Positions 1-64,000 of a DNA stretch of 64,000 nucleotides are shown piece by piece. Under the pieces are notes generated by a model that searched no databases, was not told where the DNA came from, and was given only the letters and a program-made list of their open reading frames with translations. The DNA is from Lytechinus pictus (Eukaryota), in NCBI RefSeq assembly GCF_037042905.1, contig NC_087245.1, positions 1,116,001 to 1,180,000 of the forward strand, given 5' to 3'. Both the position numbers and the translations under genes were made by a program. Each line of letters opens with the position of its first letter. The stretch's first letter is position 1.

Positions 1-81
1 TATGATAAACTTTAATGCGCTTGATCGATTTTTTTTATACAATGTTTCTTTAATGAAAATTGCGACAACGTTGGAGAATCC

Positions 82-689
82 TTAAAGGACAAGTCCATCC
101 CAACAAAAAATTGATTTGAATATAAAGAGAAAAATCCAACAAGCATAACACTGAAAATTTCATCAAAATCGGATATAAAATAAGAAAGTTATGACATTTT
201 AAAGTTTTGCTTAATTTCACAGAACAGTTATATGCACATCCTGGTTGGTATGCAAATGAGGAGACTGATGACGTCATCCACTCACTATTTCTTTTGTATT
301 TTATTATATGAAATATTCTAATTTTCTCCTCATTGTCTCGTAAAACAGTGATTAATTCCTCCCTGAACATGTGGAATTAGCATTGTTTGATACTATGTGA
401 TGATTCAGTCAAGTCGGTCCCTATGGTCAAATCTGTAAAAAAATGAAACATTGTATAATTCAAACAATAAAAAACAAAAGAAAGAGTGAGTAATGGACAT
501 CATCGACTGACTCATTTTCATGTCACTGATTTGTGCATATCACTGTTTTGTGAAAAATTAGCGAAACTTTAAAATGCCATAACTTTCTTATTTTACATCC
601 GATTTTGACGAAATTTTCAGTGTTATGCTAGTTTGATTTTTCTCTATTTATTCAAATCAGCATTTTGCTGGGGTGGACTTGACCCTTAA
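82..689. mobile_element. Non-autonomous TIR DNA transposon (MITE) with TTAA target duplication, Kolobok-like; copy 1
   Basis: TTAA at 82-85 and 686-689. Imperfect TIRs of about 130 bp (AGGACAAGTCCA... / ...TGGACTTGACCC). A closely similar copy lies at 40072-40674. Confidence 0.85.
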
Positions 690-1561
690 GTATACTTAAC
701 AATTATTATATTGCGAAGTGTTGATGTTGTGTGATAGAGAGGGGATATACCCCCTACAAGTATATAGCTAAAACTCTAAAATAATGCACCAATATTTAGG
801 AATCTTCTCCAAAATGACTGTAATATTGATGACAGATATATAGCCATGAATGGGTATGATATTCCACGTCCAGGATAGCGAACGATTACATTCAGCTGTA
901 CAAAGACGTGAGTTTGACACTAATTACAAGCATCATTTTATTTGTGCAACTGAAAAGTGAGTGATTGCATTTGAAGATTTTTGGAAGCGCTATTTTTTCT
1001 CATCTTTTTTTTTGTTCTGACACTTAACACGAAGTTAGTTAATGATGTACTCATGTTTCAATAACGGCATGTAACTTAAAGCTCTGGTTTAGCGCACAAT
1101 GTCGTTGGCGATATTTGAAAATCATGTTTCATGGTAATGATTGTTGGCATGCTGAACAAACTAAGACCAGGATGGGGTACTTCAGATGCCACCTGCATGG
1201 ATGTAGATTGATAGAGTGTCAATGTCACATAATGCTTGTTAATTAACAAGAATTAATTAGTAGGTAGGATACAAAGGGTTTTAATTTTGTTTACTTGCTT
1301 TAGAATGTGAAAACACCGTTTTCAATGTTTTCTTTGTTTTCATTTTGCTTTAGTTCAGATTAATTATGGTAAATCTATAACGTCTTGTCATTTTCTGTTT
1401 ATCGGAATAATTACGATGGGGTCAATGTATGTTCAAATAAACATAAAATCAGACGTTACACCACTGATCATGCTGATAGGGAAACAAGTTGGATAATGTT
1501 ACGTGTATTTCAATCGATGTAGATTTAATCATGTGAAATAAATATTTGTTTTTATCCACAG

Positions 1562-1780
1562 TCAATTCAATTCAATTATCATTTTCAGATAATAAACATA
1601 ACATCAAACATATACATACTTCAGTTACAAATAATACACAAAAGTGATCGGTAAATAAATAAGTCATAGCTTAAAAACATATTTTGATTAAAACATAATT
1701 GAAAATTACAGGTCATAATTAACGTACGAAAATGAGGGACTTATTAAAAAGCAAAGTTTGTATTGGTAAGCCCCTCTGGA
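1562..1780 (-). mobile_element. Probable 3' tail remnant of a LINE
   Basis: The minus strand has a short stem-loop (GAGGGGCTTA...TAAGTCCCTC), a T-rich tract and a (TTGAA)-type tail. No ORF. Confidence 0.35.
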
Positions 1781-4700
1781 AATAAATTGTGATTTTAACC
1801 ATGGGCAATTGAAATTTCAATATGGTAAAAAAAAATCAAACATAGTGAAGAGCATTATGGATTTAGAGAGGGGAGAGAGAGAGAAAAAAATACAGGTCAA
1901 GATAAACAACATCAAATTAAAGAAAGGAAGAAAGTGGTAAAACAAAGAAAACGGAAAACGAGTATCGTGTTCGTCTAGAAAGGGAAATATAAGTCAAGTC
2001 GATGCATTATATACTATATATGAAATTTATGGATTTTCATTTAATTTGCTGGTTTCTTTTAACTTGATCAAAATACGATAATCATGAAAATATTTACACT
2101 TGCTTAAAGTGGACTTAATGAATAGGGCAATAATATCATATCAATAATATCGATAAATTCCTATCAAATGATTACTTTTCATTTCTAGATCCCTAGGAAA
2201 TAATGAATGCCATCGATCAGGCCTGCATCGTTACCTTATTAGAAACCAAGTGAAGCTATACAATATATTTGATATGCCTTAATACACAGTTTACATGGTT
2301 TAGGATGTGAATGAAATATTATAACAGAGAATAATGAATTAAGATTACATTTAATTAAAAAAAAAAAATAGTCATGGTAGTAACAAAATATCAAGAAAAG
2401 AAAAACGAGAGATCGAATAGAATCCCACTCCCCCTCGCAAATTAACGTTAGAAGAAACACTATTTTTCTTATTCCTTTCTTAATGAATCAATAATTCTAG
2501 TAGATCCGTTACTTACACGTGAAGAGGCCACCTGCAAAATTGAGTTGAACTTGAAGTGGAAGAGTCATTAACGTCTGTTAATATCACATCCAATTTTCCA
2601 TCGGCACAATGGGGTGTGTCCTTAAATTATTGGACGAAACTCTGCAATCAGATGCCCCACTGCATGAAAACGCAGTATCTTCATTCGAATGTGTTTGTTT
2701 TCATGAAAATTACAGTGTCGCTCTCCACTTTGATTCGACTCATAATAAATGAAAGTGTGAACGTTCTTTGGATGAGGGGGGGGGGGTGAGAAGAATATTT
2801 TAGTTCCTAGGTTTTTTTTTGTTAGCTGGTGGTTAGTTAGCTGTTTCAAGGAGGCGTCAAGTTTCGCCATTGGTTGTTGATCTGATATGATATACTCTTA
2901 TATTTTACAATCTTGATTATGTGCAACACTTTTTTTATTACTTTTTTATTTAAAAAATATTAATGAACAGTATAATAGAAGAAAAAAATCGTTTCAAACA
3001 CAGGAGCTGGAGATTTTTTTCGCTATTTCCTTCAAATGACTAACTGGTCATGAACCCGTGAATTGTGCGCGCTTTGGTATAGGCCTTCTTAATTATTATC
3101 ATTAAATGATAAAATGTTTCTTAAGTCATTTCTTACAGACTAAATGCCGATTCAGTCGAAAAAAATACGAAAATACAAAGAAATACAATTCACATTTATG
3201 ATTCATTATGATTTATATATCACAAGATAAATCTTTCAGTTGAAAATTGAAATTTTAATAATGATAACAATGATAATAATGATAATTAGAACAAAATAAT
3301 GATAATAATATACCGCCCATTCCATCTCTCCACCCTCCCCTCCCCTGACTCCTCCCCTGCCCCCATTCGTTCCCAATATCACACGATCAGCAATGATTAT
3401 CTTTCTCTACTTTAAATAAACAACTCTATATGTCTGATAGAACCATTTTCAAAACGCCCCCCCCCCCCGCAAAAAGAAAGACAGCCATTTGAATCATTAA
3501 AACAAAAGCAAGAAAATATAAACCTGTCGCATATTATTTTGTTTAGAAATGACATAAAAAATGGGAGGGTATTTCATTCGGCTGTTACGGAGTAAGATAA
3601 GGAGTAAAATGAAAAGCTTTGGTAGGAGTTTATTCAGACATGGCAGTTGTTTTTCGTCTACCGTATAAAGTTTTATGATAGTAAGGTCTTGGCCAGGCCA
3701 GCTATACAGAACCTGTTGCCCTCCTTGGCTAAAGTCCCTCATGCGATGCTGTGTACCGTACTACGACTTTACGACTCTTAGTCATACCAAAGCCAATGTC
3801 TGGTACATCTCGTAAAAATAGAGATATTTCAAACTATAATTGGACATCAGGGGTGTCGATGATCGCCTTGTAAATCGCATGTGATCAAGTGAATCATGTC
3901 CCCCTATAACAACCGTCTCGCTACTTGCGATTTGAATATGATGTCAACGAAACCGAAACGTTTCTTTTATGAAATCAAAATTGGTATCTGTCACAAATGT
4001 TTAGTCCATTAATACTGAATAACGTTATCTGATTTGCATAAAAGATAGGATAAGGGAGAAAATAATGTGTATTGTTTTCAATCTTTATTACACATTAATT
4101 TCATGGACTTGAAAATAAGAATGATCAAAGTCACAATATCATAAAAATCTTAAATCACTTAATATCTTATTAAATTATTGACAAAGACTGCATACAAAAG
4201 GAGGTCAATTTCTTTTTACCGAGGGACATTGTTTTTATGGGCAAGAGACAGATGGTTGTGGATATGCATAAAAAATTCATATCTCTCGTCAAATTGGTAA
4301 ACACACGTCGGCTGTGTTAAGACCAGTTGATCACCGAATTTATACCCTAGCACCAGGGATTTTCTTATAAGGAGGGCCAGCTCACTGGTATTTACAATTG
4401 GAAAGGGATTTTGACAGAAGATGCTCGTATTCATTCAGGGGATGAAAGAAAAATACACGTCGTAAAGTAAAGCGAGTTTCTGAGCATTCTTGTGACGAAA
4501 GTTGAGCCTGTGGGTGAACAAAAACGAAACCGATCTCTTTTTCCTTGCTGAACCTGATCGTGGTAACTATTCGTTGGTGAAAAGAAGGTAATAAGGAGAA
4601 ATTACAAAATATTGAAAGGGGACAAAATGTGATGATTGAAAGACAAAATGAAAATAATAGAAAGATGCAGAAGGAAGGTGAGACGAAGATTCTTGCCGTT

Positions 4701-7655
4701 TCTACTCTGCATACTGACGAAGTATAAGTTTAAAGAGTGTCTAAGTCTTACTGAAAAAAGGCATTTTTACCTTTCCAAAATTTATCCCCGGTGACGTTTT
4801 TTTTTATAAACTCTGGTGTAAAAAGTGTCGAAAAACCCTTAAAAATAATAATTTGGTCATTATCATACAGTTCAATGAACCAGCCCCCCTTCAATACAAT
4901 AATTTTCTTTTTCTATATCTCTCTCTCTCTTCTTCTTCTTTTTGTCCACTTAATTTTATTGTTTTATTTTTTTGCTTGTTCACCTTTTGTTGTGATTGTA
5001 AACAATTCATTCATAGGGGCAGTTGCCCCCCCCCCCCCCATCGACCCCAACCCCCGCCTCCCCCTCCTCCGACCCCCGCCGCCCTGGACTGATGTAGTTT
5101 TGTTTTCTCATGTTTGACTTTGACTTTTCAACAAATTATCTGCGGCTAATAATTGTAAATGAAATGTGTTGATTTCTGTCAGTGGCTCAAGGCATGTATG
5201 GAGCGCTGGGAAAAAGACTTTCCGACGCCAAATATCAAAATCTGAAAGAGAGTGATAAAAAGAGAAAAGTAGAAAGAGAGGGGGAGATCCAGGGAGATCT
5301 ACCAGGGAGAGAGAGAGGGAGAAAAGGAGAGAAGGGAAGAGAGATGGAGGAAGGGGGCGAAGCTTATATAGATTTTACTCGCGTGGATGTCGTGAGTGTC
5401 TTCTATTGTGAAGTCATAATTTTCACGGTCCCACGCGCGTGTTTGAAACGACTACCAGCCGAGTTGTAATTTTTGAGATCTCGCCTTTTGTCCCCAACGC
5501 AAGTTTCCCACGGTCTGCTACTACTCTGTTTATTCTTTGGATGCAATCCGTTAGTCTGCAGCAAAAAATAACGATCTTGATCATATTTTCTAGAGATATT
5601 TTCCCAATTTAGGGCTTTTATTTTTATTTTGACGAATACAATCATCGCAACTATTTACCAGGAATCATGTGTCTTAATTTATTGATTTGCATATCTACTT
5701 TAAAAAAAATTATCTTATATCTTTTGTAAGGTATATAAAATTGATACATTTGAAATCAGTATGTTCTGTGAGACTATCAATTCGTGAGCCAAGCTACTTC
5801 GCTGTCAAATAACTAAATAATTATGTTTGACTTTCTATCATAATCCATATTTCTTTCTCTCTCTCACTGCATAATCTCCCTCGCTTCATTTCTTTGTTTA
5901 GTTCATTTCAAGAGAAACACACAAACATTATATATTTATCTAACAAACTATATTCTTTTATTGACTTTTGGCGTTTATTCATGCACTCGGCTGAACTCGG
6001 GAGAAAAAAAGACACTTTCGTGATTATAGGTTGCCATGAAATGTTATTGAATGGAATTTTGGAATCTGAATTCGTTTGTGTGTTATCTCGGCTTGGTATA
6101 TTACATCCTTGGAAACAATGATGAATAATGCCAAAAAGAAAATAATCATTCAAAAAATCATGCTTGGACGCTTTGTGTAATAATCGTGGGAAAGCTATCC
6201 AGAGATATACTATTCTCATTCCAATGAATTAATGAAGGATTTAGGTGAAATTTTTGTAGGAAAATGAAATTTGTTAGTTCACTGATTTTAGTTTACGCAT
6301 CAATTATTTCCGGCCATGGCGTAGTTTGAATAATTACAAATATCTTATATTCCTCATTTGCGGGAATTTTCGCTTGACCATTGTACAAAGGGGGGGGGGG
6401 GGTGATAATCAAATGCATATTTTTTTATTCACTCATCGGCATTTTTGTATCTACTTCAAAATAGTTGTCTAACTTGATTTAGTTAGATTTCGGTAATTTT
6501 TTAATTTTTGTATTTGTTTATCTTGTATTTAAGTCGATTTATTTTAGAGGGATTTTAAACAAGAAAATTTATATTCAAATTGTAAAATGCGTCTCTCACT
6601 CATCACAGTACGGACAAAAATAAGATTTTTCAAATTACACAAACTCAGTGTAAATACTGATCATTTATAAGCATAATATAGATAAGAATATAGTATAAAG
6701 GAGTGTAAAATAACAACAACAAAAGAAGAAAAATGCGTGATCAAACCACTGATATAATGACATTAACTAATTAACTATTTTGCAATATAATTATTGCAAT
6801 CCTTTTGAAAACTTTTTAATTTACAAACAGAAAATCAGTTTTTCATCCGCCCTTTATCACTTTTTGCTTGAATATAACTGAATTTATCAAATCCACATTT
6901 TTCAAACAAGACTATGAAAAAACGATAGGCCTATTCTAAATAGCCAAATCTTTCCATTTTATTTTTCCATCTCCATTTTTTTTTCTTTTTCCACCATTGT
7001 TTCTCTCCAAATCAAAATATATATTTCAAAATTATATTTAGTATATACACGCATTTCGTTTTGAATTTTCAGAATTTTAAATCCAAAATGGTGTCATGAC
7101 ATATTTAAAAAAAATCTGGATAAGGTATTGCATGAATTTATATAAATATGCCAGATAATTTTAATGCATCTCTTGTGCAGAAAGAATTTGAAAGGAACAG
7201 TGAAATAATTAAGCTTCTACAAATATTTGAGTTTATTTTCCTATGAAATATTCTATAATGAAAAATCAATCGTCTGTGACGTCATAATGCGCAGTTGGTC
7301 CCGTGATGGTAAGAGTGTTCTTGTTGACAGCTCGGCTCCAATGAAGGAGATCATCTTCCTTTTTAACCTCTTCGTTGTTGATGATGATAGGTATATAGTC
7401 CTCATGGTAGGGGTAATATAAGGAAGGCGTAGACAAGTGGATACCATACCTCGGCTTGGTTTAACTCCTTGGTATATGGGGTTGGACTAACTGGTCAGTC
7501 ACTCCAACGACCCTAAACTTTGTACAATTGGATAGAGCACTATGAAATATTGTAATGCACTTTTTATCGATAAAAATCAAGAACCTTTAATTTTCGGAAT
7601 AGGTCCAGACGCAGTTCCTGGAAAATTTGTTGTAGTAAAAAGAAATGGCTTGAAA

Positions 7656-8070
7656 TTAAAGGGGAATGAAACCTTTGGAACAAGTGTGTCGAAACAAAAA
7701 AAATAAAAGAATAAGAACGAAGAAAGTTTGAGAAAAATCGGACAAATAATGAGAAAGTTATGAGCATTTGAATATTGCAATCACTATTAAATGCTATGGA
7801 GATCCTCCTATTGGCAATGCGACAAGGATGTGTAATGTCACATGTGAACAACTTTCCCTTTGATTGACTATGAAATACCATGAAAATGTATCTTTTTGCT
7901 TTTTCTTATGTTGATACAAACTCTTTATCCATAATGTATTCTTTAAAAATCTGCCTTCCTATAGAAAGAATACATGATCTACTGAAAGATGTGATAAAAG
8001 AGGCAGTTTAAGTGAAATATAAATTATACTAAAGTAATGGGGAGAGTTGTTCAAAAGTGACATCACACCT
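7656..8070 (+). mobile_element. Truncated TTAA-AG-type MITE (second Kolobok-like family)
   Basis: Starts TTAAAGGGGAATGAAAC. Shares the AAAATCGG..AAT.AGAAAGTTATGA motif with the 82-689 TIR. Has an internal inverted repeat ATGTCACATGTGAACAACTTTCCC / GGGAGAGTTGTTCAAAAGTGACAT. Right TIR not found. Confidence 0.55.
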
Positions 8071-8374
8071 AAAAAGCTCATAAAAAGCAGGAGAGGTGGA
8101 ACCAGCAGGGGGGCGAGGGGAAATTGCCCCCCCCCCCAAAAAAAAAAAAAAAAATCAGTAGGAAAAAAAGAAGACAGTTACTCCTTGTGAAGTACTTCAT
8201 TTAAGGTTGGATTATACCCATCCTGTTCACGGAATAGAGCTTAGAATGTCCAGTTTGCAGGTCGGAATATTAACAGCTCTTTCAGTTCGCTCTTTACGTT
8301 TGGTGAGATATGTATCCTATTCATGAGTCCGGCAAGCAGTCCTAATGACAGGTCCCTTTTCAGGCAGCATGGCC

Positions 8375-8797
8375 AGTGAAAAAAATTCAATTATGCCAGA
8401 GGAGCAGCGAAATTATTCTTTTTCGAGAAAAATTATGCCAAACCGTTTTGGACCCTAGGATTTTCCACAGGGTGGGGGGGGGGGGCAAAACCGTCCGCCA
8501 AAAAAAAAAAAAAGGTCTTCAATCACAAATAAAGGATTTCGTGCCAGAAAAAAAATTGACAAGCAAAAAAGAAAGAAAGAAAAAAAAAAAAAGGTCTTCA
8601 ATCTTCAAATAGATCAAAATTATGCTAAATTTGCAATTATCATGCCAGATTCTTTGCTTAAAAAAGTCTAATTATGCCCCAAATTATGCTGAAAGGGTCA
8701 AAATTATGCCAGAAAAAAAGTCTAATTATGCCAGAATTATGCTGAAAGGGTCGAAATTATGCCAGAAAGCATAATTATGCCAGTTCTGGCAACGTTG
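8375..8797. mobile_element. Degenerate hAT-like MITE with AATTATGCC subterminal repeats, interrupted by a poly-G/poly-A repeat fragment
   Basis: About 9 copies of AATTATGC(C/T); ends TGGCAACGTTG. The insert at about 8450-8610 resembles the 43125-43491 element (shared AAAAATTGACAAGC). Confidence 0.45.
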
Positions 8798-10494
8798 TTT
8801 TCAGGCCTATGTAAAAGATATAGGCTCGCGTTAATCCTTCGATCTCTAAAAGGTATAGTCGTGTAAGTCTATACATTTCTCCTTTGATTCATTTGAGAAT
8901 AAATAGGTCGTCCCCTCACCTTATGTCGTTCGCCTCATTTTGAGCTTCCTTTTATCTATTTCGCCTTTTCTTTCAAAATCTCGGAGATTTTGGTCAATTG
9001 ATTACCGTCAGCATAAGAAAACGGTTTGGCACATTATTACCATTGATTACAAAGACTTGCACGAGGAACACACACAAAAAAGAGAGTAAAGAATCTGAAA
9101 ATTGAAAAGAAAGCCAAAAGAAAATATGCGAGTGACCCAAGACAGCGTCCCCTGTAAATTCGTGCACCAGTTTGTTCCCTTGGGAAGATGGGCCGTACGC
9201 ACAACTTAAACAGGAAGAGCGATTCTACCTTAATTAAAAAACCAATCCTAAAATCTTTATTACAGAACCACGACCCTTTTCTAACAACATGAACAAGTTT
9301 AATGCAATATTAACATCGGGTTAATGGTTTTGAATTACCCTCCCCCTATTTTTCTTTTTTCATAATCATAATGGTAGGAATGTTTGTTTATACAATATTA
9401 AGAAAAGATACTTTTCATATTATCTTGTCCAAATAATAGATTATTTGTAGCATATTTAACTCGAATAAAGAACACATTCATGTATAAGGTCTTTAAGTCA
9501 TTATGATTAATACAAAATTAAGAAAAATAACTTAAAGATCATTGTTATAAGGATAGTTTGAAAGATTATGTTTATCAAGTCATAATGATGAAAAGTAATA
9601 TTCTATAACGACGAGTCAGTGATAGCTCACTTGTTTATTTTTATTTCAAAATCTAGACAGATTTCCTTCTAACATGCTAAAGATCGAAATAATACAATCT
9701 GCCAATATTATTATTTTGCTGACGTTAATTAGGAGGACCATCGTTGAATATACATCACGTTCTCACAGCCATTCTCACTTCCAACCAGTCGACGAGCGAA
9801 ACGTGCCAATATAAATTTGAATGGGTTGCCCATGGACTTGGATCAGCTTATTTTTTCAAGTTCGTAAGATCAATTCGATATTGTCCAGTGTGAACGTGTC
9901 ATTGTATTATGATCTCCATTGCCGAATCAGAAGAACACGTGCAAATTTTACTCGCTTTTCTGTTCAGGATGCGCACGTGTTAGTCCTGTTTGCAATCAGT
10001 GGGTATACTATTCTTCTATTTTTAATAATTGATACCAAACCCTTCGAAATAAGGGAGACGGGGGCTTAAAAGACAAACAAAAATCACACCGCTCGCTCTT
10101 CTATTATCTTGATTATTCCAGGTATTGATTTATTTTCAAACTTGACCTCTTTCTATGTTATTCTTTAGTGATCGTGCATTCTGTTTGAATTATGTTTTGT
10201 CTTGACATAATTTAATTATAAATCCAACGTCTCCCCAAGTCTGTGTTTCATCTCAACAGAGATGTGATCTCATTTATAACATTATAATGCAATGTATTTA
10301 TTATTATTATTTTTTTTTTTTAACAGTGCACGGGATTCTTTCTTTGTTTTGTATCATTTTTAAAGTATTACTCATTGTTATTGTAACACTATAATTACTA
10401 CACAAATGTATCTTACACTGGTTTTCAACTATATAATAATAGGACATTGTACTAATCTTCCAAACATAAACCTAATATATTCGATGTCTCTTTA

Positions 10495-11488
10495 TACAGT
10501 GCGTATCAAAAAAAGTTTACTATTTGAAAAAGCCCTGGGAAATAAATAATATACAATATGTGGGTATTTTTTTCACATATATTCTTGGGTTTGGGTCTCA
10601 TCTATCTAACGAAAGTAAAAGTTTTGACAGAATGTTACACTTGAGTGAGCACTGTCCATTTTCGTAAAGCTCGCATAAATCTGTTTGCGCAGAAATGCTC
10701 GTTTTACGCTGTGTCAAGAGGAAAGGGCGAAATCAAATTTACCCTGCGAAACATTTCTCATACATTTCGCTTGTACTTTTAGTCAATTGAAATAAAACGG
10801 ATACATTCAAGCATTTTGTAACAATTTTGCCACCCAAATTGAAATTTCAACACTTAGTAACTTAGTAAGCACAACCTTTACCCTTTTTGTGCCAGCTTGT
10901 CCTGAGGACATAACTGAATCTGAACAAAAGTTTATATCAGACATCTCCAGCATTTTTAACTAAGTTTTTTTTTTATTTAAAGTGGGTTTACATTTCATTT
11001 TTCATTTAATACTTGATTCTCCACTCTTTTCCCAAGCTGACAATGATTAACAAAATGAAAATCAAGCCTAAGCTATTTCATGTAAATCACAGCTCAGTGT
11101 AAAACAAATATCGTCACGATGGCCTCGGTGTGTGGGGCAGTGGGGTGGGGAGCAAAGCACTCTTCCAAGTGTTTTTGGCAAGGAAACAAGTTAAACATAG
11201 TAAAAGATATCTTCAAATCAATTCTACTAGCTAAATTCCATGTGTTCTTCATGATTAAGGTATACTTTAGTTCGCATAACTATTTCAAAGTTCTGCGCAA
11301 ATCATTTTTCACTAACTTTTCAAAAGTAAGTGGAGCTCACTCAAGCGGAAATATTTTTCGAGTTATATCGTCAATTGCTTGAATGGGTCTGTACCATTAT
11401 TAAAATGTGGAAAAATTTTCAGGATATTACAAATGTATAATTTTACAGGATTTTTTCTAAGTGTAAACTTTTTTTTATACGCACTGTA
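10495..11488. mobile_element. Tc1/mariner-type non-autonomous element
   Basis: TA|CAGTGCGTATCAAAAAAAGTTTAC ... GTAAACTTTTTTTTATACGCACTG|TA. An inner inverted pair CTTGAGTGAGC / GCTCACTCAAG is also present. Confidence 0.85.
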
Positions 11489-11837
11489 TAGAGAGAGTTT
11501 TACTTGAAAACACGATCAAGGGTCCTTTTATATGTTTGGGGAAAAAGCGGTACGAAGAAAAACGAACCTGATTACAGGTCTATTCTTGGTAACTTACCTT
11601 TAACAAGGAAAACATTGGAAAGGACGATGGTTGTTTACAATCCAAAGAAAACTTTATAAAAAGATATAACTTTTCACCACTTAGTAGTACTTAGAATGAA
11701 GGACCCAGTGTGTCTTGTTATGTTTTTCATGTAGAGCTAAGAACATAGAGACATGCAGTCATGTAAGGTGTTGTGTCAGTGTATACGTTATTATTGTGTC
11801 ACACAAAATATTTCTTCGTGATAAAAGTATTAGAAAT

Positions 11838-11960
11838 AATAATAAGTAAAGAACAATGATAATAATAATAATAATAACAACAACAGCAACAATAATAATA
11901 ATAATAAATATAATAATAATAATAAAATAATAATAACAATAATAATAAAAATAGTAATAT
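11838..11960. repeat. (AAT)n/(AAC)n microsatellite
   Basis: Directly visible trinucleotide run. Confidence 0.9.
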
Positions 11961-12780
11961 GGTCCATTTATATTGCGTAATTACGGTATACATATTATCT
12001 TCTGCGCTTGATATTGGTATCATACACCGGCTGTAGTATTCTATTGGCACTACTTTTTCACGTACTTCAGATCGTGACGTTGATAAAGTAGATAATCATA
12101 TCCGACTAATACACATCTGTTAAAAAAGATGAAGTGAAAGTAAACAGCGACAACCCATTTTTGTTTCCTCTATAATTGAATGTACACTTCACGTTAACGA
12201 GGTGCAGAATTTAAGCAAAAAAATAGTAATGAAAGAACAGGAAATAAATATTGTTTGATATCAATTATTTTGAAATTACTTTGTATGCCACTGATAATAT
12301 GTGTACATTGTATGTGCTTGCTGGTGATGGTGGGTGTGTTGGTTGATGTTACCATTCACAATCAATGTATTCGCAAGAGTTTTAAATATTTGATAAAAAA
12401 GGTATACTACATTAAACGACTTACGAATAAGACTCATCACCCCCCCCCCCCGAAATATATTTTTCTGTCTTACGAAAAAGCAATGACCAGTACTGATTTT
12501 GTATAATAATCCGTTTTCCACTTATCCTTTGTTCAAACAAAATGGGCTTTGCCGAGTCTATACCCACAGTGATAGGCCTACTGATGGCAGGCTATCAACT
12601 CAAAATACCCTCGATGATTTATGTTATTTCCAAATGAGATTTGACAATATTACTCTTTTTACAATACATCACGTTGTGCAACCTACTGTAAGGGTACTGA
12701 TCGGTACACACATACACACGCCATAAAAAATCCTTTCATTTTGGTAATATCGCAATATTATTGTTGTCAGATTGTTTTTA

Positions 12781-13140
12781 AGCCAATGAGGAGACCTGCA
12801 ACTCTTGGCCACGCCCTTTTGTTGACATGACCCACGTGTAACCTGCCAATCACACGCCGTGCAGCACGTTTCTTTTATTCCCCAACACGCGACGTTGGGG
12901 ACTTACCGGCCAATGGCGTGCCGCCGGCGTGCGAGTAGGCAGCCAATCGCAGCACGCGACAAACGGCAGTTCGGTGCGACGGCCTGAGCGTGCGCAAAAC
13001 CCAACGTAAGACACGCGTAGAGGAAACTTATATTAGCCATTTTCAACCAATCACAGGCGTATTAGACCCCCGAGGGCTGCTCAGACACACTCCCTAGCTC
13101 CCCCCACTGAGAAGTAGTATTTGACTGCGAGCGCAGATAA
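12781..13140 (+). promoter_or_regulatory. Probable Hey promoter: CpG-rich patch with five CCAAT boxes and E-box/class C sites
   Basis: CCAAT at 12783, 12846, 12910, 12943, 13047; CACGTG at 12833; CACGCG at 12886, 12953, 13012. Lies 370-720 bp upstream of the ATG in an AT-rich background. Confidence 0.7.
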
Positions 13141-13505
13141 GTTGTCAAACAGTTGACAGCTAAACTTCGACAAGCGGACCACACGCTTACTTGACACTTC
13201 AAGAAAACTTTCATCCAACCCTACTACTCTTCAATAAAACACAAGACAGTCGGCGAACACGAACCTTTTCATCAACTGCAACAGTTAGTTTTCGGAAATC
13301 AACAAGTTTCAATTCTTAACCTCTATCTTGTGTTATTGTCTAAACTCTGGAAGCAGCAATTTTATGAGAACACCTCACAACACCTGTCGAGTAGTGGAGT
13401 GCACACCAGACGTTTTGCGCAGAAAGGTGTAACAATCGTGTAATCTACCTGGTTATTTATCGAGGGAAAGCCTGTCGCATGAAGCTATCAGTTGGTCCCT
13501 GGAAC

Positions 13506-13564
13506 ATGAAAAGGACAATGAGTGAATCAGAAAGTGACGAATTATTTGACGAGACCATGAAGGG
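13506..13564 (+). CDS. Hey: Hey coding exon 1 (MKRTMSESESDELFDETMKG)
   Basis: ATG at 13506; MKR plus acidic N-terminus typical of Hey; donor GG|gtaaga; phase 2 matches exon 2. Confidence 0.85.
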
Positions 13565-13959
13565 GTAAGATTCATTTTTCATAAATAATTTTATTTTAAC
13601 TAAAATATATTCAAGGGACTTTAGATAAACTTGCTTTAAATTATTGATTGTCGGCTTAACAGCAAAAAAATAAAATAATAATAATATGAAGATTGCACAA
13701 AGCTACCTAGATACATATTTACAATAATGTGCTCATTTTACAAGATCGAGAAAATGATGGAATAATAATCATTATAGTTTTGGAGAAGGTTGACAATGTA
13801 CATTATATTAGATTATTATAATTATCATTTCCTGGCTCGTCCGGCTGAACTTCAATTAACCATAAACTTTGGTGGTTTGACTGGTTGACGACATCTAATG
13901 AATTTCGTTCCATTTCTTCATCTTGATGAAATATTCTGCTTTTATTTTCTGTTTAATAG

Positions 13960-14008
13960 ATCACCCAGTCAATCATGCCCAGTGAGTGCAAGGAAGAAGC
14001 GCAGAGGG
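13960..14008 (+). CDS. Hey: Hey coding exon 2 (SPSQSCPVSARKKRRG, start of basic region)
   Basis: Acceptor tttaatag|, donor GGG|gtaagc. RKKRRG carries the Hey-diagnostic glycine, where Hes proteins have proline. Confidence 0.93.
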
Positions 14009-17000
14009 GTAAGCATTCATTCATTTGAAATCATTCTTAGAAAACATGTTCACCTATAATAATCATACAATATTACATGAAATGTTGTCAAGATTCCAAG
14101 TCTGCGTCATTTCATTGCTAAATAAATTGCTTCTTGAAAATTAGTCTTATACGGCTATTGAACTTCAAATTCGTATCAGTTCGTATTGATTTGATAATGT
14201 CACTGCAAGCAATTAAATTAGGGAAGAATACGTAGAAGGATATGGGCAAATATAGAGGTCGGGCAGTTCAAAACGATTTCGTTTAATTTTGCTAAACTTT
14301 TAACGCCTGCATGCCTATAATTATATAGGTAACCTTTCTTCTTCACTCATCTCAGCCTAGATACGCAACATAATTTACGCGTATGCTTAAATTACTTATG
14401 TCATATATTTCAAACAACGTACGTCTTAAATTAAAACTCGAGTAAGTAACAATTGAATCAAAGTATACGAAATTATTAATCATTGTCAAAGTAAAATTCC
14501 CTTCCAGAACCCATGAATTTCGTCTAATGTAAATTATAAGGAAATAAAGTAACTGTTTTTACTATCAGTAAAGTTAGAGATTTCATATCAGTCTTGCCCT
14601 CCTGTTGGAACTGGGACAGGTTTCCAAAATGAGATGGAACGAAGTGAAAAGCTTCAATTGGCAATGCTACTCGGTGAAGCGAACACTATGTCATCGCTTG
14701 CTATAAAAGGCGCCACGTGCTCGGCCAGCGTCCACGGCGCTTAATTCGCTCAAATCACTTTTGTTCCCATCAAATCAAATAAGACCCCGAGATAATACAG
14801 TAATCTGTAAGAAAGTACACAATTCCTTATTCAAACATTTGTCATTCTTCTTCAAAAGTTGCTTTTTAATGTTTCAGGTGATGTTCCACCTGATAAAACA
14901 ACCAAGTGTGATATGTCAAGAAATCCAGTCGCACTCCAATTACATGAATGCCTGCTTTTAAATCATCATAATCATAACGATGAAAACTATTATTATTTTG
15001 TGAGGTTCACAGCAACCAAAGCGTGATATGCGATAATCATTTATCACAAATTTATTGTAGTTTTAGTTCATGTGTGGCCAAAATAGAATTTAAAGCACTT
15101 GTTAAAGCTTTAACTGTCGAAGGGACATCTAAACTGCCTATACTAATTAAAATCATCATAAAGATGGAGAGTATTATAGGTCTGCATGTTCAAATCTAGA
15201 CGCATTTTAAAAAGTTTGCTTATACTTATAATGCATTACTGTACGAGTGACGTTTTCGGATTCTAAATCACTCGCATTGCAGCATAAATTAGATAAAGAT
15301 GAAACAGGCCTGTGTGGAACAGTACAATATTTAGGTAAATGAAGCGTGTTTTTAAGTCTGTTCTTATTCAATAATATTAAAACTGAAGACATTTAAGTCA
15401 CATTGTGATTTTATTGCTATGCTTTGTGTTACGGGCCCCTGGTTCTGACACAAACAAGAATATATAATGATTTTCCCAAAAGCGTATATTTTGGTCAACC
15501 TGTGTTTACATGATTAAAAGCAAGAGTCGTTTTTAATGATACTTTGATTGTAATGCTTTGGAAATGATAATTCTGGTGGTTCTACTGGTTCTCATTCTTT
15601 AACATGTTACACAAAATAACAATGAACGAGATAATTATGAAAGATATTTTGGTGATGCATAATCGTCGAAAATAACATTGTCATGATTGTTAAATGTGAA
15701 AGTATTTTTGGGGTGATTATAGGTCACGTTAAAAGGGATTGTTAGTGCTCTATTCATTAACAATCGTTTACTTTTGTTACAGAGAGTTAACAGTCCTGTA
15801 GAATATGCTTAATATTATCTCATCGCATTGGATATAAAGTATATACATTATATTAATACCTTAAATGATGTGATTTTCGTTGAACAAGAGTGGTTTGAAC
15901 TACATGTACATACATGATACAGGAAAATTAATATTTGGCTCGTCCACGCGTTGCCATGACAATAAAGTCTTTGGTTATAAATCTATGCGGTGCTTATGAA
16001 TATGATATATTTCTCTCTTAATGATCGGTCATTTCAATAACCAAGTGGTCCACCCGCTAAAGGGTCTGCAATTCAAATAACTCTCCGCCATCATCATGAT
16101 CATGATGCATTCACGCTTTCCAATGCGCAGGCATGGACCGAATCCCCCAGACAAATATTGTTTGATTTCAGCCTATTATCATTCATATCTATATATCGGA
16201 CGGCCTTTGTCAAGTCCTCCTCTGTTTAATTCTTCTATATAATCTCAAGTATTCCATAAGTGGTCCTCATTTGAACGTTCCGATTGCTGCGTTATTTGAG
16301 TTACTGCCTTTATTTCTATCAATGAAAAGGGAATACTATATACACGTCAGCTATTCGCAGCTGGACAAATCTACTCCAAAAAGCTAACGCTCTTTCTATT
16401 TGTTTACAAATCTACTTTATTATCGCGTCAACTTGACTCTATATTGATAAGGCAAAGGGTCCTTTTGTGCAATTTATATAAATGGCCTGCATTATTTGTG
16501 TACTTGAGGAGGGGTCCCATTGTCTTGTATCATGGTGAGAAAATTTTCGCTTAGTTAGGTTTGAGGAATAGATTACAAATGAACTTGAAACATTTATCAT
16601 TAAGTGGTACAATACAAAACTCCGAAAAGAATCAAACAAGTTTAAACAGGTTGAGAGCCACTCTAGTACAAAGACTTCTGATGATTCATTCGAAGAACAA
16701 AGGAAGTATTGGTTTATTAATTGGATAATAATGGTATATTAAGTGCCATATATCACGTAGATAGTAGAAGAGGGCAATTCATTGATACGAAGTTCTTATC
16801 CTGCCTACTGACGTCACTTTCATGACATAATATAACAAAGAACATTGAAATATTTAATTCTTAAACCTTTTAAACTTTAAAACATACTTAACTTAAACTT
16901 AACCATTAAACAAAATCAAAATGACTGACACAATGGCTAACATGATTCTGACTGATTAAAAAAATGCCTTCAGTATAGGCATTTTTTTTTACGATGCTTA

Positions 17001-17269
17001 TTAAAAAGCAAATACGAGATAATAACTTGATATTGATTGCATAATAAAGACTATGTCATGAACTATTATATCAATCTCTCATTTTTCCTCTATCTTCCTC
17101 TGAGTCTCTTCCTTCTCACTCCCTCTCTCCTATTTATCCTGACAATCTTCCCCTTCTACGTTCTGTTTATTCTTCTTTCTCTTAATTATAATCCCTCTAA
17201 ATGTCTTTGTTAATCCCTTAAACCACTTATTTTTGTTTATCTCTCTAAATCCTTAATCATTTCCACTAG

Positions 17270-17353
17270 ATCATTGAGAAGAGAAGACGAGACAGAATCA
17301 ACAATTCTTTAACCGAGCTCAGAAGGCTAGTACCAGCTGCTTTTGAAAAACAG
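17270..17353 (+). CDS. Hey: Hey coding exon 3 ([28 protein letters not shown], basic-helix 1)
   Basis: Acceptor ccactag|, donor CAG|gtatgt; near-identical to the Hey bHLH consensus. Confidence 0.97.
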
Positions 17354-20300
17354 GTATGTAAACGTCTTTCATTTTTAAAACCAATACCAATAAGGGGCTA
17401 TTTATGTTTTACTTTGTCGAAACCAAAACATGACAAGAATCATCCCTAAATGTCAAAACGAACTGGATACCATATCCAAAAAACTTCGACTGAAAACTTG
17501 CCAAAGGTTTGCCAGACAAAATGAAAAGAAGCTTATGTAGACTTTGTGCCACTTATGGTTATTGCAGCTCAAGCCAATAATTGCTTGTTTGTATTTATTT
17601 TCATGTAAAAATAATACATGTTCAAATTTAACAAATCGTATAGATCATATAAGATATGGAGGATGGCCCATTTCAGCGGAATTAACGAAATTTTGTACAC
17701 CGATATTCAGACTATATACAGGTTTCTTCCATCGTCTTTGATATCCCTTAATCGATGTACTAATACCTTGAGATACACGTATTGCAATGTCTGACAAATC
17801 TTTGACAAGGCTTTGTCAATCTTTAAAAAGTTTACTTATAGAAACTTAAGTTTGGAAATTTAGGTATATGTTTTTATTGTCTTCTCTCAAATAAAAATAT
17901 ACACTAACAATATAAATCTCATAAGCAAATTATAAAATCACTAAACAAGTATCACAAAATTATACTGTACAGCGGTCATTGAGAATGAAAAATATTAAAT
18001 GATAATGAAGAACATGCAACTTGTCTCTAAAACAGATTGAACTTCATTAAAATCTAAATAAGAGAGAAAGAGAAAGATAAAGATAGCCATAGCTTAAGTC
18101 ATCGATAATACGTTTTAAACCAACTGATGACGTAAAATCGAGACTCGGTTACAGTCATGAGATGGGTTCAGAATTGGAGCCTCAAGTTGGGAATCGGAAT
18201 AACGTGATGTCTTTACTCAATGTTTTATTCCGCTTCCACCATTGGAAATATAGGAAATGATGACGTATATTATCATCGATATCAGCAGTCGAATATTTAT
18301 CACAATCGATAACTTCTGTATAATTTGATGATATCAAACATATAATGATGAGCAATAATGAACACTGTTCAAACGACATCAAAAGATATTCAAGGGTGGT
18401 AGATTCTAAAGAAACCTTCAAATTTTTAGATGATTGTTTTAAGAGTGAAATGTATAATTCGATGAAAGGAAAATACAATCCAGATAATCAGCATGAGTAA
18501 CTTCTTAAGATTTGCAGGGAATGAGCACAGTGATTTTAAGTTATATGGGATGATAAATGGTCTTGTCTGATATTAATTCATAAATTTGATCTATCGACGG
18601 GCTATGCCATTTTCGCTGCTACCAATGTCACCCTACACGTTACTGCCACTTTAACCGAAGAGGGTGAGAGCAGCGAACGGCAGGTGGGGTGCATGTTTTC
18701 AAGATAAGGTTATGACCTCGGCGTACTTGGGGCGTAACAATACCACTCATTTATTCCATTCATAAAATAATATGAGACGGGTGAATGCGAGAAGAGGGAG
18801 GGGGAGAAAAAACAGCCTACAAATCAAAATACACCAACAAAAGCATCCACAAAACCCAACTTATTTATTAGCAGTAGAGCGAGACCGACCCTTGGAAATT
18901 GCTCCACATTATAATGATATCGAGTATTGGTATTTTGTTATAATCAGAATGATTGGTATGACCGTTATGCGACTGGCATAACTTCCTTTCGTTCATCATG
19001 GTGATAATGAATTAAATTTTCTGTAAATGAAAAAAATATATAATGTTCTTAAAAATTCCGTTTTGGCATTCCGGAGTATAGTGATATTATGAAACGAGAA
19101 CTGAAATCAGTCTGGAATGAAAAAGGCTGCTATTGTAGGAAGATGGACAAAATGGGTGTCACTTTTGAGAGGTGATGTGTCATATCTTTGTGCAAATAAG
19201 CATGCCACCTGCAGCTGCGCTTGTATACTGGTATTCGATTAAAAAGATGAAAGAAATGCAAATACTGTGTGATGTTATGTCCTTTATTATATATGTTTAT
19301 GGAATTGATCACAGTATGCATCTTTTAAAGCAAGAAAAAAAATCAATATTCAAATGAAAATCACAAACTAAATTAAGTCGATGGTTGGAAAAAAGCACAC
19401 GTTATTAAGTTTTTCATTAATGAATTTATGCGAAATTTTTATAATGAATTAAATTGGCTTCTAAACGATTATTATAATAGAATCTGATTTTTACAAGAAA
19501 ATATCGTCAGAAGTACGCATGGTACAATAGTTCACCCCTAACCCATACATCACTTTCCCCTTTCGTCGTCAATAATTGCCGTTCACTATTGCAATCAGAG
19601 GTAAATTTCTTTCCCTTTTCCTTAATACAAATCTTGCCCTGAGGTAAATCGTTCCAGCTTACAATATTCTCAACAAAGAGCTTATAATGGTTTGTTCTTC
19701 TCTTAGTAAGGACAAAAATGCAGTATTTTTATAAACTCAGTGATAAACCGAATAAACCAATCTCTAACTACCGCGTCATACTGCGCTTGTTGTTAACCAA
19801 CATTCATAGTGGTTGCAATTGAACGGATTGAATGAAGTAAATGGTCTTTATCTTTTATTTTCATTTTCTTTCTCCAAATAATATATGACCACGGGACAAA
19901 CTTGAGACTTTACAAAGGATCCTTCTTCTGAAAAAAAAAATGTTGAGAGAGAAAGAAAAAATAAAAGCTCACCACAATCCGATACACAAAGGGCACGCGA
20001 AAGGCACGAGCTGGTATATCCTCTTTTTTCCCCCTTGTATTTGAGATTTCTTTTATGTACTTTCCAGTCTATTCTTGTGTTTTCTTTTCGGGCAAGCGTG
20101 TGCAGGTGTTGAAGATATGGTGAAATAAGGGCCCTAACGAGCAAAAAGTAGAGAAAAAAGGAAAAATACATAAAATATATTGTTCGCATTTTGAGGTGAC
20201 GGGGTAAGAATAGCTGCGGTTTGGGGTGTATAAAAGAAGATTTGCATTGGTTGACCTTCGTGGGTGGATTTGAGTTTCAGGTAAGGGCAACGAGATCTAA

Positions 20301-21845
20301 AAATGTCCAAACTCATTATAATATAACTGTATTAATTATCTTTATGGCTAACGTTTGACAAAAGCGAAATTCTTTTATTAGGATTGTCTAAGAAATTACC
20401 AAAAAGACAGATGTTCTTTTTTCTAAATTACCTTTGATATGTTGTCAGAATGCTGATTGTTGTGTCAATACATCAGTATGAATGTCTTGAATTGAATTTG
20501 AAATCAATTCAGTAATGTTCGACTCTGTCTTGATGCTTTGAATGTGAAGAATGATATGGATATAATAGAAAGGGTCAAACAATTCCTGTACTTTAGTTTT
20601 CCCTCCAAACTTACAACTTCTACTTTAGTGTAAACACACCTAGGCCTAAATCATTTAATGTATGAGAGAACTTGACATTCACAATGATAACATTAATTCG
20701 CAACGGCGGTAAGGATGCGTTGATGTGTCGCCAAAAAGAATTTTATGTGTCGATTCACATGACTTCCGGCAAAGCGGGTGGAATAAAGAAGAGCCACCTT
20801 ATACTAAGAAAGGAAAAAAATCTATTGAAAGGGGATTTGTGTTTTCTAATTGAGGACACGCGAGGTTCTCGTGGCCTTGTTTGCATAGTAGAATTTTGGC
20901 GCGTGCTTAGGTCTCTTTGTCTCGGCCCATTGGTCAGGGTGACAGCAGAGTGTGTCGGGTCAGGTCGACAATACAAAAATATAATCAAAGGGAAAATATC
21001 ATAAAAAGTACTGTGAACAGGCAAGTGTCTGTGTCTTCTCTGTAAGAACATTAAAAGTACAACTTACACAATCATGACAATGGGAGTTTTATTTCGATAT
21101 AGCAAGACAGTAACTCCCACCTCCCTGCTTGAAGGATAAGAGGACCACATCGCACAAATTGAGGTTTATCTATGTTAAAACTTCGGGTATTTATGTTTTC
21201 AAGGCCTGTATCTATATATCATATTCTCTTGATTCGGCTTTTCGGTGAAGGAACAAGATTTGGATGGCAAAATAAGAGATTAGTTTGCTTTAATAAGCAT
21301 CTGGTTAATCCAACCATCGAAGACATTCATGTTACGGTATGTAGTACCTGATGTAGGGAAACCATTAAACTAAGCACTTCTACCGCTACACTATACACTC
21401 CCTCGATCGTGACAAAGCGATTCGGCTGTATCAGCTTTGCCAAATTTACATGATTTATTAAAGATGTCTCACGAAAATGCTTTACTGATATCGATTCATC
21501 CATGTTTCCAAACCAGTATAAAGACCTGTTCAAGGTATTCCTCGTAGGGTATTTAAGTGTGAATTCTTTAAATCCGATTGCTTAAACGAGTGTGTTTGTT
21601 GGTTTCTGTCACGAGTTTATGTGGAGCAGTTACAGAGATTCTTTTACCTTCGAGTTCCTTTAATGCTCTTTAATTTCTTGCAGGTTGTATTCCATTCTAT
21701 ATCCATACATCGACTGAGTCAATGAGAATTGATGTTCTTTAGGGTTAATGTTCACAAAACAGTTTTATGCATATCTGAAATTCATACTTAAGTGTTTGTG
21801 ATTTTTGTTTCTCAAACGTTGTTCAATCTTATATCTTTACTCCAG

Positions 21846-21918
21846 GGGTCTGCTAAGCTAGAGAAGGCTGAGATTCTTCAGATGACAGTGGACCATCTGA
21901 AATACCTCCATGCCAAAG
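21846..21918 (+). CDS. Hey: Hey coding exon 4 ([24 protein letters not shown], loop-helix 2)
   Basis: Acceptor actccag|, donor G|gtgatt; canonical [12 protein letters not shown] motif. Confidence 0.97.
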
Positions 21919-22445
21919 GTGATTAATGCGTTTTAAACTTTATTTCCAGTGATTCAATTACTCAATTTTCAATTAACACCTTAGGAGTAATAATGGCTGT
22001 GCTCTTACTAAACGAATGGTAGTGTAAATCTGTCAGTATAGCACCTAAAAAATACTTTGGACACACAACTCTCAACAATTGTTATTGTTCCAATGCACTT
22101 GATCTTGTAGCTGGGACAAAGAATAACTACCTCGTCTTTTACTCGTCTGTGTAATATTGTATACAGTCCTTACGTATGCTATTGTATTTTTCTCGTCGAA
22201 CTGCTGATTACTTGTGATTATTCCATGTTTTTCCTCAACTAGTGTACGTTTCATTCAGTTTAATATGACCAGCGAAGGTTTTGGTTCTCATAATCATGAA
22301 TATTCTAGTCCTTTTGCCAAAAGTCACTGGATGAAATTTACATCAATTTTGTTTAGTTTGCAATATGTATCTTGATTTTATAGGCCTGTGAAATAATGGA
22401 GACCAAAAAGCATCAGTTAGCATTCTTTTCCACTTTTGTATACAG

Positions 22446-23146
22446 GTATTGATGGATCTTTTCACCCTTATGGTGAAGCCCATGCGTACGCCATGGATTA
22501 CCGTGTTCTAGGCTTCAGGGAGTGTGCTTCTGAAGTGGCAAGGTACCTCGTCACCGTAGAAGGAATGGACATTCAAGATCCCTTGAGACTTCGACTCATG
22601 TCTCATCTTCAGTGTTACGTGGCTCAGCGTGAGTTCCAGACACGACAACACTATACAGTCTCTGGACACTCTCAGTTTCCTGCGCACACTCATTCGCAGA
22701 CTCCAGCGTTGCCGCCTCCACCTCACAGTGGTCCACAGCATAACGCTGGAGGTGGAGGTGGTGCTACGTCGGAGCATCATCCAGCCAGTCTTCCTCCAGC
22801 CGTTACGTCTGTCAGTGAGAACTCACGTCAGATGCTTCCCATGATCACAAGCACAAGTCATGCAGAAAGTCAACTGCAGACATCCTGTCATGGAAGACTA
22901 CCCATGCCAGCTCCTCCAACCGGTGTTGTATCGTCAGCCCCCATTGGAAACAGTCAGAGTAGTCAGCTATCAACACAGATAGCGCCCTCTCTGCCTATCC
23001 ACAGCCAGTATTCTGTGCCATACAACTCGTTGCCTGTCCTCTCACCCAATGGCTATACCGGAAGCCCTACCAGCACATCGCTCAACTCACATACTGCCCT
23101 GGTATCCAAGCCATATCGTCCATGGGGAACCGAAATGGCCTACTAA
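22446..23146 (+). CDS. Hey: Hey coding exon 5 (Orange domain, Pro/Ser-rich region, KPYRPWGTEMAY*)
   Basis: Acceptor tatacag|. Orange domain DYRVLGFRECASEVARYL...DPLRLRLMSHL; YRPW plus TE motif. The spliced CDS is 966 nt (321 aa). Confidence 0.97.
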
Positions 23147-24595
23147 AGACATTTCATATCAACCAAAGAAAAAAAAGTACCCATTACTCGTGCTCCACAC
23201 TCTGCATGTGGGACTTAAATTTTTCTAACGAATGATAAATCCCTGATAATATTTCTTTGATAGTGTAGAAAAAGTATGACCTAGTACTTTTATGATGCAA
23301 TGCCCTACGATTCTGGACCTATAATGTGTTACATTTGACAGTTTTTCCTGTGTTCTTATTTCTCCATGTGTCAATTTGATATTTTTGATTGATTTATTTA
23401 AACTTCACCTTGATGTCTTGTATGGAAATACATAATGCAAATGTCCTTACTGTTTTGTAAATTCTTTATGTTCATTGGCTTACCAAGCGAACCTTCATTG
23501 TATTGTATTTTTCGTTGTTTTAGTTATTGCAACTACATGCTACATGGATGGCTATATAATTGTCTGTTTAAGGCAGATGAGCATTGCAATAACTGCGTGA
23601 ATATTATTTTCGTGGACCATATTGGCCGATAATGAGACATTTACGCAATACTATGATATAATTCATCCAAGTAAAAACCAACATTCCAGCATCACCAGGC
23701 GTATGCAGCGTCTGGTGATATATATATGTGTGCCGCTGAAACATTCCAATTTATCATCTTATATTGCTTACTTGTTTTTCGTTTTTAATTGATTCCATCA
23801 AAGGAAAAAGGCCGATTTTGTATTCAAGCGTTCGATAATTTCTGTATCATGAACCGATTATAACACATAGATACTCTGGGAATGAACAGTTCATATTACA
23901 AGGGAATCTAATGGAATGGTATACATGGTATAGTAATCAACGATTAGGTAGTTGTCAAAGCAAGCTAAATATTTTCTCATGTTCAGAAGATTTCTCTCCA
24001 CTTTTAAAAATCAACTATACATAGCTTTATTATTTTATTGAAAGCTATTGTCACAGACTTGCTTGCCTATTAAATTTACAAGGATACAAATAAACAGTGA
24101 CATATTATCAAGATAAAAAAATGAAATGATCGTTATAAGAGTAGTGAAAGTGCAACAATTATACCAATTCTCATTTCGTGGAAAGTGCATAATGATGATC
24201 TAGATAGATTTCTCGTGTTTTGTATCAAAGATGACTTGTGATTGATGGTTTACCTACTTTCGTATTCATCAATCATTCCTTTCCAAATATTACTGATTAA
24301 AATATAGATCGTCACAGTGGATTAAAGATGCAATTCGTTGAATCGTATGAACCATCGACTATGTTCGACCCCCCCCCCATGATTATGTAAAACCTTCCTG
24401 AATTAGAAACGATTGTCTCTCCTTAAATTTCATATAAACTGTGTAATCCTCAAAGAATATTTTCGCTCGATTAATGCATGGAATGCTGTAAAAATAGGGG
24501 AGGGGTCGGACTTACAAAATCTTTTACTATTTGAAACAAAGTGGACATCGTTAACTTATTAATTGATGTAATATGTTGATTCCTTGTTTCAATGA

Positions 24596-24842
24596 TACAC
24601 TAAAAAAATATTGGGTAAACATGCTCCGTGATGGTAATTATGTGTCCAACCAACACTGGGCATTTCTTTTGGGCATTTTTATTTTTCCAGTGTGATGAAA
24701 ATTTTGCCCATTCTAAAGAAATTTCTGTTTATTTTTTACCTTAGTGGACAATACGCTTCCCGCATTGGGTAAAATACTGCCCAAAATTGGTTGGACACCT
24801 AATTACCCTCATGCTGGTTAAAATTTTACCCAATACAGTGTA
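24596..24842. mobile_element. Small MITE with CACT...AGTG termini and TA flanks (EnSpm/CMC-like, tentative)
   Basis: TA|CACT..TATTGGGTAAA..GGTAATTATGTGTCCAACCAA is mirrored by TTGGTTGGACACCTAATTACC..TTTACCCAATACAGTG|TA. Confidence 0.75.
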
Positions 24843-25437
24843 CGTTGTTTCTATTTCGAATATACTAGTAGAGTGTAACTCGAAATAATATCAATGTCGA
24901 TAAAATACAATGATTCAAATATGGTCAGTGTTTCCTGACTAGTACCTCATTATTTAATAATTTATTCATCTCTTAACTTATTATGTACATATTGAATTGA
25001 TTACAATGTATAAGAAATCTACAATCAATCTTCTATACGGACAAGCAGGAAAACAGTTAACTTACAAAGTTTACTTCGTTTGCATTATTGATGAGCAATA
25101 AATGAAGAGGGTCAGTTTTGCTTCCTAGTTTATTTTTGTATAAAGAAGCTAAAAATGTTTAATTTGCATTTAGATTTTGCTACCTATTCAATATTGTGTA
25201 TTATTTATTATTGTGATAAACAAAAAACAATGAATAAAATATGAAAATAATTGTATGTAGAAATCAAATGAGAATAGAGTCTTGCATTTCATTTGACGTT
25301 CCTGTTTGACTTGATTTTAATTTGTTCTTAAGAGGATCAGATCCTTGGTTTCAAATAAGCAGAAATAGTGAGGTAATCAATAAAGTCTATCTGCAAGTCA
25401 AAGTAGGTGCTCAGGGAGCTATATCTAGCTCTACTGA

Positions 25438-25866
25438 TTAAAAGGAGAGGTTCATCCTGATCATGCTGATGGTAAGTTGGTAATAGAAGTAAAATTAGGG
25501 GAAATGGGTGAAGGTTCGGTGAAAATCCAACAAAGAATAAAAGAGTTATGAAATTGTATTTGCTTTTATTTCTGGCGTCATCGTCCGAGCAGCTCCCTAT
25601 TTAAAATTAAATTCAATAAATTCATTTTTTAATGGAACATTGTGAATAAAATATTGTTCATATATAGAAGAGGGAATGACGTTTATGGAATTTACATAAC
25701 ACGACATGACATATTGAGGAATTGCTTGTCTGTGACGTAACAAAACTAAACGTTTAAATATTTAAATTGTATTCTTCGGTGGAATTTCATCGAACCGCCG
25801 CCAATAATTTCCACATTTTTTTTGCGTTTTTTTAATCAAAACTAACTCATCGTTGGGAGGAAATTC
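25438..25866. mobile_element. Old, degenerate TTAA-AG-type MITE
   Basis: Start TTAAAAGGAGAGGTTCATCC..GAAAATCC..AATAAAAGAGTTATGA resembles the other TTAA families; weak inverted counterpart near 25780-25866. Confidence 0.35.
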
Positions 25867-27577
25867 GATGTTTACGGGGGTAGTCAACATTGGTTGGAGG
25901 AGATATAATTAAAACTTAAATCTGGATGAACTGCGAGCGAACAAAGCTCACGATAACAAGGGGGGAGGAAAGGAAGAGAGATTGTAGGAGAGAAAGAAAG
26001 GGGGCTGGGGTAATGGAAGACGGGATACAGATAGGAAGAAAGAAAGAGAGGACGAGATAAGAGAGAGAGGGGTTTATGTTGGAAGGGGTTCGTTTGAGTT
26101 GTTTTTTATTATCTGGTTTCTTATATCATTATTCATCATGACAGAGCAGTTGCTTCTACTTGTGCTCATTCGTCGGTATATACTGAAAGGGGGGTTTGCG
26201 GCCATAGACCCAAAATGTTTCACGAAGAATAAGGGGAAAAAAGACAAGAGAGGAGAAAAGGAAGAGGGGTAAAATGTGATATCATTTTCTGGAGATTAAG
26301 TAAATTCTGTAATTTTATGTATCAAAAAGGTATGAATTTTCACTTGCTCGTATATAGCTTTTTAGAAACTTTGCCGTGTACGCCATGTCCGCACCCCTCG
26401 AAGCATTTGGCACATTGTGCCACTGAGCACAGTATCCCATTGTTTTCAATGGGTATGTTTTGATAGCTGGAATATGCAGCCCTTTCCTCTTAAAATTCCC
26501 ATGTTCATTTTTTTAAGTTGTTATCACTTTCTGATGATTCCCCCTTATACCAAATTAAAATATTGTCTTGATTGCGAAGCAGAATAAACTCGTTTGATTT
26601 CTGACGATACCTTGATTTATCCCTTTAATCAGCTTAACATGCACAATTTCTTTCTGATCAGCACCTTGTCCATGTTCTCCAGATTCTAAAAATTCACTTA
26701 TCAAACTGAGATAAAAGTCCATATACATTATTTTGTCATCATTAGTGATTATTGTTCCTTTTTATATCTCATAACTGACCAATTTTCATACAAAATACCC
26801 ACTCGCCATTTTGATTATTACCCATGATATAAATATTGTTATTTTTCATTCATTAATTTCCTCTGATAAGCGTCTCATTTCAACCATGTTACTCACTTAT
26901 TTTAATATTTCTATTCATTCTATTTCTGAGTAAATGTGTAAGTGAGGAAAACCCCATCTTTTTCTTCAGCCAATACAGAGAACTGGAAGTCGTTTTGACA
27001 TTGACTCATATTTCTTGATTTCAAGAAATTTGTTCTTGATATCAAGAAATGATAAATGAGAAAAACGACATCTATACAATGTTGGCATACGCTGGTAAAA
27101 ACGTCAAGGTTAAAAAGCCATTTAAATTATATTTTAGTGTCTAATTGTGAGTAGATGTCTCGAATATAAAAAATGATAATATCGGTCAATAAAATAATGA
27201 CGAAATGAGCAATAGAAAATGTGGGGGGCAAACATGGCGTATTGGGCAAAATTTTTAGAATGTCGCGAGTGAGAAGCAAGCGAACAGGAAATAAATTTCG
27301 AAGTTTTTTTTTAATGAAAATCTTATTTTGTGATAGATCTTGATATTTAACATTTTTTCTTCTCATTCTTTAAAAAGATTATAGTGCTTTTTTATGACTA
27401 TAGTGGTATTTGAGCTGGTGTACCTGAGGAGAAAGGGAAGGTCCACCGAAACTAATTGTGGATTCGAATAAACTCAGATATACAGATTCCCTCCTTGAAA
27501 TTTTATCAAACTAGGATATTAAAGTAACAAAGTCATATACATTTTAAGGTATTTTTCTTTTACTATAAAACAAAAAC

Positions 27578-27721
27578 AAACAAGCGGAACGCCTCTGGCA
27601 GTCTCGCCTGCATTACGCGATTCGATATATATAGCAGCAGTGCTGACTTTGAAAACAGCTATTGAATAATTATTCACAAAAGAAAACATTCATATGATAA
27701 TAAAATACTATGTCCATTGAC
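27578..27721 (-). mobile_element. 3' terminal fragment of a Helentron/Helitron-like non-autonomous element
   Basis: Reverse complement ends TGCAGGCGAGACTGCCAGAGGCGTTCCGCTTGTTT, matching the terminus at 55850-55937. Also contains GTCAATGGACAT, which matches 55049-55060. Confidence 0.65.
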
Positions 27722-28217
27722 AATTCGATCTTGATGAAATTTGAGCGTTATGATAGTTGGAGTTTCCTCTTTTTATTAAAATCAAGTTAATAGTTGTGGT
27801 AGACATTCCCTATGAAAGCAATAATATTTTCTGTTGCAAGTTCGAGTCAAAGGTTTGGTAATCAATCCAAAATAATACTACACTTCATACGTATAATTAA
27901 GATAGAGCCTAATGTAAAAAACATAGTATAACTCGTTTTATTTCGTCTTTACAATATCGATCATTAGTAAATCGTTAGGTGTATAGTTTGCGGTAGCGCT
28001 CACTTCAGGCAGGATGTCAATAATGGTTGTTAACAAGTCATAATGATGAATGCTCTCTCAACCTTGGATGTTCATCTAAAATAGAAACCGTATCGCAATT
28101 CACAGAACACTCGCGTGTAGAAATATTGCTCATTGATTTCCAGTGACTGGTCTATGCCAATTTAACCTAATTTTTATTTGTCATCATGTCTTTGCAAACC
28201 ACCAAAATTTATTTATC

Positions 28218-28611
28218 TTCCCACGATTTCAATCTCACATCATCTGCGATTATCATCCGTAAACATCATTCTTTACGATGTATGTACTCTGCTTGTATCC
28301 CTCCCTTACCTCGCCTTTTTGACTCGTGAATAAGGAACACACGAACGAGATGTTGAAGGCATGTCTCCCCATCCTCGCTCGCCTACTCCAAGACAAAAGA
28401 CTTGCTAACTTTCCCACGCTTCAGCCACGCGTCTGCGGCTATTCATTGGCCCCTTCGTAACGGCTTCCCTCAGCCAGTCCCGAGCCGTGAGAAAAACTCA
28501 ACGTCCCCCATTGTTAGCACAACGGAAAAAATCATAGTTTCGCCTATACTGTTCATTTCATTTTTACACTTAATGCTCCGCTTAATTGTTTTATTTCCAT
28601 GCTTTCCCACC
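28218..28611. promoter_or_regulatory. Candidate Su(H)/CSL site cluster downstream of Hey
   Basis: TTCCCACG at 28218 and 28411, CGTGAGAA at 28486, TTCCCACC at 28604, and CACGCG at 28426. Confidence 0.5.
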
Positions 28612-29720
28612 GATCTACCGCTATGGACCCCCGTAAACCACATAGTTGGACAATGCAAATATGCATGAATTAAAAACCAGTGATGGGAAAATTTGATCAA
28701 TACCAAAAGGAGAGAGACAAATAACGAGTTAGGATCAAGTTATGATAAAACTACGAATGCCCCTACATCGATCAGCTGTCCCCATCCAGGCATTGATTTA
28801 AAATTACACATATCAAACTTCACAGAAATATTTTGTTATGGATTGCCATGGAAACAATGCTGATAATAGGCGCAGGTGCGTTCCAGGTCTGTCAAATAAT
28901 GTGTGTGAAAATATAACGGGCATGCAGGTATTCTTTTGAGTTACAATGTCCATTCCAATATGCAAAATATAAATGTGGTTGGTAATAATAATTATCTTAA
29001 AATATGTCTTGATGAACATCCATTTGATTTTCAACCGATTTTTTTTTTTATGGATTTTTATTTTGGATCAGGCGGCGTTGGAGCGTTTATCTAAGTGGGA
29101 GAGTAACCTATAAGGGACACACACTTTTTTTCCTGATCACTCCAAACTTTTTTAAATATTATGATTTATCATTCATTTGCTTATGTAATGTTTTATAGTG
29201 AACTTTGAAGTAAAGGATTTGTATGTTGTTGAGTTATTAATAAAAACATTTACAAAAAAGAGAAATCAAATCATATAGGGATAAAGGGGAACATTGCTAT
29301 TTTCAGAACTACTGCAATTGATTTATACATTATCGAAAATGATTTTCGATACTTAGTTAAATAACCTGCATGGTAACTGTCTTATGTATCAAACAATAAA
29401 ACTAGTCCAGAAAGTGATTAGGGTAGGGGAGTGGCTAAACAAATAGTTACCCACCCCCCCCAAAAAAAAAAAAAAAACGGAAGGAAACAAGAGACAATGA
29501 GGAGGAGGCAGGAGAAGGAGTAGTAGAAGAAGAAGAGAAGAAAAGGAAAATGAAGAAAGCGGAGTGAGCAAATGATAAAAAGAAAATTTTCTCCGAAACA
29601 TGATTCGTTTAAAACTTAAATAAACTAAGTAGTACATAGATTTAAACCTATAGAATTCGTAACTTAAATTATTTTTCTAATGTACATTTCAATGAATTAT
29701 TTTTTTTTATGGTCAGACCC

Positions 29721-31948
29721 TGATGCGGAAATCCCAGGGGGACAGGGGGGACGTGCCCCCCTACCAAAATAGTAGGGGGACACAATATCAAATGTCCCCC
29801 CTACTATTTTTGGTCTTTTATGATGGAGAAAAATGCATCATTCACATTCGAAATAATACATGTATTTTGGACTAAATGACCTTACATTTTGGGTGAAAAC
29901 CTTCTTTTTTTTTGGGAGGGGGGGGGGGGGGGCTTGTCAAATTTTCCAGAGTGACTAAAATAAGATGAGGGGAAGATTTGGAAAATAAAAATAATCTTTC
30001 ATGTCACTATATGAAATTTTCGCTCGCATTGCCTGCCAGATGATTTTTCAATATGGAGCTTAAATATCAAGTTTGGAAGTCAACATACATTACACATTTC
30101 ACCTTGGAAATCGAACTTTCATTATTTTGTGTGATTTACAAACTGATTTTTTTTAAAGTGCTCTGTAAAAGTGACAGCTTCATGGTCTGAATATTGACAT
30201 TTTCTGCTCGCACTGAGCGCTCGCAAATTTCGATTTATTAAGTACCCGTACCTATTATTTTTGTGTATTCCATTTAGTTTGAAAAAAATCAAGTCTGATT
30301 GTCAAAACGTATCAGAGAGCGCTGGCTACTCGCTCGCATTTTAATTGGCGATTTATGTATGTCTCAATATTGATTTTCATGACAGTTTATCAAAGATTTT
30401 GGCTCGCGATTTGCGCTCGCATTAATGGTTAAAAATATTTTGACTGATGCATTACAAAATTGCTTGAAATGTCCAGTTTTCAGGCCATAATATCTTCAGA
30501 TTTCTCGCCCTCATTAGGCATTAATAAATAAGATATCAATAATTTAACGATTAAATTGTCCCTTTTGTTTCATCTCGCGCTTACCAAGAGGAATAGGAAG
30601 ATAGTCATCATTTTCATATGACATGTCTCAAGGATGTCCCGGTCCTATGTCAAAACTCAAATAACAATGAAAAATATCAGCTCTTTATTAAGTGCGATCC
30701 ATATCCACCTCACAATTTTCCTACAAAGTGCTTGAAATATATAGCTGAAATTGACTCTTTTTCAGATTTTTCATGATAAAAGAGGTGTAGAATGCCTAGA
30801 TTCTAGGTCTAAATCTGAAACACGCGCATGTTTATTCAGATATTCAACTTGTTCTATATTTAAATCATTATCCAGTTTCAGATCACAATATCAAAAATGT
30901 TCTGCTCGTGATTTGTGCTCGCATTATTAATGTAGAAAGATCCCCTATTACTCATCCTTTTCATGATTTACAAATAACATGAATAGAGTGTCCCGTTTTT
31001 AGGTCTAAATCTCGAATTTTTCTGCTCGCGCTTCGCTTGCATCAATTGGTTAGTTATATAGCCACCCTGTTCACGATTACTAAAATTGATTAAAATTTTC
31101 TATTCTTTTTGTAGAAATGTCAACAATTTTCAGCTCGCGATTCGCGCTAGCATTATTTGATTGTTGAAATATGTAACGTCTTCATGGCTAAGTGCAAGCA
31201 GTCCTTAACAAGTACCTTTTCGATCAGTTCAAATAAAAAAAAAACATTTTATGGCTGCACTTTGCACTCGCATTATTAATGAAAGGACCGGGTGTAAGGA
31301 AGGCCCCCAATTACTCATCCTTTTCATGATTTATAAAACATGAATAGAGTGTCTCGTTCTTAGGGCTAAATCTCAAAATTTTCCGCTCGCGCTTCGCATC
31401 AATTGTTAAGTTATATACCTATTATATGTTTCAGTTACAAAAAGTGCTTAGAATTTCCATTCTTTAGGCAAAAATTTCAAAAAAAATTAAGCTCGCGCTT
31501 CGCGCTCGCATTATTTGATTGTTGAAATATGTAACGTATTCATGGCTAACCTTTTCCATCAGTTAACATCTGCTCGCACTTCGCGTTCGAAGTAATTATT
31601 TAGTTGCATATACATTTTTTTCAGGATAACAAACATTGCCCAGAATGTTCAAAATTTAGGAAAATATACATAAAATTCCCCCCCCAAAAAAAAAAATTGC
31701 TCGCGCTTCGCACTCGCATTATATAGATAAGGATTATGATATTATATATTTATGTTGAATTATAAGAATAAAGCTAAAAAGTGGCCATGAGGACTACTCC
31801 TTCAATGAAACAAACAAAAATCATCTTCAAGCGGCCAATCGGGGATTAACATATGGCTGAAAAAAAATATTCGCCCCCCCCCCAATTGGCGAAGGCTGGA
31901 TCCGCCCCTGTTGTCCCCCCTACCTTTCGGGACAGATTTCCGCCCATG
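29721..31948. mobile_element. About 2.2 kb non-autonomous element with short TIRs and about 11 GCTCGCGCTTCGCGCTCGCATT motifs
   Basis: Termini GCGGAAATC / GATTTCCGC(CCATG). Internal tandem duplication of about 360 bp (about 30900-31255 vs 31255-31600). A nested terminus CTGGATCCGCCCCTG lies near 31896-31910. Confidence 0.7.
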
Positions 31949-33546
31949 CATGCATGTATTGCTGATAATCAACAACTAGTTAGTATACTTACGGCTGTAC
32001 GAGCGTAGCAAGATATTCTTAAAATAATATCATGCTGCCTTCTATTGAATCAATAATTGCGAAAGCAATCATTATTCGCTAGAAAAAAAGAAAGGATCGA
32101 TAACTCGAAATATTTTGATTCCTATACAGTTATAAGACCACTGTATTAAATCTCATATTTTTATTTATTTTTTATTAGGGGGGTGTTAAGGGGATATCCT
32201 AGATAAGTAATTCTACTTATGTTATCACTCCACTGTATTATAATACTAGTATTCTGACTTTGTACACTTTTATTTTGATTGTGGAAATCCAATAAATTCA
32301 ATTAAAAACACTCCATAGAAAAGCGACTGGTAATTAGCATGATTAGTGCAAAGTTAAAAATCGAAAAGGAGGTTTCCTTTGTCTCTGATTTAAGCCATAT
32401 GGTGCAAACGAGCTCTTTTGGGTGAATTTTAAAAAGTTGTATTTTACTGAAAATGTTCACTAAATTCACCAAAAGTGTGCACGAAATCCTTCAATTTTCA
32501 CTTATAAAAGTACCCATGACAAGAACACGGGAAATAATTTCTGCGTACGGTCATGTACCGTCATGCTCTGAGGAAATTGATAAGCAAAACATTCAAAAAT
32601 CAAGCAGTATAAGATAAACACTTTCTGTAGTGAGAAAAATGTCGTCTCACAATGAATATACTGGCAATACATCTGGCTTGGTAAATCTGCATACTTTATT
32701 AAACTTTGAGATGAATGTGGAATACAAGTGAGCACAGCGAACAAGGAAAAGCAAACAGAAAGAGACTATAAACTCTCACAAAACCTTCCCTGATTTTTAC
32801 CATTTTTTTTTCATTTAGTTGTTGTTTTTTATTCCCTTGTTCCAATTTATCATCAAATTTCCCTTTCAATGCTGCAGAGTCTGATATGGGAGGATGAAAC
32901 GATATAAACAATATTGATTCAGGACCTTGCACCAGCCACACGACCTTATTTCTTATTGTCATCTTGTATTGTCTCACTGTAGACTATTTATATTTGGAAT
33001 AATATCATTGTGATAGTGCGTTCACTGAATAAACACAATAAACTATGCGGGCAGTGCTTGTACACCTGTGTACAAGCGTAAAATAAAACATTAAAAGTTG
33101 TTTGCTAACAAGTTTTGTGTTTGGAAGATCTATTTGAAATCCGTATTACGCGGGGGAAATAGCAAAAGTATATCTTGAAAATTACATGTTAAGGGGCTTT
33201 CACACCAAGTTCTGCCACGTCTCCTTCATCTGTCATTTTTGTTCTTTCAATACGTTTTAAGAACATGCAGATTCTCATTCCTAAATAGTCTCAAAAGATT
33301 TGATAGCGATGTATGATGCTGTCAGTTTCATGGGAAAACTGAAAAGGAATTTATGTTGAAAATAGTTGATTGGGAATATTTCCTGTTATTTTTTAGTACA
33401 AAACCTAGATATATTAGCAACGTGACGAAATATATTTCACAGCTAAATTGTGATCTGAAATTGTGCATAATATTGTATAACAATGAATTGTGAGGTGTTT
33501 GAAAATACATTATCATTTGACAATTAAAACAGTATCTAAAGGAACT

Positions 33547-33607
33547 GGGGGGGGGGGTTGGTGCTTGTGTTGATGGTTTTGAGATGGAGTGTTCGTGTTT
33601 GAGGGTC

Positions 33608-33644
<37 letters not shown>

Positions 33645-34709
33645 GGGGGGGGTTGGTGCTTGTGTTGATGGTTTTGAGATGGAGTGTTCGTGTTTGAGGG
33701 TCTGTGTGTGTGAGAGAGAGAGAGAGAGGAGGGGGGGGGTTGGTGCTTGTGTTGATGGTTTTGAGATGGAGTGTTCGTGTTTGAGGGTCTGTGTGTGTGT
33801 GTGTGAGAGAGAGAGGAGGGGGGGGGGTTGGTGCTTGTGTTGATGGTTTTGAGATGGAGTGTTCGTGTTTGAGGGTCTGTGTGTGTGTGTGTGAGAGAGA
33901 GGAGGGGGGGGGGTTGGTGCTTGTGTTGATGGTTTTGAGATGGAGTGTTCGTGTTTGAGGGTCTGTGTGTGTGTGTGTGTGAGAGGAGGGGGGGGGTGGT
34001 TGGTGCTTGTGTTGATGGTTTTGAGATGGAGTGTTCGTGTTTGAGGGTCTGTGTGTGTGTGTGTGTGAGAGAGAGAGGAGGGGGGTGGTGCTTGTGTTGA
34101 TGGTTTTGAGATGAAGAGAGAGAGGGGGGGGGGGGGTTGGTGCTTGTGTTGATGGTTTTGAGATGGAGTGTTCGTGTTTGAGGGTCTGTGTGTGTGAGAG
34201 AGAGAGAGAGAGGAGGAGGGGGGGGGGTTGGTGCTTGTGTTGATGGTTTTGAGATGGAGTGTTCGTGTTTGAGGGTCTGTGTCTGTGTGTGTGTGAGAGA
34301 GGAGGGGGGGTGGTTGGTGCTTGTGTTGATGGTTTTGAGATGGAGTGTTCGTGTTTGGGGGTCTGTGTGTGTGAGAGAGAGGGGGGGGGTGGTGCTTGTG
34401 TTGATGGTTTTGAGATGGAGTGTTCGTGTTTGAGGGTCTGTGTGTGTGAGAGAGAGAGAGAGAGGAGGGGGGGGGGGGGGGTTGGTGCTTGTGTTGATGG
34501 TTTTGAGATGGAGTGTTCGTGTTTGAGGGTCTGTGTGTGTGTGTGAGAGAGAGAGAGGAGGGGGGGGGGGTTGGTGCTTGTGTTGATGGTTTTGAGATGG
34601 AGTGTTCGTGTTTGAGGGTCTGTGTGTGTGAGAGAGAGAGAGAGAGGAGGGGGGGGGGGTTGGTGCTTGTGTTGATGGTTTTGAGATGGAGTGTTCGTGT
34701 TTGAGGGTC

Positions 34710-34744
<35 letters not shown>

Positions 34745-34888
34745 GGGGGGTTGGTGCTTGTGTTGATGGTTTTGAGATGGAGTGTTCGTGTTTGAGGGTC
34801 TGTGTGTGTGAGAGAGAGAGAGAGAGGAGGGGGGGGGGTTGGTGCTTGTGTTGATGGTTTTGAGATGGAGTGTTCGTGTTTGAGGGTC

Positions 34889-34920
<32 letters not shown>

Positions 34921-35068
34921 GAGGGGGGTTGGCGCTTGTGTTGATGGTTTTGAGATGGAGTGTTCGTGTTTGAGGGTCTGTGTGTGTGAGAGAGAGAGAG
35001 AGAGAGAGGAGGGGGGGGTTGGTGCTTGTGTTGATGGTTTTGAGATGGAGTGTTCGTGTTTGAGGGTC

Positions 35069-35103
<35 letters not shown>

Positions 35104-35248
35104 GGGGGGGTTGGTGCTTGTGTTGATGGTTTTGAGATGGAGTGTTCGTGTTTGAGGGTCTGTGTGTGTGAGAGAGAGAGAGAGAGGAGGGGGGGGGGTT
35201 GGTGCTTGTGTTGATGGTTTTGAGATGGAGTGTTCGTGTTTGAGGGTC

Positions 35249-35283
<35 letters not shown>

Positions 35284-35425
35284 GGGGGGTTGGTGCTTGT
35301 GTTGATGGTTTTGAGATGGAGTGTTCGTGTTTGAGGGTCTGTGTGTGTGAGAGAGAGAGAGAGGAGGGGGGGGGGTTGGTGCTTGTGTTGATGGTTTTGA
35401 GATGGAGTGTTCGTGTTTGAGGGTC

Positions 35426-35457
<32 letters not shown>

Positions 35458-36234
35458 GAGGGGGGGTTGGTGCTTGTGTTGATGGTTTTGAGATGGAGTG
35501 TTCGTGTTTGAGGGTCTGTGTGTGTGAGAGAGAGAGAGAGAAGAGGGGGGGGGGGGGTTGGTGCTTGTGTTGATGGTTTTGAGATGGAGTGTTCGTGTTT
35601 GAGGGTCTGTGTGTGTGTGTGAGAGAGAGAGAGGAGGGGGGGGGGGGGTTGGTGCTTGTGTTGATGGTTTTGAGATGGAGTGTTCGTGTTTGAGGGTCTG
35701 TGTGTGTGAGAGAGAGAGAGAGAGGAGGGGGGGGGGGTTGGTGCTTGTGTTGATGGTTTTGAGATGGAGTGTTCGTGTTTGAGGGTCTGTGTGTGTGTGT
35801 GAGAGAGAGAGAGGAGGGGGGGGGGTTGGTGCTTGTGTTGATGGTTTTGAGATGGAGTGTTCGTGTTTGAGGGTCTGTGTGTGTGTGTGAGAGAGAGAGA
35901 GGAGGGGGGGGGGTGGTGCTTGTGTTGATGGTTTTGAGATGGAGTGTTCGTGTTTGAGGGTCTGTGTGTGTGAGAGAGAGAGAGAGAGGAGGGGGGGGTG
36001 GGTGGGGTTGGTGCTTGTGTTGATGGTTTTGAGATGGAGTGTTCGTGTTTGAGGGTCTGTGTGTGTGAGAGAGAGAGAGAGAGGAGGGGGGGGGGGTTGG
36101 TGCTTGTGTTGATGGTTTTGAGATGGAGTGTTCGTGTTTGAGGGTCTGTGTGTGTGAGAGAGAGAGAGAGAGGAGGGGGGGGGGTTGGTGCTTGTGTTGA
36201 TGGTTTTGAGATGGAGTGTTCGTGTTTGAGGGTC

Positions 36235-36271
<37 letters not shown>

Positions 36272-37790
36272 GGGGGGTTGGTGCTTGTGTTGATGGTTTT
36301 GAGATGGAGTGTTCGTGTTTGAGGGTCTGTGTCTGTGTGTGAGAGAGAGAGAGAGGAGGGGGGGGGGTTGGTGCTTGTGTTGATGGTTTTGAGATGGAGT
36401 GTTCGTGTTTGAGGGTCTGTGTGTGTGTGTGTGTGAGAGGAGGGGGGGGGTGGTTGGTGCTTGTGTTGATGGTTTTGAGATGGAGTGTTCGTGTTTGAGG
36501 GTCTGTGTGTGTGTGTGTGTGTGAGAGAGAGGAGGGGGGGTGGTGCTTGTGTTGATGGTTTTGAGATGGAGTGTTCGTGTTTGAGGGTCTGTGTGTGTGA
36601 GAGAGAGAGAGGGGGGGGGGTTGGTGCTTGTGTTGATGGTTTTGAGATGGAGTGTTCGTGTTTGAGGGTCTGTGTGTGTGTGTGTGAGAGAGAGAGAGAG
36701 GGGGGGGTGGTGCTTGTGTTGATGGTTTTGAGATGGAGTGTTCGTGTTTGAGGGTCTGTGTGTGTGTGTGTGTGAGAGGAGGGGGGGTGGTGCTTGTGTT
36801 GATGGTTTTGAGATGGAGTGTTCGTGTTTGAGGGTCTGTGTCTGTGTGTGAGACAGAGAGAGAGGAGGGGGGGGGGTTGGTGCTTGTGTTGATGGTTTTG
36901 AGATGGAGTGTTCGTGTTTGAGGGTCTGTGTGTGTGTGTGTGTGAGAGGAGGGGGGGTGGTTGGTGCTTGTGTTGATGGTTTTGAGATGGAGTGTTCGTG
37001 TTTGAGGGTCTGTGTGTGTGTGTGTGTGTGAGAGAGAGGAGGGGGGGTGGTTGGTGCTTGTGTTGATGGTTTTGAGATGGAGTGTTCGTGTTTGAGGGTC
37101 TGTGTGTGTGAGAGAGAGAGAGAGGAGGGGGGGGGGTTGGTGCTTGTGTTGATGGTTTTGAGATGGAGTGTTCGTGTTTGAGGGTCTGTGTGTGTGTGTG
37201 AGAGAGAGAGAGGAGGGGGGGGGGGTTGGTGCTTGTGTTGATGGTTTTGAGATGGAGTGTTCGTGTTTGAGGGTCTGTGTGTGTGAGAGAGAGAGAGAGA
37301 GGAGGGGGGGGGGGTTGGTGCTTGTGTTGATGGTTTTGAGATGGAGTGTTCGTGTTTGAGGGTCTGTGTGTGTGTGTGTGTGAGAGAGGAGGGGGGTGGT
37401 TGGTGCTTGTGTTGATGGTTTTGAGATGGAGTGTTCGTGTTTGAGGGTCTGTGTGTGTGAGAGAGAGGGGGGGGGGGTGGTGCTTGTGTTGATGGTTTTG
37501 AGATGGAGTGTTCGTGTTTGAGGGTCTGTGTGTGTGAGAGAGAGAGAGAGAGGAGGGGGGGGGGTTGGTGCTTGTGTTGATGGTTTTGAGATGGAGTGTT
37601 CGTGTTTGAGGGTCTGTGTGTGTGAGAGAGAGAGAGAGGAGGGGGGGGGGTTGGTGCTTGTGTTGATGGTTTTGAGATGGAGTGTTCGTGTTTGAGGGTC
37701 TGTGTCTGTGTGTGAGAGAGAGAGAGAGGAGGGGGGGGGGTTGGTGCTTGTGTTGATGGTTTTGAGATGGAGTGTTCGTGTTTGAGGGTC

Positions 37791-37821
<31 letters not shown>

Positions 37822-38238
37822 GGAGGGGGGGGGGGTTGGTGCTTGTGTTGATGGTTTTGAGATGGAGTGTTCGTGTTTGAGGGTCTGTGTGTGTGAGAGA
37901 GAGAGAGAGAGGAGGGGGGGTGGTGCTTGTGTTGATGGTTTTGAGATGGAGTGTTCGTGTTTGAGGGTCTGTGTGTGTGAGAGAGAGAGAGAGAGGAGTG
38001 GGGGGTGGGGTTGGTGCTTGTGTTGATGGTTTTGAGATGGAGTGTTCGTGTTTGAGGGTCTGTGTGTGTGAGAGAGAGAGAGAGAGGAGGGGGGGGGGGG
38101 TTGGTGCTTGTGTTGATGGTTTTGAGATGGAGTGTTCGTGTTTGAGGGTATGTGTGTGAGAGAGAGAGAGAGAGAGGAGGGGGGGGGGTTGGTGCTTGTG
38201 TTGATGGTTTTGAGATGGAGTGTTCGTGTTTGAGGGTC

Positions 38239-38275
<37 letters not shown>

Positions 38276-38512
38276 GGGGGGGGGTTGGTGCTTGTGTTGA
38301 TGGTTTTGAAATGGAGTGTTCGTGTTTGAGGGTCTGTGTGTGTGAGAGAGAGAGAGAGGAGGGGGGGGGGGTTGGTGCTTGTGTTGATGGTTTTGAGATG
38401 GAGTGTTCGTGTTTGAGGGTCTGTGTCTGTGTGTGAGAGAGAGAGAGAGGAGGGGGGGGGGGTTGGTGCTTGTGTTGATGGTTTTGAGATGGAGTGTTCG
38501 TGTTTGAGGGTC

Positions 38513-38548
<36 letters not shown>

Positions 38549-38966
38549 GAGGGGGGGGGGGGTTGGTGCTTGTGTTGATGGTTTTGAGATGGAGTGTTCG
38601 TGTTTGAGGGTCTGTGTGTGTGTGTGAGAGAGAGAGAGGAGGGGGGGTGGTGCTTGTGTTGATGGTTTTGAGATGGAGTGTTCGTGTTTGAGGGTCTGTG
38701 TGTGTGTGAGAGAGAGAGAGAGGAGGGGGGGGGGTGGGGTTGGTGCTTGTGTTGATGGTTTTGAGATGGAGTGTTCGTGTTTGAGGGTCTGTGTGTGTGA
38801 GAGAGAGAGAGAGAGGAGGGGGGGGGGGTTGGTGCTTGTGTTGATGGTTTTGAGATGGAGTGTTCGTGTTTGAGGGTATGTGTGTGAGAGAGAGAGAGAG
38901 AGAGGAGGGGGGGGGGTTGGTGCTTGTGTTGATGGTTTTGAGATGGAGTGTTCGTGTTTGAGGGTC

Positions 38967-39003
<37 letters not shown>

Positions 39004-39364
39004 GGGGGGGGGTTGGTGCTTGTGTTGATGGTTTTGAGATGGAGTGTTCGTGTTTGAGGGTCTGTGTGTGTGTGTGTGAGAGAGAGAGAGAGGGGGGGGG
39101 GGTGGTGCTTGTGTTGATGGTTTTGAGATGGAGTGTTCGTGTTTGAGGGTCTGTGTGTGTGTGTGTGAGAGAGAGAGAGGGGGGGGGGTGGTGCTTGTGT
39201 TGATGGTTTTGAGATGGAGTGTTCGTGTTTGAGGGTCTGTGTGTGTGTGTGTGTGAGAGAGAGGAGGGGGGGGGGTTGGTGCTTGTGTTGATGGTTTTGA
39301 GATGGAGTGTTCGTGTTTGAGGGTCTGTGTGTGTGTGTGAGAGAGAGAGGAGGGGGGGGGGGGG
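33547..39364 (+). repeat. Composite satellite: roughly 70-75 units of about 70-90 bp, each a constant 50-nt core plus variable (TG)n(GA)nGGA(G)n
   Basis: The core TTGGTGCTTGTGTTGATGGTTTTGAGATGGAGTGTTCGTGTTTGAGGGTC repeats almost invariantly over 5.8 kb. The copy number is estimated from length. Confidence 0.98.
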
Positions 39365-40071
39365 TGCAGCGGATTATCTCATTCCTTGGCCTGGCCCGTC
39401 AACCATCGTTTGGTATGAATTTTCCATGCACCGATAGACGTCATAGCTTTTTGGAGCCCAACAAGCTTTTAAGATTTTGAAGCAATTCATTCTCGAGGTT
39501 CTTGCTTCATTTTAAATATACTGTTGTCTAGTTTATGTCGTTTACTCTGCCTTTTTATTTTTGTTATAATTATTTTTTTCCTCTCTTCAAATAATTTCAA
39601 TCGCGTGTATATATTTTAATTTCCATTGATCTGTTTTATACCCAAACATTGGAGATTTGTTTATATATCGTGTATTATATGTTGTGCATTGGCTTTAATA
39701 AATACATAAATAAAAAAATTAATTAAAAAAAGTATTTTAAGGAACTTCCAACAGACAAAAATTGAAGATTAGATTGTTGGAATAAACATGTATTTATTTA
39801 TAGTGCTATATGCCCTTGTTGCGGCCACATACAGCCAGTCGAGTAATTTCATATTTTATTTTAAGATAAAATTATTTTTGCTTGCCCTGTGAAAATGAGC
39901 AACGTGACAGCTCAAGTTATTCGACCAGAGGTATGGCGGAAAGTAATCATCATCTTTAACACATTTCCTTTGTAACTTATCATCAGGTCTGTAGTCAGGC
40001 AGGAACCTGCTGCTGTCTCGAATGTGCAAGAAAATCGAATGAAGCATATTATGCCCAAGATACTTGCGGTA

Positions 40072-40674
40072 TTAAAGGACAAGTCCACCCCAACAAAAAC
40101 TTGATTTGAATAAAAAGAGAAAAATTCAACAAGCATAATACTGAAAATTTCATCAAAATCGGATGTAAAATAAGAAAGTTATGGCATTTTAAAGTTTAGC
40201 TTCATTTCACAAAACAGTTATATGCACATCTCGGTCATTATGCAAATGAGGAACTGATTACATCACTCACTCACTATTTCTTTTGTATTTTATTACATGA
40301 AATATGTTTATTTTCTCGTCATTGTCATGTGAAATGAAGTTTCATTCCTCCCTGAACACGTGGAATTCCATTATTTTAACATTTTGTGCTTCAGGCAAGG
40401 AGGTCCTAATCGTCAAATTCGTAAAAATTGAAATATTGTATAATTCAAACAATAAAAAACAAAAGAAATAGTGAGTGAGTGACATCATCGACTCTCTCAT
40501 TTGGATGTAACTGGCTCGTTCATATAAATATTTTGTTAAAAATAAGCGAAACTTTGAGATGTCATAACTTTCTTATTTTACATCCGATTTTGATGAAATT
40601 TTCAGCATTGTGCTTGTCTGATTTTTCTCTATTGATTCAAATCAACATTTTTCTGAGGTGGACTTGACCTTTAA
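40072..40674. mobile_element. Kolobok-like TTAA MITE, copy 2
   Basis: TTAA|AGGACAAGTCCACCCCA ... TGAGGTGGACTTGACCT|TTAA; same family and orientation as 82-689. Confidence 0.88.
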
Positions 40675-42396
40675 ACATGGTTTCGAAGTGAATGGGTTGT
40701 ATGATAATCCATCTGTTATAATTATTTGGTTCTTTCTAATTCTATTTTCTTCATATAGGCCTACACATTATCTTCTCCCGTCTTCCCGGGGAACATTTTC
40801 ATCAACATTTTTTTTATCCATTTCAGTTCCATCCTGTTCATTCATACACTCTCACTTCTTTCGCCCCCACCCCCAGACCGCCCCTGAAACCCATATTATC
40901 TATGGTACAACCACCGAATCCAGTGGAGTTCACTGATCTGAATATATGTCCTGATAAAAAAAATCAGATGGCGCCCTTTACACTCAGTAACCAGTGCCGA
41001 ATTTACAGAAACTACATAGAGCTGCTGGACAGGAACTAACAATGAATAACATTGGTTTACTTTCTGGTCCATCGCATTATCAATAAATTCAGAGTGGAAA
41101 GAGAATGTCAAACAGCAAGTCTACCTATTATGTTACCATGATCATAAATGAAATTACTGCACTTTACACAAGATTTTTCCTCTTCAAATTATGTGATGTC
41201 TATTTTATTTCATTACAATTTAGGAAATTGTTCACAGCACAAACATGGATTTTTTTCTTCTTCTTTTCATAGCAATGATTCATGAACTGGTTACAGTATT
41301 GTGACACTATTTGTGTATTCTTACTGTACACATCGCATCAGACTTTAGCACGAGGCGAATGAATATAATATAATCATTTGGTTGATATACAGGACATTAT
41401 ACATTCATTTTAACCAATGTTTGAATCACCAGAACATCAAAAGAATTGTAATAGATTTTGTTGTTCCACCCTTGAAACCTCCAATAAGAAGTGGCATAGC
41501 AGCATATCTATCAGGAGGAAAGGGGAAAGCACATATCCTGCACAGTCTTGAGTGCAAATTTCAGGGGGGGAACAAAGGGACCAGAAGTTTGATCAACATT
41601 TGTCTCCTGACAAGTTTCTAGATCTGACAACTTTCTTGGTTTTGATTGGCCGAGAAGCACATGTCCATGGTAAATGTCAGTTAACACATCTGACAAGCCA
41701 TTTCATGAAATGCTGATCTACAGTAGCTCCCAAAAAAAAATCAAATTTGATATCACAGTGCTCTCATTAATTTTTTTTCACAAGTCAAAAATAAAGGATA
41801 CACATGTTGATGAAGGGCCTGCTGCACATTAGAGCTACATAATCAGAGCCCTTATTGGATCATGTGCTTTACAACACGCTAACATTTTAAATCTGGGGAA
41901 CCATGCACGAAATAAGTTCAATATACACACAAGGTATGTGGGAAAGGTAATGGAAATACATACATGTTATTTGAGTACATAAGTTCCACAAGATAGAAAG
42001 GAAACAAAAATGTTATTTGCTATCCATATGAACTATTGCTTACATACTGTACATACAGTATGTTATACTCCATTTAAAATCACTTTTATTTAATATTTTG
42101 ATATACCTTGTTTTGCCTTGTGTTATTTTTTCAAATTATATGCTTTGTATGTTTTACATTGTTTTATATCTAAGTTTTGAACAGAAAATTGACAGGTGTC
42201 AAAGACATTCAAATCAATTTAATCAATCTTAATTCATAATATATGTCTGACTTGCATCATAGGCAGAAATTGAAATTTGTTGTGAATGAACTTACAAAGA
42301 TGTAGGCCCTACATGAAATTTCAACTTCTGCTCTTAAATTTGACCCAAATAAGTTTCAAAGCAAATAATTAACACTGAACATAGAAGGGGGAAAAT

Positions 42397-42538
42397 TCAC
42401 TTCATTTTTTGCTTTGCCAGTCCTAAAAGCTCTGCATCAGCCTCAAGCAGTGTCAGATCTCTTGAAGCACCTACAAAATGATCAGTCAATTCCAAGTCTT
42501 TCAATCTCAATCGAACACGAGCACCCCTGTGATATTTT
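42397..42538 (-). CDS. MRPS28: MRPS28 coding exon 2 ([46 protein letters not shown])
   Basis: Minus-strand acceptor ctttacag|, phase 2 matching exon 1. Matches the MRPS28 C-terminal pattern RVRLRL.DLELT..F.G..D.T.LEA. Confidence 0.95.
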
Positions 42539-43124
42539 CTGTAAAGATTGAGAAAAGAAAACATACATTCAAATAAGCTGTAGAGAGAAACTGTGTATTT
42601 CATCATCTACATGTACATTTACTATGTAGGCTTACAATCAATTTTAGGCCTACATGCATGTACCAAACAACATGCAAATTGAAATTGAAATATTTTCTTT
42701 TGGCCTCCCTTTTCCCATTCCTTTTTTTCGCTTGACTTTTCTCCAGTGATTTTAGATCTAGAATACTTGATTTTACTTCGCTTTTCTTTCTCTCTCTTTC
42801 TCTTCTTCCTCTGTTTAATCTTTCATCCCGTATGGCAGCTAGTCCAAACTTCGCGTGTGTCCAGACCATACTTCACGGATAGTCATTATCACAAAACTAT
42901 TTAATATTTTGGTTCATTTATTTATCAAGATTTAATATGTAAACTTGGAAAGCCTGTAAGATTTGCTTTCTTCTCATTCTCTCATTTTCTTTCAATTTAG
43001 ATTTAGATCTAATTGTGCTATAACTTCCCTATATTAAGCCACTTGATGTTATCAGTTATAAATATATTTATGCATGTACATGTACTGTACACTTGGTCTA
43101 ACATGATGAAGATCCCATCCCTAT

Positions 43125-43491
43125 CAGGGGTGGATCCAGGATTTTTTCCAAAGCCAAGGGGGGGGGGGCACATTTTCCCCTATGAAAAATTGACAAGCCA
43201 AAAAAAAAAAAGAAAGGGTTTTAACCAAAAATTAAGGCCTTAAGGGGATTTCGTCTGTTTTAACGGCATTTTTACATTACAAATTTTAATTGTGCCTCTC
43301 AAAGGGGGGGGGGGGGGCACAGGCCAGCTTAGGTCTCTGTTAAGTGTTATATTGGTTGTTCCGCTGAACTCCGTTGGCTCCACAAATAAAAAAAGAAATT
43401 TAATCTTTAAAAACTCCTTGATACAGACGGCTGCTGCCAGCTGTTTAGGGCCGGCTGCAGGCTGAGCTGTGCCCCCCTGAATCCGCCAGTG
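43125..43491. mobile_element. Short MITE in the MRPS28 intron (CAGGGGTGGATCCAGG ... CCTGAATCCGCCAGTG)
   Basis: Imperfect 16-bp TIRs and internal poly-G/poly-A runs; related fragments at about 8450-8610 and 31896-31910. Confidence 0.65.
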
Positions 43492-43627
43492 GGCAGTGAT
43501 CTCTATAGAGGTCTATCTAGATTTTTTCGAATGACTCTTGACTTTAGCTCATTGTGAAATTGAGAATTGTCCATTGGCATGAACCGTCCATCATGACAAG
43601 CTTTGCATTTTTTTAATTTTAACTCAC

Positions 43628-44073
43628 TCTGATTCTGAATTCTCTGCTGGCCTTTTACAAACACAATGGAATTTTCCTCCAAAGTCAATGTACAAATCGT
43701 CTTCAACAATGTGAAATACATTTCCATACACAATTTGATTGTGAGCGGCACCAAGATGAGCATGTGTCGAGTTTCTGAATAATTCTGCAAAGGAGAGGTG
43801 GTCATCGTCCGGGAGTGTGCTGCGAACATCCCCCGAAGGTTCGGCGTCGCTCACATGCGCGTGTCTGACAAACGCCTCAGCAAAACCTGTGAGTTTAGGA
43901 CCTCCTGGAGAGCTTTTGCCAGTCTCAGTTTCTACATTTTTTGAAATTTCTCCTTCAGTCGTGCATGGAGTATCAGAATAGTGTCTTCTTCGGCTTAATA
44001 AAATGCTTTGAGATCTGTAACTCAGCAATGAGAAGGCACGTTTACAAACCATTGCTGTCAAGGGCGCCGCCAT
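43628..44073 (-). CDS. MRPS28: MRPS28 (mitochondrial small subunit protein bS1m) coding exon 1
   Basis: Arg/Ser-rich presequence-like N-terminus followed by the hallmark FHIVEDDLYIDFGGKFHCVC. Donor GA|gtgagt at 43627. The spliced CDS is 588 nt (195 aa). Confidence 0.96.
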
Positions 44074-44203
44074 CTTGAATTGCTCTATGCGCCAATGAAA
44101 TCGCTCGTTTTAGGAGAGATTAGGTACTGATATTACTAAAGATTGTTTTCATTGGTTACGTTAATCAAGCTAGCTAACTGCAGTGTTGCCCGCGTGAGAC
44201 GAG
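44074..44203. promoter_or_regulatory. Compact bidirectional promoter between MRPS28 and HDDC2
   Basis: 130 bp between the divergent ATGs. CCAAT at 44091 and ATTGG at 44151. A YY1-type AAGATGGCGGC overlaps the MRPS28 start codon. Confidence 0.75.
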
Positions 44204-44260
44204 ATGTCCTCATCAACTCAAGACTCACTAAAATTTCTGCAAATTGTTAACGACATTAAG
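44204..44260 (+). CDS. HDDC2: HDDC2 coding exon 1 (MSSSTQDSLKFLQIVNDIK)
   Basis: Resembles the HDDC2 N-terminal helix (SLLQFLRLVGQLK in human). Donor AAG|gtaaat is phase 0 and joins exon 2 in frame. Confidence 0.8.
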
Positions 44261-47099
44261 GTAAATTCGATCCCCAATTTATCTATCATGGGTGGTAAAT
44301 GACTCGAACCATTTGAAAATATTGCATAATTTATGTTACTATTACTTCGTTTGTTTCTTGATTATAATTGTCCGCGTGCTACTTCTCGATGTGGGACTGG
44401 ACAGTGGGAGTGGGAGGGCCGAGGGGAGCCATCGGCATCGGATCGCAGCATCGCGCCAGGCCTTAAGGCGACCGCACACCTTACGATTGGTCATGGTCTG
44501 CGAATCGCGAATATAACGTAGGCCCTAGTAGAAATTGATGCTTATATTGAGACTTGGAATATCTTACTGTGTAATGTTCAAAATCATTGTACGAAAACCC
44601 ATGTTCAAATATGTGATTGTGACTATTCACTATGGCTATGCTATCAGTATCATCCTTCTTAGTCTTACCACTCATCCTACGAACGAGGTTAGAAATAGAA
44701 TAAAAGCAAATTTAATATCTGAGTGACTAAAGTAGGAAAGTTAGTCGTAATGACGTCACTCATAGTCATAGACATAGGATAGCAGTCGTACGATTGGCTA
44801 CGACTTGAAACTTATTTGGCATTTACTCCAAAGTAAAGTCTTGCAATCATCAACAATTGTTATATTAGTATTCTTTCAGTTAATTCAACCTCAAAAGTCA
44901 ATTCTCATTCAGATTTTCAGAAAATAAGCAAAATGCGATTTTTTTTCCAAAAATCGGATCGTGGATAGGGTGGGCAATGGCACCAGATTTGTGCTGTAGT
45001 CAATGGGGGAATTTGCCTCAAATTTTCATTCTATATTTTGAGTGCACAATGTAGTGAAATGTAGCAATATCTTCACATTTTCTGGTAGCCTGGGGCTCGT
45101 TTCTCAACACCTGGACAAGTTGGTCATATCTTTATCCACCCACGGCTACATCTCAGCCGCCGACTACAGAATAATTGAAGGCATCGCACAGCGCATTCAA
45201 CAAATAATGTTAATTTACAAAAAATTAATACGAGGACTTACAGAATGAAGTCCTCCTACGAAACTTACGAAACGATGTGAAGTCAATTCCTCATAATTTG
45301 ATGAATATCTCTCAAAATGCGTCATTTAAGCGTTGATTTTTCTTCTCGTTGACAAAATACGAGAGCTATCTTTCTAGCTCTCAAATTTTTCGTCTAATGA
45401 GCGAAAGAGGGCGTGCGATTTATCTTCATATCAAAGACACTACAGTTGAAAGACTAGACACAGAAATTATCTTACACGTAAATCGATGCAAAGCGTTACG
45501 CGAAGTCGGCAAAGTGTTAAATCTTTTTACTGTAAAGACTTTGGTGGAACGTTAATTGACAAACGAACGGTAGCACTTGCGGGGCTTTGTTCAAGGTACA
45601 TAGAATTTTCTATATTTTTTGTTTAATTTGTCATCGTTATGAATATTTTCCAAAAAGTATTATCGTCAGCAAAAATAATAAAAAAGTATGTTTTTTAAGT
45701 TATTGCATTTATTGGAGTCTCTATTTTATCAAACAATGATTGGAATTGCGCATACAATGAATCATGAATCTAGTTTTAAAAATACCACCAAGCTGAATTA
45801 AGGTTGCGAACTGTATTAGCGCCACCAACGACCTTCCTTTTATTTCCGTGGAAGAGACGTGCGAAGCCACTTTCCAGGCGGAGGTAAGCGATTTTGCTCT
45901 TTTTTGTGTCCTTTTTAAATTAAAAAAATAATGGAACGCTTTCTACCAGAAAAAGCCCTGGTGAGTAGCGGAATGGGTTTCGGCTAACATCATTCACGTT
46001 ATGAAGCGATGTTAACGACAACTCTAAAATCCACTACAAAAACACGTTGGTTGTACGAGGTTCGTATAGCATATGCTAACCTCGCAATAGTGTGAGTGAT
46101 CTTTATCCACCAACCACGGAGTTAGTTCCACTCTTACTAAACCTGTTTCACTAAAGGCTTCCTAACTAGAATACCTTGATATCGATACTATCGGTAAAAA
46201 GAGCAGACGAGACGTAACCTTAATCACAAAATAGCATAATTTTAAAAAAGAAAAATTATGACAAAATTGCAAATATTGTGATGAATTGGGAAATACATCT
46301 TTTCAAAATAATAACACAAGTTTAATGTTGTAAATCGGATCAAAAATCAGATCGAAAATCGGATCGGCAGTTAAGCTTCTAAAATCGAATCGAAAATCGA
46401 ATCGGCGATGTTTAAAAACAAAGGAATACATCAACATTTTGTTCGCGGTCGCGCGCATCTTCCTGACAAAGTCACAAAGACGAATGTTTAGGAATGGAAG
46501 TACCGGTAGTCGACATGCGCGTTCGTTTGGAACATGCTTTTAAAGGGTTTTGAGGTTTAACTGCTTAACAATAAAATGAGTGATTTTTATTAGAAAGATA
46601 AACGAATGACGCATCTTCCGAGCAGTCGCAAAGGAAAATAATTCTCGTAGATCACAGGTCAATGAACGATCGGCGGGACATCTTTTATAAGTATTTTTAT
46701 GTGAAGCTGAGCTCAGCTAAGTTCGCTCATTATAATATGTGATTACAGCCACGCCCAATAACCATTCCAAAGTACACCCATTTTGTTATAATAGCTTACT
46801 TGGTACATCATTTCTCCGAATCAGTTCTGGGAAAAGTTAAGTCACGCCTCAGTATCGATCTTTTTGTATACCCACCCACTCAACAATATCAGTGAATTAC
46901 GCAATGCGCGCAAGCATTCACACAATACAAGATAGTTTTGTGGCATAGCCGAGAACTGGAACCGCCCAGACTCAACGGGCTAGCGCAAAATTCTTTACAC
47001 TACCTTTTGGCATGTGCACGTGGTGGGTTTGATTGACACTGCTAACAGTGCTATTCTTTGAGTTGGCTCACTGGCTGGATTAATGACAATATATCACTG

Positions 47100-47690
47100 C
47101 AAGTATGGCTTACATGATACATACAACACGCAACACATCCATACACACTGCTCTCAAACTCCCTTGCTATTATTCGTACCTAGGCCGTGTGTGCACTTAT
47201 GGGCGGGATTTAAGCAGGGCATTGACTAGCATATACAACACATCCATGCACCCAGCATTCATATACATTTCTCAAACTCCCTTGCTATTCGTCCATTGTG
47301 TGAACTCATGGGCGGGATTATGACAAAAATTAGCGCAAGCACTAGCATACGTAATACACACAATACATTCCTGCACCCACGCGGTCACACATAGCTCTCA
47401 AACTCCCTTGTCATTCGTCCATTGTATTCACTCATGGGCGGGATTTATCAGCGTAAGCACTAGCATACATAATGCATACAACACATTCATGCAGTCACAC
47501 ACAACTTTAAAACTCCCTTGCTATTGGTCCATTGTATTCACTTATGGGCGGGATTTATCAGCATAAGCACTAGCATACATAATGCATACAACACATTCAT
47601 GCACCCATGCAGTCACATACAGCTCTCAAACTCCATTGCTATTGGCCATTGTGTGCACTCATGGGCGGGATAAATGACAAACACAGTACA
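47100..47690 (+). repeat. Diverged tandem repeat, unit about 115-135 bp, about 5 copies
   Basis: Recurrent CTCTCAAACTCCCTTGCTATT..CCATTGTGTGCACTCATGGGCGGGAT. Confidence 0.85.
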
Positions 47691-48549
47691 AGTACATGTT
47701 CATTGTTTGTATATTATACAATACATTCATTCCAAGTTACACTCCTGCCATACCAGTCAGCGCAGCTACCGGTAGGTCATCATAAGTAGGTCAACCTTTT
47801 ATGAGTCATTTCTGACATTCTAGGAATCTCGATTGTTCGAACTATTCGATTGTTAAAAAGCTCTAAATAGCTAGCACCTCTGCAAGAACAATCTTGAAAT
47901 ATGTTCTGACCGCACTGTAACTAGATCTACAGGTATGCCGATTTTTTATATCCGATTTTTTTCCTTCAAGGGGCATGATCGAAGATCGGCAAGTGATCGC
48001 CGATTGTTGTGAAATCGAATGGAATCGGTTGCCGATTGCAAAATCGGTTACAAGCTTACACAAGTTAATTTAGACCAAAAGTTTCAGTCTCTGTATTTTG
48101 GTTGTTCCGCTGAACTGCGTTGGCTCACTCACCAATACATAGACTGAAGAGCTTGGAGGCCCGTTTTACAGACAACGTATTAGCAGTAACGTTAGATCTA
48201 ACATTCGGCGGAAACCCGATTTTCCGATCGTTTTTTTGTACATAAAATGTCACATTATGAAAAAGAAATAACATCCATATTTACGAAAAAATGTTTAAAA
48301 TTCAAAAATATCGTACCTTAGACCGCAGTTACCGCTAATTCCTTTCAAATGATGATCGAAACATCGTCATCTTTGATCCTTTCGTTGGTCAACGTAAGTT
48401 GCCATCTTTGGTGACGTCATCATCCTTACAAACGTATTTACAAGACGTTATATATTGCGATTTGTGCCGCTGCTTAACGCTTGTAGATGTGCGTGCGTTC
48501 TGAACTTGTCGCTCGCATTGATTGGCCAGGATATCGAAAATTTGATCGG

Positions 48550-51200
48550 AAAGCCTTGATAAAAGCACAACTCGTTGACGGCTGCCATTTTTTCCTCTCA
48601 GGCAGAAAATTAAAAAAATAAGGAATAACCCGGGGAATAACTCATCGGTAACGTATATTTTCGATATTTTACATAGGGGCATTTTCACGGTAACTGACAT
48701 TACACGGCACAATGTTTTCACACCTTTCATTGTGTGTATCTCTAAAACAACAAATGATGGGAGTTTGCTTTTGATTGAGTTACTAAAGAGAACCTTGCTG
48801 TATTCTCTGATACTAAGTTTTTCTATGTAACCACATTTTTTTACGCATCAGCAAGCAAAAATGTGTCGGTAACTGACATTACGAAAAAGGACCTGCAATT
48901 TTAGGGTGTTCATTAAAATAGAAATATCTCATGTCCCTGAGTAGATAGAGTAATAATTTGAATATGTAAATATACCTCCATTACTAGGTTAAGATGTGTC
49001 AAAATATTAAACAATTCATTTTTGTCTTTTGGGGGCTATGATAATTTTTCCGCAACCAAGCTGGTAACTGACATTACACTTAATTTGCCATAGAGATAAC
49101 ACATGGAAGTCAAATGTGTGGAATCATTGCATTGTATCTTCTGTGCAGGGCTTCACATGAAAGTGAGCTTGGAAGTATACCCGAGTTTCTAGGAACATTT
49201 CAATGAAAAAAAATTTTCTTTTTCTTAATTCGTTTCTTTGATTTGAACATTTTTATCATTACTTGTCGGTAACTGACAATACACATTAACATTTACCAGT
49301 GCTATATGATTTTCAAAGGCATAATTTTCTTGGTACTTATATGTTATTATTATTATTATTATTATTATTTATTTGACCAATATAAAAAAGAACATATACA
49401 TTACATTAGAATAAAATTTACAGTACATTAACATGCAAAGAAATGCGGGAACGGCATGTGGGTCAGGGGGCACAAAAGCAAAATACATCACTGTTGCCCG
49501 AAGGCATGAGCCCCCACACATGCCGCTCCCAAGACATAAATAAAATATATAAATACTCTTACACAAAGTTTTGCACGTTAAAAAAGGGAATACTGAAAAG
49601 GGTGCCAAAATAATTAATTAGATAGTCTTGAGATGCATTAGAAAAAAATACCACTGCAAAATTGGAGAAATATAACATAGTAAAAAATTAATACCTCGGT
49701 GCTGAACAGTAATGAAAGGGGCATGTGAGGCTTTTTAAAATCATAAAAGTTTCATAATACTTCACATTTTTAATTATCAAAAGATAAGAAAGAAAAGATA
49801 AGGGGGGGGGGGGGGTCATAGCAGCTACATGTTTTCCTATAGTAATTTAATATTGCATTGACTGTACACATGGATTTTTCTGACTATACATGTACACCCA
49901 TAATATGTTCATCAGTTTTATAATGACTTTTTAAACCTTTTCCTTCTCCAACCTCCCCCTCCCCTCAAAAAAGGCAAAATGAATTTCCCCAAGGCTACAC
50001 GTACCCCTCCCCCGAATCTCATGCAGCCATGTAGTTTTATTGATTTCTATTCTGGTCAGTGCAAGCAATGCTTGTTCATGTCTGTCGGATTTCTATTCTC
50101 TTCATAATTTGTTTAATCATTTTCTTTGCTAATTTCTTTTTTAAGCTGTCAACCAAAAAAAAATCCAGCTTCTAAACTGAAACTGAATTATTTGTAAATT
50201 AGAAAAAAAAAACAGTTTTAGTAGATCCATGCAACATTGATCAGAACTGTCAAATTTCACTTTTCATCTATACTTGTAAACCAAAAACAAAAATTGTATC
50301 ACACATCCACACTACTAACAGGCATAAAAACCAGGAATTTACTTTTAGCGAGGCAATGCTCAAAAGAATCCTAGAAACTAAAAAAGGGACCCTGGAAATC
50401 CCCTTCATCACAATGTTAAGCTTAAAAAATATTGCAGATTTAGACAATACAATAGCAAGCTCCTTCTGGTGTGAAAGACTTGAATAACAAGTATACAATA
50501 TTTCTTCACCATAAAATTGACCAAATATTTGCATTTCAATATTGTTAACCAACATTTTATCATGGTAACTGACATTACATATCAGTAACTGACATTACAT
50601 TTTCCACTTGGTAACTGACATTACATATATTCAATGGTACCCTATGGCTTCATTGTTAATTGGTAATCTTTAATTTTGGTGTAGAAGGGAGGGGTGTTAC
50701 CTAGAGAGGAAATCTACCAAGTTTCATATAATATATCCTCTTTTCCAGGAAATGAGAAAAAAAAGTTCATGTTTTCGGTAACTGACATTACATACCATAT
50801 CACATATTTCATCAATGTTTTTTATCAGATGAATGAATTACTGGTGTTTCTTTCTGTGAGATTTTAAAAAGTGTTATAATAGCAAGCTAAATCAAAGGCG
50901 AAAACATCATGATCAAACCTGTTCTTTAAAAATCTGTCAAAACAAATTATGTATCAATATACTATTTTCAACACTAATTTGTATCCATACTTTGGCAGCC
51001 ATTTTGAAATAAAAAATGGCTGCCAGAGTCGGAAAAAAATTTTGTCTCAGAAACTTCAGGTCTTGTATTATTAAAAAACATAAAGCATTTGACATGAATA
51101 TCAACTTGATTTTTTTGCCTCTGTGTCCATCTGTGGTGAAAATGCCCATAGTATCAAAAGAAAGATTAGAGTCTAACGAAAATAGTGGGCCTTCGCGTTC
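48550..51200. mobile_element. Unclassified repeat carrying 8 direct copies of GGTAACTGACATTAC, split by other insertions
   Basis: Motif at 48689, 48868, 49063, 49268 (variant), 50564, 50584 (variant), 50610 and 50777. Boundaries are approximate. Confidence 0.5.
49345..49650 (-). mobile_element. Probable LINE 3' end with (AAT)n tail
   Basis: The minus strand reads ..F-L-M-H-L-K-T-I*, reminiscent of L2/CR1 ORF2 C-termini, then a T-rich UTR, AATAAA and (AAT)n. Confidence 0.4.
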
Positions 51201-53154
51201 AAGATAATATAATGTCATTTAGAATCTAAAAGAAATTAAAATCTGGACAAAACCCGTCCTCCAATTGCCGACCAGATTACACATGCAGGCTTGCACTAAC
51301 ACACTACCGTCGGTGAATGGGGATTATAGTAAAATGTCCGAAATTGTTGAATAAATCCCCAGAAATGACGGTTATTCCTGTCTAAGGTTAATTATGCATC
51401 ATACATACTTAGACCATAATGACTAGAGAATTCAATTGCTGAGAAAATTAAATTATGAATAATTCATTTCATGACTAAAAAATCACATGTGGACGTTGAG
51501 ATGGGTACCCCCGGGACATCGAATTTTAATAGTTTACGAAAGTAAACCATGACGGTTTTCTTGGTAAACTGATGATAATTATACGGTCTTCTACGATTCC
51601 AAACATCATCAAAATATAGTTTAACAAAAAAAATAAAAATCTTTGATACCGAAACATACGAATTGACAAAGTCTATGCATAAATTAGAGATAATTTATCC
51701 GAATGTTAATAGGGGTCTGAAAACAACAAATAAGAGTTTAGTTTATGGATGGCCTGACGTGGTAGAATTTTTATCGATTAAACCATTTTACTATTTCAAA
51801 CTGATTGGTTTGTGGCGTTTTACCAACAGTTTTTATAGTTTATTTGTATTAGAATTATCATTGAATGTACATGTATTACCCCACTTGTTTTGTGATGTAA
51901 TTTCAACCTCTACATGATTGATCACGTAAGATTATAATTTCTAGGAACTTTTGCATGTCATAGTCTACCCATGTGATGCCACTACGTCATTAAGAAAGAA
52001 GTTATGACAGGTTCGGAGGTGTCATAAATATTTAGTGAGGTTGTTGTACCCGATCTTGGTAAAGAGGGCTTCGTGAAACGGTTGGCGGACAAGTAGCTCA
52101 CTATCTCTGATTTAGTCAAGAATTTAGACTTATGAAGGTGTTGTGAAACGGGCCCCAAGTTATCAATGTGACATGTTTCCATGGCAGCTCACAGAGGCTC
52201 AAACAGTCTAGGTCAGCATAAAGACTTAAAAATGCCCATTTTCAGCCACTAGCCCACACAGTATAGCCTATGGGGATGGGCCAAAATGCTGTATGCATTT
52301 CCAGACACATTTTATGGAGCATTTAAGCCTTATTTTTCACTTTTTAAGAAATGTTATGGTAAGTTTTGAGCAATGTTTTTTACATTAATGCTAATAAAGA
52401 ATATGTTAAGGTAATGTTTTTAGTAGAAATGCTGTTTCGTTTTTGTTGTTGTCCTACCTATCATGGATCAGTCGTATGGTGTGCTGTGGCCTTAATGTTA
52501 GGGGGTACCGGTGAGCTCAGTCAACCCGTCGCCGTCAGCTTCCCTTTCAGCAGCACAAGGCTCTCGTTTTTGAGCTATGCAGCTGCATGCGAGCCCTGAG
52601 GCTGACATGCATGCACTTGCGTAGCAACGTGTATGTAGCATGCATACGGCGGCATGGCTGAGGCCAAGCATATGCGTGCTCAACCACCCTGTGATCAGTC
52701 TGTGCTGTGAATGAAGATGACATTGAGACTATGAATTTGATGGCCTTATCCTGAAATAAGTCACCTCTCTTCTTGTGTGTGTGCGCTGTTGTGTACAAAG
52801 TAAATGGGAGAGGAAAGAAGTCACCGCCGCTGACGAAATGAACGGCAGTGAATGGAGTGGTGACTTAAACCAGGATAATGCCACTTGATTAAGTGTCTGA
52901 TATTTGTGCACTTTACTCATTACTTATGAGAGGCAAATAAATAAGTTTTAGAGTCTAGACTAGATCTAGAGTAAAGTGCCCAAATACCGGACACTTAAGC
53001 GTAATAGCCTACATGTAAATAGGCCCAAAACAAAAATGCAATCATTGGACATTGAATCAAATAAAAATCATATTTCCATAGTACAAATGTTGAATATTTT
53101 ATAATAATGTCACGCAGGGTGACCAGACATCCCATATTTCCCCGGATCGTCCCT

Positions 53155-53750
53155 CATTACCTCTGCCATTTTTACCTCTGCCATTATTACCTCTGCCATT
53201 TTTACCTCTGCCATTATTACCTCTGCCATTTTTACCTCTGCCATTATTACCTCTGCCATTTTTACCTGCACCATTTTTACCTCTGCCATTTTTACCTCTG
53301 CCATTATTACCTCTGCCATTTTTACCTCTGCCATTATTACCTCTGCCATTTTTACCTCTGCTATTTTTACCTCTGCCATTTTACCTCTGCTATTTTTACC
53401 TCTGCCATTTTTACCTCTGCCATTATTACCTCTGCCATTTTTACCTCTGCCATTATTACCTCTGCCATTTTTACCTCTGCTATTTTTACCTCTGCCATTT
53501 TACCTCTGCTATTTTTACCTCTGCCATTTTTACCTCTGCCATTATTACCTCTGCCATTTTTACCTGCACCATTTTTACCTCTGCCATTTTTACCTCTGCC
53601 ATTATTACCTCTGCCATTATTACCTCTGCCATTATTACCTCTGCCGTTTTTACCTCTGCCATTTTTACCTCTGCCATTTTTACCTCTGCCATTATTACCT
53701 CTGCCATTATTACCTCTGCCGTTTTTACCTCTGCCATTTTTACCTGGCAC
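53155..53750 (+). repeat. 15-bp minisatellite CCATT(T/A)TTACCTCTG, about 39 units
   Basis: Directly visible; it generates the repetitive ORFs in the track. Confidence 0.97.
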
Positions 53751-53756
53751 CACGGA

Positions 53757-55937
53757 GGTGCTGTCAACACCAAATCTTAACCGAAGGTTAAGTTTTGAAA
53801 TGACAGCATAACTTAGAAAGTATATGGACCTAGTTCATGAAACATAGCCATAAGGTTAATCAAGTATTACTGAACATCCTGCCTGAGTTTCAGGTCACAT
53901 GACTAAGGTCAAAGGTCACTTAGGGTCAATGAACTTAGACCATGTTGGGGGAATCAACATCAAAATCTTAACCTGAGGTTAAGTTTTTGAAATGTCATCA
54001 TAACTTAAAAGATATATGGACCTAGCTCATGAAACTTAGACATAAGGTTAATCAAGTGTTTCTGAACATCCTGCCAGAGTTCAGGTCACATGACCAAGGT
54101 CAAAGGTCATTTAGGGTCAATGAACTTAGACCATGTTGGGGGTATCAATATCAAATCTTAACCAAGGTTAAGTTTTTGAAATGTTGTCATAACTTCGAAA
54201 GTATATGGACCTAGTTCATAAAACTTAGACATAAGGGTAATAGTGTATCAGTGAAGATTCTGCCTGAGTTTCAGGTCACATGATTAAGGTCAACAAACTT
54301 TAGCCATGTTGGGGTTATTTGAGGAATTGCCATCATAACTTCAAAAGTTTATGGATCTAGTTCATGAAACTTGGACAGAAGAGCAACCATGTATCCCTAA
54401 ATATCATGTGCGAGTTTCAGGTCACATGATGACCAAGAAAGTGCAAAAAGAAATTATGATAGTCCTGATTGTAAGAATGAGGTCTTCAGAGAACTTTAAT
54501 GAATTTGAAAAACATTGTCTTGTAACCAATGTTTTTACTTCAATGTTTAAAAAAAAGAGAGACCTTGGCCATATTGGGGGTATTTGAGGAATTGTCATCA
54601 TAAGTAACTTTGAAATGTTATAGATCTAGTTCATGAAACTTGGACATAAGAGCAATCAAATTTCTTTGAACATCCTGTGCTAGTTTCGGGTCACATGACC
54701 AAGGTCAAATGTCATTTAGGGTCTACAAACTTTGATAATGTTGGGGGTATTTGTGGAACTGTCATCATAACTTTTAAAGTCTATGGATCTAGTTCATGAG
54801 ACTTGGACATATTAGAGCAGCAATGTATCCCTGAATACCCTGTGTGCGTTTCAGGAACATGGCCAAGATCAAAGGTAATTTAAAGGTCAGTGAACTCTGG
54901 CCGTGTTGGGAGTATGTGTGGAATTGGCATCATAACTTGGGAAGTTTATGGATCTAGCTCATAAAACATCAACATAAGGGTAATCAAGTATGAATGATTG
55001 TTTTGCACATGTCTTAGGTCACATGATCATGGTCAAAGATCATTTTGGGTCAATGGACATTATACAAATGATGCATGGGTTAGAGTGGGTCAGTAGGAAC
55101 TGTGTGCACAAGGTAACTTTTGCATGGTTTAACCCACGAGGCGCAGCCGAGTGGGTTTAGACCATAATGCCAAAGTTACCGCGTGCACACAGTTCCACTG
55201 ACCCACGAAAGAAACCCATGCATTATCTGTTTTATAGAATGGAAAAAATTTATTGAATAAACCACAAAAATTAATGATTTACCGGATGCATGATAATTTC
55301 ATGCGTCCGGTAAATTCAATTTACCGGACGCATGAAAATATTTACCAGACGCATGATTTATTTTACCGGACGCATGATTTATTACCGGATGCATGAAAAT
55401 TCCAAAATGTAATGCAGACCCTTTGATAACCCTGGACAACATAAATATGTATGCCTAACTTGATAATATGTTGGCACAAAGGCATTATTATACCCAAAAT
55501 GCCAGATACAGCTTTGCATTGACTAGATCTATGAGGCAGCCTCAGACCTCCAATAGCTGTGTGTGTATGCCCGGGCCGCGCCGGGGGCCAGTGCCTACGG
55601 CTGCCTGGGCCTGCAGTGGAGATTTGGCTGTGCTCAGCCAGCCCAGGCAGTAGATCTAACGTTAGATCGTATGTCTGGACTTCTCAACTAACGAGTATGC
55701 AGGCAGTTTTAATCCCTATGACAATTACGGTACCGTATTTGTACTTTTGATTATCGGGATATCGTTCATGCAGCCCAGTAAAAATTCTTGCATAGCTCTC
55801 AACCAATCAGATTGCAGGGATTTTCCCATCCATTCTATAAAATCTTTTAATATCATATTAGCTGTTTTCAAAGGAAGCACTGCTGCTATATCCAATTGTG
55901 TAATGCACACAAGACTGCCAGAGGCGTTCCACTTGTT
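53757..55937 (+). mobile_element. Helentron/Helitron-like non-autonomous element with tandem cores of about 120-170 bp, interrupted by an insertion at about 55061-55848
   Basis: Repeated GTTCATGAAACTTGGACATAAG..GGTCACATGACCAAGGTCAAAGGTCA units over 53760-55060. The 3' end GACTGCCAGAGGCGTTCCACTTGTT matches 27578-27721. Confidence 0.7.
55061..55848. mobile_element. Nested element with a terminal hairpin of about 150 bp (Crypton-like, tentative)
   Basis: Palindrome 55071-55223 centred on CCCACGAGGCGCAGCCGAGTGGG. Inverted pair TTTTATAGAATGG (55230) / CCATTCTATAAAA (55830). Internal TTTACCGGACGCATGA repeats at 55278-55400. Confidence 0.6.
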
Positions 55938-56183
55938 TCTTTTTGACTTGTACTTTTTCTGTCAGAAAGTATTGGAGGTTTTTTTCTTAGTTTCCTTTCT
56001 ACTTTTTATAGATGATTAATCAGTATTTTTTTCTCTCTATTTCTTTTCTTCCTCTTTCAGTCTTTTATGTAACTGGGCCCACCACATTGAAAATACAATT
56101 TTTATAGGGCTGTTGTTGCTATCTTTCATGAAATATCACTCCGTTTTTCATGTTCATATCTCCCTTTAATTTGTTTACTGCAG

Positions 56184-56305
56184 AGTCAACCCCGTAGAGG
56201 ATGGCAGTTAAGAGGATTGACCAATGTAGAGAGTGTATCAGATCACATGTATCAGATGGCTATTATGGCTATGATCATCACAGATAAGAGTTTGGATAAA
56301 AACAG
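56184..56305 (+). CDS. HDDC2: HDDC2 coding exon 2 (SQPRRGWQLRGLTNVESVSDHMYQMAIMAMIITDKSLDKNR)
   Basis: Acceptor tactgcag|, donor AG|gtaact; PR.GW and ESVSDHMY motifs. Absent from the ORF track. Confidence 0.94.
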
Positions 56306-57390
56306 GTAACTTTATTGAACACTTTTTCTACATTACAGTGTAACTTTGCCCTCAGTATACAATATGGCTCTACTGCCAATGTGGGATTTAAAAAAATATT
56401 GTAAGTTTATGGGAAATAAATGTTCAAACGAGAAAGGGGAATAACATACACATCAAATGGAACAGCAACAGAGATGAAGAAGAACTAACTCAGAAGACAC
56501 AGGAACATAATAGAACTTAGCTCAAAATCTGGTAGTACACTGATTTATTAAGATGACTTCTTTTCCTCGGTAAAAGAGTCATGAACACTTTACATATTTA
56601 AATTAGGAATAATAACCAATCAAAATAAAGAGAATGGAAGAACCCACTTCATAAAAATAACCAATAAGAGATAGTGGATACCGGATTGAGATGAATAACA
56701 TGTTGGGATGATTACATGATAAGGATATTGAAGAAAAGAAACAGATGTAGCAATATAATGAATAAAGACATCTGAATAGGAAAGAAATGACAAGAGAAGC
56801 AGGTTGAAAGTCAAATGGAAATGCATCAAGAAAGTAATAAAAGCTGAACTAATACCATAGCTGAAACTAAATATCTAAACTATAAAAGGAAACCAAATGT
56901 CAAAATAACAGTCCTACATGTATGCACACTATCAAAAACTCCCAGAGTACAGTATGTTAATTCTTATGTATGGTTGACTTACCTTAAAGTGCCTATGTCA
57001 AATATCTTTGGACCACAGATTTTTTTTTCCAAGGGCTACTTATCACAACATACATGTACTGCCCAAATGTGCTACATTGGATAAGTTTTAACATGGCAGT
57101 AAATTGGGATTTTCTAGAGCTCTATCTTCATTTCCTGGACTGTTTTTAAGCATTAAACTTTAATTAAATACTCTTTCCCTGGTTCAACATAGGTGAAATT
57201 TTGCTTAGATGTTATGTTTTACATATGCTGGTCTGAAATAATGCTTTGAATTAGCCGATTATTCTACTTACATGTATAGAAGTCTTGACTCGGGTTGAGT
57301 CTTTTGTGTGCTTAATCTTGCTTTTAATTCTATCAATCTGAAATCAATTCTAATATTCAAGTTATCTGTTTCATATTTATGTACATGTAG

Positions 57391-57493
57391 GTGTGTACAA
57401 ATTGCTCTTGTACACGACATGGCCGAGTGCATTGTTGGAGATATAACCCCTGCCGATGGAATAAGTAAGGAGGAGAAACATCGAAGAGAAAAA
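57391..57493 (+). CDS. HDDC2: HDDC2 coding exon 3 (CVQIALVHDMAECIVGDITPADGISKEEKHRREK; HD motif)
   Basis: Acceptor atgtag|, donor AAA|gtaagt; signature ALVHDMAECIVGDI. Confidence 0.96.
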
Positions 57494-58270
57494 GTAAGTC
57501 TTACTAAGGCACATTCTTTCTTTAGATTAAATCTTGAAGTTTTAATTCATTCTGTGTAGTATAGCAAGTGAGAGACTGCAATTTCTTGCAATCTTACATC
57601 TACTCCATTGACAATGACTACTGGTTTTACTTGCTTTGGGGATTATCTTCATTTAAAAGATCCACTCATCTCAATGATGTGAAGTGGTGTGGACCATGTA
57701 AATAAGATTGATTTGGTTAAATTGAGTTGTGATAATGTAGGCCTACTCTTCCTTTTGATCCAACTTGTCATGTCTTCCTGTTGATGCCTGCATATCAACA
57801 ATTGAATAAGGTAGACAAGACAAAAAATATCTTAAATTTTGAGGGTTTTTTTTATACAACTTACTGCCTAAATCTTCAACATTGGAATGAATGGGGATTT
57901 CCATGGCTCCATGTTTTAGTTTCCAGGGCTGTTTTAAGAATTTCAGGGGCTCCTCCTATAGACCAGTGAAAAACACACCTGTCCAGAAATGTGTCACATT
58001 CAAGCCAGATCTCTTGCATTGTCCCGCTTTTATTAGTATTATTATTGTTTTGTCATTGATTTCATCATCATTATTAATATTGTTATCATTAATTATTATT
58101 ATTATTATTATTATAGTTTTATATATCTGTCTGTTGCCAGAACAGATGGATATGCCTATTTTTTTTAAAGTTTAGAACTGATTGTGACAATTTGCGTATA
58201 TGATGCTCTTTGGAATAAATTCAAACTATTAGAAGAGTTAAGGTTTGAGAAATAATCTCTTTCTTTTCAG

Positions 58271-58339
58271 GAAACCATGGAGAAGTTATCAAAATTAGCT
58301 GGTCCTGAATCGGGTCAGGAAATGTATCAATTATGGAAG
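58271..58339 (+). CDS. HDDC2: HDDC2 coding exon 4 (ETMEKLSKLAGPESGQEMYQLWK)
   Basis: Acceptor ttttcag|, donor AAG|gtgggt; phase 0 at both ends; E.Y.LW motif. Confidence 0.92.
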
Positions 58340-58362
58340 GTGGGTAACATTGGTAGCTATAT

Positions 58363-59163
58363 TAGGGACAGTGATTTTCTGGGATCGCGGAAAACGGACA
58401 GAATTCATGGAAACAGCCTTTCGAAATGGAAAGTGGCTTTTCAAATGGAAATCACCAAAAAAAAACTTTTCCTCAAAATGCATAGTACAGCAGCAGAAAT
58501 TACTCCAAAATCTAAACAAATTATGAATACCAGGGCCACAAAACATGATCTCACTTTGCTACAATCATGACAATCCACACATCATGACTGCACTCAACTC
58601 CATCACTCGATCATATCGAAATAAACATTCACAAGCACAAGCTGAAATAAGCGACCAAACATTGTTTGATAACAACCAACGAACATAGAAGGCGCAACAT
58701 GGCCATCTTTTGCTGCCCTCTATGTTCGGTGATGTAACAGCATGATCGCGGTACTCCTCAAATCCAAAATGGCAGATAGACGGAATTTTTGGACTGATCA
58801 AAACAATGTCCAAAAAGTCCCCAAATTATCAACAAAATTTCATTCAACCCTAGTATGAAAGTTGAGGATGTATTCATGTTAAATGTGTTTCTTCAAATAT
58901 TTTGTGTGCTCGTATAGATCTGATTAGAGTGGCTTCTAAAGCGTTGTTAGTACAGTGGCAGATACAAACTTGACCAGCGCGAGTATTCATATTGTGACAT
59001 CGCTACTCAGTGCGTATTGATTTTCTATGTAAACTAAATTGTCATTTTTTTCATGTACACATAGTCTATGGGGAAGCGGAACTTCCAATTTTCAGACAGG
59101 CTGAAACCCAATTTAAGATTTTCTGAAATGGAAAAGGCCATTTTATAAAAATCACTGTCCCTA
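58363..59163. mobile_element. hAT-like MITE in HDDC2 intron 4
   Basis: Perfect 16-bp TIR TAGGGACAGTGATTTT / AAAATCACTGTCCCTA. Flanks agctatat / ctctatag match only partly as an 8-bp TSD. Confidence 0.8.
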
Positions 59164-59553
59164 CTCTATAGAGGTACAAGGCTTTTCTGCAATATCTATT
59201 CTGCTTATATTTCTTTTCACAAGTACTAAATTTACAAATATGCATGCTTGCCTACATGTACATTGTATATCTTGTGATTCAATCTCAAAATATCTCTTTA
59301 GAAAATCAAATCTGCACATATCTTTAGATTTTTGGTCTTGTTTGTCATAGAACTGCTTATTATAGTAATTATTTTTGTTAGTAGTCCAAGATATATCATT
59401 ATATCATATATTACTTGTTCTGCCTTAATTTTTTGGTTCCAGTCATATTTACCAAAATGAGGGACTTTAAAATGCAAGCTTTTATGGAATCATCTGACCT
59501 ACCAAATGCTTTACACATGAAAGATTGAAAACACATTTTTGTCTGACATGCAG

Positions 59554-59692
59554 GAGTATGAAGAACAATCATCAGCAGAGGCTAGGTTTGTGAAAGACCT
59601 TGATCGCTTTGAAATGATCTCACAGGCATTCCAATATGAAAAGAGGGAAAATAAACCAGGTCTTCTACAAGAGTTCTTTGATTCTACACAAG
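59554..59692 (+). CDS. HDDC2: HDDC2 coding exon 5 (EYEEQSSAEARFVKDLDRFEMISQAFQYEKRENKPGLLQEFFDSTQ)
   Basis: Acceptor catgcag|, donor G|gtgagt; EYE.QSS.EA.FVK.LD..EM motif. Confidence 0.95.
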
Positions 59693-60258
59693 GTGAGTTA
59701 ACCTCTCTGTCTCAAGTCTTTCCCACTTCTTACCACTTCTACCATCAAAAGGAGTATTGAAGTACTGTTGCATGAAAAATGGAAGGAAATGTTCTCTGTT
59801 TTCATCCAATATTAACAATCATTCATGCAGACTCCTCTAGTAAAACTTCCTTGCCTCTTGTATGGCTGCCTGTAGGATTCCCTGAGTAAGACACAGTTCT
59901 CGCTTATGACAAAGTAACTTAATGACTGCTTGTAGGAGAATTTCAGTGAAGTCATCTTTGCACAAAAATGTGATGGTTAAGTGAGTATTAATAGACTTTT
60001 CAGTTCTAATCCCTCTCTCAAAAGTATCATTCTATGGAAGTGAATATTCTTCTCTTTGTAATAAGGGATAGGATTATCCAACAGTAGCCTTAATCAATTT
60101 AAAGCTGAGAATCCCCTTTTTCCAGGAGGGATAATTAAATGAAGATTCATTTCTGGTGACTTTTTGTGAGTTTTGCCATGCCTTGTGACATATTGAGGTT
60201 ATTGTACATGAGGTCATCCCCAACATTAGATATCTTTTCTTTCCTTATCTTATTGCAG

Positions 60259-60356
60259 GCAAATTCAGCCATCCATTGGTGATAGAATGGGTAGAAGAAC
60301 TGAATAAACAGCGAGACAACATGATCAAGGAACATCAAGATCAGAGCTCTAGTTGA
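60259..60356 (+). CDS. HDDC2: HDDC2 last coding exon (GKFSHPLVIEWVEELNKQRDNMIKEHQDQSSS*)
   Basis: Acceptor attgcag|, phase 1 consistent with exon 5; GKF.HP motif; TGA at 60354-60356. The spliced CDS is 588 nt (195 aa). Confidence 0.92.
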
Positions 60357-60989
60357 CATTAGCTGAACTCCCTGTCATACTCAGGTCTATAGCAAAGTAT
60401 ATTATAAAGATGGGTCATATTTCATAAAATCTGTTATCTATTTTAAATACTAGAAGTTCAAGAACTAGAACTGGTTCCAACCAGATTTTGCAAATAGCGC
60501 ACTAGCAGAAATATGGCCAATATTGCCTTCTGTTTTTGTACAGTATTCCTATGGGCAAAGCACGGGGAGGACAACATGGCAAATGTTTACCCCGTTGGTC
60601 TTGGATTGAAAGTAGCAGGTGAAACATGACATTTATCTATTTGCTAAAACGCCTTGTATAGGTAATAATGATCATTATGAAACGGCGTAGGCAAATGTTT
60701 CTCAAAACTATCAAAGGTCTAGACATATCTCTATGAACTTGGATTTATTGTTGGTTCATATAACCATCGCTCATATCTACTTTTATCGTGACACCAATCT
60801 TCATAGTGTAACATAGACAGCCACAGCTAGGAATGATATAACTAAAGAATGGTCCATAAATGAATGTATACCACTTGTGCCAAAAGACCCTATTTGCATT
60901 AAGTAACATTGTTTTCTGGTTTATTCGGTTTTTATTGTTTTATGGCTGTACAATTGATATAAGAATTCATTCTAATTTTGCTCACTCAA

Positions 60990-61135
60990 TTTTATCTCAC
61001 CTGCATAGCGGAAGTAAGACATAGGTGCTGCTTTAAAATTGGTGACAAAGGGGACACCATATCTTTAATAAGGTCAAGTTTTTAAAAGGTCAACATAACT
61101 TTAAAGTAAAATGAAGTTCATGACCTTTGATACAA
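60990..61135 (+). mobile_element. Probable 5' fragment of the Helentron-like family
   Basis: TCTCACCTGCA is complementary to the 3' subterminal TGCAGGCGAGA. It is followed by a degenerate AAGGT.AAGTTTTT.AAA..TCA.CATAACTT core like those at 53760-54200. Confidence 0.5.
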
Positions 61136-61229
61136 GATCCGTAAATGACCCAAATTACGAGAAAAAAATTGCCAAAATACTACCCAGAACTAAATTCAAT
61201 GAAGTCATGAATTTGGTGAAGTCTTAAAT

Positions 61230-64000
61230 TAGTCCAGGATAGGCCCCATAGACAAGGGGTCGAACCTTGTTTTTTTAGATATACAATGTTTTTTGATGGT
61301 TTCTTGTCAATTCGAGGGTGCTGATTCCGAATCTGAATGATGCCACTCTTGTAACCTTGAGCATTTTCTGCAAATTGGCAAAATCCAATATGGCCGCCAA
61401 AATATGCAAATTACCCATGAAAATCATAAAATTGCCCACACATTAGCTATAAAATGCATGTAGTTGTTGGGCAGAAGTGAAATACCAATTGGAAAAGCAA
61501 TATTTGACAAATTTATTTTATTGATATTCAAAATGGCCGCCATAACCCCTGTATACTTTATTATGTAGAATATAAATGGGGAAAAATATTTTTTTCAAAC
61601 AAGAGCACTATTATTGCATGTGATTGTGACCTGTGAGTGGACTACTGTCTGAAAACATGACTATTAACAAAACTATGTCATTTGTATACTATCTAATGTG
61701 ATAAATGCTGTATTATGATATTCAAAATGGTTGTCATAGACCCCTTATACTGTGTACAATATATAAAAGGGGACAAATAATTTTCACAACCTTTGAATTT
61801 GTTTGACTTTAAAATGCCAATAACTGCGAAATATTGGTGTAACACTGTCTGACAACAAGGATTTCTAACGAAACATCATTTCCCTTGCAATTTCGGTAAT
61901 TATGCTGCATGTTGACATTCAAAATGGCTGCCATCGGCCCTATCTGTATTATGAACAAAGCGAATGAAGAAACTAATTTTCACAAGAGTAAAAACAATAA
62001 AATGAATGTAATTGTAATCTACGAGAGAAATATTGTCTAAAAACATGTTTTCTGGCGAAACATATCATTTCCTTTTTCATGCATGAGATTAATGCTGTAT
62101 TGTAAAATTCAAAATGGCCCATATGGGCCCTTACAGTATTATCTACAATGTAAATGGGGACAAATACTTTTGAAAGAATTAGGATTTGCCTAGGCTGACT
62201 ATGAAATCCATATAATTCTGTTGTATAAGGAAAATATTGTTTGAAAACGTGATTTTTATAATGAAATATAACATTTCCTTTCCCATGAAGGTGATAAATA
62301 CTGTATTTTGACTTTCAAAACGGCCGCACAAGCCCCTACAAATTCTGTAACATGCGTATAGGGAAACTAATCATCACCAGAATGAGAACCAAAAACGCAC
62401 GTAACTATGTGATGTACAGGTAAAATTTGGTCTTGAACATGATTTCTGACTAAATACATCACATAATGGTTGAGAAGGTAATAAAGGCCTTACTTTGAAA
62501 TTCAAAATTGCTGCCATAGCCCAAGTAGTACATGTAGTATGTACATTGTAACTGGGGACAGATAATTTTGACAAAATTTTTACCATGAAAATGGCTTAAT
62601 TTTGATGAAAGTGTTAAGTATTGTCTAAACCCAATGATTTCTAACGAAATATATCATAGCTTGTGTCATAAAGGTGATGAATACAGCCTTTTAAAAATGA
62701 AAAATGGCCGCCATAGTCCCTTATCTTAATATGTAAAATTTGAATGGGGAAAGATAATTTCCACAAAAAAACATATTGCAGCCATTTTGAAATTTAAATA
62801 TAGCATTTATCACCTAAATAACATAAGAAATGATCTATTTGGTTAGAAATCATATTTTCAGACGATATTTCACTCATACATGCAACACAATTTAGTCAAG
62901 CAAAGCCAAATTCTGTTAAAATTATATGTTCCCATTCACAAAGTACATAATAGGCCTACCGTTAGGGCCTGTAGCGGCCATTTTGACTTTCAAAATACAT
63001 TATTTATCACCTACCTGGCAGAATGAATGATATATCTTGTTAGAAATTATGTTTTCAGACAATATTTTACTCTTAAATCACAATTATATGCATGTTATGG
63101 TGCTGACTCCTGTGAAAATTGGTTTCCCAGATCGATTGTACATAATACAGTCAATGTCTTTTGGCGGCCATTTTGAAAGTCAAAATACAATATTTAACGC
63201 AAATATGAAACCCGAATAATATATTTCGTTGCAAATTATATTTGAAGACGGTATTCCACTAATTTACCACGAAAAATACGTTTTAGTGCTCACCTTGTGA
63301 TTGTTTTTGTCCTCTCTCACATCGTAGATCATAATTTTAGGGCCATTGGCGGCCATATTAAATATCAAAATACAGGGTTTATCACATACATGGCATGTTA
63401 AATAATAAATTACGTTAACAATACTGTTTTTAGTCAGTATTCCACTCGTTTATCTTAACAAAATGCATTTTAGTGCTCACTCTTGTGATTTTTTTGTGTC
63501 ACCATTCACATTGTACATAATAGCATTAGGGCTTTTGGAGGCCATTTTGAATATCAAAATACAGGATTTATCACATAACTGACATAACAAATGATATGTA
63601 TCGTTAGCAATCATGTTTTCAGACATTGCTTCACTCATAGATCATAATTACTTGCATTTCAGTGCTCAATTTTGTAAAAAATTATTTTTCCCCATTCATA
63701 TTGTACAGGGGTCTATGATGACGGCCATTTTGATATCAAGAAAATAATATTTTGACAAAAATCATTTTTTCAGATATTATTTCACTCCGGCAGCACAATT
63801 GCATGTACTTTATAGCCAATGTGTGGACAATTTTATGATTTTCATGGGTAATTTGAATATTTTGGCGGCCATATTGGATTTTGCCAATTTGCAGAAAATG
63901 CTCAAGGTTACACGAGTGGCATCATTCAGATTCAGAATCAGCACCCTCGAATTGACAAGAAACCATCAAAAAACATTGTATATATAAAAAAACAAGGTTC
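61230..64000. mobile_element. Large foldback-type non-autonomous DNA transposon (Academ-like, tentative), running off the window end
   Basis: 61262-61460 is the near-perfect reverse complement of 63800-64000. The left arm has repeated AAAATGGCCGCC and the right arm GGCGGCCATTTT, switching near 62740. The left boundary is approximate. Confidence 0.85.

What the first reader, a model, noticed from the sequence alone, without database searches (positions are those of the whole stretch)
13506..60356. Hey-MRPS28-HDDC2 in one block: candidate pre-duplication ancestor of two vertebrate loci
Seen: a single Hey gene followed by MRPS28 and HDDC2 within 47 kb. Established (recalled, not looked up): human HEY1 neighbours MRPS28 and TPD52 on 8q21, and HEY2 neighbours HDDC2 and TPD52L1 on 6q22. 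Inference: this is the ancestral arrangement, with reciprocal loss of the bystander genes after vertebrate genome duplication. It may be held together by shared cis-regulation. A TPD52 gene is predicted nearby outside the window.
Basis: partly seen in the sequence, partly recalled or inferred. Interest (0 to 1): 0.72.

Follow-up and report, generated by a model that had tools for sequence, protein, structure and literature searches.

The report
Sea urchin Hey gene neighbourhood
A sea urchin keeps three unrelated genes (the developmental regulator Hey and two housekeeping genes) side by side, an ancient arrangement already published for other animals and known to have been split between two human chromosomes, so this is one more example rather than a discovery.

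Summary
The window is a Lytechinus sea urchin locus with intact Hey (+, 13506-23146), MRPS28 (-, 44073-42396) and HDDC2 (+, 44204-60356); all introns are GT-AG and the proteins are 99.5-100% identical to L. pictus records. Touceda-Suarez et al. 2020 (PMC7530604, Suppl. Fig. S2) describe this Hey-Mrps28-Hddc2 genomic regulatory block in amphioxus, Saccoglossus, Capitella and Trichoplax, its reciprocal bystander loss in vertebrates, the TPD52/TPD52L1 boundary, and a zebrafish enhancer near hddc2 that contacts hey2. They had no sea urchin data; this locus fills that gap, and database records suggest linkage in 13 of 14 invertebrates checked (proxy only). No TPD52 was found in the window; its presence nearby is untested. 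Hey enhancers inside the sea urchin block were not shown.

The parts
13506..13564 (+). Hey exon 1, coding part (RefSeq model starts at an upstream in-frame ATG, 13479)
   Evidence: start matches the Hey N-terminal motif
13960..14008 (+). Hey exon 2 (basic region with the Hey-type glycine)
17270..17353 (+). Hey exon 3 (bHLH helix 1)
   Evidence: Pfam HLH E 4.1e-08
21846..21918 (+). Hey exon 4 (bHLH helix 2)
   Evidence: Pfam HLH E 1.1e-06
22446..23146 (+). Hey exon 5 (Orange domain, C-terminal Hey motif, stop)
   Evidence: Pfam Hairy_orange E 2.3e-13; HEY1 structure 2db7 E 6.8e-20
23147..42395 (.). 19.2 kb between the Hey and MRPS28 stops; holds both 3' UTRs and a tandem array of about 6 kb; candidate Hey regulatory space (inferred)
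   Evidence: MRPS28 3' UTR reaches at least 41500
42396..42538 (-). MRPS28 exon 2, coding part with stop
   Evidence: RNA joint 42538/43628
43628..44073 (-). MRPS28 exon 1 from the ATG
   Evidence: Pfam MRP-S35 E 1.9e-21
44074..44203 (.). 130 bp between the divergent MRPS28 and HDDC2 start codons; inferred bidirectional promoter or overlapping 5' UTRs
   Evidence: opposite-strand reads on the two sides at low depth, and one X15 contig spanning 43628-44260
44204..44260 (+). HDDC2 exon 1
   Evidence: X15 contig leaves the window exactly at the donor, 44260
44261..56183 (+). HDDC2 intron 1, 11,923 bp, repeat-rich; candidate site of Hey enhancers under the GRB model (inferred, untested)
56184..56305 (+). 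HDDC2 exon 2
   Evidence: Pfam HD_3 E 6.9e-09
57391..57493 (+). HDDC2 exon 3 (HD motif)
   Evidence: Pfam HD_3 E 1.2e-12
58271..58339 (+). HDDC2 exon 4
59554..59692 (+). HDDC2 exon 5
   Evidence: Pfam HD_3 E 6.7e-10
60259..60356 (+). HDDC2 exon 6 with stop

Best explanation
This is the sea urchin copy of the published Hey-Mrps28-Hddc2 genomic regulatory block. Shown here: three intact orthologous genes next to each other, with MRPS28 and HDDC2 head-to-head 130 bp apart. Shown by others: the trio is linked from placozoans to amphioxus, human HEY1 and HEY2 each kept one bystander after genome duplication, and a zebrafish enhancer near hddc2 contacts hey2 and drives expression in hey2 domains. 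Inferred: Hey, a patterned developmental repressor, reads enhancers lying in or around the two housekeeping genes, so breaks between them are selected against; the two housekeeping genes are also tied to each other by a shared promoter; genome duplication freed each bystander to be lost from one copy.
For: Gene models and identity. Hey signatures met. Published block, reciprocal loss, 4C and reporter results (PMC7530604 supplement legends and tables). Linkage proxy from record metadata: 13 of 14 invertebrate species with at least two of the genes have them on contigs of identical length; tight cases are L. variegatus (accessions within 17), Diadema antillarum (all three on one 858,648-bp scaffold), Acanthaster (2.3 Mb, 4 apart), Patiria (consecutive), Ptychodera (5 apart) and the scallop Mizuhopecten (1.3 Mb, GenBank numbers 2 apart). 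Lv-hey is expressed in a few scattered cells (PMC6371548), the profile of a GRB target. Divergent pairs under 1 kb apart are a recognised bidirectional-promoter signature (PMC3514665).
Against: No sea urchin enhancer, conserved non-coding element or chromatin contact was shown; no other eukaryote DNA could be aligned. The recalled Su(H)-type motif is not enriched (7 matches, 9.3 expected; none in 9768-28217, which covers the Hey promoter and gene). Linkage elsewhere rests on contig length and accession order, not coordinates: in 5 species Hey is 244-1,266 accessions from its partner (Asterias rubens, Haemaphysalis, Glandiceps, D. setosum, Mya), S. purpuratus numbers are uninformative, and in Anneissia the genes are on different small scaffolds. 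No gene tree with vertebrate HEY1/2/L was built. Hey appears inverted against human. RNA depth over the promoter bins was under 2.
Confidence: 0.8

Rival explanations
1. The linkage is ancestral but no longer serves Hey in sea urchins: only the MRPS28-HDDC2 shared promoter is under constraint, and Hey stays nearby through slow genome rearrangement.
For: 130-bp divergent spacing; MRPS28 and HDDC2 accessions are consecutive in D. setosum while Hey is 650 away; Hey appears inverted against human (strands recalled); no motif enrichment; the space between is repeat-rich.
Against: Hey-HDDC2 linkage is kept in 5 of 8 and Hey-MRPS28 in 3 of 8 non-vertebrates of the published set, and in vertebrates each bystander stayed with a Hey gene after the pair itself was split; zebrafish enhancer data.
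Confidence: 0.17
2. The adjacency is chance or an assembly artefact of this genome.
For: L. pictus records show two MRPS28 and two HDDC2 accessions, hinting at a duplicated stretch in the assembly; a 6-kb tandem array lies between Hey and MRPS28.
Against: The same three genes cluster in independently assembled L. variegatus and Diadema and in published amphioxus, hemichordate, annelid and placozoan genomes.
Confidence: 0.03

Closest known systems
Hey-Mrps28-Hddc2 genomic regulatory block (Touceda-Suarez et al. 2020, PMC7530604, Suppl. Figs S2-S3, Table S1 GRB 15 and 16)
   Same: Same three genes, single Hey with both bystanders, same reading of reciprocal loss in vertebrates and of cis-regulatory constraint.
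   Different: The paper had no data for S. purpuratus; this is an echinoderm copy. The legends I read say nothing on head-to-head spacing or on Hey orientation (the figure itself could not be seen). No functional data for sea urchin.
Human HEY1-MRPS28-TPD52 (chr8) and HEY2-HDDC2-TPD52L1 (chr6)
   Same: Orthologous genes; order Hey, bystander, TPD52 family (Table S3 and Fig. S2C legend).
   Different: One bystander each; far larger gaps (HEY1-MRPS28 150,855 bp; HDDC2-HEY2 about 448 kb from the legend's 44 + 404 kb) against 19 kb here; by recalled human strands Hey's 5' end faces the bystander, here its 3' end does; no TPD52 seen in this window.
Conserved head-to-head coregulated pairs (Irimia et al. 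2012, PMC3514665)
   Same: MRPS28-HDDC2 is a 5'-5' pair under 1 kb apart; the paper names reciprocal loss after duplication as a way such pairs split.
   Different: The pair is not named in the main text; its supplements could not be read. Co-expression was not tested here.

Membership tests
Hey subfamily of bHLH-Orange repressors | bHLH plus Orange domain | tested here: met
   Pfam HLH and Hairy_orange
Hey subfamily of bHLH-Orange repressors | Glycine, not proline, in the basic region (PMC1950541, PMC4172395) | tested here: met
   alignment; against HES1; definitions
Hey subfamily of bHLH-Orange repressors | N-terminal motif and 13-residue C-terminal motif of Gazave et al. 2014 | tested here: met
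   both present; the short motif before the Orange domain differs by one conservative residue
Hey subfamily of bHLH-Orange repressors | Groups with vertebrate HEY1/HEY2/HEYL in a gene tree | not tested
   no vertebrate Hey among the 120 hits listed of 496; best solved-structure match is HEY1; one Hey in S. purpuratus by PMC4172395 Table 3
MRPS28 (bS1m) | MRP-S35 domain; best matches are mitoribosomal bS1m | tested here: met
   6 of 6 structure hits are MRPS28, best E 1.3e-40
HDDC2 5'-deoxynucleotidase | HD_3 domain with HD motif; best match HDDC2 | tested here: met
   HDDC2 structure 4dmb E 9.8e-68 over residues 6-186, yeast YGL101W 7.4e-44
Hey-Mrps28-Hddc2 GRB | Developmental gene next to both bystanders with no gene between | tested here: met
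   (145 of 574 other segments scanned, no hit above cutoff)
Hey-Mrps28-Hddc2 GRB | Linkage conserved across distant lineages | tested here: met
   proxy only: same-length contig in 13 of 14 species, tight in 6 besides L. pictus; published for four non-vertebrates
Hey-Mrps28-Hddc2 GRB | Enhancers in or near the bystanders act on Hey | not testable with these tools
   shown for zebrafish hey2 in PMC7530604 legends; nothing for sea urchin
Hey-Mrps28-Hddc2 GRB | TPD52-family gene flanking the block (stated for the vertebrate copies) | tested here: inconclusive
   none in scanned segments; window ends 3.6 kb after HDDC2; no genome held
Bidirectional-promoter gene pair | 5'-5' orientation, under 1 kb apart | tested here: met
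   130 bp between ATGs
Bidirectional-promoter gene pair | Divergent transcription starts from one shared element; co-expression | tested here: inconclusive
   strand pattern fits but depth is under 2 and no start site was called

The most novel reading that the evidence does not exclude
The block has two nested locks: an ancient MRPS28-HDDC2 bidirectional promoter, and Hey enhancers that work whichever way Hey faces. If the head-to-head pair is the ancestral state, the lost MRPS28 copy on human chr6 ran from the HDDC2 promoter towards HEY2, so the published hey2 enhancer about 44 kb from HDDC2 would lie in the eroded MRPS28 gene body, and the compact 47-kb sea urchin locus would be a small testable model of how that gene desert arose.
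Probability: 0.3. Interest if true: 0.4.

Novelty: already known. Interest (0 to 1): 0.2.

Why it matters
It adds echinoderms, and tentatively a scallop, to the species that keep an already described ancient regulatory block, where the source paper lacked sea urchin and Lottia data. The compact locus, in an embryo suited to reporter and knock-out work, would let one ask whether Hey enhancers in bystander territory predate vertebrates. The concept, its vertebrate history and a functional test are already in print, so the gain is small.

Tried and rejected
No whole genome is held, so TPD52 near the window and a second copy of the block could not be searched. TPD52 and other genes inside the window: 145 of 574 segments scanned, nothing above cutoff. 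The three entries named 'tumor protein D52 isoform' that I read (P0032, P0074, P0115; P0034 likewise up to a divergent tail) are MRPS28 sequences filed under a merged locus, so they gave no TPD52 query. Su(H)-type motif (recalled): 7 matches against 9.3 expected, 80 of 100 shuffles reach 7; rejected as evidence. The long frames at 33.3-39.4 kb and 53.1-53.8 kb are tandem repeats, not genes. The RefSeq Hey isoform X2 start at 21172 lacks most of the bHLH; not followed up. No RNA holder listed in the run index; raw reads X19 and X20 were laid instead. Most reads laid on 41500-46900 came from dispersed repeats (share running on unlike 0.93), so only exon bins and the intron joint were used. Linkage look-ups for Dermacentor, Rhipicephalus, Ixodes, Ylistrum, Pecten, Argopecten, A. 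amurensis and sea cucumbers held one gene only and were dropped from the count of 14. Paper searches for the trio or pair and for a sea urchin report of the block listed nothing relevant; one search found PMC7530604. Supplements of PMC3514665 were unreadable and bioRxiv supplements are closed; either may hold orientation data. Our-findings look-ups gave one unrelated SINE note and nothing on this block.
Full report
Observation. Reading the window and joining exons by coordinate gave open frames with GT-AG introns throughout: Hey on + from 13506 to 23146 in five exons (321 aa), MRPS28 on - from 44073 to 42396 in two exons (195 aa), HDDC2 on + from 44204 to 60356 in six exons (195 aa). Pfam finds HLH and Hairy_orange, MRP-S35, and HD_3 in the exons. 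The models are 100%, 100% and 99.5% identical to Lytechinus pictus proteins, so the window is a Lytechinus sea urchin locus. No fourth gene was seen: 145 of 574 other stop-free segments were scanned and gave one sub-cutoff hit. The long frames at 33.3-39.4 kb and 53.1-53.8 kb are tandem repeats.

Orthology. Hey has the basic-region glycine and the terminal motifs that define the subfamily (definitions: passages of PMC1950541, and PMC4172395; alignment). Its best solved-structure match is the HEY1 Orange domain, E 6.8e-20. MRPS28 matches only mitoribosomal bS1m, 6 of 6 hits. HDDC2 matches the HDDC2 structure at E 9.8e-68. No tree with vertebrate Hey paralogues was built, because none was among the 120 of 496 hits listed.

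MRPS28 and HDDC2 are head-to-head with 130 bp between their start codons; Hey and MRPS28 are tail-to-tail, 19,249 bp apart; HDDC2 intron 1 is 11,923 bp. RNA laid on 41500-46900 confirms the MRPS28 intron (4 reads in X19, 4 in X20, contigs in X1 and X15). First mates lie on + over the MRPS28 exons and on - over 44215-44395, which fits divergent transcription, but depth there is under 2 and no start site was called. One X15 contig covers 43628-44260 and leaves the window exactly at the predicted HDDC2 donor. A shared promoter is therefore likely but inferred. A 5'-5' pair under 1 kb apart is the signature used in PMC3514665 (part 2 of the text read).

Linkage elsewhere. No eukaryote genome could be searched, so I used record metadata as a proxy. 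Of 14 invertebrate species with at least two of the genes, 13 have them on contigs of identical length. All three genes: L. pictus, L. variegatus (accessions within 17), S. purpuratus (one 39.67-Mb scaffold), D. antillarum (on each of two scaffolds, 858,648 bp and 2.6 Mb) and D. setosum (MRPS28 and HDDC2 consecutive, Hey 650 away). Hey with MRPS28: Acanthaster (2.3 Mb, 4 apart), Patiria (consecutive), Ptychodera (5 apart), Asterias rubens (244), Haemaphysalis (590), Glandiceps (604). Hey with HDDC2: Mizuhopecten (1.3 Mb; GenBank OWF49151 and OWF49153) and Mya (1,266 apart). In Anneissia the two genes are on different small scaffolds. That accession order follows position is my assumption and holds only loosely; the distant cases show a shared chromosome at most. 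Species with one gene only were dropped.

What is known. Search led to Touceda-Suarez et al. 2020 (PMC7530604; main text parts 1-3 of 5, supplement parts 3-4 of 80 and table rows read; figures not visible). Its Suppl. Fig. S2 is titled as the evolution of the Hey-MrpS28-Hddc2 GRB. [quoted passage not shown] Table S1 lists HEY2=HDDC2 (5 non-vertebrate species) and HEY1=MRPS28 (3), with HEYL unlinked. The legend also says no data were available for S. purpuratus or L. gigantea. Searches for the trio, the pair or a sea urchin report listed nothing else; supplements are not searched, and those of PMC3514665 could not be read.

How it most likely works. Hey is a patterned regulator: in L. variegatus it is expressed in scattered vegetal cells and 2-4 apical-organ cells (passages of PMC6371548). 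By the GRB model its enhancers lie in or beside the two housekeeping genes, so separation is selected against. The bystanders are probably also tied to each other by the 130-bp promoter. After vertebrate genome duplication one copy of each bystander was enough, so each was lost from one paralogon. Shown here: genes, order, strands, spacing and one intron. Shown elsewhere: deep conservation, reciprocal loss, the zebrafish enhancer. Inferred: enhancer function and promoter sharing in sea urchin. I put 0.8 on this, 0.17 on passive retention of Hey beside a promoter-locked pair, and 0.03 on chance or artefact.

Results against or limiting. No sea urchin regulatory element was shown. The recalled Su(H)-type motif is not enriched, 7 matches against 9.3 expected. 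By recalled human strands, TPD52, MRPS28 and HEY1 are co-directional and HDDC2 and HEY2 divergent, so Hey's 5' end faces the bystanders in human and its 3' end does here. The only indirect support from a call is that MRPS28 sequences are filed as TPD52 isoforms in several mammals and as a HEY1 isoform in a bat, which suggests one strand. The locus is therefore not an exact image of the pre-duplication state, and which orientation is older is open. The TPD52 prediction is untested.

Verdict. A correct observation and a correct, already published interpretation. The increment is an echinoderm copy that fills a stated gap, plus the head-to-head spacing and the apparent Hey inversion. Interest 0.2.

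Noticed in passing
window 33328-39398: Tandem array of about 6 kb (unit about 86 bp with GA/GT microsatellite parts, GC skew up to 0.87) between Hey and MRPS28; stop-free in three minus-strand frames, not a gene.
   Followed up: partly
window 53157-53745, 47238-47671, 53764-54978: A 15-bp minisatellite (39 copies) and arrays of 110-, 191- and 165-bp units inside HDDC2 intron 1.
   Followed up: no
L. pictus records P0283 and P0242: Two accessions each for MRPS28 and HDDC2 but one Hey gene seen; either a duplicated stretch or an uncollapsed haplotype. D. antillarum shows all three genes on two scaffolds.
   Followed up: no
Mizuhopecten records OWF49151 and OWF49153: Scallop Hey and HDDC2 have one GenBank number between them; the sea urchin order predicts that OWF49152 is MRPS28.
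   Followed up: no
window 21172-21336: RefSeq Hey isoform X2 (P0285) uses an alternative first exon in intron 3 and would lack most of the bHLH domain.
   Followed up: no
window 82-689, 40072-40674, 61262-61730, 63542-64000: Dispersed repeats at 83-86% identity; 40072-40674 has inverted arms, like a MITE.
   Followed up: no
proteins P0025, P0031-P0034, P0074, P0089, P0104, P0115, P0047: Mammalian proteins with the MRPS28 domain are annotated as TPD52 isoforms, and in one bat as a HEY1 isoform, apparently from merged or read-through gene models.
   Followed up: partly
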